Positions 1-64,000 of a stretch of 64,000 nt of DNA are shown one piece after another. Source of the DNA: Candidatus Cloacimonadales bacterium. Its GTDB lineage: Bacteria > Cloacimonadota > Cloacimonadia > Cloacimonadales > JAFGVF01. The translations under genes and the position numbers were made by a program. The notes under the pieces are model-generated. The model did not search any database and had not been told where the DNA came from. It saw only the letters and a list, made by a program, of their open reading frames with translations. The first letter of the stretch is position 1. The number at the start of each line of letters is the position of its first letter. Where the stretch lies: NCBI GenBank assembly GCA_963677495.2, contig CAXXOU010000004.1, forward strand, positions 960,001-1,024,000, given 5' to 3'.

Positions 1-70
1 ATTCATTGGAATTAATAAGTACAACAATTCTTAGGAAAGGAAATACAAAGATTCCACTTTTAGTGGAGAA

Positions 71-264
71 GTAGGGCACGCAGCTTGCTTGCCCAAAGCT
101 CGATAGAGTTATTTATTCCCCTCTAGCAGAGGGGTGCCGTGTAAACGGCGGGGTGTTGAAACTTTGTATTATATGAAAGTTTAAATTGCAAAAGAGAACA
201 GATAAACAACTGTCAGTGGCGGAGCTTAGCTATCGCTAAGAGACAAGCTGGCAGCATGTCCTAC
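71..264. repeat. REPIN/MITE-like element with GTAG...CTAC ends (divergent copy) and a nested CCCCTCT-hairpin REP at 116-157
   Basis: Starts GTAGGGCACG and ends GCATGTCCTAC; shares AGCTCGATAGAG and CTGTCAGTGG plus a hairpin with 33853-34072; right end matches 25461-25501 inverted; 116-157 matches 25504-25546. Confidence 0.7.
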
Positions 265-276
265 AAAGGAGGAATA

Positions 277-1665
277 GTGCCATTTTGCAGTAAATGTGGT
301 AAACAGATAACAGATGATGATAGATTCTGCCCCGGGTGTGGTACTCCCAATAGAACGGCTTCATCAGAGACAATAAGTGCTAATCAGACTATAATTGAGA
401 ACAATCCAGGTCAATATGGTTTGAATGTAGGAGAACTCAAAAAAGGTTTTGAGATTGAAGGAAGATACAGGATTGAAGAAAAGATTGGTAAAGGTGGATT
501 CGGTACCGTATATAAAGCCTGGGATATAAATGTTGAGACTTGGAAAGCACTGAAAGTTATAGATAACATCTTTTATGATGATAAGATGGTTATAGCTAAT
601 CTCAGAAAAGAAGCAAAACTACTTATGAGTCTAAATACCGAGCATGTTGTTCGTATCTGGGATGTGCATCTCAATGGTGATATTAAGTTTATAGATATGG
701 AGTATATTGATGGAGGAGACTTAGTAGATTTAATGCTGTCATATCCTGATCGTAAAGTACCTGAAGACCGGTTAATTCCTATCTTAAAGCAGATATGCGA
801 AGGAATGATAAAGATTCATGACCATAACATCATCCACAAAGACCTAAAACCTCAGAACATCATGCTTACGAAAGAGGGTACTGTTAAGATAATGGACTTT
901 GGTATTTCCGAGACTTTTAGAACAAGTATGAGTCGTTTAAAAGAGAGTAAAAAGAGCGGTACACCGGCATATATGAGTCCTGAACAGCTTCTCGGAAAAG
1001 ATGTAGGTAAAGAGTCTGATGTATGGAGTTTCGGTGTTATGACTTACGAACTTGTAACAGGTAAGCAGATGTTTACTGGGACAAGTAGTAATGAAGTCTT
1101 CATGCAAATTAAGGAAAGAGATTTAGACATACAGGAAGTCAATAACTCAAAGATAAGAGTAATTATTCAAAAGAGTATCATCAAAGACTTTAATGAGCGA
1201 AATGGCTCTTTCGAGAGGATTGCTAATTTCCTTACACGAAGTGTTAATAATACAAGCTCGAACAATCATACAAATCCTAAACCAATTGAGAAAGCATCAT
1301 CAAAAGAAAGTGTGAAGACAGAACGTACTCATGTCAAAGTATTTGCTGCAATATCTATATTAGTAAATCTATTCTATCTCTTTGCTTATATAGGCTTAGC
1401 GATGGATGGAGAAGAATTTATAGTTCCTCTTTTACTTAATGGAATAGGTCTGGTAATAGTCATGATATTAAAAATACGAAAGCATATTAAGTCGATTCAA
1501 TTATTTAAAACGATACTCTTTGCAAGTATGCTATACTTTATATCTTCTATCTGGTTCTTTGTACTTAGTGAAGAGATGCCTATAGTGATGCTTTCTGTGA
1601 TATTATTTATTATCGATATTGTGATTATTCAGATTTATGAAAAGAGATCAATGTCTAAGAAATAG
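277..1665 (+). CDS. Hanks-type Ser/Thr protein kinase with N-terminal zinc ribbon and C-terminal membrane helices
   Basis: CxxC...CxxC; GKGGFG, ALK, HKDLKPQN, DFG, GTPAYMSPE; hydrophobic C-terminus. GTG at 277 follows AGGAGG, whereas the ORF-track ATG at 256 lies inside a REP. Confidence 0.9.
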   Translation: MPFCSKCGKQITDDDRFCPGCGTPNRTASSETISANQTIIENNPGQYGLNVGELKKGFEIEGRYRIEEKIGKGGFGTVYKAWDINVETWKALKVIDNIFYDDKMVIANLRKEAKLLMSLNTEHVVRIWDVHLNGDIKFIDMEYIDGGDLVDLMLSYPDRKVPEDRLIPILKQICEGMIKIHDHNIIHKDLKPQNIMLTKEGTVKIMDFGISETFRTSMSRLKESKKSGTPAYMSPEQLLGKDVGKESDVWSFGVMTYELVTGKQMFTGTSSNEVFMQIKERDLDIQEVNNSKIRVIIQKSIIKDFNERNGSFERIANFLTRSVNNTSSNNHTNPKPIEKASSKESVKTERTHVKVFAAISILVNLFYLFAYIGLAMDGEEFIVPLLLNGIGLVIVMILKIRKHIKSIQLFKTILFASMLYFISSIWFFVLSEEMPIVMLSVILFIIDIVIIQIYEKRSMSKK

Positions 1666-1704
1666 AGTTTTGACACTTCGTATTAAATACAATGAAATGA
1701 AAGA

Positions 1705-1745
1705 AAAAGGAGTGTTACATTTTATATAACACTCCTAAAATTTTG
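1705..1745. terminator. Bidirectional intrinsic terminator between convergent genes
   Basis: AGGAGTGTTA-cattttata-TAACACTCCT stem flanked by A/T tracts. Confidence 0.7.
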
Positions 1746-1756
1746 ATATCTATCTA

Positions 1757-2659
1757 TTACATTATAGCTTTCTTTTTCTCAACTACTGTGGAAACATGAA
1801 CAAGTTCATATCCTGCTTCTTTGGCAAGACGTAAGAACTCTTTGAGTTGGTTCAGTTTATTAGTTGATAAGCAGTGTGTAATTACAATAGTAGGATTATT
1901 CTTTGTATTCTTTTTCTCAAGTTCAACCAGCTTCTTAGCTGCGTTTCCTATTGAAGAGTCTGGAACATCCAAGAAGATATGTCTTCTGTTTGTTGGAATT
2001 CCAACAGTGTGGGCTGTCTTTTGAACAACTGATTTTGCATTCGTGAAGCTATCGATAAAGAACATATTGTTCTCTTTGAGTTTTTCACAAACAGATTTCA
2101 TAACACGTTTGTCAGCTGTGGCTTTACTTCCCATATGATTATTGATTCCAAGAGCATTGGGAAGTTGATTTATATAATCCTCCATACGAGCAGCAATCTC
2201 CTCATCTGAAAGTGATGTGAGAATGGCATTTTCTCCCGGATTATCTTTCGGATAACTGAGTGGTTCCATCGGAACATGGATAATTACTTCTCTACCTTGA
2301 AGCATTGCAGCTACCATGATATCCTTGCTATGAGGAAGATCAGGCATAATAGCGAATCCTACTTCTATTGGAAGATCAAAGAACTGTTCAATTCTATCAT
2401 TCTTATTCTGACCAAAATCATCAATGAGCACACAGAGTTTTTTGCCTGTATGCTTAACAACAGGCTCAGTTGCAATTGGCGTATCATCATGAGGAATCTC
2501 GGTTTCATCAACTTCTGCATACTCAGGTTTATCTTCATTCGCGACCTGCTCAGGTTTATTCTTTATCTTAGTACAGGTGATTGGGATAATCACAATCAAA
2601 GCGACCAAGAGTATGAACACCCAGTTCATGCCATTATTGTATTTCTTCTTTTCCAGCAT
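1757..2659 (-). CDS. Divergent polysaccharide deacetylase family protein (YibQ-like)
   Basis: LIDDFG, HVPMEP, GINNHMGS, FFIDS motifs; N-terminal membrane anchor. Confidence 0.85.
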   Translation of the reverse strand: MLEKKKYNNGMNWVFILLVALIVIIPITCTKIKNKPEQVANEDKPEYAEVDETEIPHDDTPIATEPVVKHTGKKLCVLIDDFGQNKNDRIEQFFDLPIEVGFAIMPDLPHSKDIMVAAMLQGREVIIHVPMEPLSYPKDNPGENAILTSLSDEEIAARMEDYINQLPNALGINNHMGSKATADKRVMKSVCEKLKENNMFFIDSFTNAKSVVQKTAHTVGIPTNRRHIFLDVPDSSIGNAAKKLVELEKKNTKNNPTIVITHCLSTNKLNQLKEFLRLAKEAGYELVHVSTVVEKKKAIM

Positions 2660-3224
2660 CAATTCTCTCCCAACTAACTACAGAGCCAACAGTTATTCCG
2701 GCCATATCGCTAATGCCGGCATTAATTTCTAGAACATACATGATTGGAGTATAACAAATGATTGGATCTTCGCTATAAGGTACAGTATCCTTAGATATCT
2801 GCACAATCTTAAAGTCCTCATCAATGAAAATCATATCAAGAGGGAGATACGTATTCTTCATCCAGAAGCTGATAGGTTGTGGTCTATCGTAGATAAAAAG
2901 CATCCCTTGATTGGGAGCCATCTTCTTACGGTACATAAGACCTTGTTCCATCTCTTTTGGTGTCTCTACAATCTCAATATCGAAATCACCGAGTTTATAG
3001 TCACCATCTTTAATGGTCATTGTTGCATGTTTGGTAAATGTAATCTCTTTTTCCTCTGCTTGTTCTGTAACAGTTTCTATTAGCTTAGAAGCAGCAATCT
3101 TTGAAAATACCACTTTAAAAAAGTATGAGAAGAGCAGGAAAGCAATGCCATACATCACAAGTTTGATTGTATTCTTTCTCTTCATCTCTTTTAAAGAGCG
3201 TTTCTGTCTATCAATATTAGCCAT
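2634..3224 (-). CDS. DUF192 domain protein with N-terminal membrane anchor
   Basis: QGLMYR, GMLF, FWMKNT.PLDMIF, YVLEINAG motifs. Confidence 0.85.
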   Translation of the reverse strand: MANIDRQKRSLKEMKRKNTIKLVMYGIAFLLFSYFFKVVFSKIAASKLIETVTEQAEEKEITFTKHATMTIKDGDYKLGDFDIEIVETPKEMEQGLMYRKKMAPNQGMLFIYDRPQPISFWMKNTYLPLDMIFIDEDFKIVQISKDTVPYSEDPIICYTPIMYVLEINAGISDMAGITVGSVVSWERIDAGKEEIQ

Positions 3225-3281
3225 TTAAACTCCGTTATTAGTAATAATCGTATTGCAGATAATATCTTTTCTGCGTCAAGT

Positions 3282-6155
3282 TTATTTCATCAGTACCATT
3301 TTTTCTGTTTGCTTAACATCTCCTGCTTCAAGACGATAGAAGTAGATTCCTGAAGCTACTTTGCTTCCATTAGAGTTCAAGCCATTCCACTCGATGCTTT
3401 GTTTACCTGCATTCATCATACCATCAACAAGTGTATTCACTGTACGCCCCTTTACATCATAAACTGAAAGGGTTGCTTTTGTATTATTATGTGCAATCGA
3501 GAAATTTATCGTTGTGGTTGGATTGAAAGGATTAGGGAAGTTGCCAAGAAGCTCTGTCTGAATCTGTGGAATGGAAGATTCATCATTTGGAAGTACATCT
3601 ATTTGCTCATTGAACTCGTAATAATTGCAGGAAATAGTGGCTTCTGTATCCTCAGGAGAATCAACATAACTCATCAAGTCACTAATATAAATCTCCATGT
3701 TCTCTTCAATATTCGGGATAAACAAGCACTTATACTGATCTGTGTATGCATAGTAACCGGCAGAATGAGTTGCATTGAATGTTGAAGGATGTGGCTCTAA
3801 TAAGTCTATAATTCCTATGAAAGCTACAATTTGTCCAACACCATAATTTATTATTTGGAATTCGGGCTCAGGACTAGCTTGGCTTGAGGGATAGTAGATC
3901 AAGTCAATACTAGGTTGCATTAACTGCAAATCTACACCACTTTGCACTGGCATTTGATCAAGATTACCTCGCATATATCTTCTGAGGATACCTGCGTCCA
4001 TATAGTCGATAATATCATTATTGTCTGTATTGGCAGTATCAAAAGAAGTAAGAGTCCAGTTAGTTTCTTCGTTGAGAACATAATCAGCGTACATATCAAT
4101 ATCTGATTTTGAGATAATTCTGTCATTGTTGATATCACCAATAATAGGTAGGGAAGAGGTGACTTCAAAGTTATCTATCTTCATACCATTAGCTGTAACT
4201 CCCTGGTCAGTATCTAATCTGAATCTTACGTAAAGATTATCATATCCGGTAATGTCATAAGTAAGTTCATGCCAGTTTTCAAAATCGTTATAACTATCAA
4301 TTTCATCCCATACAGTACCATTTGATGATACTTCCAGGTAACCGTAGTCATATCCCTCTTCTAAATCATAGAACATATCAAACTTGATTTGAACAGGTAG
4401 TCCACTTGTTTGGATAGGTGATGCGATTCTGGAATAGATATTAAGGTTGTTTGAATATTGACCTGAAGGGGAATCTGACAGCGTATTAGAGCCATTACTA
4501 TTTTCTATACCCCAGCTACCTGTTGTTTGCCAATGAGATAAACCTGATTCAAAGTCATCTGAGAAGAGAACATTCTCATCTGAGAATACTATACAAATAT
4601 CTTCAGAACTATCCCAGAGTGAAACTTCTGTGTTTAGGAATGTTGCTTCTGTGAATGCTACTACAGAATACTCACCTTGCATCATTGTTGCAGTGAAACG
4701 TCCTTCAGTATCAACGTTAAATGAATTCTCTGCATCGAAAGTTAACTGACCAGCATTAAAGAGCGTTCCATTACCATGTCTTGCAACTCCATTAAAAGTT
4801 ATCTCTTGAGCCTGAGCTAATTCAAAGTTAACTGTTACATGTCCGGAAGCAGGAACAACCACATCTTCTACAGTAACGCTTCTATAGCCATCTTTTCTGG
4901 CTGTAATAGTATATGTGCCCGGTAACAACAATCTATGATAATCGCCTACATTTGGATGGGATAATATGGTTTTAGCATTACCCTCAATTATAATCTCAGC
5001 TTCAATAGGAGTGCGTGAATCATCTGTAACTATACCTTTAATACCGTTTTGAGCAAATTCTATGTATGAGAGTAAAGACTCCTGATTCTCATTCCAAAGG
5101 CTAGGTAGTAAGCTTTCATTAGGCCATTTTACATCCCACTGCTCACAAGTTATGTCAAAGCAGTTTGTTGTGTGGTAGCTCCAATCCTGTATCGAACCAT
5201 GAGTTTCATACCAGGCATTACCGTTTGTAATACCATTATTGAATTCGGTACTATTATACATTGTTGAGTTGTTTTCTACATAAGTAAGGGACATCTCCTG
5301 AAAAAGTAGATCATCCGGAGCTAAGGTCGGAGTATAATCCCATGGATAATTCATAACAGTTGCACCGGAATGGAATACGAGACTGGCAGTGAAGTAATGT
5401 CCTTCTGTCCAGTTCATAATAGCTTGTGTTTCCGGTTGCCAGGTGTTTCCATCAGGATGTTGCACTCCGGCTGGAGTAGGGAAATTTCTATTTAAATCAA
5501 CTCCGTTTTGGTTGTATCTCTCATGGTTTATATATCCATCAGGATTCATCAATGGATTGATCCATAACTCGGTATTGTTCACAATATCTGTGATTCTCTG
5601 GTCAGTTCCATAATCATCTGTCAATTGGTTAATTAATCTAGCCATTTGGTCTAAACCAATAGGCTCATCACCATGAATAGTAGCGATGTATCTTACTTCA
5701 GGTTCAGCTTCATCCAAAGTAACATTATCAGAAATCTTAAGGAAAAGGATATCGTTACCATTGACTGAATCACCAATATCAATCAATTGGCAGATGTCAG
5801 GATGGTCAGATACAGTGTTTTGCATGAAGTTTACATATTCATTATAGCTGAAATAATCACGCATTGGGTCACGAGTGTTCTTAGTCTCTTCCCAAAGCTG
5901 GTCAGCATACTCTTTAGCCTGATTAGGAATGTAATTGATTGAATAGCCATTATTAGAAAGTGTATCTATATCATCTTCAAAAAGGTATAAATATATAGTG
6001 TTTCCTTGTACTTTGTCCACATCGATGCCGTGTTTGTTCATGAAATTGATATCAGCTCTGATATCACTGCTTGTGATTGTTGCAGTTTTGTATTCAGCAG
6101 TCAAAGACCCTACCAAAGACAGAATTACAACAAGTAAAGGGATAATCTTCTTCAT
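3282..6155 (-). CDS. Secreted M14 zinc carboxypeptidase with dockerin-like domain and FlgD-Ig/T9SS-like C-terminal domain
   Basis: Signal peptide; HGDE, NPDG, DLNRNFP, FHSG; GDINND...NTDNND duplicated Ca-binding motif; NFPNPFNP...VASGIYFY tail. Confidence 0.85.
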   Translation of the reverse strand: MKKIIPLLVVILSLVGSLTAEYKTATITSSDIRADINFMNKHGIDVDKVQGNTIYLYLFEDDIDTLSNNGYSINYIPNQAKEYADQLWEETKNTRDPMRDYFSYNEYVNFMQNTVSDHPDICQLIDIGDSVNGNDILFLKISDNVTLDEAEPEVRYIATIHGDEPIGLDQMARLINQLTDDYGTDQRITDIVNNTELWINPLMNPDGYINHERYNQNGVDLNRNFPTPAGVQHPDGNTWQPETQAIMNWTEGHYFTASLVFHSGATVMNYPWDYTPTLAPDDLLFQEMSLTYVENNSTMYNSTEFNNGITNGNAWYETHGSIQDWSYHTTNCFDITCEQWDVKWPNESLLPSLWNENQESLLSYIEFAQNGIKGIVTDDSRTPIEAEIIIEGNAKTILSHPNVGDYHRLLLPGTYTITARKDGYRSVTVEDVVVPASGHVTVNFELAQAQEITFNGVARHGNGTLFNAGQLTFDAENSFNVDTEGRFTATMMQGEYSVVAFTEATFLNTEVSLWDSSEDICIVFSDENVLFSDDFESGLSHWQTTGSWGIENSNGSNTLSDSPSGQYSNNLNIYSRIASPIQTSGLPVQIKFDMFYDLEEGYDYGYLEVSSNGTVWDEIDSYNDFENWHELTYDITGYDNLYVRFRLDTDQGVTANGMKIDNFEVTSSLPIIGDINNDRIISKSDIDMYADYVLNEETNWTLTSFDTANTDNNDIIDYMDAGILRRYMRGNLDQMPVQSGVDLQLMQPSIDLIYYPSSQASPEPEFQIINYGVGQIVAFIGIIDLLEPHPSTFNATHSAGYYAYTDQYKCLFIPNIEENMEIYISDLMSYVDSPEDTEATISCNYYEFNEQIDVLPNDESSIPQIQTELLGNFPNPFNPTTTINFSIAHNNTKATLSVYDVKGRTVNTLVDGMMNAGKQSIEWNGLNSNGSKVASGIYFYRLEAGDVKQTEKMVLMK

Positions 6156-6346
6156 AATCTCCTCTATTTGGTCATTGTTTTAGTAATGGAACAAATTACA
6201 GAAATATTGTCAATTAGTTTTAAAGATTGAATCAGATGTAAATACTGACAAACCGACTAGCCTAATATCACTACTAGTTTTTCTTATGTGTGAGATGTAA
6301 TTTGCAGATAAAAGTGTGTTAGCTGTCAGGTTCAAATGTTATATTT

Positions 6347-6423
6347 AACCACGGATGAACCACGGGTATTCCACGCCCAAACCACGCGAGTCGTGGTTAA
6401 CCCGCGGTTTACCCGTGGTCAAG
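6347..6423. repeat. 11-bp-phased head-to-head array (CCACG x4, then CGYGG x3)
   Basis: CCACG at 6349, 6360, 6371, 6382; CG(T/C)GG at 6392, 6403, 6414. Confidence 0.85.
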
Positions 6424-6525
6424 TATGAAAGAAAAGTAAAACAAAGGAGCGGATGGTATTCACTTAATGCTCCATAGAAACTCTAAGTGAATCTATTCTA
6501 TTAATTAGAAGATCTGATGGTCTAT

Positions 6526-8175
6526 TTAGAACGCAACGTTCTCGATTTTAGAATCATTTTTATATACGATAAGTTTAGTATTTCCCTTAAGAGTAGCATT
6601 AATAAATTCATTATTACTAAAAGTAGCATATAATGCTTTCTTGAAGTATGGTTTTGCAGGGAGAAGTTCTTGTGGTAACTCAGACTCAGGGACACGAAGT
6701 ATCTGATAAATACTATCTTTAAGTTCTTTTGCTGAGATTTGGACTAATGCTTTCGGTAAGTGTGGCTTATGAACATATAGACACCAGTCGTAACGTAAAG
6801 AATCCTTGCAATAATCAACAAACCCGGGATAATCCATAGAAAGATACTCAATTAATAAAGAATAGGCTAAATAGTAATCTTTTTTGGGTTCAAAACCTTT
6901 AGAGATGCAATGGCTCATCAGACCTTGGAAGAATCTGAAAGGGTTTTCGAGTCTAGGGGATAGGTAAGACATTGTATTTGGTAGTCGTTCACTATTATAA
7001 TAGAGATCAAAGAAATGAGTGAATTTATCCATATAAGTCAAATCCTTAAAGCTCATCCATTCATTCGAGAGAATCTGATAGGGAGGAGAACTCATAGACT
7101 TAATCTCATACTCTTCGGCATCTTCAGCCATTTCCGTACCTGGAAGAACTTTGAGAACTCCCAATTGCAAATATTGTGGAGCAGTACTGATTGCTTGATT
7201 AAAAGATTGCTCAAATGAATCCAAGTCTTCAAATGGCAATCCTGCAATTAAATCTAGATGAACATGGATGTTATCAAGTGTATTTAGTTGTCTTAGTATA
7301 GATTCAACCTTATCAAATCTACTTCTTCTTGAGACAGCATCTAATGTCCGAGGATTAGTTGTTTGCAATCCTATTTCAAACTGCAACAAACCTTTAGGCA
7401 TAGTCTTGAGTAAAGCAATATCTTCTTCAGTCACAATATCCGGTTTTATTTCGAAATGGAAAGTTGTATTAGGATTAAGTTCTGCTAAGTATGCCCATAC
7501 TTCTCTTGCGAATTCACGGTTTGCATTAAAAGAGCGGTCTACAAGTTTCACTACTCTTGGTTGGAAGCTAAGCAATTGCTTTAGTTCCTGTTTTACTACT
7601 TCAATCTCTTTGTACTCAAATGGGATATCATCACGAGATGATAAGCAAAAGCTACATTTATAGGGACAACCGCGACTGGCTTCATAATAGATGTATTTGC
7701 CCTTGAGCAGTTCTTTGTCGCTTTCTAAGTAGGGGAAAGGTAGTTCTTTGATGCTTATATGTTGCCCCTGAATTATTTCATACTCCCCGCAGAACTCGTT
7801 GTATGCAAGGTATTGAAATGCTAACTCACCGGGACCTACTATTATCTTATCTACTAAGTTAAGAGTTTCCTCCATAAATGGATTATCAAATGAAACTTCC
7901 GGTCCACCCATGACAATAGTACAATCCGGTTTGATAGCCTTTATCATAGGGGTAAGTTTAGAAATATAATCTGAATTCCATATATAAGCCGATAAGCAAA
8001 TAACATCACAATCAGACTCATTGATTAATGCTAAAGTCTCAAGAATATCTGCATTAATAGATGTTTCTTTAAGCTCTACTTCCATATCATAATCATAAAT
8101 CATTGTACGAAGGTAATAAAGAGCAAGGTTGCTATGTGTATAACGAGCGTTTATGCCTAATAAGAGTACTTTCAT
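6526..8175 (-). CDS. B12-binding radical SAM protein (DUF4080-type)
   Basis: MGGPEVS B12-binding region; SRGCPYKCSFC motif; start MKVLLL after AAAAGGA. Confidence 0.85.
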   Translation of the reverse strand: MKVLLLGINARYTHSNLALYYLRTMIYDYDMEVELKETSINADILETLALINESDCDVICLSAYIWNSDYISKLTPMIKAIKPDCTIVMGGPEVSFDNPFMEETLNLVDKIIVGPGELAFQYLAYNEFCGEYEIIQGQHISIKELPFPYLESDKELLKGKYIYYEASRGCPYKCSFCLSSRDDIPFEYKEIEVVKQELKQLLSFQPRVVKLVDRSFNANREFAREVWAYLAELNPNTTFHFEIKPDIVTEEDIALLKTMPKGLLQFEIGLQTTNPRTLDAVSRRSRFDKVESILRQLNTLDNIHVHLDLIAGLPFEDLDSFEQSFNQAISTAPQYLQLGVLKVLPGTEMAEDAEEYEIKSMSSPPYQILSNEWMSFKDLTYMDKFTHFFDLYYNSERLPNTMSYLSPRLENPFRFFQGLMSHCISKGFEPKKDYYLAYSLLIEYLSMDYPGFVDYCKDSLRYDWCLYVHKPHLPKALVQISAKELKDSIYQILRVPESELPQELLPAKPYFKKALYATFSNNEFINATLKGNTKLIVYKNDSKIENVAF

Positions 8176-8200
8176 TTTATCCTTTTGAGAGTATAAAAGA

Positions 8201-8225
8201 GGAGACATACAGCGTGTATGTCTCC
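8201..8225 (-). terminator. Stem-loop downstream of pepD
   Basis: GGAGACATAC-agcgt-GTATGTCTCC followed on the minus strand by TCTTTT. Confidence 0.6.
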
Positions 8226-8240
8226 ATAAATAATGGTTGG

Positions 8241-9701
8241 TTATAGTTCCTGCATGAGGTTTACGATTAAATCGTAAATCTTAGGAACATCACTTATCTT
8301 GAGTCTTTCATCAGGAGTATGTACATCGACAAGGTTAGGTCCAATCGATAACATATCAAGATTAGGGTATTTACTACCTATTACACCACATTCAAGACCC
8401 GCATGAATAACTTCAATTTTAGCATCTTTATTGTATAGCTTATGATAAGTAGCTTTTGCTTTTTCAAGAAGTGGAGATTCCCAAACGGGTTCCCAAGCAT
8501 CGTAAGGAGCTCTTTGTTCCATACGTGCTTTAGCAAGAAAAGCTAATCCTTGAATCTTCTCAGTTATATCATCAAGTGATGACATAATTGAACTTCTCTG
8601 ACTTGAAACTATTTCAACCTGGTCATCATGAGTTCTAAGAATAGCTAAGTTGTTAGATGTCTCAACTAAACCATCTACTTCAGGGCTCATTCTGTAAACA
8701 CCATGAGGGAAGGCAGCAAGAAGGTAAACCATTGGTGCCATTGTAGCTGTTGTGAAGCCCATTCTGTTGTCGTATTCAATCCTTTCTGATTTAAGGAATA
8801 GATCAGGGTCTGTTTTGCTGAACTCTCTTTGTAAGATTGTTTTGTGGTATTCAACCAAACCTTCAATGAATGCAGCATTAGTTGGTAAGGCATAGAATAT
8901 AGCTTCTGCTGTAGATGGGATAGCATTATGTGCTGTTCCACCTTCAACTTTTACAAGTCTTACTGAAACATTCTTATCCAGGAATAGGATTGTTCTAATA
9001 AGAACTTTAATCGCATTAGCAGTCTGTTTGTTTATCGTAATACCTGAATGTCCACCAACAAGTCCACCGACTGTGAGCTTGAATGGCACCATTACTTCCG
9101 GAACTTCTTCAAAATCAGCATCAAGATATAGTCTGGATTCTCCACCACCTGCACAACCTATAGTGAATACACCTTCCTCTTCCGAGTCAATATTGATTAA
9201 GTATGATCCTTTCAGAACTCCGGCTTCCAGTTCTGTTGCACCTGTAAGTCCGGTTTCTTCATCAACAGTAAAGAGTAGCTCCATAGCAGGATGTGGTACA
9301 TCTTCATCAATTGCCATTTGCATTGCAATTGCAAGAGCAATGCCATTATCAGCACCAAGTGTAGTGTTGTCAGCTCTAAGCCAATCACCTTCGATTATGT
9401 GTTTGATTGAATCTTTCATAAAGTCATGCTTGGAGTCGGGAGTTTTAACACATACCATATCCATATGACCTTGGAAAATCACACCGGGTTTATCTTCCAT
9501 GCCAGGTGTAGCAGGTACCCTGATTATAACATTGTTTACTTTATCTCTAATTGTCTCAAAGCCATGCTCCATTCCCCAGTCTGATAACCAGTCACTGATA
9601 GCATCTTCATGTTTTGATTTACGTGGAATCTTGTTAATAGCTTCGAATATATCCAGTATTTTCTGAGTTCTGGATTCACCCAATAAAATTGTATCTGCCA
9701 T
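8241..9701 (-). CDS. pepD: Aminoacyl-histidine dipeptidase (M20C)
   Basis: QGHMDMV, LGADNG, DEETG, IDSEEEG, GGHSG, HAGLECG, HTPDE motifs. Confidence 0.9.
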   Translation of the reverse strand: MADTILLGESRTQKILDIFEAINKIPRKSKHEDAISDWLSDWGMEHGFETIRDKVNNVIIRVPATPGMEDKPGVIFQGHMDMVCVKTPDSKHDFMKDSIKHIIEGDWLRADNTTLGADNGIALAIAMQMAIDEDVPHPAMELLFTVDEETGLTGATELEAGVLKGSYLINIDSEEEGVFTIGCAGGGESRLYLDADFEEVPEVMVPFKLTVGGLVGGHSGITINKQTANAIKVLIRTILFLDKNVSVRLVKVEGGTAHNAIPSTAEAIFYALPTNAAFIEGLVEYHKTILQREFSKTDPDLFLKSERIEYDNRMGFTTATMAPMVYLLAAFPHGVYRMSPEVDGLVETSNNLAILRTHDDQVEIVSSQRSSIMSSLDDITEKIQGLAFLAKARMEQRAPYDAWEPVWESPLLEKAKATYHKLYNKDAKIEVIHAGLECGVIGSKYPNLDMLSIGPNLVDVHTPDERLKISDVPKIYDLIVNLMQEL

Positions 9702-9771
9702 AGCATCCTCACTAAGTTTATTTTTTGATAGTAGAAATGAGGGTGTGGCTTATGTCAAGAATTATGTGATA

Positions 9772-10380
9772 TTAAGGATGAAGTAGACCACTCATAAAAC
9801 CAATTTTTACTCCTAGTGATATATGTTTTAGTTGAGATTCAAAATTATCACTAAGCATATTACTTGAGAACGTGTAATATATCTCAAACGTATAATCATG
9901 TATATGGCTCATCATTGAAACACTCCCACCGTAGGCAGTCTTGAAATTACTAATGTTAGGAGTATAAACATCATCTACTCGAGGATGGTAGTCAACCGGT
10001 ATGAATAAAACAGGATTCATACTAACATAGAATCGCTCTTTTACGGTTTCTTTTATCAAAAGTAGTATTCCTGTACTTAGATTAAGAGTGTGTACAATAT
10101 CATCCTGCCTAATCAGGAGCTTTTCACCGTAACCGGTTTTCATAGAATCGAAGTAGTGAGTACTACTAACTTCTACCTGTGTATTGAAGAATAGCTTCTT
10201 GTTAACATTTTTTACAAAGCCCATGGAAAGATTATAGTCATAGCTAGTAGTTTCGTAGTTATGATCATTACTTTGAGTAGCACCTCCGCCACCAACTTTA
10301 AAGGTAAATGATTGCTTTACTGAGAATAATGGTATAGAGAGGACTGCAAATAGTACTAGCAAACACGTTTTCTTAATCAT
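9772..10380 (-). CDS. Putative outer-membrane beta-barrel protein (divergent paralog 3 of 3)
   Basis: Signal peptide, alternating beta-strand pattern, similarity to the two upstream ORFs. Confidence 0.6.
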   Translation of the reverse strand: MIKKTCLLVLFAVLSIPLFSVKQSFTFKVGGGGATQSNDHNYETTSYDYNLSMGFVKNVNKKLFFNTQVEVSSTHYFDSMKTGYGEKLLIRQDDIVHTLNLSTGILLLIKETVKERFYVSMNPVLFIPVDYHPRVDDVYTPNISNFKTAYGGSVSMMSHIHDYTFEIYYTFSSNMLSDNFESQLKHISLGVKIGFMSGLLHP

Positions 10381-10394
10381 TAAACAACCTTAGC

Positions 10395-11072
10395 CTATCC
10401 TTTTGAAGCTTCTTTGTACAAGAACTGATATCCAATTGAAATACCAATTGAACATGGGCACCATCTCGCGTTGAAGTTACTACTTAAAGCATCATGTGCA
10501 AAGACTGAGTATACTTCAAAAAGAGCGTTCTTTGCACTTGCCATAAACCCAACTTTTATTCCAACAGTAGATGTGAAGTCAGATAGCTCAGGAGCTAGTT
10601 CATCATTTTTACTTGGAGAGAAGTTAATCGGCACACTGAACAAAGGCTCAAGAAATAGATAATAATCATTCTTTTTAACCTTTTTTACAGGTACTATTAG
10701 ATTTACACCATACTCAATGTTTGTGAGTTTATCGTCTTGGGACATTAAGACTTTATATAATCCTGATTCGATGTCTTCGTCGTCTGCACGACATGAGTTG
10801 GAAAACCTGAATGACCTGAGAGTAATCTCCGGAGCAATTACTATTTGCGAACGTATATCAAATGCTTTAGCGATAGAGAATGAATAATCTCCGGTTGTTA
10901 GCGAGTTTTCATATTCATTAGTGGTAAAGAAAGTTGTTGTATAATATGAATCAGTGTCTTGCACATAAAGCCCTAAACCTGCTTTAAAGAGTATGCCATT
11001 TAGTGCTAATGAAGGTATGCAGATAGTTAAGAAACAGATTACAAGAATCAATTTACTAATCAGTTTGTTCAT
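10395..11072 (-). CDS. Putative outer-membrane beta-barrel protein (paralog 2 of 3)
   Basis: Signal peptide; TDSYYT...SCRADDEDIESGLYK...IGYQF shared with 11104-11766. Confidence 0.65.
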   Translation of the reverse strand: MNKLISKLILVICFLTICIPSLALNGILFKAGLGLYVQDTDSYYTTTFFTTNEYENSLTTGDYSFSIAKAFDIRSQIVIAPEITLRSFRFSNSCRADDEDIESGLYKVLMSQDDKLTNIEYGVNLIVPVKKVKKNDYYLFLEPLFSVPINFSPSKNDELAPELSDFTSTVGIKVGFMASAKNALFEVYSVFAHDALSSNFNARWCPCSIGISIGYQFLYKEASKG

Positions 11073-11103
11073 TTACTTATACCATTACTTATAGAATTAT
11101 GAA

Positions 11104-11766
11104 TCAATCTTGGAACTGGTATCCAATCATTACTCCGAAAGAGTTGGGAGAGTACTCAGCATTGAAATCATCTTTCAATATGTTCGAGGTGAGTGTTGTA
11201 TATAATTCAAAAACTGCATGTTTTGTGATAGCCATTACAGATACTCTTCCTCCTACTGCCGGTTGCAAATCAGATATTTCAGGTGATAGGTAATCATTCT
11301 TTTCAGCAACATACTTAACCGGGATGGACAATAAAGGTCCAAAGCTCATACAATAATGAGTATTGGCCATTGTTACAACTGGGAAAACAGTATTTCCGGC
11401 AAGCTCTATCAATGAGATATTATCGTGTTTTCTTACTAGGAGTTTATACTTACCGGATTCTAAATCTTCATCATCAGCTTTGCACGAAGTGTTGAAACGT
11501 ATAGATCTATAAGTCAGTTCCGGCGCAAACAGTGCTTTCTTATAGAAAGGGAAACTTGCTGACACTGCCACAGAATAATCAAAGTTGCCTAAAGTGTTTT
11601 CACTTTCAAAAGTACTGAATATAAAATGATCAGTGTAATAGGAATCTGTGTGTTGAAAGAATAATCCAACCCCACCTTTTAGGATTAGATTATCAAATGC
11701 AACTAAAGGAGTAATAACTACAAGAAAACCAACAATAACAAAGAATCTCATTTGTAAATATTTCAT
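11104..11766 (-). CDS. Putative outer-membrane beta-barrel protein (paralog 1 of 3)
   Basis: Signal peptide; TDSYYT...SCKADDEDLESGKYK; C-terminal IGYQF. Confidence 0.65.
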   Translation of the reverse strand: MKYLQMRFFVIVGFLVVITPLVAFDNLILKGGVGLFFQHTDSYYTDHFIFSTFESENTLGNFDYSVAVSASFPFYKKALFAPELTYRSIRFNTSCKADDEDLESGKYKLLVRKHDNISLIELAGNTVFPVVTMANTHYCMSFGPLLSIPVKYVAEKNDYLSPEISDLQPAVGGRVSVMAITKHAVFELYTTLTSNILKDDFNAEYSPNSFGVMIGYQFQD

Positions 11767-11997
11767 GATGCAACGGTAATAGATATATTTTTACTCGTCA
11801 ATATTTTTTTATTTGAAATCACCTTCATAATTTAAATATCGCAAGTAGTTTTAATATCAAACTGTCAATATAAAAATGGTTGTCCTCGATGCGATAATCA
11901 GAGCGTGATTAGTAGCTATTCAGTATCAAGGACAACCAGAGAGAGGGTTAGTATATTCAATATGACATACCTTTCAGGAAATCCCTTCACATTAAAT

Positions 11998-12030
11998 AAA
12001 AAAAAGGGAAGGTTGTTTCCAACCTTCCCT
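11998..12030 (-). terminator. Intrinsic terminator of the PFOR gene
   Basis: AGGGAAGGTTG-tttc-CAACCTTCCCT with a long U tract on the minus strand. Confidence 0.85.
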
Positions 12031-12047
12031 GAATTTATCTAACTGAA

Positions 12048-15000
12048 TTAGTCAGCTAATTTCTTGTATTGTACATATCTGTCTTCAAGGAACTTCTTAA
12101 GTTCAGCATGATACTGTTCATACTTCTCCGGGAAGTTTCTCTTAAGAGATGTGTATCTCTTTTCGCTATCGATGAACTCAAGTGGATCAGCCTTAGGTTC
12201 TCTTGAATCAAGAACGAATGGGTTTTTGCCTTCTTCTTTGAGTCTTGGGTCGTATCTGTAGTTAATCCAATAACCACACTCAACAACAGCTTTTTCAGCT
12301 TTCTGACTGTTACCCATATCGATACCGTGGTTGATACATGGAGCATAAGCAAGGATGATTGAAGGTCCCGGATAAGCTTCAGCTTCCTGGATAGCTTTAA
12401 GAGCTTGAGCCTTATTGGCACCCATTGAGATTGAAGCAACGTATACATAACCATAGCTCATCATCATCATACCAAGGTCTTTCTTAACTGTTGGTTTTCC
12501 TGACTCAGCAAACTTAGCAACTGAACCAAGAGGAGTAGCTTTAGAAGCCTGTCCACCAGTGTTAGAATAAACCTCTGTATCCATAACAAGGATGTTAACA
12601 TTCTTGTTAGATGCCATAACGTGATCAAGTCCACCGTAACCGATGTCATAAGCCCAACCGTCACCACCGAAGCACCAAACACTCTTGTCTACAAGGTAGC
12701 TTTGAAGTTCGATACATTTGCGTACGATAGGTTCAGTAGTAGCATCTGCTTTTTCAAGAAGCTTAGGAAGAAGTCTTTGGATCTCAGCAGCATCTGCTTT
12801 AGCCTGCTCATCAACAGCATCCCAATTATCAAGTCTTCTATTGAATACTTCAATGCAACTGTCGCATGTAAGAAGTGCAGTAGCTTTTTCAAGACTAGCT
12901 CTAAGAAGTTTTCTATTAGAATCAACAGCTAAGCGGAAACCGAATCCGTATTCTGCATTATCTTCAAACAGTGAGTTAGCCCATGTAGGACCATGACCAT
13001 TTTTATTCTTACAGTAAGGGATTGTTGGGAAAGTACCACCCCAGATTGATGAACAACCTGTAGCGTTAGCAACAATCATTCTGTCACCGAAGAGCTGAGT
13101 AAGAAGTTTAACATAAGGAGTTTCACCACAACCTGCACATGCGCCTGAGAACTCAAGCAATGGCTGTTTGAACTGTGAAGTCTTAATGTTGATGTTCTTC
13201 ATTTTACCAAGTACATCAGTTGGTAAAGTCTCGAAGAATTCGTAGTTAGCCTGTTCACCGGCAACTCTTTCTTCTTCGATAGGTTTCATTTCTAGAGCAG
13301 CTTTCGGACATTCGTTTACACAAACACGGCAACCCTGACAGTCATCAATATAAACTTGAAGTTTATACTGAAGATCAGTTTCACCCATAGCATTAAGAGT
13401 GTTGAATGTTTCAGGAGCGCCGTTCATATCATCATTAGCAATAAGTTTAGGTCTGATTGCAGCGTGAGGGCAAACTACTGAACACTGGTTACATTGGATA
13501 CATTTTTCAGCAATCCAATGTGGTACGAATGGTGCAACACCACGTTTCTCAAGTTTAGTTGTAGCAGAAGGTACGAAACCATCATAAGGCATTTCTGAAA
13601 CCTTGATGTCATCACCTTTTTCTCTCATAATAGGTTCGATAACTGTTTTTGTGAACTCATCAGCATCGTCAGCAACAAGTTTCTTCATTGCAACGAACTC
13701 AGAACCCATATCAGCAGGAATCTTAATTTCTACAAGAGCAGCTTCAGTTTTATCAACAGCTTCGATGTTCATCTTAACAATCTCGTCACCTTTCTTTGAG
13801 TATGACTTGATAATAGCGTTTTTGATGAGCTCGATAGCTTTATCTTTAGCAAGAACACCGGAGATAATGAAGAAAGCAGCCTGCATTACAGTATTAATTC
13901 TTCCACCAAGTCCAACACCTTCAGCGATTTCAAGAGCATTGATGTTGTAGAATTTAACTTTCTTTTCAACGATTGTTTTCTGCATATCTTCTGTAAGGTT
14001 AGCAAAGATCTCTTCCTGAGTCCAATGTGAGTTAAGAAGGAATACACCACCCTCTTTAATCCCTTCAAGAAGGTCATAACGACCGATGAAAGCAGGATTA
14101 TGTACAGCGATGAAGTCAGCGTTCTGGATAAGATACTGAGAACGGATAGGAGTGTCACCGAATCTTAAGTGACTACGTGTGATACCACCAGATTTCTTTG
14201 AATCGTACTGGAAGTAACCCTGAGCATATTTGTCAGTGTTGTCACCAATGATTTTGATACTGTTTTTATTAGCACCAACAGTACCGTCTGATCCAAGACC
14301 CCAGAACTTACAACTGATAGTTCCTTGAGGAATAGTGTTGATTTTTTCTGTAACAGGAAGTGAAAGGTTAGACACGTCATCTTCGATACCAACAGTGAAA
14401 CCATGGAAACCATCGTTATCAAGGTGGTTATAAACAGCTTTAACCATTGAAGGTGTAAACTCTTTTGATGAGAGACCATAACGTCCACCGATAATTGTGT
14501 AATCTTTACCTTTAAGAGCTGCAACTACGTCAATATATAAAGGCTCGCCAATTGAACCCGGTTCTTTAGTTCTATCAAGAACAGCTATTTTCTTCACTGA
14601 TTCTGGAATAGCATTAACGAAAGCATCGATTGAGAATGGTCTGTATAAACGAACTTTTAAGAGTCCGTATTTTGAACCGTTTGCATTAAGGTATTCAATT
14701 GTTTCATCAATAGTTTCACAACCGGAACCCATAGCAATGATAATTGATTCAGCATCTGGAGCACCCACATAATCAAAGAGATGGTAGTTACGACCAATCT
14801 TTGTTGCAAGTTCATCCATGTAAGCTTGAACCTGAGCAGGAGCAGCTACATAAGTATTGTTAGTTGTCTCACGACCCTGGAAATAAACATCAGGATTCTG
14901 AGCACCAACTTTTACACGTGGGTTTTCAGGATTAAGTGCACGAGCTCTGAAGTTTTCTACATGCTTCATATCAAGCATAGAACCAAGTGTATCATAATCG

Positions 15001-15560
15001 ATAACTTCAGCTTTCTGAATTTCGTTAGAAGTTCTGAAACCATCAAAGAACACGAGGAATGGAATTTCTGTTTTAAGTGTTGCAAGGTTTGCAACAACAG
15101 AAAGGTCCATAACTTCCTGAACTGAGTTACATGCGATCATCGCATAACCTGTGTTTCTTGCTGACATCACGTCTGAGTGGTCACCAAAGATTGAAAGAGA
15201 TTGTGCAGCTAAAGAACGAGCTGAAACGTAGAATACAGTTGGAAGCATTTCACCTGCAATCTTATGCATGTTTGGAAGCATAAGCATAAGCCCTTGTGAA
15301 GCAGTAAATGTACTTGTTAATGCACCGGCTGATAATGAACCGTGTACAGCACCTGCAGCACCGGCTTCTGATTGCATCTCTACAACATCAACCTGTGTTC
15401 CGAAGATATTCTTTAAACCATTAGCAGACCAAGCATCAGCGAGTTCTCCCATGGTTGAAGATGGAGTAATGGGGTAAATAGCAGCAACATCACTAAACGC
15501 ATACGCGATGTGAGCAGCGGCCATGTTTCCTTCCATTGTCTGTTTCTTGAATTGTGCCAT
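12048..15560 (-). CDS. nifJ: Pyruvate:ferredoxin (flavodoxin) oxidoreductase
   Basis: YPITPS, SEAGAAG, two CxxCxxCxxxCP motifs, SGACAGCGE, GGDGWAYDIG; ATG at 15560 best spaced from AAAAGGAG. Confidence 0.95.
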   Translation of the reverse strand: MAQFKKQTMEGNMAAAHIAYAFSDVAAIYPITPSSTMGELADAWSANGLKNIFGTQVDVVEMQSEAGAAGAVHGSLSAGALTSTFTASQGLMLMLPNMHKIAGEMLPTVFYVSARSLAAQSLSIFGDHSDVMSARNTGYAMIACNSVQEVMDLSVVANLATLKTEIPFLVFFDGFRTSNEIQKAEVIDYDTLGSMLDMKHVENFRARALNPENPRVKVGAQNPDVYFQGRETTNNTYVAAPAQVQAYMDELATKIGRNYHLFDYVGAPDAESIIIAMGSGCETIDETIEYLNANGSKYGLLKVRLYRPFSIDAFVNAIPESVKKIAVLDRTKEPGSIGEPLYIDVVAALKGKDYTIIGGRYGLSSKEFTPSMVKAVYNHLDNDGFHGFTVGIEDDVSNLSLPVTEKINTIPQGTISCKFWGLGSDGTVGANKNSIKIIGDNTDKYAQGYFQYDSKKSGGITRSHLRFGDTPIRSQYLIQNADFIAVHNPAFIGRYDLLEGIKEGGVFLLNSHWTQEEIFANLTEDMQKTIVEKKVKFYNINALEIAEGVGLGGRINTVMQAAFFIISGVLAKDKAIELIKNAIIKSYSKKGDEIVKMNIEAVDKTEAALVEIKIPADMGSEFVAMKKLVADDADEFTKTVIEPIMREKGDDIKVSEMPYDGFVPSATTKLEKRGVAPFVPHWIAEKCIQCNQCSVVCPHAAIRPKLIANDDMNGAPETFNTLNAMGETDLQYKLQVYIDDCQGCRVCVNECPKAALEMKPIEEERVAGEQANYEFFETLPTDVLGKMKNINIKTSQFKQPLLEFSGACAGCGETPYVKLLTQLFGDRMIVANATGCSSIWGGTFPTIPYCKNKNGHGPTWANSLFEDNAEYGFGFRLAVDSNRKLLRASLEKATALLTCDSCIEVFNRRLDNWDAVDEQAKADAAEIQRLLPKLLEKADATTEPIVRKCIELQSYLVDKSVWCFGGDGWAYDIGYGGLDHVMASNKNVNILVMDTEVYSNTGGQASKATPLGSVAKFAESGKPTVKKDLGMMMMSYGYVYVASISMGANKAQALKAIQEAEAYPGPSIILAYAPCINHGIDMGNSQKAEKAVVECGYWINYRYDPRLKEEGKNPFVLDSREPKADPLEFIDSEKRYTSLKRNFPEKYEQYHAELKKFLEDRYVQYKKLAD

Positions 15561-15653
15561 TCTCATCTCCTTTTCGAGTTTTATTTGTTGTTTATATATA
15601 TCAAAAAATCTTCCATACTTTCGTTTATGACAGCGAAATTATAAACCGTAAAG

Positions 15654-15693
15654 TGTCAATTATTTTCCGTGTTTTCTGTGATGATTTTCACAA
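15654..15693 (-). promoter_or_regulatory. TGTGA-N6-TCACA palindrome (CRP/Fnr-family or Rex-type operator) upstream of the PFOR TTGACA box
   Basis: TGTGAtgatttTCACA at 15677-15692; TTGACA on minus strand at 15659-15654. Confidence 0.6.
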
Positions 15694-15900
15694 TAATCTT
15701 AACAATTATCTTTAACACTTAAGCAACAATCCTATAAAATACTATATGTCATCTTGTTATCAGGTTTTGAAAAGTCATTAAATGGCTATCAATCAACTAT
15801 GAATTTGTTTTTCACTATAGCTTCTGCTTAAATCTTATTCTAACTTCAATCATAAAGATACCATCATATGCTTGTTCATTGTTCTCCCAATCTAAACTAT

Positions 15901-16480
15901 CTAACAAAACCGTGTTATCCCACTGTTTTCCCACTGTGCACGCACTGTGCACCCAGTGAAACAGTGGGTTGGCAGTGCCTTCACAGTGGGGACACAGTGC
16001 AAACACAGTGCGTTGATAGAATGTGCAGTAAAAGAGAGCTAAAAGGACAATAAACGCGGCTAAGTTATTGTAAATGGCACTGTGTATATCTCTTTCGGAC
16101 TTGCTCCGCAGCGAAGCGTGGGGCGAGAACGAAAACTTAGGAAAAGAGACTTCGAAGTACATTTCAGGAAGTCCGTTGCTTTATCAGGCCGACAAACTCC
16201 CTGAAATGCCGTAAGTTGTTGCAAATCGCGCTGTGTATGTATTCGGATATTGTTGCAATAGTGACCAAAGGGAGATAGGTGAATAGTGAAAAGTAGCAAT
16301 AATCCAATTCGTGACAAGACGCACCAACGCAGATGGTGCACTCCATAGTTGTAAGTTATTGCAAATCGCACTGCAAATGTCATCCTGAGTGGAATGAACG
16401 TAATGAAAAGAAGTGAATGAAGTCGATGGGTCGCTCGGATGGCTTTAGTGGATTTATGATAGAGTATTGACTTATCTTTT
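15901..16480. repeat. Modular non-coding mosaic, copy 1 (order A-B-C-D), with 11-bp-phased array at 15910-16010 and linkers at 16061, 16212, 16352
   Basis: Block-wise inverted similarity to 40770-41405; linker TAAGTTRTTGYAAATSGCRCTG x3. Confidence 0.9.
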
Positions 16481-16645
16481 TATGTTTTCCTATCGGAAAA
16501 TTGCTCTTCTTTAGTTGGGAGACTAAAGTTATCGGAGAGGTACTTCGACTGCGTTCGCAAAACTCACTTCGCTCAGTATGACGTGTTGGTACTCGGATTT
16601 GCATCAGCAAATCCCTTAACATTGTCACCCTGAGGGGAATGAAGG
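16378..16645. repeat. GTCATCCTGAG...CTTCGCTCAG(G/T)ATGAC-type palindromic repeats
   Basis: TGTCATCCTGAG at 16378 can pair with CTCAGTATGAC near 16572-16582; TGTCACCCTGAG at 16623; related ends at 40610 and 40857-40872. Confidence 0.6.
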
Positions 16646-16740
16646 CAGTTAAACGAATAGAAGTTGTTTATATATTGTTTGACAATATAATGCCCTAAAT
16701 TGTCTTGGAATATAAAATAAGATTTAGAATGAGGAAATTG

Positions 16741-17736
16741 ATGAAGCGTAAAGAAGTCGTATCTTTAGTACTTTTGATACTAGTGTTGGGTTTAGGGTTT
16801 TGGCAATATAAGAACAGGAAATATACAGATAAACGCAGTAGAATTATGTTAGATACTATCGTTGAGATATCAGTATCATCTCAACACAAAGATATTCTCC
16901 CGATAATTGAGAAAGGTTTTACGTTAGTTGAGCATTATGAGCAGAAGTTCAGTGAATATAGAGATAGTTCTCTAGTTTGGACTATTAATCATTCAAACGG
17001 CCATCCTGTAGATATAGATGCAGAAACTTATGAACTTCTTAAATACGCAGAACAGCTTTATAAAGATACGGATGGTGCTTTTGATGTGACAGTCGGTACA
17101 GTTGTGAATGCATGGGATTTTGATAATAAAAAAGTTCCTACAGAGACAGAACTGGCAGAAGCACTTAAGTACGTTGGCTTCGATAAGATTAAATATAATG
17201 AAAAAGAGATAATCGTACCTGCAGGAACAAAGTTAACATTTGGAGCCATAGCTAAAGGTTACATTTTAGATAGAGTTGCTGAAGAACTTGCTAAAGAGGA
17301 TATAGTTTGTGGATATATCACAACTAGAAGTAGCTATAGATCTTTTGGTGCTGAAAGACGTATTCAAAGGGTCGGTATCCAGCATCCAAGAAAGTTGAAT
17401 GAACTTGTTTCTATATTGAAACTAAAAGAGCAAGCGATTGGAACTTCCGGGGATTATCAAAGATATTTTGAGATTGATGATGTACGTTATCATCATATAT
17501 TGAATGCAAAAACCGGTAAACCTGTAAGAGATGTATTCTCGGTTACAGTAATAGCTGGAAATGCCTTTATCGCTGATGGATTGTCTACAGCTGTGTTTGT
17601 TATGGAACCTCAGAAAGCAATTGATTACATAAAATCAGTTGATAACTGTGAAGCAGTGATTTATCATCAGGATGGGGAAGAGATTATAGCTCTAAAAACT
17701 CTAGGAATGAAAGACTTATTAGAAGATGAAAAATAA
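16741..17736 (+). CDS. apbE: FAD:protein FMN transferase
   Basis: GAFDVTVG, GAIAKGY, GTSGDYQR, YHHILN, ADGLSTA motifs. Confidence 0.9.
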   Translation: MKRKEVVSLVLLILVLGLGFWQYKNRKYTDKRSRIMLDTIVEISVSSQHKDILPIIEKGFTLVEHYEQKFSEYRDSSLVWTINHSNGHPVDIDAETYELLKYAEQLYKDTDGAFDVTVGTVVNAWDFDNKKVPTETELAEALKYVGFDKIKYNEKEIIVPAGTKLTFGAIAKGYILDRVAEELAKEDIVCGYITTRSSYRSFGAERRIQRVGIQHPRKLNELVSILKLKEQAIGTSGDYQRYFEIDDVRYHHILNAKTGKPVRDVFSVTVIAGNAFIADGLSTAVFVMEPQKAIDYIKSVDNCEAVIYHQDGEEIIALKTLGMKDLLEDEK

Positions 17737-18502
17737 ACAAGATATCCAAAGTTTGCCTGATGAACGTAATGTTCATATTGATAAGGTCGGAGTTAAGGAT
17801 GTTAAGTATCCAATTATTGTAGATGATAAAATAAATGGAACACAGCAAACAATAGCTGACTTAGATATATATGTGCAACTTCCTCATCATCATAGAGGAA
17901 CACATATGTCACGTTTTCTGGAAGTCTTGAATGAATTCCACAAAGACTCATTAGTAGATAAGCTTCCTGAGTTTCTTGTAGAGATAAAGAAAAGACTTAA
18001 TGCTGAAGCTTCTTTTGTAAATGTACGCTTCCCGTATTTCGTTAGAAAGACTGCCCCTGTTTCAGGTATCAGTTCCTTACTAGACTATTCCTGTTTCTTT
18101 GAAGCAAGTCATAAAGATAAGTATGAGTTGATACTTGGAGTTGTTGTCCCAGTAACCTCATTATGCCCATGTTCAAAAGAGATTAGTGAGTATGGTGCAC
18201 ATAACCAACGCTCTCACATTACTATTAAGGTGAAGTTTGAAGAGTTTGTTTGGCTTGAGGACCTCATTACTATAGCAGAGGAGACAGCCAGTTGTGAAGT
18301 CTACCCACTTCTGAAACGAGTAGATGAGAAGTATGTTACTGAAAAAGCATATGACAATCCACGTTTTGTGGAAGATATAGTTAGAGAAGTCGCTGTGAGA
18401 CTTAGAGCGGATAAGCGTGTAACCGGGTTCAGAGTGGAATCAGAGAACTTTGAATCTATCCATAACCATAGCGCTTACGCATTTGTTGAGGAGAATTTTT
18501 AA
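17726..18502 (+). CDS. folE2: GTP cyclohydrolase IB
   Basis: RGTHMSRF, TSLCPCSK, AHNQRS, ESIHNHSAYA. Confidence 0.95.
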   Translation: MKNKQDIQSLPDERNVHIDKVGVKDVKYPIIVDDKINGTQQTIADLDIYVQLPHHHRGTHMSRFLEVLNEFHKDSLVDKLPEFLVEIKKRLNAEASFVNVRFPYFVRKTAPVSGISSLLDYSCFFEASHKDKYELILGVVVPVTSLCPCSKEISEYGAHNQRSHITIKVKFEEFVWLEDLITIAEETASCEVYPLLKRVDEKYVTEKAYDNPRFVEDIVREVAVRLRADKRVTGFRVESENFESIHNHSAYAFVEENF

Positions 18503-18507
18503 AACTA

Positions 18508-21042
18508 ATGATAAAGAATAGAACTAAAGACTTTACGCTCGATAACGGGTTTAAAGTCATACATACACAGGATAATAGTAGAGGTATTGTTGCCCTACAG
18601 GTTTACATCAAATGTGGCTCAGTGTGGGAATCACCTGAAGAAGCGGGATATTCTCACTTTATGGAGCATCTTGTGTTTAAAAGCACGACGAGTTATCCGA
18701 ACAACAGTTTAATGGATATTGCTTCATCTCTGGGTGGAGCAATTAATGCTTATACAGAATATGATTCAACTTGCTTCTATATTACGATCCCTTCCGAGTA
18801 TATTAGAGAGGGTGTTAAGATTCTTTCCGAACTTGTGCATTCAGCAAACTTCAATGAAAAGGAGTTCAAGTCTGAAAGACAGGTTGTAATTGAGGAGCTT
18901 AAACAGTATCAAAACGACCCGGAAGAGAACTTCATTGAGAAGATACCTGCTGTGTTCTTTGAACATAATCCCTATAGGAATCCGATTGTTGGGACAATGG
19001 AGAGTTTGAAGAGCTCTACACCTGAAAAACTGAGAGAGTTTTACCATAAACACTATCGTCCTGATAACTGCTTCTTTGTCGTTTCAGGTGATTACCAATT
19101 AGAAGAGTTGAACTCGATAGTAGATGATTACTTTGCTACCTGGAATTCTACAGACTCAGATGAGATTGTAATTAAACCGGAAGAGTTTCCTAAAGGATTT
19201 AAATACTCTTTCATTGAGAGCAAAATTAGAAAAGACCTAGTTGCATTTGTTGTGCCTGAGCCTTCTGATCTTCATCCTGATGCCCATTCTCACAATATGA
19301 CAATGAAGGCATTTGCTTCAGGGAAAAGCTCAATATTATGGAAACGACTTTATCTTCAAGAACAATTGGTTGATTCAGTTAAACTTTATTCATTCAGTGG
19401 TCGTAATGATGGTTTAGCAGCAGTGGTTGTATTCCCTAAGAAGAATAAGGATATACCATCAATATATAGAATCATTCTTGAAGAATTAGCAAGATTGAAG
19501 CGTTATGGACTAAGCAGTGAAGCTATTAGGAAGCATAGATTGGATCTTGAAAACTCATATAAATATGGGTTTGAGTTTATTGAAAGCCTTAGCTCAAGTC
19601 TTGGTAGTGAAGAGATACTTGGTGATTATAACTATCTTTATGAATATCCGGTCAAGATAGCACAAGTGAACTCTATGACTGTTAAGAAAGTGATTAACAA
19701 TCTTATCAATATAGAGCATACTCAGATCGCACATACAGGAAAAGTTAGTGTTGATGAAAATGAACTTCGTAAGATATATAACGAATTTTATGAGCATAAA
19801 GATGAAGAGATATCAACTAAGAAGTATGAAGAGTTTGAACTACCAAATGGTGTTACACTTCAGCTAAAGAAAGTAACAGGAAAGCCAACAGTAGGTCTTG
19901 CTGCATCATTCAAAGTCTCACAATTAGATGAACCTGCAGAACTTCGAGGTATCAATGCAATGACTGTTGCAATGCTTCAGTATGGTAATATTAAAAGAGA
20001 TTATGAATCATTATTGGAGTATTGTGTTGAGAATGGCATTAGTCTCACATGTGATCCTATGGTTGATTGTACAGTCATTAAGTCAAAATGCTTTAGCGAC
20101 AGATTATCTCAAACAGTAGCACTACTTGCTGATGTGATTGAGCAACCACTTTTCCCAATGAGTCATGTTAAACAGTTTAAGAATACTTGTCTTAGTGCTT
20201 TGGATCGTATCAAGGATTATCCGGCATCCATGGCACACAAGAAGTATAAAAAGCTTTTACTCGGTGATACAAGTAGGTATGTAAGCAGCATAGGTGAGAA
20301 GAAGCATGTTAAAGCTCTTACAAGGCAGAAAGTGATAGATTGGTATGATAAGTATTACAAGAATACTAAGATAAACATAGCTGTTGTTGGTGATATAGAC
20401 TTCTTGGAAGTAAAGCAGATGTTTGAGAAATATTTCAAGATTAAGAGAACTAAGCAAGGCAAGAAAAGAAGATTAAACAATGAAATAATCAACTTCGGTA
20501 CTAAAGTAATTGATACAAAACAGACTCAAGCAGTGATAAATTGCGGTGGAAAGAGCTGTTCCTATTCACAAAAGGAGTATAATACTTCTTTCTTTGTTCT
20601 TTCTCAAATCATTGGTGGAGATATGAACTCCCGTTTGTTTGAACTTCTTCGAGAGGAGCATGGTCTTGCTTATAGTGTAAGTTTTGAGAACAACTCATTC
20701 TGTGACTTTGGATACTTCAATGTGAACTGCATTACTGACAGAGATAGTGATAAGTTTGCTTTGAAATTAATTAAAGAAACTTTGCTTGACATTGCAGTGA
20801 ATGGTGTGACAGAAGAGGAGTTGGTTATAGCTAAAAACTATATTAAAGGCCAACGACTAATCGGGGAAGAGAGCATGATGACACAAGCAAAGATTATTAG
20901 CTATCTGAAAGCTCTCGGTTATGATTACACATATTATCTAACAAGAGATAAAAGATTAGAGGATGTTACCGTTGAAAGCATCAAGCATGTTGCTTCACTA
21001 TACTTCAAAGCCGGTAACTTCAATACGCTAATCTACAAATAA
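18508..21042 (+). CDS. M16 (pitrilysin-family) zinc metallopeptidase
   Basis: HFMEH inverted zinc motif, INAYT, C-terminal SRLFELLREEHGLAY. Confidence 0.9.
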   Translation: MIKNRTKDFTLDNGFKVIHTQDNSRGIVALQVYIKCGSVWESPEEAGYSHFMEHLVFKSTTSYPNNSLMDIASSLGGAINAYTEYDSTCFYITIPSEYIREGVKILSELVHSANFNEKEFKSERQVVIEELKQYQNDPEENFIEKIPAVFFEHNPYRNPIVGTMESLKSSTPEKLREFYHKHYRPDNCFFVVSGDYQLEELNSIVDDYFATWNSTDSDEIVIKPEEFPKGFKYSFIESKIRKDLVAFVVPEPSDLHPDAHSHNMTMKAFASGKSSILWKRLYLQEQLVDSVKLYSFSGRNDGLAAVVVFPKKNKDIPSIYRIILEELARLKRYGLSSEAIRKHRLDLENSYKYGFEFIESLSSSLGSEEILGDYNYLYEYPVKIAQVNSMTVKKVINNLINIEHTQIAHTGKVSVDENELRKIYNEFYEHKDEEISTKKYEEFELPNGVTLQLKKVTGKPTVGLAASFKVSQLDEPAELRGINAMTVAMLQYGNIKRDYESLLEYCVENGISLTCDPMVDCTVIKSKCFSDRLSQTVALLADVIEQPLFPMSHVKQFKNTCLSALDRIKDYPASMAHKKYKKLLLGDTSRYVSSIGEKKHVKALTRQKVIDWYDKYYKNTKINIAVVGDIDFLEVKQMFEKYFKIKRTKQGKKRRLNNEIINFGTKVIDTKQTQAVINCGGKSCSYSQKEYNTSFFVLSQIIGGDMNSRLFELLREEHGLAYSVSFENNSFCDFGYFNVNCITDRDSDKFALKLIKETLLDIAVNGVTEEELVIAKNYIKGQRLIGEESMMTQAKIISYLKALGYDYTYYLTRDKRLEDVTVESIKHVASLYFKAGNFNTLIYK

Positions 21043-21052
21043 GGTTTATATA

Positions 21053-23875
21053 ATGAAAGAAAAGATAATCATTAAAGGTGCAAGTGAACATAATCTAAAG
21101 AAGATTGATGTAGTGATTCCAAGAAACAAACTTGTAGTGTTTACAGGGGTTTCAGGTTCAGGTAAATCATCTCTTGCATTTGATACACTTTACGCAGAAG
21201 GACAAAGACGCTATGTAGAGTCTCTTTCTGCATATGCACGCCAGTTCCTTGGGCAGATGGAGAAACCTAAAGTTGATTATATCGAAGGTTTATCTCCTGC
21301 TATCTCAATTGAACAGAAAGCAGCAAGTAAGAACCCTCGTTCAACAGTTGGTACTGTAACAGAGATTTATGACTACCTAAGAATCCTATTCGCAAGAGTA
21401 GGTGTACAGCATTGTCCTGAATGTGGTAAAGAGATTGGTGCTCAGTCAGTAGATCAGATGATAGAGCATATAATGAAGCATGGGGATAAGACTAAACTTC
21501 AAATCTTAGCACCTTTAGTACAAAACAGAAAGGGTACTCATGCCGAGGTGATTCAGGAAGCTAAGGATGAAGGATTCGCTCGTATCAAGATTAATGGGGT
21601 TGTAAGACAACTCGATGAAGAGATTGTCCTTGATAAGAAGAGTAAACACACAATCGAAGTTGTGGTTGATAGAATTGTATTGAAAGATGGGATAGAGGGT
21701 CGTTTAACTGACTCATTAGAAACTGCTCTTAAGCTTGCTGATGGAATGGTTAAGATTGACTATGTAGAAGAGGAACATGAGGAACTGTTATCAGAGCAAT
21801 ATGCTTGTTCTGATTGTGGAATTGGTTTTGAAGAGTTATCGCCACAACACTTTTCATTTAATAGCCCGATTGGTGCTTGCCCTGAATGTAATGGTCTTGG
21901 TTATAAACTTGAAATAGACCCAGAGTTGGTTGTTCCTAATCCTAAACTCTCATTACGTAGAGGAGCTGTAGCAGCTTGGGGACCTTTAGGCAGGAAAACA
22001 GATAGCTGGACTTATCAGCAGATTCTTGCTTATGCTAAAGAACTGGATTTCTCACTTGAAACTCCATGGAAAGACTTACCAAAAGCAATACAGGATTTCC
22101 TATTATATGGTAAGAAGCGCAAAAAATTCCGTGTTAAATGGGAACGTAATGGTGCTATCTATGAGTTTGATTCTAAGCATGAGGGTATAATCAATACACT
22201 TGCCAGAAGAATGAAGGATACAAACTCTGAAGGTGCAAGACGCTATTACATGCGATATGTCAGTGATAAACCATGTTCTGTTTGTAACGGAACTAAGCTT
22301 AAACCTCAAAGTCGCTCAGTCCTCATAGAGAAAAAGAACATTACTGACGTAACTTCAATGACTATTCAGGAAGCTGAAAACTTCTTCACAGGTTTAAATC
22401 TTGAAGGTAACAAACTGATTATTGCGGAAGAAGTACTTAAAGAGATTAATGCAAGACTCGGTTTCTTAATGTCTGTTGGATTGCATTACCTTAACCTTGA
22501 TAGAAGATCTCCAACACTTTCCGGTGGTGAATCCCAAAGAATCAGATTGGCAAGTCAGATTGGTTCGCAGCTTGTAGGAGTTATGTACATTCTCGATGAA
22601 CCAAGTATTGGTCTTCATCAGCGTGATAATGATAGACTTATTCATATGCTTACAAAGCTTCGTGACCTTGGAAACACAGTCATTGTGGTTGAGCATGATG
22701 AAGATACAATCAGAACTGCTGATGAGATTCTAGATTTCGGACCACGAGCCGGTGTTTTTGGTGGTGATATTGTAGCACAAGGTTCACTAAAGAAGATTCT
22801 TCATAATAAGAAATCACTTACAGCCCAGTATCTGAGTGGAAAGCTAAGTATTGATGTTCCGGAAGAGAGACTTACACCGGGAGAGCATAAACTTGTTATC
22901 AAAGGTGCAAAGCACAATAACCTTAAAAATCTTGATGTAGAGATTCCTCTCGGTCTCTTTGTTTGTGTTACAGGTGTTTCAGGTTCAGGTAAGAGTTCAC
23001 TTATTAACCAGACACTTTATCCTGCATTGAACAATCACTTCTACAAGTCTTCAATGAAGATAGGTAAACATGAAGAGATTCTCGGATTAGAGCATATTGA
23101 TAAGATTATAAGTATCGACCAGCAACCTATTGGTCGTACTCCACGTTCTAATCCTTCAACATATATTAAGCTTTTTGACCATATTCGTAACCTTTTCGCT
23201 GAGCTTCCTGCTTCTAAGATTAGAGGTTATAAACCGGGACGCTTCTCTTTTAATGTAAAGGGTGGACGTTGCGAATCATGTCAGGGAGCAGGTGTAAAGC
23301 AGATTGAGATGCATTTCTTATCTGATGTGTTCGTTACTTGCGAAGTTTGTAAAGGAAAGCGTTATAACAATGAGACTTTGAGTGTGAAGTATAAAGGTCT
23401 TAGTATCTCAGAAGTGCTTGATCTTGATGTACAACAGGCGATTGAATACTTTGAGAACTTCCCACCGATAAAGCGTAAACTTCAGACACTACATGATGTT
23501 GGACTTGATTACGTAAAACTTGGTCAACCATCGACAACTCTTTCTGGTGGTGAAGCCCAGAGAATCAAGCTGGCAAAAGAGCTTAGTAAGACAAGTACAG
23601 GTAACACATTATATGTCCTTGATGAACCTACAACAGGTCTTCATTTCGATGATATAAACAGACTGATGAAGGTTCTTCAGCGTTTAGTAGCAATGGGTAA
23701 CAGTGTGATTGTTATCGAGCATAATATGGATGTTATTAAAACAGCAGATTATATTATTGACCTTGGACCTGAAGGTGGAGATGGTGGTGGAACAATCGTC
23801 ACAACCGGAACACCGGAAGAGGTTGTGAAGTGCAAGAAATCATATACAGGTAAGTATTTAAAGAAACATTTATAG
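21053..23875 (+). CDS. uvrA: Excinuclease ABC subunit A
   Basis: Two GVSGSGKSS Walker A motifs, [16 protein letters not shown], zinc-finger CxxC pairs. Confidence 0.97.
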
Positions 23876-23896
23876 AGAATTATAGAGGAGATATAG

Positions 23897-24856
23897 ATGC
23901 TCAGCTTTGTTAAAAAACTTAAGAGTAAACTCGCTAAAACAAAGAGCAGTTTTGTAGGGAAGATTGCCGAGACCATTAAACTTCGTGGTAAGGTTGATGA
24001 AGAGCTCATGGAGGAGCTTGAGGAGATACTCATTCGCTCCGATGTTGGTGTGAACATGAGTATTGAGATTATTGAGAAGCTTCGTGAAGAGGTACGCTAT
24101 CATAAATATACACAATCTGATGATGTACTTAATGCTCTTCAGAAGATTATGGGTGATTTCCTTCTGAAGGATTATGAAGATCTACCAACTCACTTTGATT
24201 TAGATAAGAAGAAACCGTTCATTTTCCTCTTCATCGGTGTGAATGGTGTTGGTAAAACTACTACCATTGGTAAGCTTGCAAGTCGTTATGCGAAAGAGGG
24301 CAAGAAAGTTCTTCTCATTGCAGGTGACACTTTCCGTGCAGCAGCTATCGAACAGCTTACTATCTGGTCAGAGCGTTCTGGAGTTTCTATAGTTAAGCGT
24401 GAGCAGGACTCTGATCCTTCTTCAGTTGTTTATGATGGAATTGCATCTGCTATAAGTAAAGACTATGACGTTGTTCTCATAGATACTGCAGGTAGACAGC
24501 ATAATAAAGTAAACCTGATGAACGAGTTAAACAAAATCGAAAGAACAATAAAGAAACTTGTACCTGAAGGACCAACAGAGACAATCCTTGTGGTTGATGC
24601 AACTACAGGTCAGAATGCTGTGACACAAGCAAAAACATTCAATAAGGTAGTAGAGCTCAGTGGTCTTGCTTTAACCAAGATGGATGGTACTGCTAAAGGT
24701 GGTGTTGTTCTCGGTATCAAGCATGAACTTAATATTCCTATTAGGCTTATTGGTATCGGTGAAGGTATCGATGATTTGAAAGACTTTGATGTTAAAGATT
24801 TCGTTGAAGCTATGTTCACTGCTGATTCAAGCACTGAGAGTGGGGAAGAGGAATGA
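23897..24856 (+). CDS. ftsY: Signal recognition particle receptor (short NG form)
   Basis: GVNGVGKTTT, DTFRAAA, DTAGR, TKMDGTAKGG. Confidence 0.95.
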   Translation: MLSFVKKLKSKLAKTKSSFVGKIAETIKLRGKVDEELMEELEEILIRSDVGVNMSIEIIEKLREEVRYHKYTQSDDVLNALQKIMGDFLLKDYEDLPTHFDLDKKKPFIFLFIGVNGVGKTTTIGKLASRYAKEGKKVLLIAGDTFRAAAIEQLTIWSERSGVSIVKREQDSDPSSVVYDGIASAISKDYDVVLIDTAGRQHNKVNLMNELNKIERTIKKLVPEGPTETILVVDATTGQNAVTQAKTFNKVVELSGLALTKMDGTAKGGVVLGIKHELNIPIRLIGIGEGIDDLKDFDVKDFVEAMFTADSSTESGEEE

Positions 24857-25410
24857 AGAAGTATATAATCCTTCTTCTCACAGTCATAGCTGTTTCAACA
24901 TTGTTTGCTGTTTCGGGTCTGCGTGAAAGCATTATCCAGGGACTGGAAGCAAGAAATTTAGACCCACGTTTAATCATAGTACTAATCTCTATGCTACCAA
25001 TTATTGAGCTTAGGGGAGCTATTCCTGTAGCCATTCTTATGTTTGGTCTACCATGGTATGAAGCAGTGATGTGGGCGGTACTTGGAAATATGATTCCTAT
25101 CCCAATCTTGATAATCTTCATTGGTTGGCTTGATAAAGTCGCACATAAAATACCGATTCTAAGAAGATTCCTAGATTGGCTCTTTGCCAGAACCCGTAAG
25201 AAAGGTAAATCAATCGAACTCTATAAAGAGATAGGTCTAACACTCTTCGTAGCTGTTCCACTGCCTGTAACTGGTGGCTGGACAGGTGCAATGGCATGTT
25301 ATCTCTTCGGGCTTAAGTTCTGGAAGTCACTAATCTGTATCTTTGCAGGTGTTCTCATTGCATCAGGTATTATGACAGCTCTTTCATTAGCAGGTAAAAT
25401 AGCTTTATAA
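24853..25410 (+). CDS. Putative small multidrug export family membrane protein (COG2426-like)
   Basis: SMLPIIELRGAIP and FVAVPLPVTGGWTG motifs. Confidence 0.8.
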   Translation: MKKYIILLLTVIAVSTLFAVSGLRESIIQGLEARNLDPRLIIVLISMLPIIELRGAIPVAILMFGLPWYEAVMWAVLGNMIPIPILIIFIGWLDKVAHKIPILRRFLDWLFARTRKKGKSIELYKEIGLTLFVAVPLPVTGGWTGAMACYLFGLKFWKSLICIFAGVLIASGIMTALSLAGKIAL

Positions 25411-25432
25411 GCAATAACTTAAATAGTTTTTA

Positions 25433-25459
25433 AAAGCAGTGGTCAGCCACTGCTTTTTT
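25433..25459 (+). terminator. Intrinsic terminator of the apbE-ftsY operon
   Basis: AAAAGCAGTGG-tcag-CCACTGCTTTTTT. Confidence 0.85.
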
Positions 25460-25460
25460 A

Positions 25461-25871
25461 GTAGGACATGCTACCAGCTTGTCCGCTTAGCGAAGCTAAG
25501 CATATTCCCCTCTCGTAGAGGGGTGCCGTTTTAACGGTGGGGTGTTTCTTCCTTCGAGGTAACCATTTGCAAGGTTTTCAACCATTCCAAAGGTACAGAT
25601 TTTAGTGTTTCAGATATCAGCCCTTGGGCAGAACATGAATAGCTATGGGTGCAAACATTATAATATTTTAGTGTTTCAGATATCAGCCCTTTGGGCTGAA
25701 CATGAATAGCTATGGGTGCAAACCCATAGAAATGAGACATAAACAAACCCCAGCCCTTAGGGCTGAATAATTGCTTTATACACACATCTTATATTTTTTA
25801 TACGTGGAGACACCTAGGGGCTTAAGAAAGTTTATGATAGAGCATTTAACCACCAGATGAATCTGGTGGCT
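25461..25871. repeat. Cluster of REP-like palindromes including a ~58-bp tandem duplication
   Basis: GTAG-REP 25461-25501; CCCCTCT hairpin 25504-25546; duplication 25599-25656 and 25665-25723; three-hairpin unit 25684-25770; CCACCAGATGAATCTGGTGG near 25850-25869. Confidence 0.75.
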
Positions 25872-26147
25872 CTGGGAAGCATTTGCATATCAGTTTTAAC
25901 AGCTATTTCACTCTCACTCCTCTGCCATAATTACTATTCATTAGATATCTCAATCTTATCAAATTCGAGTCTAAAACCTGTTAAAGAATAACTACATTTC
26001 AAAAGGGATTCAACAGGTGTCTCATTCGAGATGGATGATAATTGTAGCAGAGCAGTGACGGTTTCATGATTTTGAGATTCATTTAAAAGGTTTCATATTT
26101 TATTCTGCTGGATCTCTGCTGAAAGTCTGATATCCACACCTACTTTA

Positions 26148-26220
26148 CTCCCGAGCCTCCCGGGGGCCTCTCGGGGATAGGCGGGGGAGGGCCCCGAGTG
26201 GTCCCCGTGTGCGACGGGAG
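26148..26220. repeat. GC-rich, approximately 11-bp-phased array within a CTCCCG...CGGGAG hairpin
   Basis: GCCTCCCGGGG, GCCTCTCGGGG, ATAGGCGGGGG, then CCCCG at 26192 and 26203. Confidence 0.65.
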
Positions 26221-26428
26221 AAAATACCAGAATTCCATCAGACATTCCTCAAACGATTTCATACTATTATTCACTATCTTACTATTATTCTTAAATACCT
26301 TAACTCCCAATTTGCACCTAATCCAATTGCTGTCAATGGCAGTGAGAAATGGTACACGATGGCAGTGAAAAGTGGTACAAAACTGCCAACCTTTAAAAAT
26401 GACTACTTCAAGACAGTTTGGAGTAGGT

Positions 26429-27904
26429 ATGATTGGAGTAGAAGTGTATCATTCAATAAAAACTATGCATAAGCAAGGGCATAGTCAGCGTAAGATCGCA
26501 GAGGAGTTGTCTCTATCAAAGACAACAGTAGGTAAATACATAAATATGACACTTGATGAGTTCATGGAACTAATAAACAATAGCATTCGTGAAAGCAGTT
26601 TTGCCATATGTGAGCAATATGTCCGCGAAAGGCTTAGCAAATATCCACGATTAAGAGCTAGTGTACTATATTTAGAAGTTAAGAAAAAGTTCCCTGAGAT
26701 AAAAGCAAAAGACAGAGCTTTCCGAGATTTTGTTCGTAAGCTAAAGCAGACTTATCCTGTCGATAAATACCGTAATTATGCAGTAATCGAGACGGCTCCC
26801 GGTGTTCAGGTTCAAGTTGATCCAGGTGAGATGAAAGTAGTTTTGGGTAATAAACGTCAAAGAGTTTATTTTATAGTTTTTGTGCTTTCCCACTCGCGTC
26901 AAAGCTATGTCCATTGGAGCACAACACCATATAACACATCAAGGTTTATTGAAGCTCATCGTGAAGCTTTTATCTATTTTGAAGGTATCCCTTCAGAGTG
27001 TGTTTACGACCAGACAAAGCTTGTAGTAATACAGGAACGCTATCGGGAAGTAATCTTAAATAATCAGTTCCATCAGTTTGCAGCAAAAACGGGCTTTCAT
27101 CCTCATGTATGCGAAGGCTATGATCCACAAAGCAAGGGTAAAGTAGAGCGTAATGTCTCAGAAGTAAAGCATGGCTTTATGTATGGCAAAGAGTTCAAAG
27201 ACCTGGCAGACCTGCGTTCACGCGGACTTGAGTGGCTTTTACACTTTAACGGCAGAACCCATGGCACAACCCGTAAAGTACCATCAGAAGTATGGCAAGA
27301 AGAGAGGTTAAAGCTAAAAGATATTCCAGAGTTTATCTTCACTTTAGAAGTTCGTAATGCAGATAAAACAGGCTTAATCTCGTATGAGGGTAATAAGTAC
27401 TCTGTTCCATTAGAGTATCAGCGAAAACAGGTATATGTGCAAAAAGAAAAGAGCACTTTAGTGGTGATGGATATTTATACAAGAAAGGAAATCTGCCAAC
27501 ATGAGCTATGCACAGAAAAAGGCAAAATCATCAAAAACACTAATCATTATCGGGATTTTACGGTAGTGCTACAAGAGCTTATTGAGCGAGTAAAGGATGA
27601 GATGAGTGAATATATCCAAGGAGAAGAACTAATCCAGAGGCTTGTTAATGATAACCCTAAAATAGCAAGGGATCAGTTGAGAGCCTTAAGCAAGTTTAAG
27701 CGTAACTATGAAACAGATGTATGGGAGTCAGTGCTTCCTGAGGTAATGACTCTTTCGCATGTAAAGGCAACAGCCATAGAGAAGCTTCTGAATGCAAAAG
27801 TAAGACAAATGAAGCTAAATGAATTATCAGAATCAGAACCACAACAAGACTCAGAGAGTTCATTAATAGAGCGCTCATTAGATGACTACATGAAGGTGTT
27901 ATAA
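26429..27904 (+). CDS. istA: IS21 transposase
   Basis: N-terminal HTH; DDE region QVDPG, VYDQTK, KGKVER; ATG 26429 after GGAGTAGG. Confidence 0.92.
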   Translation: MIGVEVYHSIKTMHKQGHSQRKIAEELSLSKTTVGKYINMTLDEFMELINNSIRESSFAICEQYVRERLSKYPRLRASVLYLEVKKKFPEIKAKDRAFRDFVRKLKQTYPVDKYRNYAVIETAPGVQVQVDPGEMKVVLGNKRQRVYFIVFVLSHSRQSYVHWSTTPYNTSRFIEAHREAFIYFEGIPSECVYDQTKLVVIQERYREVILNNQFHQFAAKTGFHPHVCEGYDPQSKGKVERNVSEVKHGFMYGKEFKDLADLRSRGLEWLLHFNGRTHGTTRKVPSEVWQEERLKLKDIPEFIFTLEVRNADKTGLISYEGNKYSVPLEYQRKQVYVQKEKSTLVVMDIYTRKEICQHELCTEKGKIIKNTNHYRDFTVVLQELIERVKDEMSEYIQGEELIQRLVNDNPKIARDQLRALSKFKRNYETDVWESVLPEVMTLSHVKATAIEKLLNAKVRQMKLNELSESEPQQDSESSLIERSLDDYMKVL

Positions 27905-27905
27905 G

Positions 27906-28637
27906 ATGATAGAGATAACTAAAACATACATCAAAAGGGCTCGTTGTACTCATATTTTGAATACTCTTGAAAGTGCAGTTTTAGAAGCAGAGAAACAGAA
28001 TATGACTTATCTGGAGTTCGTACATTATCTATTTGAAAAAGAGAACTCAGGAAGGAATCAAACCAATATCAACAGAAGACTTAAACAGGCTCACATCCCG
28101 GTAATAAAGACCTTTGATGAGTTCGACTATGCTTATCAACAAGTAATAACCAAAAGACAAGTAAAGGAGTGGAAGAACTTTGTCTGGCTGGAGCAGAGGA
28201 GGAATATAATTTTAATGGGACCTCCGGGAGTAGGTAAGACTCATGTTGCAACAGCACTCAGTTATGAAGCAATAAAGGCAGGATATAAGGTGGTGTTTTA
28301 TAATCTGAACAACCTTATCGAAGAACTTGTACTAGCTGAAGCAGATAACAACATAGATAAATATCTAAGCAATATAGCCAAGAATGATCTGATAGTTATA
28401 GATGAGATGGGGTATCTTCCTCTCCAGACAAAGGCAGCTAATCTGTTCTTTAGACTCATCCATCTCTTATACGAATTTAGATCAGTAATCATAACATCGA
28501 ATAGGTTGTTTAATGAATGGGGAGCTATTTTTAACGACAATGTGATAGCAACTGCTATTCTTGATAGATTACTCCATCACTCACAACCAATTACAATGCT
28601 CGGAGACAGCTTTAGACTAAGGAATTTTCAAAAATGA
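27906..28637 (+). CDS. istB: IS21 helper AAA+ ATPase
   Basis: GPPGVGKT, LIVIDEMG, ITSN, ILDRLLHH. Confidence 0.95.
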   Translation: MIEITKTYIKRARCTHILNTLESAVLEAEKQNMTYLEFVHYLFEKENSGRNQTNINRRLKQAHIPVIKTFDEFDYAYQQVITKRQVKEWKNFVWLEQRRNIILMGPPGVGKTHVATALSYEAIKAGYKVVFYNLNNLIEELVLAEADNNIDKYLSNIAKNDLIVIDEMGYLPLQTKAANLFFRLIHLLYEFRSVIITSNRLFNEWGAIFNDNVIATAILDRLLHHSQPITMLGDSFRLRNFQK

Positions 28638-28705
28638 AGACTGTACCATTTTTAAATGCCAAACTGTACCAATTTAAAATGCCATTGACACCAATTGCCA
28701 TCCAT

Positions 28706-28751
28706 CATAACGAGTTTCTAACGGGGAGCTAACGGGAAGCTAACGGGGAGC
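28706..28751. repeat. 11-bp tandem array (CTAACGGGGAG)
   Basis: TAACG at 28708, 28719, 28730, 28741. Confidence 0.85.
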
Positions 28752-28808
28752 GATTGAGTAGTAAGAAGATTAAATTGGATATCGAAGCATGGATTGTATC
28801 TACTTTTC

Positions 28809-28915
28809 GTAGGGGCACAACAACTTGTGCCCTTGTATAATGATTATGTGACTGTTGAAAGATGTTTTCCGAATAGTGTGGAGACATCTGAGGGCTTAAG
28901 ATGTTAAGCCCCTAC
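28809..28915. repeat. GTAG-type REP hairpins
   Basis: GTAGGGGCACAAcaacTTGTGCCC at 28809; GGGCTTAAgatgTTAAGCCCCTAC ending 28915, with relatives near 25804 and 33438. Confidence 0.65.
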
Positions 28916-28917
28916 AT

Positions 28918-29105
28918 GTACTGCGACTCTCCAGAGTTGCTGTGACGACAAAGTCGTCATCTCCACTGACAGTAATTTTGGTTATAACAGTTCAAGTTCA
29001 TTCTAAGTCAGTTGTCATCTCTTCAGTCAATACTACTTATAGTACACGATAAGCTTTCCCGATATAGCTTTGCAAGCTATGAGCAAGTGGGGACACTCGC
29101 ACTAC
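28918..29105 (-). repeat. REPIN/MITE-like element (~188 bp), inverted relative to 33853-34072
   Basis: Ends GTACTGCGACTCTCC and GGACACTCGCACTAC; internal hairpins GACGACaaaGTCGTC and ATAGCTTtgcAAGCTAT. Confidence 0.8.
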
Positions 29106-29113
29106 TTTGCAGT

Positions 29114-29202
29114 CCTACATGGGTGGAATGTGAATAGCCCCGGGTTTTGTGAACCCGGGGTCATGTACCCCAAAAGACCATTAGAACCCTGAAGGGGTTC
29201 AA
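29114..29202. repeat. Three-hairpin REP-like unit
   Basis: GAATAGCCCCGGGTTttgtgAACCCGGGG...GAACCCtgaagGGGTTC; same layout as 25684-25770 and 33601-33683 (inverted). Confidence 0.6.
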
Positions 29203-29351
29203 CGATTACTTGACAAAGAAGATGATGTTACTCAAATAATGATATGATTATGAGGGTAGGTATTTCCTACCCTCATATTTAGATTGCATAAACTATGTAG
29301 ATGCATTAAACCTACATAGTAGGTAAGTCCATATAAAACAAAGCAGGTCCT

Positions 29352-31778
29352 ATGAGAAAAATATTATTAGTTTTATTATTCATCATGTTAGTGTTATATA
29401 TTAATGCAACGACTCTCGAAGTCTCTCTCGATGGAACACATCAATATACGTCTATCCAATCAGCTATTAATGCTTCCAATAATGGAGATATGGTTCTTGT
29501 GCACCCTGGTAGGTACTTTGAAAATATCGACTTCATCGGAAAGAGTATTACCGTTTGCAGTGAATACATAACTAATCCTGACTGGAGTATTGTTGAGTCA
29601 ACGATCATTGATGGTAATCAGCAATCCAGTTGCGTTAGAGTAGGGAATGATGAAGAAAATGCAATTTTGTTAGGATTCACTATTACTAAAGGGTATGGAT
29701 ATGGTTCCAATAGATTTGGGGGTGGTATTATCGTACATGGTGATAGTTTTTTAGAAGTAGTTGACTGTTTAATTAGCGAAAATAATGCCCAAAATGGAGG
29801 AGGTGTTAGTAGTGCTTATAATGGTAACATATCCTTATCTGGATGTGTTATTCGTGATAACATAACAATAAGCCAAGGAGGAGGAGTTGGAGTTTATAAT
29901 GCTAGTATATTTTTTGATCCAAATAATCTAAACAGCATCCATAATAATTATGGAGATGTACAAGACATCTTCCTTTATAATGTAACTTGCAACGATATTG
30001 TCTTAGATACTCTCAGTATGAATATGACTGAACCCGATGGTTTCTTTGTTTCTTATTACGCTCCACCATTAAACACAAATCCAATCCCAACTATATCAGT
30101 ACAGAACACTTATTTTAACCAAGTTGATGCTGATCTCTATGTTTCACCTAGTGGTGATGACAATAATGATGGATTAACCCCAGAAACTGCCCTAAAAACA
30201 ATCGCTTATGCGAATAAAATTGTTCAACCTGATAGTCTTAATCCTAATGCTGTTTATCTAATGCCCGGGATCTATGGGAGAACAACTAATAATCAGATAT
30301 TCCCGATTGCTTGCCAGTCTCATACAAAGATGCTGGGAATCGGGGAATTCCCTACAGATGTAGTAATAGGGGATGATTGGGGGATAAACTTGTTGATTAC
30401 TTCTAATGCTACAAATGTTGAAATTGGTAATTTATCAGTAACATACTGCGATGATATGAATAATACAGTTTTTACAATAGTCAGAAGTTCGAATATCCAT
30501 ATTCATGATATTGATTGTAATAACAATATTTCAAGGTTTCCGGGAATCGAAGTATTTAAATGTGATGAAGTTTTGTTAGAAAACATCAACATACATGATA
30601 TTGAAAATACAGTGGATATGATTACTTCGATTTATACTTATGAATCTAGTAACATTGTCTTCAATAACACTGTTGTTAATAATACAATAAGTAACTGTGA
30701 GCATGGCTTTGTCTCAGTCATGAATTTGGATGATAGCGATGTAACACTTAATAATACAATTATAACTAATAACATTCGAACAGATTCCAGTAATTTAGTA
30801 CAGTATGGTAACACAAGCCCCAGTTCACCCGGTGGAAACCTTGAAGTGAATAACTTTCTTATGTATAATAACACATTTGCAAGTGGAGGAGAGACCTTTT
30901 CAGTTGTCAGTAGTTATGATCAGAATTACCTGAATAATCTTACTATTGCTCATAATACAGGACCAGGATATGCAGTTAGATTCATTGGGGATATTGTGAT
31001 GAAAAACAGTATTCTCTACAACCCAAATTGTGGTGGTGAACTGCATCTTTGGGCTTATCCACCGAGTGACCCCGATCCAATAATTACAACAGCGGAAGTT
31101 GATTATAACTTGATAAGAAATGGAGAAGCAGGAGTTGTAGGAGCTGACAATATAAACAACACTCTTGTTTGGGGAACACATAATTTAGACACAAGCCCTC
31201 TCTTTAGAGGAGATATGGAAGGAGATATACCTGTAGGAGACCCGAGATGGGTGCAACTGACAGAGAACTCACCATGCGTGAATTCAGGAACACCTGATAC
31301 ACTTGGTATGAACTTACCAACTATGGATATAACAGGTAACCCAAGAGTGTGGGGGAACATTATTGATATGGGAGCACATGAGTATAACCCTACAGTTGGA
31401 AACAGTGATGAAACAGCTCCAACACCACCTGCAACGATACAGGTGTCGCATTTCCCGAATCCAATAACTCCTAATGGTAACAACGGGAAAGTCGCTTTTA
31501 TCGAGTTCACACTTCCTAAGAAACCAATAGAGAAACCTACTTTAGAGATATACAATATCAAAGGGCAGAAGGTAAGGGATCTGAAGATAACACAGAGTTT
31601 TTCTCAGCTTGTGAGGAGTGCAGGACTATCCTCAGAGGATAAACAAACCGGGGAGCATTATTCTAAGATTTGGGACTGTAAGGATAATAATCGTAAGACT
31701 GTAGCATCGGGTATTTACTTCTACAAGGTTAGCTGTGAGGGGGAAGAAGCTATTGGAAAATTAATGATTATGAAGTAG
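29352..31778 (+). CDS. Secreted beta-helix (pectin-lyase-like/DUF1565-like) protein with FlgD-Ig/T9SS-like C-terminal domain
   Basis: Signal peptide; YTSIQSAIN...VHPGRY; GGG/NN beta-helix repeats; LYVSPSGDDNNDG; SPCVNSG...IDMGAHE; FPNP...VASGIYFY tail. Confidence 0.8.
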   Translation: MRKILLVLLFIMLVLYINATTLEVSLDGTHQYTSIQSAINASNNGDMVLVHPGRYFENIDFIGKSITVCSEYITNPDWSIVESTIIDGNQQSSCVRVGNDEENAILLGFTITKGYGYGSNRFGGGIIVHGDSFLEVVDCLISENNAQNGGGVSSAYNGNISLSGCVIRDNITISQGGGVGVYNASIFFDPNNLNSIHNNYGDVQDIFLYNVTCNDIVLDTLSMNMTEPDGFFVSYYAPPLNTNPIPTISVQNTYFNQVDADLYVSPSGDDNNDGLTPETALKTIAYANKIVQPDSLNPNAVYLMPGIYGRTTNNQIFPIACQSHTKMLGIGEFPTDVVIGDDWGINLLITSNATNVEIGNLSVTYCDDMNNTVFTIVRSSNIHIHDIDCNNNISRFPGIEVFKCDEVLLENINIHDIENTVDMITSIYTYESSNIVFNNTVVNNTISNCEHGFVSVMNLDDSDVTLNNTIITNNIRTDSSNLVQYGNTSPSSPGGNLEVNNFLMYNNTFASGGETFSVVSSYDQNYLNNLTIAHNTGPGYAVRFIGDIVMKNSILYNPNCGGELHLWAYPPSDPDPIITTAEVDYNLIRNGEAGVVGADNINNTLVWGTHNLDTSPLFRGDMEGDIPVGDPRWVQLTENSPCVNSGTPDTLGMNLPTMDITGNPRVWGNIIDMGAHEYNPTVGNSDETAPTPPATIQVSHFPNPITPNGNNGKVAFIEFTLPKKPIEKPTLEIYNIKGQKVRDLKITQSFSQLVRSAGLSSEDKQTGEHYSKIWDCKDNNRKTVASGIYFYKVSCEGEEAIGKLMIMK

Positions 31779-31810
31779 CTTATAGCCTATAGCCGATAGC
31801 CTATAGTTAA
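31776..31810 (+). repeat. Heptamer array (TAGCCTA-like x5) starting at the stop codon
   Basis: TAGCTTA TAGCCTA TAGCCGA TAGCCTA TAGTTAA. Confidence 0.8.
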
Positions 31811-31811
31811 G

Positions 31812-31975
31812 CTGTCACCATAGCGACCGAATGGGAGTTGGGTGAATAGCGGACATGTGGCATAATTCATCACTATGAGTCCAACTCGTTTTAAGTATTC
31901 TAGGAAGTCCGTTTTCTCTACATAAACTTCGTTCTGACAAACTCCCTAGAATATTTGAAACTCGCTATGACTCCA
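31812..31975 (+). repeat. Divergent partial copy of mosaic modules C and B
   Basis: ATAGCGACCGAATGGGAGTTGGGTGAATAGCG resembles 16258-16288; ATTCTAGGAAGTCCGTT...GACAAACTCCCTAGAAT resembles 16161-16207. Confidence 0.7.
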
Positions 31976-32030
31976 ATGATTAATTTAGGATTAAAAATTA
32001 GAATAAATGATATGAAAGGACTAGGTAAAT

Positions 32031-32621
32031 ATGAAGGTAAAATTATTGATATCCATTATGGTTTTGTCTATAAGCATCGCATCTGCACAGGCAGGTTTCA
32101 TGATTAAACTGGGGAGTAATAAAACATGGAGTAAATCTGATTTCTCACACCTTGAAACTCAAGATTATTCTGTTAAAAGCTCATCGATTAATAGGCAAAT
32201 AGGTATGAATCTACAAATTCCTTTGCGTATTGAAAAGTTTTATGTAAGTGTTGGATTAAGGTATAACTTTCGGGAATTAGGTCGCAAAATTCCCGTTGAT
32301 AATGATGATGGATTTTCATTAATGACTGATTATTCTGTAGATATTCCAGTAGACTTTATATACTATTTGAACAAGTATGTTGGAGTTATGGCAGGAGTCT
32401 CATATTCCAAGTTTAGAAGTGAGTTTGGCTCTTCAGAAGATCCATATTCCGGTGACTTTTGGAACCTAGAAACAGGGATTAGAGTTCAGTATTGGCGATG
32501 CCTTTTTGAGACAAAGTATACTCATGGATTAAACAATCTATATAGTGATGGCTTAGATGCTGAACTTTATTATCGTCAGTTTTTGTTTCAAGCTGGATTT
32601 ATCCTTTTTCGAATGGACTAG
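32031..32621 (+). CDS. Putative outer-membrane beta-barrel protein
   Basis: Signal peptide, beta-strand pattern, KYTHGLNN motif, C-terminal AGFILF. Confidence 0.65.
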   Translation: MKVKLLISIMVLSISIASAQAGFMIKLGSNKTWSKSDFSHLETQDYSVKSSSINRQIGMNLQIPLRIEKFYVSVGLRYNFRELGRKIPVDNDDGFSLMTDYSVDIPVDFIYYLNKYVGVMAGVSYSKFRSEFGSSEDPYSGDFWNLETGIRVQYWRCLFETKYTHGLNNLYSDGLDAELYYRQFLFQAGFILFRMD

Positions 32622-32660
32622 TTAATAGCTTTTAACTAAAAGTTTATAGCCTATAACTAA
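32619..32660 (+). repeat. Heptamer array (x6) starting at the stop codon
   Basis: TAGTTAA TAGCTTT TAACTAA AAGTTTA TAGCCTA TAACTAA. Confidence 0.7.
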
Positions 32661-32927
32661 TATCGACAATGATAAGATGTATCACATCAAGATTTGAATA
32701 CTCCAGTGGCAACGCTTTACATTGGAAAGCATACAATTTAGCATCTAAGCAAAAAATAAATGACAACTTTTTCACGGAATCGCTCATTTTTCACACATAT
32801 AATAGTAGAGGCCCTATAAATCGATATATCGAAACATGATGATGTCGAAGAGAAGGTGTTCAGTAGGAATGCTGAATTGTGAAGAATGATTAGAGAAGTA
32901 ACTACATGGTAGTGAAAGGAGTTTAAA

Positions 32928-33389
32928 ATGAAAGTTAACTTCTTATTCCCTATGGCTTCATGGAGCGGTTCACGCGATAAGACAACGTATATGGCTGTCC
33001 ATGATAAAGCCTCCTGTATTGCAAAAGAGTATGCGAAACCACCATACTCAACACAGAACCAAACAATGGGACTAGTTAGTAAGAATCTCGGAATTGTCTA
33101 TGACAGTTTTGATAGCGGATGGGTTGATGATTTGAAAACTTATACCCATCGCTACAACAATGATGTAACTGATAAGTTTGGCTATCCCGCAACTTACTAT
33201 GCACTCTATAGTAAGATGTGGTGGACAGTGCATAAAGATGACCCAACTATCGATTTGAAGACAGTTACCTTTGCAGATATTCAACTGCTTGATATTGGTA
33301 TCAAGACAATCAAAGAAGCAATTGATAATGATTTCCTGCCTAAGGTAAATGAATATGATGATTTAACAAACACCTATAACGGTGCTTAA
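32928..33389 (+). CDS. Hypothetical protein (MKVxF...SWSG type, recalled as multicopy in Cloacimonadota)
   Basis: Strong RBS AAAGGAG, clean ORF, own downstream hairpin; no catalytic motif recognised. Confidence 0.75.
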   Translation: MKVNFLFPMASWSGSRDKTTYMAVHDKASCIAKEYAKPPYSTQNQTMGLVSKNLGIVYDSFDSGWVDDLKTYTHRYNNDVTDKFGYPATYYALYSKMWWTVHKDDPTIDLKTVTFADIQLLDIGIKTIKEAIDNDFLPKVNEYDDLTNTYNGA

Positions 33390-33396
33390 TTAGAAA

Positions 33397-33431
33397 CAGT
33401 TTCAGGCTACTGATTTCAGTAGCCTGAAACT
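33397..33431 (+). terminator. Long perfect hairpin after the 153-aa gene
   Basis: AGTTTCAGGCTACTGA-ttt-CAGTAGCCTGAAACT, stem of at least 15 bp. Confidence 0.65.
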
Positions 33432-33698
33432 ATACATAGACTCCTGATGGTTTTAGACGTTAAACCCCTATAAATACTTACAACTCTTTAAGAGCGATTG
33501 TTTAATAGCCCCATGCGACAATTTGACGCTTGAGGTTTAAGATCTTGGACGTTTTTTTTGCACTGAAGGGGTGTAGGGAGCTTCAATGTGTTAATCTTTC
33601 GCCCCTATAGGGCTACAATCTTCTTTTATTACATTACCACATGCCAAAGCATGTGGCTATTGAACAGACGCCTCTTCAAGGCTAAAGCAGGCTAAGAT

Positions 33699-34072
33699 AG
33701 CTATAATCGGGAAGCCAATCGTGCATAGTAACTAGTAATGACCTGTATAATCATAAACACAGCTCTAAGTTCAAATGTGTGATTTCTAAGTTCTGTCAGT
33801 GGAAGCTGCCGACTGTGTCGGCACAGCAACTCAGGAGAGTCGCAGTACATTCGTAGTGCGAGTGTCCCCACTTGCACATAGCTCGATAGAGCTATAACCG
33901 GGAAGCCAATCGTGCATTGTAACTAGTAATGACCTGTATAATCATAAACACAGCTGTATGCTCAAATGTATGATTTCTAGATTTAGGTCAGTGGAAGCTG
34001 CCGACAGTGTCGGCACAGCATCAGTCTTCGTTTAAAACTACGCCCCGACAGGCCTCAGGAGAGTCGCAGTAC
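33699..34072 (+). repeat. Tandem REPIN/MITE-like elements (truncated copy 33699-33848, full copy 33853-34072 with a 33-nt insertion)
   Basis: Near-identical GGGAAGCCAATCGTGCA...GTCAGTGGAAGCTGCCGAC...GGAGAGTCGCAGTAC in both copies. Confidence 0.85.
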
Positions 34073-34078
34073 AATATG

Positions 34079-34107
34079 AAAAAGCCCGACATTATCGGGC
34101 TTTATTT
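34079..34107. terminator. Terminator of the guaA operon (likely bidirectional)
   Basis: AAAAAGCCCGA-catta-TCGGGCTTTATTT. Confidence 0.8.
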
Positions 34108-34124
34108 CGTGATAATCTAAATGT

Positions 34125-35663
34125 TTATTCCCATTCGATTGTTGCTGGTGGCTTAGAGCTTATATCATAAACAACTCTGTTCACACCTTCAACTTCATTG
34201 ATGATTCTATTTGAAACTCTCTTCAAAAACTCGTAAGGGAACTCTGTCCAATCTGCTGTCATACCATCGGAGCTGTTCACTGCTCTTAAAGCACAAACGT
34301 TTTCATAAGTTCTTTCGTCACCCATAACACCAACTGATTGGATTGGTAACAACACAGCAAATGCCTGCCATGTCTTGTTATAGAGGTTCTTAGCATAGAG
34401 CTCAGAGATGAAGATATGATCAATGTTCTGAAGTAATTCCACTTTCTCAGGAGTGATATCACTAATGATACGAACCGCTAACCCGGGACCCGGGAACGGA
34501 TGACGGGCAACTAAATGCTCAGGTAATCCGATAGTTCTACCAACTGCTCGTACTTCATCTTTGAAGAGTTCTCTTAATGGCTCAACAAGCTTAAGATTCA
34601 TCTTCTCAGGTAATCCACCCACATTGTGGTGTGATTTGATTGTAGCTGAAGGACCTTTAAAAGATACAGATTCAATTATATCCGGATATAAAGTTCCTTG
34701 TGCCAAAAACTTAGCATTTGGATGCTTCTTTGCTTCTGCATCAAATATATCTATGAATGTATTACCAATAATCTTTCTTTTCTTTTCTGGGTCAGTTACA
34801 CCTTCCAACTTTGTCAGGAATGTATCACCAGCTCTGACTGTGTTAAGCTCCATACCGAACCCATCTCTAAAGATCTGTTCAACATCTTCAACTTCATGCT
34901 TTCTAAGAAGACCTGTATCAACAAAGATAGGAATAAGCTGGTCTCCAATAGCTTTATATAACAAGGCTGCTGCAACAGAAGAATCAACACCACCACTAAG
35001 ACCAAGGATAACCTGATCAGTACCGACTTGCTCTTTTATCTCTTGTATTGTAGTATCAATGAATGAATCAGGTGTCCAATCAGGAGTAATACCGGCAATA
35101 TCGATCACGAAATTCTTAAGCATATCCAAACCGTTCACTGAGTGAACAACTTCCGGATGGAATTGGAATGCGAAAATAGGTTTTGATTCATGTGCAATAG
35201 CTGCAAATGGTGAGTTGCCTGTATAGGCTATACGATGGAAACCTTTAGGAAGCTGCTCTAAAGCGTCACCATGACTCATCCAAATCTCCTCTTCATCAGA
35301 CAGACCTTTGAAGATTGAGTTGTGGTCTTCGATCTTAATCTTAGCATATCCATACTCTTTCTTATCAGATTTAGTAACTTTAGCACCATTAAGATGTGCT
35401 AAAAGCTGCATACCATAGCAAACTCCAAGAATAGGTAAATCCATTTGAAGAATTCTCTTATCAGGAATCGGAGCATTCTCAGCTGTTACACTGAAAGGTG
35501 AACCGGATAAAACAATAGCTTTAGGAGCTTTTGCCAACACTTCATCATAACTAACATTAAAAGGAACAATCTCACAATAAACACTGAGCTTTCTGATAGA
35601 CTTAGCTATCAACTGAGTGTACTGTGAACCGAAATCCAGAATTAGAACCATCTGTTTAGTCAT
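34125..35663 (-). CDS. guaA: GMP synthase (glutamine-hydrolysing)
   Basis: [46 protein letters not shown]. Confidence 0.97.
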
Positions 35664-35675
35664 TTTAGCCTCTAT

Positions 35676-36317
35676 TTATATATTTTTTCCAAAACCTAAG
35701 AACGGATTAGCAACTTCTTCATCTCCGATAGTCGATTGCCCACCATGTCCCGGTAGAACAATAGTATCTTCAGCAAGTTTGAAGAGCTTATTTTTTATTG
35801 ATTCACCGAGAGCTTCCATAGAACCACCCGGAAGGTCAGTACGACCTATACCCATCTGGAAGAGTGTGTCTCCACTGAAAAGGATATTCTTATGTAATAG
35901 ACAAATACCACCTTTAGTGTGACCGGGAGTATGAATAACTTTTAATGATTCTGCACCTAAATTAATCTCATCTCCATCAGCTAACTTCTTGGATGGATTT
36001 GGTGCAATAACATATTGTCCCATAAGAGAGCTAAGATTTAGCTCGGGATCAGAAAGCATAGAAGCATCAAGCGCATGAATCATAATCTCTGCACCCAACT
36101 CCTCTTGAAAATATCCAACTCCGCCAATGTGGTCAGCATGACCGTGGGTTAAAACTATATACTTAAGCTTAAGCTCTTTTTTCTGAATCTCAATAAGAAG
36201 ATTTCTATTAGGTGCTGCCGGGTCTATTAACATTGCGTCTTTCGAATCTTTATCCCAAACGAGGTAAGTATTAGTACCGTAAGAGTCTAACAATATGTGT
36301 CTTGTATATTTAAGCAT
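35676..36317 (-). CDS. MBL-fold metallo-hydrolase (glyoxalase II-like)
   Basis: THGHADH, HTPGHT, SGDTLF, PGHG. Confidence 0.9.
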   Translation of the reverse strand: MLKYTRHILLDSYGTNTYLVWDKDSKDAMLIDPAAPNRNLLIEIQKKELKLKYIVLTHGHADHIGGVGYFQEELGAEIMIHALDASMLSDPELNLSSLMGQYVIAPNPSKKLADGDEINLGAESLKVIHTPGHTKGGICLLHKNILFSGDTLFQMGIGRTDLPGGSMEALGESIKNKLFKLAEDTIVLPGHGGQSTIGDEEVANPFLGFGKNI

Positions 36318-36319
36318 TT

Positions 36320-37312
36320 CTATCCTTTAATCCTGTATTTATCTAATTCATTCTCACTAAATGCATCGACTTCTATCTCTTTGTCAAGTGCCTTATCAAA
36401 GCCATAGTTTATGACAGCACTTTTACCTGCTTTCTTAACATAGAACAGCAAAATCTTAGCTGCAACTTCAATCTCTTCTTGAGTTACGGCGTCATTGTCA
36501 GTTACAGTAACAGCTATTGGTCCCGGTACAACAGCTACTTTCAATAAAAGCTCTTTAGTTACAGCTTTTGAAAGTCTTTCATTCTCATCTTTAGTTCTTC
36601 CGATGATAAGTTTTGTCTTATCACTAAGCCGGAAGTTTCTTCCGAGAGCAATGAACTTAATCTGATAGAGATTCATCTGCTCATAGTTAAATAAATCCTT
36701 GAGAGAACGTGAGAATTGCTGATCAGTAAGTAAACAACCACCTGCCGGTGTCTGATAATCTTCTAATCCATATTGCACAGCTAGTTCCATCTGACGTTTA
36801 CGAGAACGTCCTTGAATGTCCATCATCTCCTCTTTAACAACCCAACCTTCACGAATAGGAAGCGTATCATTCAATAGTCTTTGTGAAAGAGGTCTTACTA
36901 TAAGGTCTTTTATTCCACTTGTCTTCGCAACTGCATTCAGTGAGTTACGATTCTGTGACATTGGTCTTTGACCTAAAACTTCACCAGAAATCACAAAGTC
37001 AGCTCCATATTTTTCCAATGCTGCACCGGCACATTTAAACATCAACGCGTGACAATCAATACACGGGTTCATGGTTTTGCCATAACCATATTTAGGATTC
37101 TTAACCATCTCCAGATGTATATCTGAAATATCCATGACTTCAATCTCAATACCTGCTTGTCGGGCAGATTCTTCTGCTTTAGAAAGAGAGAAGAAGGGAG
37201 TGTCGAAGAATACAGGGATAACGTCATAACCTAATTTACGCATGAAGAGGACTACCAGAACACTATCTAGTCCACCGGAAAAAAGAGATATAGCTTTATG
37301 TTTTCTTTTCAT
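36320..37312 (-). CDS. ThiI/MnmA-like PP-loop tRNA sulfurtransferase (no THUMP domain; DUF814-like C-terminus)
   Basis: SGGLDS, NPCIDC, GEVLGQRPMSQ, PAGGCLLT. Confidence 0.8.
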   Translation of the reverse strand: MKRKHKAISLFSGGLDSVLVVLFMRKLGYDVIPVFFDTPFFSLSKAEESARQAGIEIEVMDISDIHLEMVKNPKYGYGKTMNPCIDCHALMFKCAGAALEKYGADFVISGEVLGQRPMSQNRNSLNAVAKTSGIKDLIVRPLSQRLLNDTLPIREGWVVKEEMMDIQGRSRKRQMELAVQYGLEDYQTPAGGCLLTDQQFSRSLKDLFNYEQMNLYQIKFIALGRNFRLSDKTKLIIGRTKDENERLSKAVTKELLLKVAVVPGPIAVTVTDNDAVTQEEIEVAAKILLFYVKKAGKSAVINYGFDKALDKEIEVDAFSENELDKYRIKG

Positions 37313-37459
37313 TGTAGTTCCTTAATGTTAATTATCTGATTGAAAATATCTTAACACTGTTACTCAATTTTGCAAATTAGATAATCTGTCAAGTATGAAG
37401 GCAGAAATAACTTGCACTATTTCTTCAACTAATCAATATTAATGCTTGGAGGTAATAAA

Positions 37460-38434
37460 ATGGATTTCAAATATTATAAGCCCAGGATAGTCGTAAGTAA
37501 ATGTTTAGGATTCTGTAACTGCCGTTTTGATGGAGCAATACTACACTCGAGTACAATTGAAAAACTTAGAGATTATGCAGAGATCGTAACATATTGCCCT
37601 GAAACAGAAATTGGGCTACCAACTCCAAGAGAAGCTCTAAGAATGATTCGCCCTAAAGGAGCAGAGGAGTTGTCTTTAGTAACATCATATAGTGGAGACG
37701 ATTACACGGATAAGATGAGAGATTATGCTGAGAAGATAGTCACAGGTCTTAGTGAGATTGATGGATTTGTACTAAAAAATAGGTCACCGTCTTGTGGAAT
37801 CAAAGATGTTAAAGTATATCCTTCATCAGGCAAGGTGATGATAAAAGAGGAGAAAGCTGTTGGATTCTTTGCACTTGAAGCTCAAAAGCAGTTTGCTAAC
37901 TCTATCTTTGAGGATGATGGAAGACTTACTAATTTCAATATTAGAGAACACTTTTTAACAGCTATTTTCACTAAAGCACATTGGAGAGATGTTGTTAAGT
38001 CTGGTGAGTATAAAAGAGTTGTTGAGTTTCAGTCAAACTATAAGTATCTTTTCATGAGCCTCAGTCCAGATCATCTAAAAAAGCTGGGTAAAATAGTGTC
38101 TTCTCATAATAAAGGCAGCTTTACTACTGCATGTGAAGAGTATGAATCAGTTCTAAGTGATCTACTGAAAGTTACACCCACACCGGGTAAGATAATCAAT
38201 GTAATACAACATATCTTTGGTTACTTTTCAAAGCACCTTTCTGAGCCTGAACGAGAACTATTCTTAGATTTGGTTGGGCAATATAAAGCAGGAAGAATCC
38301 CTTTATCTGTTATCAGATATTTACTCTATTCATATGCAAAGAGATTCAATGAGGAGTATATTTTAACTCAACGTTTCTTTGCTCCATATCCAGAAACAAT
38401 GATTTCTATAACTGACTCAGGAAAGGGGAGATAG
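37460..38434 (+). CDS. DUF523-DUF1722 fusion (YbgA/RudS-like thiouridine desulfidase)
   Basis: VSKCLG..CRFDG, CPETEIGLPTPRE, LKNRSPSCG; C-terminal NVIQHIFGYF...PYP; ATG 37460 after GGAGG. Confidence 0.85.
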   Translation: MDFKYYKPRIVVSKCLGFCNCRFDGAILHSSTIEKLRDYAEIVTYCPETEIGLPTPREALRMIRPKGAEELSLVTSYSGDDYTDKMRDYAEKIVTGLSEIDGFVLKNRSPSCGIKDVKVYPSSGKVMIKEEKAVGFFALEAQKQFANSIFEDDGRLTNFNIREHFLTAIFTKAHWRDVVKSGEYKRVVEFQSNYKYLFMSLSPDHLKKLGKIVSSHNKGSFTTACEEYESVLSDLLKVTPTPGKIINVIQHIFGYFSKHLSEPERELFLDLVGQYKAGRIPLSVIRYLLYSYAKRFNEEYILTQRFFAPYPETMISITDSGKGR

Positions 38435-38436
38435 GG

Positions 38437-39207
38437 TTAGATCAGCTTCTCCTTTTTCAGAATATTATGTAATCTTCTGAATGAGATATAGTGTTGTGAT
38501 AGAACTTTCTCATTATATGTAAGTGTGAAAGTTCCGTATGGGGAAGGGGCTTTTCGTGCCTCTTCCGGAGTTGTGAGTTCGTGAACTTCAATATCTATGT
38601 TCCAAGCTTTTATCTCATCCCTTAACTCATCAACCATCCTAGCTACCCAGGGACATTGTTTACTATAAAACAGATGAAGTCCCTTATAATCTTTCAAGCA
38701 AGCAGAGTTATCTAGTATCTTCGGTGCCTCAGCTTCAGTGAATTTCTTTGCAAGCAGAGTATACTTAGGTTTAGCTGTTTCAATCACTTCATACCCATTC
38801 TTTAGGAATAGATCTTTCTTAGCCATAAACGTATCATCAGATGTCAGTACAGCTATACCTTTTAAGCCTAACTCTTTAGTATCTTTTTCACACTCCTCAA
38901 TAAGCATCTTACCGAGTCCGACTCCCTGATTCTTTTTTGCACCAATGAAAATACAATGTATAAACATGTAGTCATCTGCTTCCACTGCTCTCCAGTTATA
39001 TTTTCCGGGGACATATTCTATGAAACCAGCTGCTTTCTTAACTCCATCCTGATAAGCAAGTTTGATTGTGTAACCTTCTTTAAATCTTTGATTTAGCCAT
39101 TCAATCTTCAAGTGATATGTAGGGTGCTTTTGGTTTATGTAGCAGATAACATCTTTATGCTCAAGCATATTCTCTTCAGTTATTTTTATAAAGTGGAAAT
39201 TACTCAT
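38437..39207 (-). CDS. GNAT acetyltransferase with YoaP-like C-terminal domain
   Basis: GFIEYVPG, YMFIHC, QGVGLGK, QCPW, APSPY; ATG 39207 after GGAGG. Confidence 0.8.
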   Translation of the reverse strand: MSNFHFIKITEENMLEHKDVICYINQKHPTYHLKIEWLNQRFKEGYTIKLAYQDGVKKAAGFIEYVPGKYNWRAVEADDYMFIHCIFIGAKKNQGVGLGKMLIEECEKDTKELGLKGIAVLTSDDTFMAKKDLFLKNGYEVIETAKPKYTLLAKKFTEAEAPKILDNSACLKDYKGLHLFYSKQCPWVARMVDELRDEIKAWNIDIEVHELTTPEEARKAPSPYGTFTLTYNEKVLSQHYISFRRLHNILKKEKLI

Positions 39208-39267
39208 AAATCCTCCAAAAAAGAAGGTGCCCTGTTTCAAGAGCACCAATCTTGTAAATGCAAAAAC

Positions 39268-39753
39268 TTACATGTTAATAACTTTGATTGAACCATCAGG
39301 TTTAACAAGGTTGAGAGTGTTATCACTATAAGTTCCAATCACTTTAGTTTCGTTGTTGCTCTTAAGTTCAAGGTTAGATGTTTCTTGGTTGTATACAAGT
39401 TCAAAAGATGCATCTGTACCCATTTGAACAGCTTTAAGGCTATTCTCTGTTACTTCAATCTTGTACTCAAGTCCGTCAATCTCAATGGTTTGACCATCAA
39501 GATCATTGTAAGCAAGTGGGTTAGAACCTGTCCAGAACTCAATTAAGTTTAAGAAGCATACGTCTATAAAACCTGCTACTTCATACACAGGTAATATTGT
39601 CATACCCCAGAACAGAATCTGTTCAACGAACTTGTTATCTGAAACGTTATCATTCCATTGATATACTTTTTTAGTTAAGGCAAAGTTACCGAAACAACCT
39701 GTTAGAAGTGAAACTACAATAAGTAATGAGACTAGTTTAATAATTCTTTTCAT
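39268..39753 (-). CDS. DUF3332-family lipoprotein
   Basis: Lipobox LTGC; FGNFALT...NLIEFWTGSNP. Confidence 0.8.
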   Translation of the reverse strand: MKRIIKLVSLLIVVSLLTGCFGNFALTKKVYQWNDNVSDNKFVEQILFWGMTILPVYEVAGFIDVCFLNLIEFWTGSNPLAYNDLDGQTIEIDGLEYKIEVTENSLKAVQMGTDASFELVYNQETSNLELKSNNETKVIGTYSDNTLNLVKPDGSIKVINM

Positions 39754-39817
39754 CTGTTTTCCTCCAGTTATTTGTTCATATTTATGCTTTGTTAACGAAT
39801 AAGTCAATCAAATAGTG

Positions 39818-40516
39818 CTATCTCTTCATATAGAATCTTTTCGTTTCCGGTGCAACTTTCTCTAATGAATATCGTAACATAGTTCGTGGCATCTCTTTAT
39901 AGAATTTATCAAGAAATGGAGTTAACGATGCTTCATTACGCTTCCCTATCTCTTTGAGCATCCATCCGACACCTTTTTGGACAATGTCTTCAGGGGTGTG
40001 CAGAAGTATCTCAGCGATCTTGAAGGTTGTCTCGAACTCTGCGTGCTTTATGAAATAATGTGTTGCAACTATTGCAACTCTTTGATGCCATATATTCTCA
40101 TGATTTGCCAGTTTTATCAATAAATCATGATCTTTATCATATAGCCAAGCACCGAGTAGATGTGATGCACTCATATCCACGAGGTCCCAGTTATTTACAT
40201 AGTCAAGATTCTTCAGATACAAGTCGATTATTTGTTCTTTTTCAGTTGAACGTTTGGGTTTAAATCTCATAACAAGCATTTGTAATGCAACAGAGCGATA
40301 CTCATGAATTGGTTCTTGTAGCATTTGTTCAATCTCTTCTAAAGGTAGTTTGTAATATTTCTTAATAACAGGTTTCTGATTTGGTAAAGTAACACCAATA
40401 AAAGCATCTCCTTCACCATAACCACCTTTATAAGTCTTATAGAATTTACCCAATGCTTCCACACGTCGCTTGTTTGCTTTGAGGAGCAGGGCCTTCTTAA
40501 CATCAGATATGCTCAT
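39818..40516 (-). CDS. DNA alkylation repair protein (AlkD-like)
   Basis: GYGEGDAFIGV, NNWDLVD, QKGVGWMLKEIGKR, MPRTMLRY. Confidence 0.88.
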   Translation of the reverse strand: MSISDVKKALLLKANKRRVEALGKFYKTYKGGYGEGDAFIGVTLPNQKPVIKKYYKLPLEEIEQMLQEPIHEYRSVALQMLVMRFKPKRSTEKEQIIDLYLKNLDYVNNWDLVDMSASHLLGAWLYDKDHDLLIKLANHENIWHQRVAIVATHYFIKHAEFETTFKIAEILLHTPEDIVQKGVGWMLKEIGKRNEASLTPFLDKFYKEMPRTMLRYSLEKVAPETKRFYMKR

Positions 40517-40769
40517 TGTGCTCTCCTGATTTTTGATATTATGAAACTGCTAGGTTGCTTTGGATAAGTCAACTAATAATTACCTGTTTCTTGTATGTTC
40601 ATTCAAGATTGTCATCCCGATCGAGTGAGGATACGAACCGACTACTGTAAGGAGGAGCTCGCTTACCTTCCGAAAGTTGCTCAAAAATACAAACCACGAA
40701 AAGCACTAAAAGGGGATTAGTTTCATTATTTTTCGTGGATAGATGTAAAACAAAAGTTTGAGTACAATA

Positions 40770-41405
40770 AAGATAAGTCAATACTAGAAATGTTATTTCA
40801 CTAAAGCTAACCGAGCTATCCATCGACTTCATTCATTCCGTTTCTCTCATTTCAGCTTCGCTCAGGGTGACATATCAGGAGCAGTCACCAGTGCGAGTTT
40901 ACGAGCTTGGGGAAATGCTGAAATTACAATAATCTATCTCTAAACAAACATGTTGCATTTCAGGGAGTTTGTCGGTCTGTTAAGGCAACGGACTTTCTAA
41001 AATGCTCTTTGGAGTCGGCATCTTATGGTTTTCGTCCTCGCCCCACGCTTCGCTGCGGTGCAAGTCCAAAAAAGGGCATATTTAGTGCAATTTGCAATAA
41101 CTTACAACTATGGAGTGCACCATCTGCGTTGGTGCGTCTTGTCACGAATTTGATTATTGCTACTTTTCGCTATTCGCCCATCTCCCTTCGGTCGCTATTG
41201 CGACAGCTAATGAAATGCATACGCAGTGAGTTTCCCAACAACTTAGCTACATTTCATGCCCCTTTTGCTCTCTTTTACTGCCCTTTTTATCATCGCACTG
41301 TGTACGCACTGTGACCCCACTGTGAAGGCACTGCCAACCCACTGTTTCACTGGGTGCACAGTGCGTGCACAGTGGGGAAACAGTGGGTTGACTGTGTTTT
41401 GGTAG
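40770..41405. repeat. Modular non-coding mosaic, copy 2 (inverted; order A-C-B-x-D), with 11-bp-phased array at 41296-41396
   Basis: Reverse-complement blocks of 15901-16480; linkers at 41224-41245, 41083-41104 and a degenerate one at 40889-40909. Confidence 0.9.
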
Positions 41406-41897
41406 ATGGATTATATAAACTAGGTAGTAGCATTTGTATGAAAACCTGAAAAGGAGTTAGTATAACAGAAAAGCCAAACATTGCAATCAATGTGTCCTAA
41501 TTAACAAGTCACTTACATAATGTATACATAATTAACTGAATATCAGAGTAATAGAACTAAAATCAAGCATAATTAGAAGATTATCGAAAACCATGTATAT
41601 TGAAGTTATATAGGGAGTTATGGATTTATAGTGATTGGCTAAGTGAATATAAGTTAGAAGGCTAGAAGCCAGTTATCATGGGCATCTATAGAAAAAAAGA
41701 TGCAAAAAATGATAGTGCTAACGAATAAAACTAGCTGAAATTTCCAGCAAAAAGAGGTAAGAGTGTGTTTGGTAGGGGTAAAAATAAAAAATGCGTAAAA
41801 TCGCCGTTTTTTATTGACAGCAATATCTAACTCTATAATTTGTAGCTATAATTTAACATTGAAAATTTATAAACAATAACCTATATTTTGAAAGTGA

Positions 41898-43802
<1,905 letters not shown>

Positions 43803-43812
43803 GGGGAGTGAT

Positions 43813-46299
43813 ATGTCAGATAATCCAAGAATAGTACCAATACAGATTGAAGAACAGCTTAAGAAAGCTTACATGGAATATTCCATGAGTGTTATCGTAT
43901 CAAGAGCATTACCGGATGTAAGAGATGGTTTGAAACCCTCTCAAAGAAGAATCATCTATGCTATGCATGAACTTAACCTTAAACCGGGTGGACATTATCG
44001 TAAATGTGCAAAGATTGCCGGTGACACATCAGGTAACTACCATCCACATGGTGAGCAAGTTGTATATCCAACCCTCGTTAGATTGGCTCAGCCATGGAAC
44101 ATGAGATACCCACTTATTAATGGACAGGGTAACTTCGGTTCTATTGATGGTGACCCACCTGCTGCTATGCGTTATACTGAGGCAAGACTTCAGAAGATAA
44201 CAATGGATCTTCTTCAAGACCTTGAAAAAGATACAGTGGACTTCCGTTCTAACTATGATGAAACCAGAAAAGAGCCTGAAATATTCCCAACAAGAATACC
44301 AAACCTTCTAGTTAATGGGTCAACCGGTATAGCTGTTGGTATGGCTACTAATATGGCACCACATAATATCTCAGAGATATGTGATGCTGTTGTTGCGCTT
44401 ATTGATAATCCAGAGCTTCAGCCACTTGACTTACTTGAGTATGTTCAAGGTCCTGATTTCCCAACCGGTGGATACATTGTAGGTAAAACACCTATCCACG
44501 AGTATTTTGAAACAGGAAGAGGAAAGCTTAAAGTACGCGGTAAGGCTGATATTGAAGAGAAGAAAAATGGTGATGAATTCATCGTTATCTCTGAGATTCC
44601 TTACATGGTGAACAAGACCAATCTGATTGAGAAAATTGCAGAGCTTGTAAAGATTAAGAAAATCGAAGGGATCAGTGATATTAGAGATGAATCAGGTCGT
44701 CAGGGTATGAGACTTGTTATTAAAGTTAAGCGTAATGCAGATGCATCAATTGTACTGAACAAACTCTATAAATATACACAATTACAAAATACTTTCAGTG
44801 TGATTAACCTCTGTCTTGTAGACGGTGTACCTCAGATTCTTGATATGAAATCAATGATCAATGAGTTCATACGTTTTAGACATGGTGTAATTATTAGAAG
44901 AGCTCAATATGAACTGAGAAATGCTGAAGACAGATTACATCTCTTAGAAGGTTTCAGAATTGCTCTTGATAATATTGATGAAGTTATTGCAACTATTAGA
45001 GCTTCAAAAACTACTCCTGAAGCAAATGAAAACCTAAGAGCTAAGTTTGGTTTCAGTGAACGTCAGGCAAAGGCAATTCTTGAGATGCGTTTACAACGTC
45101 TTACAGGAATGGAGAGAGATAAGATTGAAGCTGAATATAATGAGATTCTTGAAAAGATAGCAGGCTTAAAAGAACTTCTCGCAAGCAGAGAACTTCAGAT
45201 GAATCTTATCAAAGAAGAGACCATGCAGGTAAAAGAGAAATACAATGATCAGAGAGTAACTCAAATTGTTGTAGATACCGGTGACCTTTCAATAGAAGAC
45301 CTTATTCCGGAAGAGGATGTAGTTGTTACTATCTCTCATAAAGGATATATCAAACGTCAGAGTGTTGATTCATATAGAAGCCAGGGAAGAGGGGGAAGAG
45401 GACTTAAAGGTTCGAAGCTCAAAGATGAAGACTTTATTGTAAGTATCTTCATGGCTTCTACTCATGACTACATTCTATTCTTCACTAACTTTGGCCAATG
45501 CTATTGGCTGAAAGTGTATGAGATTCCGGATGGAAGTAGACAGTCTCGTGGAAAAGCGATTATTAATCTGTTACCATTAAGAGAAGGTGAGAAGATTGAA
45601 GCGTTTGTTTCAGCTAAGAATCTTAATCAAGAAGATAAGTACATTATTATGTCTACTAAGAACGGTCTTGTTAAGAAGACTGCTCTTAACAAATTCTCAA
45701 ATCCACGTTCAACAGGTATTATTGCAATCAAGCTTATTGAAGGCGATGAGCTCATTGAAGCACTTATTACTAATGGTAATGATGACATTATTTTAGCCAC
45801 AAGTCATGGTTATTGTAATAGATTCAATGAAGAGCAGGTAAGAGCTGTTGGCAGAAATTCTCAAGGTGTTAAAGGAATATCACTAAGAAATGATGATGAA
45901 GTTGTTTCAATGGTTGTAACTGACCCTGAGACTACAGATTCCTTGCTTTCAATAAGTGAAAATGGTTTTGGTAAACGTACTGATTTAAGCTCTTATATCA
46001 CAAAGAATAGAGGAACTAAAGGCGTTATTACTCTAAAGACTTCTACTAGAAACGGGAAGCTTGTATCCTTGATGAAAGTGAATGATGATGATGACTTAAT
46101 GATTGTTACTAAAAACGGAATGATTATTAGACAACATGTTTGTGAAATTAACACGATTGGAAGAAATACACAAGGTGTTACTCTAATAAATCTTAAGAAT
46201 AAAGATAAAGTATTTGACATAACTGTCATTCCTACAAATAATAATGAAGTAGACGTAATTGAGACGAAAGATGGAGATAGCGGGAAAGAAAAGGAGTAA
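43813..46299 (+). CDS. gyrA: DNA gyrase subunit A
   Basis: YHPHG, AAMRYTE, GyrA-box QGRGGRG, C-terminal pinwheel repeats. Confidence 0.95.
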   Translation: MSDNPRIVPIQIEEQLKKAYMEYSMSVIVSRALPDVRDGLKPSQRRIIYAMHELNLKPGGHYRKCAKIAGDTSGNYHPHGEQVVYPTLVRLAQPWNMRYPLINGQGNFGSIDGDPPAAMRYTEARLQKITMDLLQDLEKDTVDFRSNYDETRKEPEIFPTRIPNLLVNGSTGIAVGMATNMAPHNISEICDAVVALIDNPELQPLDLLEYVQGPDFPTGGYIVGKTPIHEYFETGRGKLKVRGKADIEEKKNGDEFIVISEIPYMVNKTNLIEKIAELVKIKKIEGISDIRDESGRQGMRLVIKVKRNADASIVLNKLYKYTQLQNTFSVINLCLVDGVPQILDMKSMINEFIRFRHGVIIRRAQYELRNAEDRLHLLEGFRIALDNIDEVIATIRASKTTPEANENLRAKFGFSERQAKAILEMRLQRLTGMERDKIEAEYNEILEKIAGLKELLASRELQMNLIKEETMQVKEKYNDQRVTQIVVDTGDLSIEDLIPEEDVVVTISHKGYIKRQSVDSYRSQGRGGRGLKGSKLKDEDFIVSIFMASTHDYILFFTNFGQCYWLKVYEIPDGSRQSRGKAIINLLPLREGEKIEAFVSAKNLNQEDKYIIMSTKNGLVKKTALNKFSNPRSTGIIAIKLIEGDELIEALITNGNDDIILATSHGYCNRFNEEQVRAVGRNSQGVKGISLRNDDEVVSMVVTDPETTDSLLSISENGFGKRTDLSSYITKNRGTKGVITLKTSTRNGKLVSLMKVNDDDDLMIVTKNGMIIRQHVCEINTIGRNTQGVTLINLKNKDKVFDITVIPTNNNEVDVIETKDGDSGKEKE

Positions 46300-46302
46300 G
46301 AG

Positions 46303-47187
46303 TTGTTAGTACAGAAATACTTTGATTCCAGACAAAAACTATTAGAGGAAAGGTTAGCTAAATACCTTGATGGTCAGAAGCAAGCTCATCCTAAGTTGAA
46401 GAAAGCTGTAAAGAGCATTCTTTTCTCAGAAGGATTACGCTGGTATCCTTTAATGGTGTTTGCTGTACATGAAATGCTTAAGGGTAAAAAGAATATAAGT
46501 TCACTTAATCCTGTAATTCCATGTGCATGTGCCCTTGAAATGGTTCATAAGGCTATGATAGTTCATAGTGCATTACCTAGCTTGAATGATGTTGATACTT
46601 TCAATAATATTAATAGCATTCATGTTGATACAGATGCAGCAACAGCCATACTTGCCGGAGATGCACTCATAACAATGGCATATGAGATTCTTACTGAAAT
46701 ATCAGACAAGGGCAAAGCCTTGAAATGCATTAGAACCATATCCAGAACATTATCATCACATGGATATATTGGTGGTGAAGCTGTTGATCAGATCTCAATC
46801 CCGAAGAATATCCGTATTAATGTATTGAAATATATATATATGAAAAAAATGGGATCTCTTCTTCAAGCTGGAACAGAAATGGCATGTATAATTAATGATA
46901 CAGAAGAAAATCTCATGATTACTCTTGGTAACTTTGCTATGAACGTAGGATTAGCTTACTATATAGTAAACGACATTCTTGATGATATCGGTAGTAGTGA
47001 TGATGAAGAGCCTGAGATTAAGATTAAAAGAAAGAACAAAACAACATATCCATCATTACTTGGACTTGAAAAAGCTAAGAAAATGGCAGAGAAGTTGATT
47101 AATGATTCAGAAAGAATGATTAAAAATATGCCACATAATGAGATATTGTTAGAGTTTGTTACTTTAATAAAGGACAGATTACCTTAA
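46303..47187 (+). CDS. Polyprenyl synthetase (IspA-like) family protein with degenerate catalytic motifs
   Basis: ACALEMVH, AILAGDAL, KTTYPSLLG retained; HDDLP replaced by HSALP and RRG absent. Confidence 0.8.
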   Translation: MLVQKYFDSRQKLLEERLAKYLDGQKQAHPKLKKAVKSILFSEGLRWYPLMVFAVHEMLKGKKNISSLNPVIPCACALEMVHKAMIVHSALPSLNDVDTFNNINSIHVDTDAATAILAGDALITMAYEILTEISDKGKALKCIRTISRTLSSHGYIGGEAVDQISIPKNIRINVLKYIYMKKMGSLLQAGTEMACIINDTEENLMITLGNFAMNVGLAYYIVNDILDDIGSSDDEEPEIKIKRKNKTTYPSLLGLEKAKKMAEKLINDSERMIKNMPHNEILLEFVTLIKDRLP

Positions 47188-47960
47188 TGATTGATATACA
47201 TAGTCATATTCTTCCTAATCTAGACGATGGGGAGAATGATGTTAATAAACTCTTAGAAATAATTAAGCAGATGTCGCAAAACGGTGTTAAAACCGTTTTT
47301 GCGACACCGCATTATCTTGAAGGGATGTATAATAATAGTTCCATAGACATAAAGAATGCACTTATGAACTTAAAGAAGTTAATCAGTGAAAACAGTATAA
47401 GTCTTGAAGTCAAACAGGGTTGTGAAGTTTATTTAACTCCAACTTCTCATGAGGATATAATCAGAGAAAACTATTGTTATGAAGGAACTAATTATTGCTT
47501 AGTTGAGTGCAATGTTAATTCGCTTGAATCAGATGTTTATAGAAGTATCTATCATATTCTAAGGAAGGGATTTCGACCAATATTAGCACATCCAGAGCGT
47601 TATCGATTCATAATGAACAGCACTCGTGCAGCAAGAGAACTCATTGAAAAAGATATATTACTTCAAGTGAATAGTGGTAGTATTCTTGGAATATATGGTA
47701 AGTCAGTAAAGAATACTGCGTGGAAGCTTTTAAATTCAGGAAAAGTTCATTTTATAGCATCAGATACACATGCTAAAGAGATTGAGTATAATCTGAAAAT
47801 AGCTTACGATAAAGTTGTTGAGCATATTGATGAAACAACTGCAGAGCTTTTGTTTAAAATCTTTCCTCAGAAAATGATGAATAATGAATCAATACCTAAA
47901 AGATATGTGGATGTAAAGACACCTCGAAAACATAAACGTGGATTCTTTGGGTGGTTTTAA
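47187..47960 (+). CDS. PHP-family protein-tyrosine phosphatase (CpsB/CapC/YwqE-like)
   Basis: MIDIHSHILP..DDG, ATPH, ILAHPERY, ASDTH. Confidence 0.88.
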   Translation: MIDIHSHILPNLDDGENDVNKLLEIIKQMSQNGVKTVFATPHYLEGMYNNSSIDIKNALMNLKKLISENSISLEVKQGCEVYLTPTSHEDIIRENYCYEGTNYCLVECNVNSLESDVYRSIYHILRKGFRPILAHPERYRFIMNSTRAARELIEKDILLQVNSGSILGIYGKSVKNTAWKLLNSGKVHFIASDTHAKEIEYNLKIAYDKVVEHIDETTAELLFKIFPQKMMNNESIPKRYVDVKTPRKHKRGFFGWF

Positions 47961-47963
47961 TTA

Positions 47964-48926
47964 ATGAGAATACTTCTTACCGGAGCTACCGGCTTTGTTG
48001 GTAAACATGTAGCAAAGAGACTTATAAATCAAAAATACTCCGTCACGGCATTAGTACGTCCCGGTACCGATAAAAAAAGGTTAGGACATCTTCAAACGTT
48101 CAGTATAGCATATTGTAATTTAACTGATATAAATCAACTGAAGAAGCATTTGAGTGATAACGAGTATGATGTAATGTTGCATATTGGTGCTTTAAGAGGT
48201 GGCAGAAAGTACAATAACAAGACATTCTTTAAAGCTAATGTGCTTGCAACAGAGATCCTCGCTGAACATGCCCTAAAATCAAAGTGTAAATTCATTTTCT
48301 GCTCCTCTGTAGGAGTCTTTGGAGCTATCCCTTTAGAACTACCTGCTAATAACTTATCCGATAGACAAGAGGATACTTACTATCATAGGACTAAGATAGA
48401 AGCTGAGAAAATAATACAAAACTTAACTTTGAAAGGGTTGGAGTCTGTTATAATCAGACCTGCTATTACCTATGGTGCAGGAGACTATGGATTCCCATAT
48501 ACACTGACTAGACTTATTGATAAGAAACTACTCCTGTTGCCAAAGCAGGACACAAAAATACATTTGACTGATATTGATTTGCTTACAGATGCATTTATTA
48601 ATGCAATCGAAATTAAGTTAAAACCTGGTGCTGAATTCATTGTGGCTGATCATGATCCTGTATCATTACATGAACTATCTGAGTTTATTTCACAGAAACT
48701 ATCTCAAAAGAAGTATCCCCAAAGCAGATTTGTTACTACAACTTTATTTAGACTAGGGGAAAGAATCGCTACAAATATGAAAAACGATCTTTGGCAATCT
48801 AGATTTCAGTTGTTAGCTTATGACTGGTATTATGATGTAAAAGAAAGTACCTCTTCTCTAAAACTTCCTATTATCAAAACTATCCCAAGTTTTAATAAAG
48901 TTATATACTGGTATCAAAATAAATAA
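47964..48926 (+). CDS. NAD-dependent epimerase/dehydratase
   Basis: TGATGFVG, SSVGVFG, YHRTK (YxxxK), IRP. Confidence 0.85.
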   Translation: MRILLTGATGFVGKHVAKRLINQKYSVTALVRPGTDKKRLGHLQTFSIAYCNLTDINQLKKHLSDNEYDVMLHIGALRGGRKYNNKTFFKANVLATEILAEHALKSKCKFIFCSSVGVFGAIPLELPANNLSDRQEDTYYHRTKIEAEKIIQNLTLKGLESVIIRPAITYGAGDYGFPYTLTRLIDKKLLLLPKQDTKIHLTDIDLLTDAFINAIEIKLKPGAEFIVADHDPVSLHELSEFISQKLSQKKYPQSRFVTTTLFRLGERIATNMKNDLWQSRFQLLAYDWYYDVKESTSSLKLPIIKTIPSFNKVIYWYQNK

Positions 48927-49768
48927 TGGCTATTCCTATTTTACATTTTTGGGAGATCTACTTTAATAATCCAGATGAAGGATTAGGATCATCATACGAA
49001 CGAATTGTCCTAAACAACAAGTTGTTAAAAGTTGTTGATGAGAATGAAATAAACAGTTTGCTAGAAGTCCCTTCGTTTGGATTTACAGGTCTAAGTGGAA
49101 TAAACTCTGTTGCAGTTGCAAAGACTGGAGTAGATGTTAGAATCATTGATAACGATTCAAGGCGATGTGCTTTGATTGAGAACATCTGGGAAAGACTTGG
49201 AGAATCAGCTAAAATCGAATATAACCCTGATTTCAATCTTGCTTCATATGAAGATGATAGTATTGATATGAGCTGGAACTTCTCAGCCATGTGGTTTCTA
49301 GAGGACATTGAGTCGTTTATCTACAATCTTACTAGAGTGACAAAGAAAGTTGTTATGATATGTGTTCCTAATGTAACAGGATTAGGATACTTAAGCCAGA
49401 AAGCATCTGGTAAAGAGGATTTGGCTAAACTATTAAACGAGCATTTCATCAATAGAGAGCTAATTGTATCGTTAATGCTCAAGAATAATTGGCAACTTAT
49501 TGATCATGATTATATTGATTGTCCTCCTTGGCCAGACATTGGAATGTCAAAAGAGAAATTCCTAAAGAAGCTAGGACTAGGTATGCTTGTGAAAGAGAAG
49601 CAAGAGGTTAAAGAACCAACAACAATACTAGATTATTATAATGGGGTTAACCCTAAATTTGCTGAAGAGATGATGCAATTTTATTGGCTTGAAAAATACG
49701 CCCCAAGAGTTTTTAAACGATTTTGGGCTCATCACTATTATTTGATATTTAAACCGGGAAATGAATAA
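48926..49768 (+). CDS. Hypothetical protein, possibly class I SAM-methyltransferase-like fold
   Basis: LLEVP..G.TG, D.SIDMSWNF and ICVPN segments resemble methyltransferase strands; translationally coupled. Confidence 0.5.
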   Translation: MAIPILHFWEIYFNNPDEGLGSSYERIVLNNKLLKVVDENEINSLLEVPSFGFTGLSGINSVAVAKTGVDVRIIDNDSRRCALIENIWERLGESAKIEYNPDFNLASYEDDSIDMSWNFSAMWFLEDIESFIYNLTRVTKKVVMICVPNVTGLGYLSQKASGKEDLAKLLNEHFINRELIVSLMLKNNWQLIDHDYIDCPPWPDIGMSKEKFLKKLGLGMLVKEKQEVKEPTTILDYYNGVNPKFAEEMMQFYWLEKYAPRVFKRFWAHHYYLIFKPGNE

Positions 49769-50762
49769 GTCTGTTACTTCTGCCTTAATTGGTTTAGTCT
49801 TAGGAATACTTTTAATATCTGTTTGGATTCAATTCATTGATATTGGAATTGTTACTTCACATATCATGGAAATCAATTGGAAATACGTGCTATTTTCAGG
49901 ATTGGCATATATTTCGGCATATTTTATAAGATCTTTACGCTGGAATCTGTTGATTTCTATTGAGAAGCCTATATCGATAATAAGGACATATTGTTATTCC
50001 TTATCAGGTAATTTGATTAACTATCTAATACCTATTAGAGCAGGAGAGGTTGCTAAACCTTTTTTCCTTTTGAAGAATGATGGTATTAAGGTAAGTAGAT
50101 CATTACCAACAGTTATTGTGGATAAATTCTTTGATTCAATTGGAATTTTCCTAGTACTAATCCTTATACCAATATTGAATATAAGCATCTCAAAAGCCAT
50201 GTTAACTCTGATTATACTACTGATCTCAGTCTTTATTATAGGTTTATTAGTTCTACTAATTGCAAGTATTAAGCCTCAGATTATGGGACGTTTGATTGAG
50301 CTGGCTTTCTTTTGGGCTCCACAGAAGTTAAGAACAAAGATTTTGGATGGTATTCATAGTTTTCTAGATGGTTTCGCTATTTTAACAAAGAGAACAAAGC
50401 TTATTTTTCCATTAGCCTTACTAACGTTCGTAGGTGTTTTTCTTGACGCATTGTATTTTTATCTTGTCTTTTTTGCTTTTGGAGCAAATATTAGTTTTAT
50501 CATTATTTTGTTTGGGTATACATTAATAAACTTATCATATGCTTTACCACAAACACCTGCCCAGATTGGTACAAATGAATGGATGATGGCAGTTATCTTT
50601 AGTGCCGGGTTTGGGGTAGATAAGAACCTTTCAGCAGCAATTATGGCTTTTGCTCATTTGTTTACAGCTATAATACTGATTGTTAGTGGTGCGATTGCAC
50701 TTTCTTATACAAGAAATAGCATTTTCGAAATTTTTAAAAAGAGGAGCAGTGTTAATGAGTAA
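49761..50762 (+). CDS. Lysylphosphatidylglycerol-synthase TM / UPF0104 flippase-like membrane protein
   Basis: RSLRW, NYLIPIRAGE, DKFFD, PQTPAQIGTNE; multiple TM helices. Confidence 0.8.
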   Translation: MNKSVTSALIGLVLGILLISVWIQFIDIGIVTSHIMEINWKYVLFSGLAYISAYFIRSLRWNLLISIEKPISIIRTYCYSLSGNLINYLIPIRAGEVAKPFFLLKNDGIKVSRSLPTVIVDKFFDSIGIFLVLILIPILNISISKAMLTLIILLISVFIIGLLVLLIASIKPQIMGRLIELAFFWAPQKLRTKILDGIHSFLDGFAILTKRTKLIFPLALLTFVGVFLDALYFYLVFFAFGANISFIIILFGYTLINLSYALPQTPAQIGTNEWMMAVIFSAGFGVDKNLSAAIMAFAHLFTAIILIVSGAIALSYTRNSIFEIFKKRSSVNE

Positions 50763-51729
50763 CTTAGATTCGTTAAAAGAATTAACTTCCGCAGTAGATA
50801 GTATAAAAAAAGAGTTAAAAAAGGTAATCATTGGACAGGATAAAGTTATAACTGAGATACTTATAGCTCTGTTTGCAGATGGACATATTCTCTTAGAAGG
50901 AGTTCCAGGTCTTGCAAAAACTTTGATGATTTCAAGTTTGGCGAAAGTTCTTAATCTCAAGTTCAGTAGAATTCAGTTCACACCTGACTTAATGCCATCT
51001 GATATTACAGGTACAGATATTTTGGCAACTGATAACTCCGGTAAAAGAGCATTTAACTATATTAAAGGTCCTGTGTTTTCAAATATTATTTTAGCAGATG
51101 AGATAAACAGAACGCCACCTAAAACTCAGGCAGCCATGCTTCAGGCTATGCAAGAGAAGCAAGTATCAGCAGGTAATGAAACTTTTGATTTAGAACCTCC
51201 ATTTCTTGTTTTGGCTACACAAAATCCTATAGAACAAGAAGGTACGTATCCTCTACCTGAAGCTCAATTGGATAGATTTATGTTTAAGATTAGTATCAGT
51301 TATCCAACCCATGAAGAGGAGATTGAGATTGTTAAGTCTACAACGTTTGGACAGAGTAAACAGATTGAGTCTATACTTAGTGCTGAACAGATTATCGAGA
51401 TTCAGAAAAGTATACGACAAATACCTGTGAGTGAACATGTACTAGAATATGCTGTTAAACTTGTTCGTTCAACAAGACCAACTGAAGATACCATACCGGA
51501 ATCAGTAAAGAAATGGATTTCATGGGGTGCTGGTCCAAGAGCATCACAATACTTAGTACTTGCAGCTAAAACAAAAGCCGCAATTGAGGGTCGCCTAACT
51601 CCTTCTGAAGATGATGTTAAAGAAGTTGCTCTTATAGTTTTACGTCATAGAATATTAATCTCTTTTGCTGCTCAAGCAGAAGGGTTAACACCAGAAACTG
51701 TAATTGGTAAACTTATCAATGAGGTTTGA
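50755..51729 (+). CDS. MoxR-family AAA+ ATPase
   Basis: EGVPGLAKT, RIQFTPDLMPSD, DEINR, ATQNPIEQEGTYPLPEAQLDRF. Confidence 0.92.
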   Translation: MSNLDSLKELTSAVDSIKKELKKVIIGQDKVITEILIALFADGHILLEGVPGLAKTLMISSLAKVLNLKFSRIQFTPDLMPSDITGTDILATDNSGKRAFNYIKGPVFSNIILADEINRTPPKTQAAMLQAMQEKQVSAGNETFDLEPPFLVLATQNPIEQEGTYPLPEAQLDRFMFKISISYPTHEEEIEIVKSTTFGQSKQIESILSAEQIIEIQKSIRQIPVSEHVLEYAVKLVRSTRPTEDTIPESVKKWISWGAGPRASQYLVLAAKTKAAIEGRLTPSEDDVKEVALIVLRHRILISFAAQAEGLTPETVIGKLINEV

Positions 51730-51731
51730 TC

Positions 51732-52649
51732 ATGAAAAAGCTCATCATTATAGCAATTGCCCTTATATCTGCAGTTCTATTAAACTCATTTGATGTAAGA
51801 TATTTTAGTCACATATCTACGCTATATCTTGAAGATGCCGAGATGCTGGAGATTGGTGATGATAGATTAATTGTGAAAAGTAATGATGAACTTTATCACT
51901 ATGATACATTCTCTCCGGTTTTCCCATACCTCAAAGAGGTTTTTACTATTACAGGTTCAATTGACGATTTTACAATTGTCGATAATAAAGTGCTGTACGC
52001 TTCTGAGGATCTAAAAACAGAGATAACTAAAAAAGACACTATTTCAACAACAATGACTAAGCTTTCTTTCAAAGAATATTTTGGTTCATCTATTGAACAA
52101 GAAGGTGCTAATGTATTTATCGGACATTCAGATACAGGTTTAATCATAGAAGACATTCAAAGAGGATTAATTAGTCAGTATCATGATACTCATGGGATAA
52201 TATCACTAGCAGTGAATTGGCCATCTGTATTCGCGATCAACTCAATTGGACTAGAAGTAGTTAATGTTGAAGACATCTATAATCCTGAAGATTTAGGTAG
52301 AAACAGTGCTATCTTTCATCCTGAAGTGGTTGCGGTTTCTGGTAACAAATGTATAGTAGGAACTAAAAATCAGATTTTGTTTGTTGATGTAAAAGATCCT
52401 GGTGAACCTACAATTGTTAAGACAATTCGGACTGCTCATAGGGTAGAGGATATTGAAATTAAAGATGATGATGCATACATTGCACTTGGTAAAGGTGGTT
52501 TGTATGTTTATAATATATCTAACATAAAGAAGCCTAAAATGCTTGATGATTACAATACCAGAGGATATTGTAAAGACATTGAAATATCGGCTGATTACAT
52601 CTATGTTGCCGATGGTAATGCAGGTGTAATCATCCTTAAATTTGATTAA
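51732..52649 (+). CDS. Secreted LVIVD-repeat (beta-propeller-like) protein
   Basis: Signal peptide; AYIALGKGGLYVYNIS and YIYVADGNAGVII repeats. Confidence 0.65.
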   Translation: MKKLIIIAIALISAVLLNSFDVRYFSHISTLYLEDAEMLEIGDDRLIVKSNDELYHYDTFSPVFPYLKEVFTITGSIDDFTIVDNKVLYASEDLKTEITKKDTISTTMTKLSFKEYFGSSIEQEGANVFIGHSDTGLIIEDIQRGLISQYHDTHGIISLAVNWPSVFAINSIGLEVVNVEDIYNPEDLGRNSAIFHPEVVAVSGNKCIVGTKNQILFVDVKDPGEPTIVKTIRTAHRVEDIEIKDDDAYIALGKGGLYVYNISNIKKPKMLDDYNTRGYCKDIEISADYIYVADGNAGVIILKFD

Positions 52650-52658
52650 GGGGTTATA

Positions 52659-53324
52659 ATGAAAAAACTATTACTATTTATCATTCCACTATTGTTGTTG
52701 ATTGGTTGTGATACCAGAACACCTGATTATGCGGACCTTCAGTTTAGTATTGATCAGGAGATTGCTTATAATAGAGTTAATTATAATGAGTTTACTCTTT
52801 CTGTAAAACTTCAAGGTGATGATAGTCAAGTTGAATATAAGTATATCTACTTTGTTTATGATCACACTGCAGCTGCTTTCTTTGGTGGTGCTACCAATTC
52901 TGAAGTTCAGACAGATGAATATGGTAATGCAAATGTTACTATGTATATTACCGATCCAAACTATAGAGGTGATTTCGTCATAGAAGCTACGTATGAAGAC
53001 CAATCCATAACAAAATCTATATTGGTTCAAGACGTACCTGATATCACTTCATTAGTGGCAAATCCTACTAATATTCCTGCTGATGGCTATTCTCAATCTA
53101 GCATAACAATTCAATTAGCAAGCCTTTCAGATAATTTGGAAAATCAAAGGATACATTTTACAACTACAACCGGTTCAATCGTACCAAACGAGATTCTAAC
53201 TGATGAGTTTGGTATGGGTGAAGTTCGTTTTATTGCACCGGAAACTTATACTATAGCTACAATTAGAGCTGAATTGGATATCTGTGATGATGAGACTCGA
53301 GGAGTTCAAGTAATTTGCGAGTAG
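52659..53324 (+). CDS. Lipoprotein with bacterial Ig-like (Big_1/invasin-type) domains
   Basis: Lipobox LIGC; TDEYGNA, IPADG.SQS.IT, TDEFG motifs. Confidence 0.7.
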   Translation: MKKLLLFIIPLLLLIGCDTRTPDYADLQFSIDQEIAYNRVNYNEFTLSVKLQGDDSQVEYKYIYFVYDHTAAAFFGGATNSEVQTDEYGNANVTMYITDPNYRGDFVIEATYEDQSITKSILVQDVPDITSLVANPTNIPADGYSQSSITIQLASLSDNLENQRIHFTTTTGSIVPNEILTDEFGMGEVRFIAPETYTIATIRAELDICDDETRGVQVICE

Positions 53325-53327
53325 TCA

Positions 53328-53774
53328 ATGAGTAAAGTTAAACTTGGTAATAGTATAGCTTCAATACATCCGATTGAGAGGGGGAAGAAACTCAAACGTC
53401 CTTTGATTGGTAGTTTTATCCAAGCTGGTTTTCCTTCTCCCGCAACTGACTATATTGAGAAGTCACTTGATTTGAATGAATACTTGATTGAGCATCCCGC
53501 TGCAACATATTTTATCAGAGTTGATGGTTATTCAATGATAAATGCAGGAATCAATCCGGATGATATTCTTATTGTTGATCGAGCTATAGAAGCATCAAAC
53601 AACAAGATTGTTATTGCTGTTTATGATGGAGAACTAACAGTGAAACGATTAGCTGTAAGAAAGGGAATCTACTATCTCGTTCCTGAGAATCCTCAGTTTG
53701 ATGAGATAAAGATAACCGGAGAGGTTGAGTTTTCGATTTGGGGTGTTGTAACCTTCATTATTCATAAGGCCTGA
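53328..53774 (+). CDS. umuD: DNA polymerase V autoproteolytic subunit
   Basis: AGFPSPA cleavage region, GYSM (Ser), TVKRL (Lys); no LexA DNA-binding domain. Confidence 0.9.
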   Translation: MSKVKLGNSIASIHPIERGKKLKRPLIGSFIQAGFPSPATDYIEKSLDLNEYLIEHPAATYFIRVDGYSMINAGINPDDILIVDRAIEASNNKIVIAVYDGELTVKRLAVRKGIYYLVPENPQFDEIKITGEVEFSIWGVVTFIIHKA

Positions 53775-53775
53775 C

Positions 53776-55059
53776 ATGCCTTTGACTCCTGATAGTAGAA
53801 TCTATGCTCTAGTTGATTGTAATAGCTTCTATGCTTCATGTGAACGAGTTTTTCGACCTGATTTAAAAGGAAAACCTATTGCTGTCCTTTCAAACAATGA
53901 TGGTTGTATTGTTGCTAGATCTGCAGAGCTAAAGGCTCTGGGAATTCCAATGGGGGCTCCCGTATTTAAGTATGAAGATAAAATCACTAGAGCTGGTGGA
54001 GTAATTTTCTCTTCAAACTATGAACTATATGCTGATCTTTCCAATAGAGTCATGACAGTTCTGGATCGATTTACCCCAGAGCTTGAGATATACTCAATTG
54101 ATGAAGCCTTTTTGCTTCTAACAGGATTTAAAGATAGAGACCTTATTAAACTTGGGACGGAAATAAAAGAAACTGTGTTTCAATGGACAGGGATACCGGT
54201 TTCAGTTGGAATAGGTTCCACAAAGACACAAGCTAAAGTAGCAAACCATATCGCTAAGAGATATATGAAATTCAATTACGTTTTCTCAATGTATAAGCAT
54301 CCAAAGATAGATACAGTTCTAGACTATGTTCCTGTAGATGATATCTGGGGAATAGGCAGGCAATATGCTAGATTTCTAAATCAAAATGGTATAACTACAG
54401 CAAAATTACTTAGAGATGCAGATTTGCAATGGATCCGAAAATATATGACAGTAGTAGGAGCAAGAACTGTTTTAGAACTGAAGGGAATAGATTGTCTTGA
54501 ACTGGATATGGTTGAAGCTCCCAAGAAAGGAATCGTGTCGTCACGCTCCTTTGGTAAACCGGTTTCCAACCTGGAGGAACTTGAGGAAGCTGTCTCTACA
54601 TATATGACAAGAGCGTGCGAAAAACTACGAAATCAGAATTCAATAGCTTCGTATATTACAGTATTTCTGGGAACAAATCGATTTAAACCGGAAGCTCAGT
54701 ATTCAAACTCTTTGACCACAAAACTTCATGAGCCAACTGCATATACTCCAAAACTTATCGAAACCGGTATTCAGTTGTTAAAAGCTATATATAAACCTCA
54801 ATTTAATTATAAAAAAGCAGGAGTTATGCTAACCGGTATCGTAAATCAATTCAATGTTCCACCTGATGCCTTCGAACCAGCTTATGTTGATGATAAAACT
54901 AAAACAATTATGGATACGGTGGATCGTCTAAACAAAATACTAGGTCGTGATACCTTATACTACGCTAGTAACGGTGACAAACAAGAATGGCAAATGCGTA
55001 GAGAAAAACTCTCTCCTAAATATACTACAAGCTGGGACGATCTACCAACTGTTAAATGA
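53776..55059 (+). CDS. umuC: Y-family DNA polymerase V catalytic subunit
   Basis: DCNSFYASCE, SNNDGC, YSIDE, WQMRREKLSPKYTT.W tail. Confidence 0.92.
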   Translation: MPLTPDSRIYALVDCNSFYASCERVFRPDLKGKPIAVLSNNDGCIVARSAELKALGIPMGAPVFKYEDKITRAGGVIFSSNYELYADLSNRVMTVLDRFTPELEIYSIDEAFLLLTGFKDRDLIKLGTEIKETVFQWTGIPVSVGIGSTKTQAKVANHIAKRYMKFNYVFSMYKHPKIDTVLDYVPVDDIWGIGRQYARFLNQNGITTAKLLRDADLQWIRKYMTVVGARTVLELKGIDCLELDMVEAPKKGIVSSRSFGKPVSNLEELEEAVSTYMTRACEKLRNQNSIASYITVFLGTNRFKPEAQYSNSLTTKLHEPTAYTPKLIETGIQLLKAIYKPQFNYKKAGVMLTGIVNQFNVPPDAFEPAYVDDKTKTIMDTVDRLNKILGRDTLYYASNGDKQEWQMRREKLSPKYTTSWDDLPTVK

Positions 55060-55264
55060 TAAAGTGTTCCTAATCTATTTCAAACAAATCTTCTCTGAAT
55101 TTATACCCTCTTTAAACAAAGCTTAAAGAACTGCATAATAAAATATTAGCGATAATTCAGCCAGCTGATATCTAAGCTGTTCTTCAACTATTTAAATAAC
55201 TGTTTTCATGCCTATTTTAATGTTCATTTTACATATTAACCACCAATATGCCCCTTAACAAAAA

Positions 55265-55350
55265 CAAGGAATTACGTTGGATCCACCAAGGAGCCACCAA
55301 GGACCCTCCTAGGCGAAGCCCAAAGTTATTCACATCGCGTGGATAACTTT
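55265..55350. repeat. 11-bp-phased CAAGG array followed by an inverted pair of DnaA-box-like 9-mers
   Basis: CAAGG at 55265, 55287, 55298; CTAGG at 55309; TTATTCACA 55326-55334; TTATCCACG on minus strand 55346-55338. Confidence 0.65.
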
Positions 55351-55558
55351 CTCCAATGTTAAAGCAATTTCTTAATCGGGGGCATTAAGGTAGCGCAGAA
55401 ATCATGGAATATATGTGTGAACGGTGGGTATGTGTGGAGACTTGGAATTCGATAAGTAGTTAATAGATATCAACAAGTTCTGCATTAGTTTGATAATCTT
55501 TGAAAGTAATCATTGACATGTAAATATCTAAAGTCGATTCTTAGTATGAGGTAATATA

Positions 55559-56266
55559 ATGTACTCATATTCTAAAACAACAACAGGATTGAAATCGAAC
55601 GTAAATGAAGATTCGTTTTATTCATCTACAGATAAAAGCGAACAAGTCTACCTTCTATGCGATGGAATGGGAGGACATCCTGCTGGGGATATTGCATCAA
55701 GACTTTGTATAAAATACTTCTTAGAAGAGTACAGTAGCATGCAATCATTATTAACTACAACAAAAAATGTTAATCGTAGATTGAGAGAATATGCTTCAGC
55801 GTATCCAGATTGCCATAGGATGGGAACAACACTTATAGGTCTTTTTTTGAAGAAAGATATTGCAGAAATAGTTAGTGTAGGGGATAGTAGAATTTACCTT
55901 TTTACTGCAAAGGACTTTGAACAGTTGACTGAGGACCAATCTCCGGTTTGGGAACTGTTTGCTCAGGGAATGATAGAGAAGGATGATATAATAACTCATC
56001 CTCGAAAGAATATCATTAAAGAAGCTATTGGTCTTCACGATGAACCTGCAGTCAATCTTTATAGAGTTCAGTATCCTTCAGAGCATTGGATTTTTCTACT
56101 CTGTAGCGACGGGTTAACCGATGTTACCACAGATTCAGAGATTCATAATGTTTTGAAACAAGCGAAATCTTTAAAAGAGGGAGTTGAAGGTTTATCCAGA
56201 GTTGCCATTCAGAACAAATCTAGGGATGATATTACAATCACTTTAGTTTCAAATTATTTGGAATAA
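55559..56266 (+). CDS. PP2C-family Ser/Thr protein phosphatase
   Basis: NED, LCDGMGGH, MGTT, VGDSR, LCSDGL, DDIT. Confidence 0.9.
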   Translation: MYSYSKTTTGLKSNVNEDSFYSSTDKSEQVYLLCDGMGGHPAGDIASRLCIKYFLEEYSSMQSLLTTTKNVNRRLREYASAYPDCHRMGTTLIGLFLKKDIAEIVSVGDSRIYLFTAKDFEQLTEDQSPVWELFAQGMIEKDDIITHPRKNIIKEAIGLHDEPAVNLYRVQYPSEHWIFLLCSDGLTDVTTDSEIHNVLKQAKSLKEGVEGLSRVAIQNKSRDDITITLVSNYLE

Positions 56267-56508
56267 CTAGCAGTAACAGTAAAAAATATATGGAAGTACT
56301 TATAAAACTGCTTAAAAAAATAAGTGCATTGAGCTAATCTATAAGTGAATAACTGTTGAATACAGTAGGTTTTTATTTAAAAAAAGCAAGTCTAGTTTAT
56401 TATGGTATCTCTTTCTAATCAAACCTATCTTAGATTTACCCTTTAATGCACTAAGATATGTCTTGACTTTAGTGTATGAGATATTTTTTTTAATTAAAAG
56501 AAATATGA

Positions 56509-57036
56509 ATGGAAATTATGTCATCAGAATTAAAATTAGATAAATCAAAAAAACAACTGTATCTTGCTTTTTTTACGGCATTTGCAGTAACAGCATATAT
56601 ATTTGAAGCAGTGATACCGAAGCCTCTACCTTTTGTGCGTATTGGGCTTGCAAATATTGCTGTGCTTTTGCTCATTGCAGATGGTTTTGCAGTCTTAGGC
56701 TTTGCGGTTTCTCTGCTAAAAATAGTTATAGGTGGATTCTTTATAGGAACGCTTTTCACGCTTGTTTCTCTCATATCTCTTGGGGGAAGTATTTGTGCTG
56801 TAGCTGTAATGATTATAGCTTATAAGACAAAAACAGGATTAAGCTTGATCGGCGTAAGTATACTTGGTGCTATTGTACATAATCTAGCACAGTTAATCGT
56901 ACTCCGGCTAATCATGATCCAATCTGATTCTGTTTATAGATTTATCCCTATTTTATTAATTATTGGTCTAGTCTCTGGTTCAATAACAGGATTTGTATCA
57001 TTATTGCTAAGAAAAAAAATATCTTTCGGGGCATAA
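56509..57036 (+). CDS. Gx transporter family / heptaprenyl-diphosphate synthase component I-like membrane protein
   Basis: EAVIPKPLPFVRIGLAN and GVSILGAIVHNLAQL motifs. Confidence 0.8.
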   Translation: MEIMSSELKLDKSKKQLYLAFFTAFAVTAYIFEAVIPKPLPFVRIGLANIAVLLLIADGFAVLGFAVSLLKIVIGGFFIGTLFTLVSLISLGGSICAVAVMIIAYKTKTGLSLIGVSILGAIVHNLAQLIVLRLIMIQSDSVYRFIPILLIIGLVSGSITGFVSLLLRKKISFGA

Positions 57037-57037
57037 A

Positions 57038-59161
57038 ATGGAAGACTTGAAGAAATATTTTAAGAAGTACCTCTTTATTGAAGCTTGTATAGTGATGGGT
57101 GTAATTGGCATCGTTTTAGGAATTCTATGGTACTATTCTGACGAATTGCCACCTGTTACAGAAATGCGTAACTATCATATGGCTCAAGGTTCTGAAGTTT
57201 ATGATAGGTATGGAAGATTAATACATATGTTTGCGTTTGAAAAACGAACCATGGCTTACTATCAGGAGTTGCCATCATACTTGGTGGATGCACTAATTGC
57301 AACAGAAGATAACAATTTCTACAACCACTTTGGTGTTGATGTAAAGGGTACTACCAGAGCGATGCTTGTGAATCTGAGAAGAGGGGGGTTCTCGCAGGGA
57401 GCTTCAACAATAACTCAGCAGCTTGCCAGAGCACTTTTCCTAACACAAAATAAGCAGATGACTCGAAAGATTAAAGAAGCTATGCTTGCATTGATAATTG
57501 AGAAGAATTTTTCTAAAAGTGAAATTATCGAGATGTATTTCAATAAAGTTTATTTTGGTGGTGGAGTATATGGCATTGAAACTGCAGCTAAGCATTACTT
57601 CAAGAAGTCAGCAAGTGAACTGTCTTTACCAGAGGCTGCAACTTTAGCAGGTATTTTACAGATACCTAATTATCTTAATCCGATTAAACATCCTGAAAGA
57701 GCGATCAAAAGGCGTAATCTAGTACTGAAACGAATGTATGAAGAAGATAAGATAAATCAGGAACAGTTCCTCGTTGCTAAAAATGCTCCATTGATTCAAG
57801 ATCGAGCACCGGTAAAAAATGACCCAGCTGATTATTTTATAGAACATATCAGATTGCAACTAGAGCGTAAATATGGAACACAGATGTTGTTTGAAGGTGG
57901 TCTGAAGATATATACTACTATGGACTATGACCTTACACAGTATGCTGATTCTGTAATGAATGAGTATTTAACGAAACGTGAAGAATCTAGAGGTTACGAA
58001 AAGAAATATGCAGACTTTTCACCAACTCAAGATGACATAAAAACTCCATATCTGCAAGGTGGAATGTTATCTCTTGAAGCAGAGACAGGAGAAGTTCTAG
58101 CTATGCTCGGTGGCAGAAACCACAACCATAGCAAGTTTAACAGAATGATACATGCTAGACGTTCCCCTGGTTCATCAGTAAAACCAATACTTTACACATC
58201 AGGACTAGAAAAAGGTTATACACCTGCCACTGTCATTCAGGATGCTCCGACCGTTGTTCATTTGTTATCAGGGCAGGAATGGAGACCGCATAATTATCGA
58301 AGAAACAGATATTACGGATATGTCACATTAAGAGAGGCTTTAGCAAACTCACACAATGTTTGGGCAGTAAAAGCATTATATGATATAGGTGCAGCAAATT
58401 TTGCTCAAATGGCTTATAGATTTGGTTTAACTACAGGGAAACACGCAAATATGTCAAGTGCATTGGGTACTACCGAAGTAAAACCCATTAACTTAATCTC
58501 ATCATATACCACATTCCCGAACAATGGATGGCGAGTAATACCACAGTTCATTAAAAAAGTGGTAGATAGAGATGGTAAAATACTTGAAGAGATGGTAGTA
58601 AGAAAAGAGGAAGTGTGTAATCCTGAAGTTGCATATTTAATGACCAATATGATGGAAAGTGTTGTAACAAGAGGTTCCGGTTGGATGGCTAAACTCAATG
58701 GTATGGATCTACCAGCAGCAGGGAAAACAGGTACAACTGACAATTATAAGGATGCTTGGTTTATTGGGTTTAACAAGAAGATAGTGACAGGTATATGGGT
58801 AGGATTTGATACCAACATCAGCATGGGAGATAAGATGTCAGGTGGTGTTGTTTGTGCCCCTCCTTGGTCAAAAATACAGTTAAAAGCAATAATCAATCAG
58901 AATCATGGTGTAAAACCTAAAAAGAATGATTCCAGATATAGATTCGTAGTGCCTGAGAATATTGTTAAAGTGCCAATTAATCCAACTACAGGATTCTTGG
59001 CTTTCAATGAAGAGAATGCAAAAGATGAGGTATTTATTGATGGTACTGAGCCAAAAGAATTCTTGAGCAGTTCTATGTATAATTTTTATCCGACTCAATA
59101 CAAAATGAGTGCAGATTCTGTGATGGTATTAGAGGAGAAATCAGTGAGATGGTATAATTAA
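57038..59161 (+). CDS. Class A penicillin-binding protein (PBP1A family)
   Basis: EDNNFYNHFGVD, GASTITQQL, RKIKE; SxxK (SSVK), SHN, KTG. Confidence 0.92.
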   Translation: MEDLKKYFKKYLFIEACIVMGVIGIVLGILWYYSDELPPVTEMRNYHMAQGSEVYDRYGRLIHMFAFEKRTMAYYQELPSYLVDALIATEDNNFYNHFGVDVKGTTRAMLVNLRRGGFSQGASTITQQLARALFLTQNKQMTRKIKEAMLALIIEKNFSKSEIIEMYFNKVYFGGGVYGIETAAKHYFKKSASELSLPEAATLAGILQIPNYLNPIKHPERAIKRRNLVLKRMYEEDKINQEQFLVAKNAPLIQDRAPVKNDPADYFIEHIRLQLERKYGTQMLFEGGLKIYTTMDYDLTQYADSVMNEYLTKREESRGYEKKYADFSPTQDDIKTPYLQGGMLSLEAETGEVLAMLGGRNHNHSKFNRMIHARRSPGSSVKPILYTSGLEKGYTPATVIQDAPTVVHLLSGQEWRPHNYRRNRYYGYVTLREALANSHNVWAVKALYDIGAANFAQMAYRFGLTTGKHANMSSALGTTEVKPINLISSYTTFPNNGWRVIPQFIKKVVDRDGKILEEMVVRKEEVCNPEVAYLMTNMMESVVTRGSGWMAKLNGMDLPAAGKTGTTDNYKDAWFIGFNKKIVTGIWVGFDTNISMGDKMSGGVVCAPPWSKIQLKAIINQNHGVKPKKNDSRYRFVVPENIVKVPINPTTGFLAFNEENAKDEVFIDGTEPKEFLSSSMYNFYPTQYKMSADSVMVLEEKSVRWYN

Positions 59162-60312
59162 TGGTAACAGACATAATCATTATTCTTGAAGCCATATGTT
59201 CGTTAGGTTACATCTTTTTAACTTTTATGTTTGTGATAGGGATGCTTCGTTACAAAATAAAGAAGAATTATAATAAGAAAACTGTTTCTGTTTGTATAGC
59301 AGCGAGGAATGAGTCTGCTAATCTCAGAAATTTACTTACAGCTTTGGTTAATCAGACTTATTCAACTGAACTTTATGAAGTGATAATTGCTGATGACCTA
59401 TCTGAAGACGATTCTAGAGACATAATCAGAAGCTTTATTACTAAGTATCCTTTTGTTAAACTACTTGAAGTTAAAGATAGAGATCAAGTTGTTTCACCCA
59501 AGAAAAATGCATTAACCAAAGCGATAGCTACGGCTAAAGGAGAGGTTATACTAACTACTGATGCTGATTGCATTGTGAAATCAACATGGGTAGAATCAAT
59601 GGTTACAGCGTTTTATGATGATTCAGTTTCTTTAGTGGCCGGTTATTCTGAAATAGATATAAGAAGGTGGAAAGGAACTTCAGTGTTACATAAGTTTGAG
59701 TATTTTGATTTTGCTGCTTTATATACGGCTGTTATGGGATCCTTTGCATGGGGACATGGTTTAACATGTATTGGACAGAATCTAGCTTATACAAGAAAAG
59801 CATTTAATACAGTTGGTGGATTCGATAAGATTAAGCACTTAATATCAGGAGATGATGTAAACCTATTGCAATTAATGAGAAAGGCAAAACTAAAGACAAT
59901 ATTTAACTTCGATAATGGTAGTTTTGTATCAACCAATAGAATTGTAGGTTGGAAACAACTGATTAACCAGAGGAGCAGATGGGCTTGGAATGTTAAATGG
60001 CAGATAAAATTAAGACCATTGTATTTCTGGTCAATCGCATTAGTACTAATCTATTATTCAGGTGTTATCGCTCTCATATTTTTGAACTGGAAAATGGCAG
60101 TATTTTTCTCTCTTCTAAGAGCTGTATTGGAAATAGTGTTACTATCTGTTGGGTTCCATTATTTAGATGTTGAGAAAAAGAGGATAATGTTCTATCCAAT
60201 CTGGGCTTTCATGATGCCATTTTTATATCTAATTACAGTTCCAATGGGGCAGATGAATATGTTTGAATGGTATGGGAAAAAGCCAACTAAATCAAAAATT
60301 AAGAGGAAGTAA
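59161..60312 (+). CDS. Membrane GT2 glycosyltransferase
   Basis: AARNE, TDADC, SGDD, QRSRW motifs; TM helices. Confidence 0.88.
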   Translation: MVTDIIIILEAICSLGYIFLTFMFVIGMLRYKIKKNYNKKTVSVCIAARNESANLRNLLTALVNQTYSTELYEVIIADDLSEDDSRDIIRSFITKYPFVKLLEVKDRDQVVSPKKNALTKAIATAKGEVILTTDADCIVKSTWVESMVTAFYDDSVSLVAGYSEIDIRRWKGTSVLHKFEYFDFAALYTAVMGSFAWGHGLTCIGQNLAYTRKAFNTVGGFDKIKHLISGDDVNLLQLMRKAKLKTIFNFDNGSFVSTNRIVGWKQLINQRSRWAWNVKWQIKLRPLYFWSIALVLIYYSGVIALIFLNWKMAVFFSLLRAVLEIVLLSVGFHYLDVEKKRIMFYPIWAFMMPFLYLITVPMGQMNMFEWYGKKPTKSKIKRK

Positions 60313-61517
60313 TGAATATATATATATTTGACGATGCTAAAACCAGTAATTTTTATCCATTAACTCTTAATAGGGCTACTTGTGACTTAAGGGTTGGTAT
60401 TTTAAAGCTAGGTCAGAGAATCAAAGCTTATTATCAAACAGAGGATACGAACATAATTATTGCAAGGTACTTAGAAGAGCTTTATAAAGAAAGGCATCCC
60501 GATTGGAATGTAAATAATGTTGAAGAAGGTGAAAGCCTTTTTATTAATTCTAGAGTTAGAATTGATGGTGATTTTATCTTTAGTACAACTTCTTTAGATT
60601 TTGGTGAAGGGTTGATGTTAGATGAAGATATAATTGCATTCAAACTTAAGGCAACAGGTATCACATGTTCTACCGAATCACTTGATAGATTATCTAAAAA
60701 TATCTCCTTTTCTCAGATTGATGTAAAAACATGGAACTATCCTTGGGAGCTTGTATCTATGAATGGAGACTTGATAGAACATGATTTTAAAGAATATTTC
60801 TATGATAAGGATAACTACTTTGAAACAGAACATGGAGTGACAGTTGTTAATCCATATAATGTTTGGATAGGAGAAGGAACAAAGCTTGGAGTAAACTCTG
60901 TACTAGACGCTACAAATGGTCCCATAGTAATTGATGAAAACGCAGAAATCATGGCTAATACCTTTATCGAAGGCCCCTGTTTTATAGGTAAGAAATCGAA
61001 GATAAAAGTCGGAGCAAAAATATACGAAGGTACATCAATAGGACCAGTCTGCAAAGTTGGGGGAGAGGTCGAAGAGACAATTATCCAGGCATACACTAAT
61101 AAGCAACATGATGGATTTCTTGGGCATGCTTATTTGGGAGAATGGGTAAACCTGGGAGCTGGAACTTCAAACAGTGATTTAAAAAATACATACAAAAATG
61201 TGAAAGTCTATAACTACAACCTAAAAGATAAGATGGATTCAGGTACTCAATTTATGGGTTGTATTATTGGTGACCATTCAAAGATAGGAATTAACTGTAG
61301 TATTAATACCGGAACTGTAATTGGAATTGGTGCTAATCTTTATGGTAAAGAACTAATAGATGGTTTTATTCCTTCATTTAAATGGGGAGAAAATAGTAAT
61401 TTGGTTGATTATAGAATGTGTAAGTTTTTTGATACAGCCAATTTAGTTAAACGAAGAAGAGCTCTTTCTCTATCTGATGTTGAGAAGGATATATATAAAA
61501 AGATAATAAAGGATTAA
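60312..61517 (+). CDS. Putative sugar nucleotidyltransferase with hexapeptide repeats (GlmU-like)
   Basis: PLTLNRA.CDLRVGI, KVGGEVE, NKQHDGFLGH, NSDLKN. Confidence 0.8.
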   Translation: MNIYIFDDAKTSNFYPLTLNRATCDLRVGILKLGQRIKAYYQTEDTNIIIARYLEELYKERHPDWNVNNVEEGESLFINSRVRIDGDFIFSTTSLDFGEGLMLDEDIIAFKLKATGITCSTESLDRLSKNISFSQIDVKTWNYPWELVSMNGDLIEHDFKEYFYDKDNYFETEHGVTVVNPYNVWIGEGTKLGVNSVLDATNGPIVIDENAEIMANTFIEGPCFIGKKSKIKVGAKIYEGTSIGPVCKVGGEVEETIIQAYTNKQHDGFLGHAYLGEWVNLGAGTSNSDLKNTYKNVKVYNYNLKDKMDSGTQFMGCIIGDHSKIGINCSINTGTVIGIGANLYGKELIDGFIPSFKWGENSNLVDYRMCKFFDTANLVKRRRALSLSDVEKDIYKKIIKD

Positions 61518-61520
61518 TCA

Positions 61521-62360
61521 ATGAGAGAATACATAGAAGTCGAATATCGAAACAATAGACTCGGTTACTATTTACTACCTGAAGGAATGGAAATGAAACC
61601 GGATGACTGGATTATTGGCACTGTTGATCGAGGACATGACATTGCCAAAGTTATTAATACATCGATCACCGGAGAGGACATTGACGCTATTTTTGATAGT
61701 CAAAATGATCCAAAGATAGTTAGATTAGCTACTGAAGAAGACTTGCAGAAGCTGGCAAATATAGAGAGTAAAGAAGAAAAAGCATCTGAGACGTTTGTTT
61801 CAATACTTCCGAAGTATGATTTTGAGATGAAACTTATTGGAACTGTCTATCAATTTGATGGTAATAAACTTACATTTTTCTTTACTGCTCCTGGAAGAGT
61901 TGATTTCAGAATGTTTGTTAGAGAGTTAGCAAATGCCTTTAAAACCAGAATTGAGCTCCACCAGACAACCGGTAGGGAAGAGGCAAAAAGAATTGGTGGT
62001 TTCGGAATGTGTGGTAAAGCATATTGTTGTTCTACTTTTATGAAAAGATTCAACCAAGTTACAATTAAAATGGCTAAAGACCAGAACCTGTCAGGTAACT
62101 TATCAAAGATCTCAGGACCATGCGGTCGTCTACTATGTTGTCTACATTTCGAAGAAGACTATTATTTGGAACAGGCAAAAGATTTCCCTGATGTAGGACA
62201 AGGTGTAATCTATAATAAAGAAAAAATGTATGTTTTTAGATGCGATTACTATAACAAAATGATTTTCTTAGCTAATTCTGACGAGATGATCGAATCAGTT
62301 GATTTGGAAGAGTTCAAAAAGTTAAAAAAGATACGTAGTAATTATGTCAGAGAAAGATAA
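61521..62360 (+). CDS. PSP1/YaaT (RicT) family Fe-S protein
   Basis: RVDFR, TRIE, GMCG..YCC, SGPCGRLLCCL. Confidence 0.85.
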   Translation: MREYIEVEYRNNRLGYYLLPEGMEMKPDDWIIGTVDRGHDIAKVINTSITGEDIDAIFDSQNDPKIVRLATEEDLQKLANIESKEEKASETFVSILPKYDFEMKLIGTVYQFDGNKLTFFFTAPGRVDFRMFVRELANAFKTRIELHQTTGREEAKRIGGFGMCGKAYCCSTFMKRFNQVTIKMAKDQNLSGNLSKISGPCGRLLCCLHFEEDYYLEQAKDFPDVGQGVIYNKEKMYVFRCDYYNKMIFLANSDEMIESVDLEEFKKLKKIRSNYVRER

Positions 62361-63387
62361 CATTTTCAGCTATTCTGCTGATGAGTTATACCAAGAATTA
62401 ATAGTTGGTAATGTTAAAAAGTATAGAGTTAAGCAACTTTTAGATTGGCTTTATCGTAAATATGAGAACAATCCTGATAAGATGACAAACCTTTCAAAGG
62501 AATATAGAGAATCTCTGAAAGATAGATTTGACTTTTATCTACCTAAAATTGTAAATGAAGCTCATTCTAAAGATGGATCGACTAAGTATCTTCTTCAATT
62601 ATCAGATAAAAGCAAAATTGAGATGGTTTTAATGCCATCTGAAGAAAAGATAACTTTATGTATCTCTTCTCAGGTAGGCTGTGCCAGAGATTGTTTATTC
62701 TGCGCAACTGGAAAATTGGGATTAAAGAGAAATCTTACTGTCGCTGAAATTATTGGACAGGTAATCTTAGCACAACGCAAGTGTAATCCAAAGAAACTCT
62801 CAAATATTGTTTTCATGGGTATGGGAGAACCTTTGGATAATTACGATAATTTGATTAAAAGTCTCAAGATTTTGGCAGATACTGATACAATTGGTTTTAG
62901 CCCAAGGCGAACTACTGTTTCAACATGTGGTGTAGTTAACAGAATCAAAGATTTAGCTGATTCTGGAATAAAAGCTAAATTAGCAGTTTCTTTAAACGCT
63001 GCTATTAATAGCAAACGCGATATACTTATGCCAATCAATAAAAGGTTTAATCTAGAAGAATTAAAAGAAGCACTACAGTACTATCTTAACAAGTCTACTT
63101 TTAGAGTAACTTTTGAATATGTATTGATAAAAAATTATAATATGGCTAGAGAAGATATTAAAGCTTTGATAAAGTTTACTGGGGACTTATCCTGTAAAAT
63201 AAATCTGATAAAATGGAATCGAATCGATGGCTTACCATATGAAAGCCCTAAAAACATAGAAGTAGATAGATTTAAGACAGCAATAATGAGAGTTAATAAA
63301 GCAGTAACACTTAGGAATAGCAGAGGAGACGATATTGCGGCTGCATGTGGTCAACTTGCCAGAACAAATTATGAGGAGAAGTTATGA
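62344..63387 (+). CDS. rlmN: 23S rRNA/tRNA m2A methyltransferase
   Basis: CISSQVGCARDCLFCATG, MGMGEP, TFEY, AACGQL. Confidence 0.93.
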   Translation: MSEKDNIFSYSADELYQELIVGNVKKYRVKQLLDWLYRKYENNPDKMTNLSKEYRESLKDRFDFYLPKIVNEAHSKDGSTKYLLQLSDKSKIEMVLMPSEEKITLCISSQVGCARDCLFCATGKLGLKRNLTVAEIIGQVILAQRKCNPKKLSNIVFMGMGEPLDNYDNLIKSLKILADTDTIGFSPRRTTVSTCGVVNRIKDLADSGIKAKLAVSLNAAINSKRDILMPINKRFNLEELKEALQYYLNKSTFRVTFEYVLIKNYNMAREDIKALIKFTGDLSCKINLIKWNRIDGLPYESPKNIEVDRFKTAIMRVNKAVTLRNSRGDDIAAACGQLARTNYEEKL

Positions 63388-64000
63388 TAGATGTTGTTGA
63401 AATAGCACGTAAACTTTTTAACCCTGAGACTGAGATCGATTCTCCATCAGGTGGAGCACATATTTTTTCATTGGACGTCTCAGTAGATCATAAAAATATA
63501 CCTGATCAGCTACCAACTGACTTTGAAGACCTATCGCAGTATATTGATCATACAATACTTAAAGCTGATGCTTCCAATGATGCTATTATCAAAATCTGCA
63601 AAGAAGCAGAACAGCATAAATTTCGATCTGTATGTGTTAACCCTGTAAATGCATCCTTAGCAAAAAAGCATCTTCCCACTGTTGATTTATGTTGTGTTGT
63701 GGGATTCCCATTAGGACAGTCTTCTTCTGAAATCAAAGCTCAAGAAGCATGGAAAGCGATTAGAGATGGCGCGAATGAAATAGATATGGTAATAAATGTA
63801 GGTTGGCTAAAATCAGAGCAATTTGACCTTGTTTTTAAAGATATTAAAGCTGTATCTGATGTATGTAATGCTGATGGAATAGTGTTAAAAGTCATTATAG
63901 AAACTTGTTTGCTATCTGAGGAAGAAAAAGTTATAGCCTGCTTATTATCTAAAAAAGCTGAAGCTCATTTTGTTAAAACATCCACCGGTTTTAGCTCTGC
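63384..64000 (+). CDS. deoC: Deoxyribose-phosphate aldolase (runs off the window end)
   Basis: Hand translation from ATG 63384 gives YIDHTILK, VVGFPLG, EIDMVIN, LKVIIET, FVKTSTGF; absent from the ORF track because it has no stop in the window. Confidence 0.92.
   Translation, partial: MIDVVEIARKLFNPETEIDSPSGGAHIFSLDVSVDHKNIPDQLPTDFEDLSQYIDHTILKADASNDAIIKICKEAEQHKFRSVCVNPVNASLAKKHLPTVDLCCVVGFPLGQSSSEIKAQEAWKAIRDGANEIDMVINVGWLKSEQFDLVFKDIKAVSDVCNADGIVLKVIIETCLLSEEEKVIACLLSKKAEAHFVKTSTGFSS

Follow-up and report, generated by a model that had tools for sequence, protein, structure and literature searches.

Eleven-base-pair phased intergenic lattices in a Cloacimonadales genome and their association with genes of the P150 family

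In a 64,000-nucleotide stretch of a Candidatus Cloacimonadales genome (hereafter the window), six GC-rich intergenic tracts repeat a short core every 11 bp, although the cores differ from one tract to another. The question raised by this locus is what kind of element could keep a period in common with such different sequences. A sequence-only reading of the window had proposed a lineage-specific class of cis-elements for cooperative protein binding, DNA wrapping or an iteron-like function, with every core on the same DNA face, and the present analysis followed up that proposal.

Phased tracts and their families

All six tracts are present (Table 1) and each has the 11-bp period: the match fraction is 0.55-0.75 at lag 11 versus 0.10-0.48 at lags 9, 10, 12 and 13, with p ≤ 1e-4 against shuffles for every tract in the intervals picked by that first reading. 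The cores are in phase at 6349/6360/6371/6382 (CCACG), 15921/15932/15943 (CACTG), 15962-16006 (CAGTG), 28708-28741 (TAACG) and 55265-55309 (CAAGG-type), the tract at 26155 being the least regular of the six. The tracts at 15910 and 41296 are inverted copies from one family, with 84% identity across 198 bp.

Clusters, defined as three phased GC-rich 5-mers at a given lag, were counted genome-wide. There are 201 at lag 11 and 0-13 at lags 5-32, except for lag 22; the multiples of 11 have 79 (lag 22) and 8 (lag 33). The suggested comparison with shuffled DNA gave 173 intergenic clusters at lag 11 versus 0 in each of 5 local shuffles. The tracts might have been parts of insertion sequence ends or coding remnants, as the same reading had cautioned, and neither turned out to be the case. 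The IS21-family element, one of 17 full copies in the genome, is itself inserted into the element at 28708 with an 8-bp target duplication, the left end of this F6 element lying across it at about 26300-26330. Unlike an IS21 end, both adjoining tracts are outside its TG...CA ends. In addition, 200 of the 201 lag-11 clusters are outside ORFs of at least 150 aa, although such ORFs make up 84% of the genome.

Each tract is one member of a dispersed family, with 6-67 copies per family. The tracts are thus copied elements, not the locus-specific cis-elements of adjoining genes that had been supposed, and the claim that the period rather than the sequence is conserved applies between families but not within them, where the sequence is conserved too. 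The supposed restriction to one lineage was given up as well, since the form is found across the Cloacimonadota and upstream of DUF6266 genes in Bacteroidota; F1 in particular was found by DNA search in its own genus only (4/41 genomes), with 0 matches in a metagenome scan. The tracts are still best read as candidate phased sites for protein docking.

Table 1 Features of the window
Feature	Position	Strand	Description	Family copies and cognate genes
Solo F3 element	6347..6421	.	CCACG lattice flipping to CGTGG, quasi-palindrome of ~80 bp	~40 copies; clade-B paralog L020 at C4:453465
Solo F1 element	15894..16088	+	CACTG/CAGTG lattice 15910-16010, purine-rich linker, terminal R	67 copies; L015 (this genome), L064 (G001)
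Motif R	16061-16088		28 bp, end of the first F1 element	
Two non-coding hairpin cassettes	16089..16379	+	Each closed by a further R (16212-16239, 16352-16379); R-to-R spacings 151 and 140 bp	
Solo C-family element	26125..26243	+	CCCGAG/CGGG lattice, short inverted ends	8 copies; copy at C4:469461 joined to the 3'-terminal third of a dead P150-B gene
IS21-family element	26331..28690	+	istA 26372-27904, istB 27906-28637; not in the lattice system	
F6 element	28691..28784	+	TAACG/CCCGTTA lattice 28708-28751	29 copies; weakly similar F6-like core ahead of P150-B gene L378 of G002
P150 gene	32928..33389	+	Clade A (lattice-less clade), 153 aa, one of 22 intact paralogs	
Hairpin cassette and second R	41077..41217	-	R 41077-41104, behind the inverted F1 copy; R-to-R spacing 141 bp	
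Second solo F1 element	41218..41410	-	Lattice 41296-41396, R 41218-41245; inverted relative to 15894-16088	
Solo CCAAGG-subfamily element	55249..55352	+	Lattice 55265-55313; ends in a head-to-head DnaA-box-like pair, 55326-55346	6 copies; L022 (this genome), L059 (G001)

An ORF at 16060-16383 was judged spurious because it has no Pfam match and sits on repeat DNA. Two interpretations of the element parts were rejected: R as a Xer/dif site (core mismatch, compared by eye with the consensus) and left-end and right-end pairs formed by the arrays (10 neighbours closer than 1 kb versus 11.5 expected). HTH_17, considered as a candidate reader of the lattices, gave 3 matches.

Alternatively, the tracts could work as hairpins of single-stranded DNA or RNA, or be OmpR/PhoB-type operators of the adjoining genes. 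The F1 and F3 lattices flip about a centre and could fold back, in other phyla 11-bp CCTTG arrays are located between genes for two-component systems and ABC transporters, and PhoP is described as binding cooperatively to 11-nt repeats (PMC2275107). Yet flipping is absent from the F4 and F6 lattices, no orientation bias relative to genes is seen for F3 and F4, the comparison of the tracts with Rfam and tRNA gave no match, and solos are gained or lost at syntenic junctions (at 4 of 38 adjacent ones the lattice is present in this genome, G000, only). The PHO boxes described in the same paper, with up to six 11-nt repeats and cooperative, phase-sensitive binding, are operators that are locus-specific and serve one regulator, whereas here we find copied elements with conserved flanks, many cores and flipped arms. 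A hairpin or operator function is thus highly improbable.

Pairing of lattices with P150 genes

P150 is the label used here for a 150-aa protein family of no known family, which has 22 intact paralogs in this genome, 15 from clade B and 7 from clade A. A lattice is present within 1,300 bp upstream of 14/15 clade-B versus 0/7 clade-A paralogs, a split between clades that was noticed after the lattice scores were known; the background frequency, taken from 779 genes preceded by a large gap, is 38% (binomial 1e-5). Most families have a copy upstream of their own P150 paralog, and this lattice-before-gene arrangement is confined to clade B. Eleven different families precede 13 independent clade-B genes, when 7.4 would be expected from the copy numbers (P 0.005), and rare families are over-represented there (6/13, P 0.013). 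An 822-bp unit, from lattice through stop codon, was duplicated intact at 96.8% identity between unrelated flanks. The distance from lattice to gene varies from 90 to 1,270 bp and the orientation is variable (that of F1 differs between L015 and L064), and this genome has no cognate gene for five of the 17 family labels (F6, F7, F8, F10 and F13). Y1 transposase genes, used as a control, have a lattice upstream in 2/14 cases and downstream in 1/14.

The pairing extends to other Cloacimonadota. P150 genes are present in 95 of the 151 genomes searched. In 22 genomes the lag-11 matches number 20 or more and are at least double those at lag 10; all 22 have the gene, and none of the 56 gene-less genomes reaches these values. 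Among 109 homolog loci, an upstream lattice was found in 32/59 outside clade A versus 1/50 in clade A, with at most one each for lags 10, 12 and 13 and for the downstream DNA; the other 27 of the 59 are without a strong lattice. Outside this genome the counts are 21/45 versus 0/44, these 89 loci coming from the best 150 of ~600 matches and including relatives that are not independent. In a held-out test, all seven intact clade-B genes of G002 and G003 that have upstream DNA carry a lattice, two of these loci scoring at another lag as well. In a 0.8-Mb sample of G001, 27 lattices were compared with those preceding that genome's own clade-B genes: 21 have a counterpart there and 6 match none of its genes; its F2-linked gene is present, yet the sample has no F2 solo. 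Sister proteins have cores in common (L015/L064, L022/L059, L018/L025/L060, L043/L078/L101, L103/L105 and L069/L074), an ambiguous observation because co-inheritance of the gene and its upstream DNA gives the same outcome. Altogether, the link between lattice and gene is very probably real.

A comparable arrangement occurs in Bacteroidota, in which DUF6266 genes (Pfam PF19781) have an upstream 11-bp lattice at 10/26 and 3/4 loci, with solos in the same genome only; at lag 10, scores of 20-35 occur at six DUF6266 loci. Like P150, DUF6266 is multi-copy, split into lattice-bearing and lattice-less groups, preceded by flipped 11-bp lattices and endowed with a similar G-x-x-G-K start, but the protein is longer (~210 aa). 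Profile-profile comparisons of both families gave E-values of 0.13 and 0.005 (probability 7%), profile-sequence ranks were not significant and P150 has no match to PF19781 or any other Pfam family. An Atlas match of 0.84 between them is a lead.

Several scenarios may explain the pairing. One is that a single host protein reads all the families through phased GC-rich patches, whether by gyrase wrapping, as DnaA filaments or as a nucleoid protein; P150-B would then be a passenger and the elements ordinary selfish repeats. Many cores have CC or CAC in common and several families are 140-185 bp long; gyrase wraps a motif of ~130 bp. The R-to-R spacings fall in two clusters one turn apart (138-142 bp in 27/57, 150-152 bp in 24/57) and one F1 copy lies 500 bp ahead of gyrB. 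Furthermore, 73 of 75 DnaA-box-like head-to-head pairs, all with a 3-bp spacer, belong to three families, and 96 of 154 perfect DnaA boxes are inside catalogued elements. Nevertheless, most families (F1, F2, F3, F5 and F6) have no DnaA pair, and a common reader leaves unexplained why lattices are found at clade B and absent at clade A, why 11 families accompany 13 genes and why each family keeps its exact core. We regard this scenario as unlikely.

The alternative that we favour starts from a small unit, an 11-bp lattice followed by a P150-B gene, of which each tract would be the upstream element copied without the gene. Most families would have their own P150-B paralog, which likely docks on its cognate lattice once per DNA turn and forms a phased cooperative oligomer. 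P150-B, the putative reader, would repress its own promoter and help to regulate or copy the unit and its solos, the latter arising from units via deletion and copying. We put the probability of this explanation as a whole at about 0.55.

The P150 protein and comparable systems

Clade-B proteins are basic (net charge +5.5 versus -0.4). The predicted structure of P150 is confident (pLDDT 96.7) and has an extended basic N-terminal arm followed by a helical body. Fold searches with this model gave no significant structural match (best Z 3.9 and 4.0, none reaching Z 5); ribbon-helix-helix domains recur over residues 45-107, but at Z 2.7-3.9. A sequence search of solved structures gave nothing significant, and no fused forms were found among 8,000 longer candidates, which is weak evidence. 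The P150 profile had no match in the proteins beside 80 CCTTG loci or in five genomes reached via them. That P150-B binds its own lattice is suggested by the basic charge of clade B and by the pairing, with odds slightly better than even.

The basic arm and helical body would also suit a coat or packaging protein, the lattice being a nucleation or packaging signal in what is left of a small satellite or virus-like element. Of the named Atlas clusters, the one matched best by P150 (0.89) is hypothetical and mostly viral, which is a lead only. However, the model has no match at E 0.001 among predicted viral structures and the PHROG matches are weak. The duplicated unit is only 822 bp long with one gene, and no conserved neighbour gene, ParM-type ATPase included, was found 3' of the 22 paralogs, whose downstream genes are mutually unrelated and in 12/22 cases on the opposite strand. 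A viral origin is accordingly very unlikely.

The sequence-only reading knew of no named family of this form. Named systems with 11-bp phasing do exist, but the tracts belong to none of them. The lattice-P150 system resembles RAYT/REPIN in its organisation and ParR/parC in its construction and is a member of neither. In Group 3 REPIN-RAYT systems, a small gene is described in several divergent copies, each with its own dispersed repeats (bioRxiv 10.1101/2022.05.22.493013). Likewise, divergent P150 copies are each tied to their own short intergenic repeats, as seen in the 11 families of the 13 genes and the 21 of 27 G001 lattices, and gene-less copies outnumber genes. Unlike RAYTs, P150 has no match to the HUH Y1 tyrosine transposases (Y1_Tnp, 130 homologs) and no conserved His pair, the most His-rich column reaching 26% in 299 rows; nor are the repeats tied to the genome's own 14 Y1 genes, as they would be in REPIN/RAYT. 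Whereas REPINs are doublets of short palindromes, the lattices are 80-185 bp of 11-bp units and precede the gene only. The REPIN tag GTAG/CGTC was seen by eye in none of the family consensus ends, the scripted check not being position-specific. That P150 itself cuts DNA seems rather doubtful.

The parC site of plasmid R1 is described as ~160 bp long, its 11-bp repeats forming two sets of five ahead of the gene for ParR, a small protein that binds them cooperatively and represses its own promoter (PMC2241845). Here too, two 11-bp repeat sets precede a small-protein gene, with arms that are often inverted. By contrast, the parC repeats are direct, single-copy and plasmid-borne and come with the ParM ATPase, while the lattices are chromosomal, have up to 67 copies and lack a conserved partner gene after P150. 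In IS1535, of the IS607 family, helically phased short motifs near one end nucleate a cooperative filament of TnpA, a serine recombinase, and the family makes no target duplication (PMC6188088). The lattices resemble it in their phased short motifs and missing target duplication, but P150 is not a serine recombinase, and none (PF00239) was found in this genome, which is 99.5% complete, the positive control matching in 12/14 genomes. In the literature searched (few subscription journals, main texts only), we found no paper on the lattice elements, P150, DUF6266 or their pairing.

Spread of the elements

Comparison with G001 could not give exact insertion ends, the genomes being too diverged, and one-sample contigs over 5800-25400 collapse on repeats, with no clean excision seen. 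Altered gene neighbourhoods are no proof of transposition, because synteny is broken at 24 of the 28 gaps of at least 300 bp, whether a lattice is present or not. The idea that lattices are hot spots of rearrangement was rejected, as breaks are equally common without them (17/21 versus 7/7 large gaps, G001). Unlike MITEs of DDE insertion sequences, the elements have no target duplication of at least 3 bp in 8 families; 2-bp matches are of chance size, and short duplications could be missed because the element ends are ragged.

These data also bear on the possibility that the lattices are independent miniature elements, mobilised in trans by a known transposase, which gather beside dispensable genes such as P150, pairs of which bracket defence-gene slots. 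Weak inverted ends are found in the consensus of F2, F4, F5, F11 and F14 (F3 is a single palindrome), and the genome has 14 Y1 matches besides its IS21 copies, 11/17 of the latter being no more than 400 bp away from an array. Other repeats abound at P150 loci, and clade A and B genes stand back to back on either side of methylase, ABC-3C and HD-CE genes. These bookend slots are not general, as in G014 the A and B genes enclose housekeeping genes (6 neighbouring proteins scanned). Such a pile-up would not explain why clade-A genes at the same slots have no lattice in 44 loci outside this genome and Y1 genes have one in 2/14 cases only, why rare families are concentrated before P150-B, why lattices lie upstream and not downstream, or the missing target duplications. 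It seems quite improbable.

The reading of the lattice and its P150-B gene as one unit accounts for ~300 intergenic repeats of this genome. It would provide a testable function for two large uncharacterised families, P150 and DUF6266. A rather speculative extension, to which we give low odds, is that Cloacimonadota and Bacteroidota share a minimal self-propagating system of new-fold P150/DUF6266 paralogs, each reading and polymerising on its own once-per-turn 5-7-bp word and copying unit and solos; if true, its protein-lattice pairs would form a natural orthogonal library, with mobility independent of any known transposase. If each paralog reads its own word at the 11-bp pitch, this would amount to a code in which specificity changes while polymer geometry is kept, and the set could supply orthogonal pairs for DNA docking. 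A unit that moved with no known transposase would represent a new kind of minimal mobile element.

Eleven-bp lattices as dispersed families

The sequence-only reading had described six tracts in which a short core recurs every 11 bp, and all six lie where it placed them, with lag-11 match fractions of 0.55-0.75 (shuffle p ≤ 1e-4 for each). Across the source genome G000 (3.41 Mb, 4 contigs), lag 11 gives 201 clusters and other lags at most 13, lag 22 excepted (79); the enrichment over shuffled DNA that this reading called for was confirmed, five local shuffles giving 0 clusters. Of the 201 clusters, 200 fall outside long ORFs; the tracts are not coding remnants. Lag 7 forms a second period across the genome (13 clusters).

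Profile searches of G000 collected 306 loci under 15 labels (F1-F15, coined in this analysis, as are P150 and R), and the window tracts are solo, gene-less members of these dispersed families. The elements measure about 80-185 bp, with weak inverted ends in several families, and the eight families inspected show no target duplication of at least 3 bp. Among 38 adjacent junctions syntenic with G001, another Cloacimonadota genome (median protein identity to G000 83%), four have a lattice solely in G000 and none in both; one row showing a lattice in G001 only is artefactual, caused by a gap of zero length. The tracts at 26155 and 28708 might have been ends of the IS21 between them, but this IS21 was inserted into the F6 element with an 8-bp duplication, and neither tract is therefore an IS end. 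This copy and 16 others have target duplications of 6-9 bp; 11 of the 17 have an array at most 400 bp away, and several are situated inside one. For a different IS, with a 144-aa ORF, the nearest upstream array is CCAAG in 6/6 copies.

Features in the window and elsewhere
Feature	Location	Assignment	Copies in G000
Tract	6349	F3	40
Tracts	15910 and 41296	F1	67
Tract	26155	further family	8
Tract	28708	F6	29
Tract	55265	CCAAGG subfamily	6
R/cassette chains	16061-16379 and 41077-41245		
P150 gene	32928-33389	sole window member	
TATA-N-GAGG motif	~32797-32813		
IS21	26331-28690		
DnaA-box-like pair	55326-55346		
7-bp tandem repeats	31776-31806 and 32620-32660	both sides of beta-barrel gene 32031-32621	
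Three tandem ORFs	9772-11766	202-225 aa, no Pfam match	
A/B back-to-back slots (L356-L361)	G000 C1:774894-782349, C3:291415-297694, C4:777579-783024, 1465698-1474728, 1498355-1504079, 1040941-1041890		
Clostridial array loci	L121, L151, L163, L164, L166, L169, L173, L175, L182, L196		

In G000, F1 terminates in a 28-bp motif, R, which is repeated after non-coding hairpin cassettes (73 chains with 130 copies in all; F1 is the start of 65 chains), and the R-to-R spacing is 138-142 or 150-152 bp in 51/57 cases. The cassettes are assembled from a limited stock of halves that can replace one another, and the spacing is fixed close to 140 or 151 bp. Of the 18 F1 copies listed for G001, some in opposite orientation, six have a single R and no chain. 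One rival explanation of the tracts is that they serve as hairpins or operators.

Lattices upstream of P150 genes

An all-against-all comparison delineated P150, 22 paralogs in G000 of about 150 aa without Pfam match, whose tree comprises clade A (n=7) and clade B (n=15). A lattice precedes 14/15 clade-B genes within 1,300 bp and 0/7 clade-A genes (one of which passes under a second lattice score), compared with 38% among 779 genes whose upstream gap is large. The 13 independent genes are preceded by 11 distinct families, where copy-number-weighted draws predict 7.4 (P 0.005). The window families F1, F3 and CCAAGG each also stand before a clade-B gene and one copy of the 26155 family is fused to a dead P150 tail; no P150 gene of G000 is paired with an F6 lattice. 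A single host protein reading all lattice families would be another explanation, favored by 75 sites in G000 with head-to-head pairs of DnaA-like boxes at a fixed 3-bp spacer, found in families F4, F11 and F14. Elements of these families hold 96 of the 154 perfect boxes.

P150 occurs in 95/151 Cloacimonadota genomes. The taxa of P150 clusters, together with a 66% homolog bearing the name Ca. Zophobacter franzmannii, place G000 in this phylum. In a set of 109 loci (20 from G000, 89 from top-ranked matches elsewhere), a lattice lies within 900 bp upstream in 32/59 non-A rows and 1/50 clade-A rows, with at most one lattice at other lags or in downstream DNA; excluding G000, which leaves loci from top-ranked matches, the figures are 21/45 versus 0/44. 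Held-out intact clade-B genes of G002 and G003 have a lattice in 7/7 cases, an eighth being left out as it comes without upstream DNA, and their cores mostly resemble those of the nearest paralogs. No lattice is present at five loci of G005, of which one is an intact clade-A-like gene and the other four are weak or broken matches. Within 0.8 Mb of G001, 21/27 lattices match the lattice preceding one of its own P150 genes, four match a G000 gene lattice and two match neither. In 22/151 genomes of the phylum, a family-blind pattern, which detects CAC/CCC cores only, gave no fewer than 20 matches at lag 11 and at least double the number at lag 10; P150 is present in 22/22.

A TATA-N-GAGG motif, probably a shared promoter, precedes 23/109 P150 genes versus 7 in shuffles. 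In G000, six of the seven clade-A genes have a back-to-back partner of clade B, either a gene or a remnant; methylase, ABC-3C, HD-CE or NA37 genes occupy several of these slots, and slot content differs between G000 and G001 (L353, L354).

An 822-bp segment running from just past an F14 lattice through the P150 stop codon exists in two copies, 96.8% identical, with unrelated flanks. For 10 genes with orthologous lattice-gene pairs in G000 and G001, the upstream neighbour differs in five, is the same in two and the flank is unmappable in three. Operon order is heavily shuffled between these genomes: against G001:C1:900001-1700000, synteny breaks in 24/28 gaps of at least 300 bp versus 3/250 gaps below 100 bp. 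Since large gaps break synteny regardless of lattices, changed neighbours by themselves do not prove transposition. A pile-up of independent elements is a further rival explanation.

The protein and its possible mode of action

The confidently predicted P150 model (pLDDT 96.7) has an extended N-terminal arm carrying a beta-hairpin, followed by five helices, three of them long and two short; Gly14, Arg33, Asp68 and Tyr72 are near-invariant. Net charge is basic in clade B (+5.5) and neutral in clade A (-0.4). Structural comparison of the model returned nothing at Z ≥ 5, with ribbon-helix-helix domains recurring weakly. The remnant of a virus-like element is also a rival explanation. P150 lacks an HUH motif as well as a conserved partner gene; G000 has no serine recombinase, and its Y1 transposase genes show no tie to lattices.

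It seems most likely that clade-B proteins bind their own lattices as phased oligomers and that multiplication is RAYT-like. Each protein would contact its cognate word once per helical turn and the oligomer would cover the upstream element, much like ParR on parC (PMC2241845). Units of lattice plus gene, and solos, would multiply on the pattern of Group 3 RAYTs, with one gene per repeat family (10.1101/2022.05.22.493013). That lattices precede the genes is observed; autoregulation and a route of copying are, like the binding itself, inferred.

Parallels outside Cloacimonadota and known systems

DUF6266, a Bacteroidota family plausibly homologous to P150, is multi-copy in 3/5 genomes picked for having a CCTTG array. 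Out of 30 loci, 26 were scored (four fragments excluded): the lag-11 score exceeds 50 upstream in 10/26 and downstream never exceeds 16, and lag-10 scores of 20-35 occur in six loci of one genome. Upstream periodicity is at lag 10, not 11, for L244, L251, L253 and L259 of G160. In an unselected draw, DUF6266 was found in 3/120 further genomes, with a lattice at 3/4 of their loci. Three DUF6266 lattices, searched in five genomes, have solos in their own genome only (15, 6 and 83 matches, both strands). In clostridial genomes, a conserved 11-bp array of four units, probably an OmpR/PhoB-type operator, separates a histidine-kinase gene from an ABC-transporter operon.

The view that no named family has this form holds only in part. 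Phased 11-bp repeats are known from R1 parC (PMC2241845), PHO boxes (PMC2275107) and IS1535 ends (PMC6188088). Yet the lattice system fits none of those tested, missing at least one defining feature each of REPIN/RAYT, parC/ParR, IS607, DDE-type MITEs and PHO boxes. Literature searches, supplements aside, found no paper on the 11-bp elements, P150 or DUF6266. The pairing of phased repeat families with a paralogous family of small proteins is real and widespread, and apparently undescribed.

Follow-up and report, generated by a model that had tools for sequence, protein, structure and literature searches.

A dispersed non-coding element with a phased array, a 29-bp site and REP-filled slots in a Cloacimonadales genome

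Described repeat mosaics and the present element

The usual view of BIME and NIME mosaics is one of hairpins formed by single strands or RNA, with linkers whose length is loosely set. Accounts of BIMEs with RAYT/TnpA-REP (PMC3333891, PMC6006769) describe tandem REP dimers, a conserved linker between units, chimeric combinations, REP families flanking Y1 genes and an IHF-like motif in the linker, all of which recur in the element reported here. Unlike BIME-1, where the linker sits between REP and iREP, the element has the linker and its IHF-like arm between dimers. It also differs from BIMEs in its 170-bp, 11-bp-phased leader, the several unrelated REP families in its slots, a REP-free linker ladder in relatives and unit lengths that step by helical turns. 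Neisserial NIMEs, composed of dRS3 and RS elements, are similar in that a short constant repeat brackets 50–150-bp spacers of multiple families, in their dynamic arrays and IS insertions, and in being a hypothesised recombinase target (PMC1797815, in part). The dRS3 repeat of that account is a 20-bp inverted repeat, whereas the linker here is non-palindromic and same-oriented, and the arrays here are short (1–4 sites), leader-anchored and mostly non-syntenic between species.

The window analysed is a 64,000-nucleotide stretch of a Candidatus Cloacimonadales genome that contains two copies of the element. Integron and CRISPR arrays also have a leader followed by repeat-delimited, reorderable units, and the preliminary description of the window judged that the locus matches neither, which was borne out. 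Unlike integrons, the element has no IntI nearby (none was found in the genome) and no ORFs, and its delimiting site does not fold as an attC hairpin would; unlike CRISPR arrays, it has recurring spacers, linkers that differ at 5–6 of 29 positions and no cas gene nearby (no cas domain among the 47 window proteins). The element further resembles accessory-type Xer sites (cer/psi) and the att arms of integrases with their Xis and IHF sites: a site of about 29 bp adjoins an accessory stretch of about 170–190 bp that carries phased repeats and an IHF-like motif; here, in contrast, there is no dif-like dyad, no cognate integrase, and the copies number 66 on the chromosome.

What is new here is a site that recurs with non-REP spacers in three congeneric genomes, with phased gaps. 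The constant site holds helical-turn spacing in four genomes despite spacer turnover, which points to a double-stranded nucleoprotein geometry beneath the REP mosaic. The 29-bp site and its spacing offer a handle on the putative protein behind the 11-bp arrays and on the growth and reordering of linker-delimited arrays. Searches of the open literature brought up no description of the element.

Organisation of the two window copies

Copy 1 lies on the plus strand. Its module A (15885–16060) consists of a fading left end, an 11-bp-phased array and a length-fixed 50-bp interval; the array (15921–16010) has CACTG at 15921, 15932 and 15943 and CAGTG at 15954, followed after an 8-bp step by 11-bp-spaced CAGTG words from 15962 to 16006. 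The first linker, or site (16061–16089), includes the array word CACTG and has an IHF-like left arm. It is followed by cassette B (16090–16211; REP-like halves b1x and b2; 151 bp linker to linker), the second linker (16212–16240; 35.5 bits with the linker profile), cassette C (16241–16351; REP-like halves c1 and c2; 140 bp linker to linker), the third linker (16352–16380; 30.0 bits) and module D (16378–16583), a TGTC-tagged, CGTC-REP-like palindromic pair that is also free-standing in the genome.

Copy 2 lies on the minus strand and begins with a module A (41246–41420; array words 41385–41296) that is 85.7% identical to that of copy 1. Next come linker 1 (41217–41245; 26.2 bits), cassette C (41105–41216; c1 and c2; 141 bp linker to linker), linker 2, which forms the C|B junction (41076–41104; 21.5 bits), and cassette B (40955–41075; b1x and b2), with no linker 3' of B; an extra segment and module D (40610–40872) complete the copy. 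Re-mapping thus reproduced the reported module layout and the opposite B/C order, and the neighbouring genes were as reported (nifJ/apbE and alkD-like/gyrB). Two details changed: the linker, given as about 22 bp, measures 29 bp, and the supposed degenerate linker at 40909 falls inside a REP-like half, e2 (40916–40881), that is also found free in the genome. The CACTG of this e2 is located 194 bp from that of linker 2, an in-phase distance, and may be a stand-in site.

Other features of the window pair hold only in part. The copies do lie on opposite strands, but their inversion is incidental, because they are two of 66 copies found on both strands. Both occupy divergent promoter regions, a setting shared by only 24 of 64 copies. 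B and C, called hairpin-rich, each form two separate hairpins, but as whole modules folded as DNA they are no more stable than shuffled sequences (z −1.4 for B and −0.6 for C). A third locus (G000 C4:1154747) has the C-linker-B order of copy 2, and copy 2 B is 92.6% identical to the B of that locus and 80.6% identical to copy 1 B, so the two copies in the window do not represent a reciprocal exchange.

The order swap could in principle be an assembly chimera, as the modules are repeated and a whole copy is not spanned by any contig among the matches listed; we consider this exceedingly improbable. A mismatch-free 78-nt short-read contig crosses the C|B junction (41042–41119) at approximately single-copy depth and was among the listed pieces in three of four runs, all from one sample that is possibly the source sample. 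The third locus shares this order and has substitutions of its own, and alleles differ between the copies. In copy 1, short-read contigs also cross linker 1 and linker 3 (the latter at 16337–16476), with no exact crossing piece for linker 2 among the matches listed, and the contig joints that were traced agreed with other genomic copies. No RNA run was among those listed as carrying the sequence.

Distribution, the 29-bp site and its spacing

The non-coding element has 66 full copies scattered over the genome on both strands. Its unit plan is an array of CACTG/CAGTG words phased at 11 bp, followed 72 bp on by a 29-bp linker and then by zero to three further units of cassette plus linker. Counting upstream from the linker CACTG, conservation of module A fades from about 185 to 203 bp. 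Array words are 98.8% conserved across copies versus 90.8% for inter-word positions, and of 64 own copies, 60 have the last CAGTG 72 bp before the linker CACTG. One site is all that 23 of 72 arrays have; extra sites look dispensable.

The linker profile gave 129 genomic matches of at least 18 bits and none in block-shuffled DNA. Sixty-five of these directly follow A, nearly all the rest lie within A arrays, and four unexplained orphans were inspected. Linker orientation is uniform within arrays, and the folding energy is 0 kcal/mol without a dyad. The left arm has one or two mismatches to the IHF consensus in 123 of the 129 linkers. Within-locus and between-locus linker differences (5.4 and 5.7, p = 0.04) were too weak a contrast for a target-site duplication.

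The same site occurs in three congeneric genomes (G001–G003), where Y-type sites are without the IHF-like arm. Judged by flanking genes, none of 16 G001 loci (15 distinct) has an A copy of the own genome within 2 kb of its mapped position; one position, matched on both flanks, is common to the own genome, G002 and G003. There, the own copy shows 86% similarity to its paralogs and 70% to its orthologs, and it could be a founder instead of a homogenised copy. The element did not turn up in 57 other genomes of the order outside the genus searched by BLAST or in eight genomes at family level searched by pattern; all 21 genome-contig matches were from Cloacimonadota, and there were two metagenome matches. 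A role as an origin-avoiding chromosome organiser was suggested post hoc by the absence of all 66 copies from two origin-proximal stretches with 122 of 548 long gaps (p = 5e-5), but was rejected because G001 arrays lie about 55 and 170 kb from dnaA, so the avoidance is not conserved.

In G001–G003 the distance from array to site is mostly 71–72, 82–83 or 61–62 bp, although the interval is only 40–60% identical in four cross-species pairs. Site-to-site gaps are 67/68, 78, 86–88, 96–99 and 108/109 bp in relatives without REP cassettes, and 107, 138–142, 150–152, 184, 194, 200/201 and 340 bp in the own genome. A phase test with free period (10–11.6) and free offset, for which we chose the ranges of the Monte Carlo null and the way spacers were collapsed into classes, gave R = 0.86 (p = 0.00025) for 14 relative spacers and, for all 15 length classes, a best period of 10.52 with an offset of about +3 (R = 0.67, p = 0.006). 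Genus-wide gaps thus fall at approximately n × 10.5 + 3 bp. Held-out support for this rule is modest: 40 further loci supplied 12 new gaps, all inside a phase window set in advance, but these gaps represent just three length classes (127, 138 and 194 bp; chance about 0.1), two of them at the window's lower edge. Among other non-coding direct repeats used as a control, 35 of 62 (24 of 48 distinct periods) fell in the phase window against 47% expected. Three 127-bp intervals are equal in length at 41–50% identity, between bounding sites that are 92% identical. Eight G003 loci have a pair of sites 194 bp apart with the array itself between them, and the own copies have a C-A-C-T vestige at 194 bp (32, 32, 43 and 44 of 59).

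Cassette shuffling and its possible mechanisms

Fifty-seven cassettes, non-coding and 110–120 bp long, resolve into 5' and 3' halves, each also free-standing, with 12–62 free genomic matches per half, as REP-like repeats. The orders B-C, C-B, F-B and B-F were seen, that is, two pairs in both orders. Thirty-six classified cassette-to-next junctions comprised 11 upstream/downstream combinations, and 54 cassettes comprised seven half-combinations; association was 0.26 across the linker and 0.61 within cassettes. Linkage decays along the whole element (r2 of 0.019 beyond 50 bp versus 0.016 under free recombination), with 65% four-gamete violations, although recurrent mutation in a star-shaped expansion could also produce low linkage. 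The linker is the main exchange point, and halves swap inside cassettes too. The predicted coincidence of breakpoints with the linker therefore stands for the combinatorial junction and fails for the half-swaps and for the linkage decay throughout the element. Similarly, linker-mediated excision and reinsertion, as the preliminary description had it, retains the linker junction, but the cassettes are not dedicated units, since their halves stand alone, and no circle junction was seen in short-read contigs, which drop rare variants; we keep it as a minority possibility.

Candidate enzymes and partners were sought throughout the genome. The search proposed with the preliminary description, for a co-occurring tyrosine recombinase, HUH/RAYT or RT gene, found no integron integrase, resolvase or RT, just XerC/D-like, Y1, IS110 and IS21 genes. 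The only two tyrosine recombinases best match XerD and XerC and score 138 and 119 bits with TIGR02249 against a cut-off of 265. Among partners rejected, a 23-member family of about 150 aa had one of 23 members within 1.5 kb of an A array, secreted-protein genes lay beside A in 22 of 65 cases versus 136 of 537 (p = 0.18), and HTH_17 and OmpR-type domains had no genus-specific expansion. IS110 was likewise rejected: two of three loci read begin at another array family and none at a linker, and it is missing from G001 and G002.

The reading we prefer, to which we give about an even chance, is a dispersed, geometry-constrained platform for one putative DNA-binding protein on double-stranded DNA, with REP-filled slots shuffled in the manner of BIMEs and NIMEs. 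It builds on what was observed: how many copies there are, the site, the module orders, the derivation of the halves from REPs, the ladder of spacings and the conserved length of spacers that have diverged. The element is likely a protein-bound DNA platform, and recombination that mostly resolves in the site probably duplicates its slots, here REP-like hairpin pairs, and exchanges them among copies. The putative protein would occupy the array and distal sites on one helical face, an IHF-like protein perhaps bending the left arm of the site. Slot lengths out of phase would be lost, with selection acting on the copy itself or on how well it spreads. Template switching or gene conversion between similar copies, of which there are 66, could generate new orders; hairpins would probably aid exchange, as possibly would RAYT cutting at the C|T of CACT, a step that has been proposed for BIMEs, and a dedicated cassette integrase would be unnecessary. 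Sequences differing at 5–6 of 29 positions are a poor substrate for RecA-type exchange; as linkers differ to this extent, the stacking of two different cassettes needs help.

A rival reading, refined from the preliminary description, is a dedicated mini-cassette system in which the site would be a recombination core, the array an accessory sequence like those of cer/psi or att arms and the catalyst XerC/D or an unrecognised enzyme; two direct sites would synapse in a short protein-bent loop and release a [spacer+site] circle that re-integrates at another site. Short-loop recombination is typically phase-dependent, so such synapsis would explain the phase rule. Units end in a site that is almost never found away from arrays, the junctions at the linker are of 11 types, the array forms the 194-bp unit at the eight G003 loci, linker position 15 tracks the upstream module while positions 16–29 track neither side, and XerC/D-like genes occur in all four genomes of the genus. 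Against it stand the enzyme inventory above, a linker without dyad and without the inner ATAA-6-TTAT core of the genome's dif-like site (C4:1046138), 67-bp gaps that are very short for circles, and the lack of any copy, autonomous or otherwise, among the viral contigs, phages and plasmids searched. The equal-length spacers at 41–50% identity further imply ongoing selection on length, beyond a rule of formation. We hold this reading to be unlikely. Just as doubtful is its extension to a new recombination class, in which a filament of accessory protein on the array, together with phased sites, would let a host recombinase, XerC/D-type or unrecognised, loop out and reintegrate double-stranded mini-cassettes of 67–200 bp, the array itself being one and REPs hitch-hiking; if circles exist, this would be a new minimal cassette system.

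An ordinary BIME-type mosaic, in which RAYT, cutting the single-stranded linker at C|T, would amplify or transfer REP dimers, with the linker a passenger from the A end and its spacing incidental, appears quite unlikely. The genome has 14 Y1 genes, two flanked by cassette halves: half b1, kin to b1x, forms tandem arrays round a RAYT-like gene (G000 C2:350454), and e1/e2 lie on both sides of another (G000 C3:76655). The RAYT-like proteins score 66 and 74 bits with NF047646, under the NCBIfam cut-off of 80, and no cognate RAYT was found for b2, c or f, save one A array adjoining C4:1048609. PMC3333891 shows that linkers are cleaved at C|T and strands transferred, and it offers models of how tandem amplification and chimeric BIMEs come about; this would suit the reading, as would a weak strand bias (42 of 66 copies, p = 0.04). 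The bias may instead follow gene orientation, as 48 of 64 copies have the left end of A turned toward the start of a gene. The multi-site ladders of G002 and G003 have AT-rich spacers with almost no REP matches, free REP halves almost never bear a linker, and single-strand chemistry does not predict 10.5-bp phasing. Also very unlikely is a reading in which the site acts as a promoter or directs RNA processing, activators track along the array upstream of it and the cassettes are small RNAs. The 61/72/83-bp spacing does resemble face-of-helix activator dependence, X sites contain the hexamer TTGCAA, and Y sites resemble an ECF promoter, AAAC-N16-(C/T)GTA. However, linkers have no sigma-70 match on the plus strand, the direction of the downstream gene is random (31 versus 33), the window has no Rfam match, and the linkers are unstructured and variable at 5–6 positions.

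Two further ideas about slot content were discarded. Spacers as captured DNA found no support in a five-site G003 array, whose spacers matched only site-adjacent sequence in four genomes (G003 being 72% complete), and haplotype was no predictor of which cassette comes first (p = 0.055; in 26 of 57 the nearest neighbour had the same type, with 21.6 expected). As to the GTAG or CGTC tag at the foot of REPs, D and many B starts read TGTC, with no clear tag on c, e, f, b2 or c2; TGTC is a described variant of CGTC repeats in the relevant part of PMC3733652. The halves e1/e2 and f1/f2 are inverse partners, and near-identical tandem duplicates occur at three loci.

Copy number and limits of the element

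The two copies read A-linker-B-linker-C-linker-D (15885..16583, plus strand, nifJ/apbE side) and A-linker-C-linker-B-extra segment-D (41420..40610, minus strand, gyrB side), and the module lists of the preliminary description agree with the window sequence for both. BLAST of the modules against the own genome (G000; 3.4 Mb, contigs C1–C4), for which that description had called, returned 66 full copies of module A, the leader with the 11-bp-phased CACTG/CAGTG array. The named records carrying an A-type array in sequence searches were Cloacimonadota. A linker profile trained on 64 first linkers detected 129 sites in G000 and none in block-shuffled DNA (cut-off ≥18 bits), grouped into 72 arrays with one (23), two (42), three (6) or four (1) sites. 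The linker, initially put at about 22 bp, measures 29 bp by edge association: bases to its left, and weakly position 15, track the upstream module, and bases from position 30 on track the downstream module.

The feature is real and is a variant of the mosaic-repeat kind, with no published description found in the openly accessible articles searched. An integron, a CRISPR or a dif site was rejected as its identity. The earlier view that it matches neither of the first two stands. The mosaic works like BIMEs and NIMEs (PMC3333891, PMC1797815, PMC3184786, PMC6006769). Membership of either class is contradicted by the extra leader, and that of NIMEs by the absence of a dRS3-type dyad. From BIMEs it also differs in the position of its IHF-like arm. 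The comparisons with IHF, dif, ECF, cer/psi and looping draw on general background.

Three loci were atypical. At C1:99224-99640, a different 11-bp array family precedes a linker-cassette array with a decayed first linker; at C3:5988, the left end of A is joined straight to a cassette and linker, the array being deleted; and around position 1500 of locus L025, two linker-like sites have inverted relative orientation, unlike all other arrays.

Cassette composition and exchange

Each of the 57 inter-linker segments is a pair of hairpin repeats, with 5′ halves b1, b1x, c1, e1 and f1 and 3′ halves b2, c2, e2 and f2. These cassettes are REP-like dimers, because all halves also occur off linkers (12–62 free matches per half in G000), and because a Y1 gene at C2:350454 is surrounded by tandem b1 arrays and another at C3:76655 is flanked by e1/e2, the proteins of both matching the REP-associated tyrosine transposase (RAYT) model under its cut-off. 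Module D is a palindromic pair with a TGTC tag, which has been described as a variant of CGTC repeats (PMC3733652). Further tandem REP-like units lie at 33699-34020 and 25599-25723 of the window (periods 191/192 and 66/67), and the 191-bp period was found at eight loci in G000.

The module orders present were B-C (copy 1), C-B (copy 2 and C4:1154747), F-B and B-F, with near-identical tandem duplications at three loci. The 36 classified junctions across the linker comprise 11 combinations (association 0.26), versus 7 half-combinations in 54 within cassettes (0.61), counts that exclude unclassified neighbours (34 of 129 downstream, one upstream). The linker is therefore the principal exchange point, though not the sole one, and the idea of shuffling at the linker is supported as regards that junction, with further breakpoints inside cassettes. 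Similarly, the suggested B/C swap is borne out by the opposite orders, but the two copies are not mirror products: in copy 2 no linker follows B, and that B is most similar to the B of a third locus. The supposed degenerate linker of copy 2 is part of the REP-like half e2; CACTG occurs in 10 of 16 e2 halves behind a linker versus 6 of 68 elsewhere, the copies being non-independent. Short-read contigs from one sample cover two of the three linkers of copy 1 and the C|B junction of copy 2, supporting the C-B order as real and not an assembly chimera. Linkage among A copies falls with distance and is at the level of free recombination past a few bases, which recurrent mutation could partly mimic.

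Spacing in relatives and proposed mechanism

The array was present in all three congeneric genomes (G001–G003) and was not found in 57 other genomes searched. The distance from the last CAGTG to the first site in these relatives, of the own (X) or a variant (Y) type, was mostly 71-72, 82-83 or 61-62 bp. G002 and G003 have extra sites downstream, separated by AT-rich spacers almost without REP matches; the spacer of L073, from the genome-contig search, holds a b2-like hairpin. Site-to-site gaps were 67/68, 78, 86-88, 96-99 and 108/109 bp in relatives and 107, 138-142 (n=27), 150-152 (n=24), 184, 194, 200, 201 and 340 bp in G000. When both period and offset were left free, the 14 spacers from relatives were in phase (R=0.86, p=0.00025; 13 collapsed length classes, p=0.005). 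In 40 new loci, with the range of fit fixed beforehand, 12/12 new gaps fitted, although they represent no more than three classes (127, 138 and 194 bp), of which two lie at the edge of that range. All 15 length classes gave a best period of 10.52 and an offset of about +3 (p=0.006), and other non-coding direct repeats, as a control, had no phase. Geometry is conserved and spacer sequence is not: three 127-bp intervals have only 41-50% of bases in common, and the 50-bp array-to-site stretch is of equal length across species at 40-60% identity. The array is bracketed by two sites 194 bp apart at eight G003 loci, and own copies keep a vestige of the site at 194.

Since array and site share a word and the spacing is helical, one protein likely binds double-stranded DNA on a defined face. 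Extra sites would mark out slots of constrained length, occupied in the own species by REP dimers, and recombination that tends to resolve in the site would duplicate units and swap them between copies. The weak point of this proposal is recombination between two imperfect 29-bp sites. A dedicated recombinase constrained by loop geometry would account for phase and junctions together, and we consider it unlikely. In the proposed single-protein scheme, a RAYT might help exchange; PMC3333891 reports that linkers are cut at C|T and that strands are transferred, and also describes chimeric BIMEs. As the origin of the ladder a RAYT was ruled out, because relatives carry the ladder without REPs.

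Mobility and neighbouring repeats

The G000 gene set includes XerC-like and XerD-like genes, one HU-like and one IHF-like gene, 14 Y1 genes, 4 IS110 and 17 IS21; no resolvase or RT was found in it, nor an autonomous copy in viruses, phages or plasmids. In G001, module A is missing from the regions orthologous to those of apbE and gyrB, and the 16 loci of that genome (15 distinct) correspond in position to none of the own A sites. One A site is common to the own genome, G002 and G003 on both flanks, where the own copy is 86% like paralogs versus 70% like orthologs.

Upstream of gyrB, the place of the window's module A is taken in G001 by another family of 11-bp arrays, with the word CCCGAG (L014, 940-1060). 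At least five other 11-bp-phased families with other words (31, 31, 17, 16 and 6 copies) occur at 28708-28751 of the window and in G000, mostly without the IHF-like linker. The six-copy family (C1:231709, C1:292390, C3:134482, C3:196491) ends in two facing 9-mers that resemble DnaA boxes. Two IS110 copies start at or in the CCACGG/CCGTGG family (L090 and L092, both 1150-1350), possibly their bridge-RNA target. IS21 copies, one of them at 26331-28690 of the window, lie mostly inside repeats, several in or adjoining A arrays, which they split. Module A is missing from origin-proximal C1:562k-986k and C3:150k-541k, where other arrays and REPs occur, a lack not conserved in G001. A dif-like site lies at C4:1046138, near the GC-skew switch and about 22 kb past the window end.
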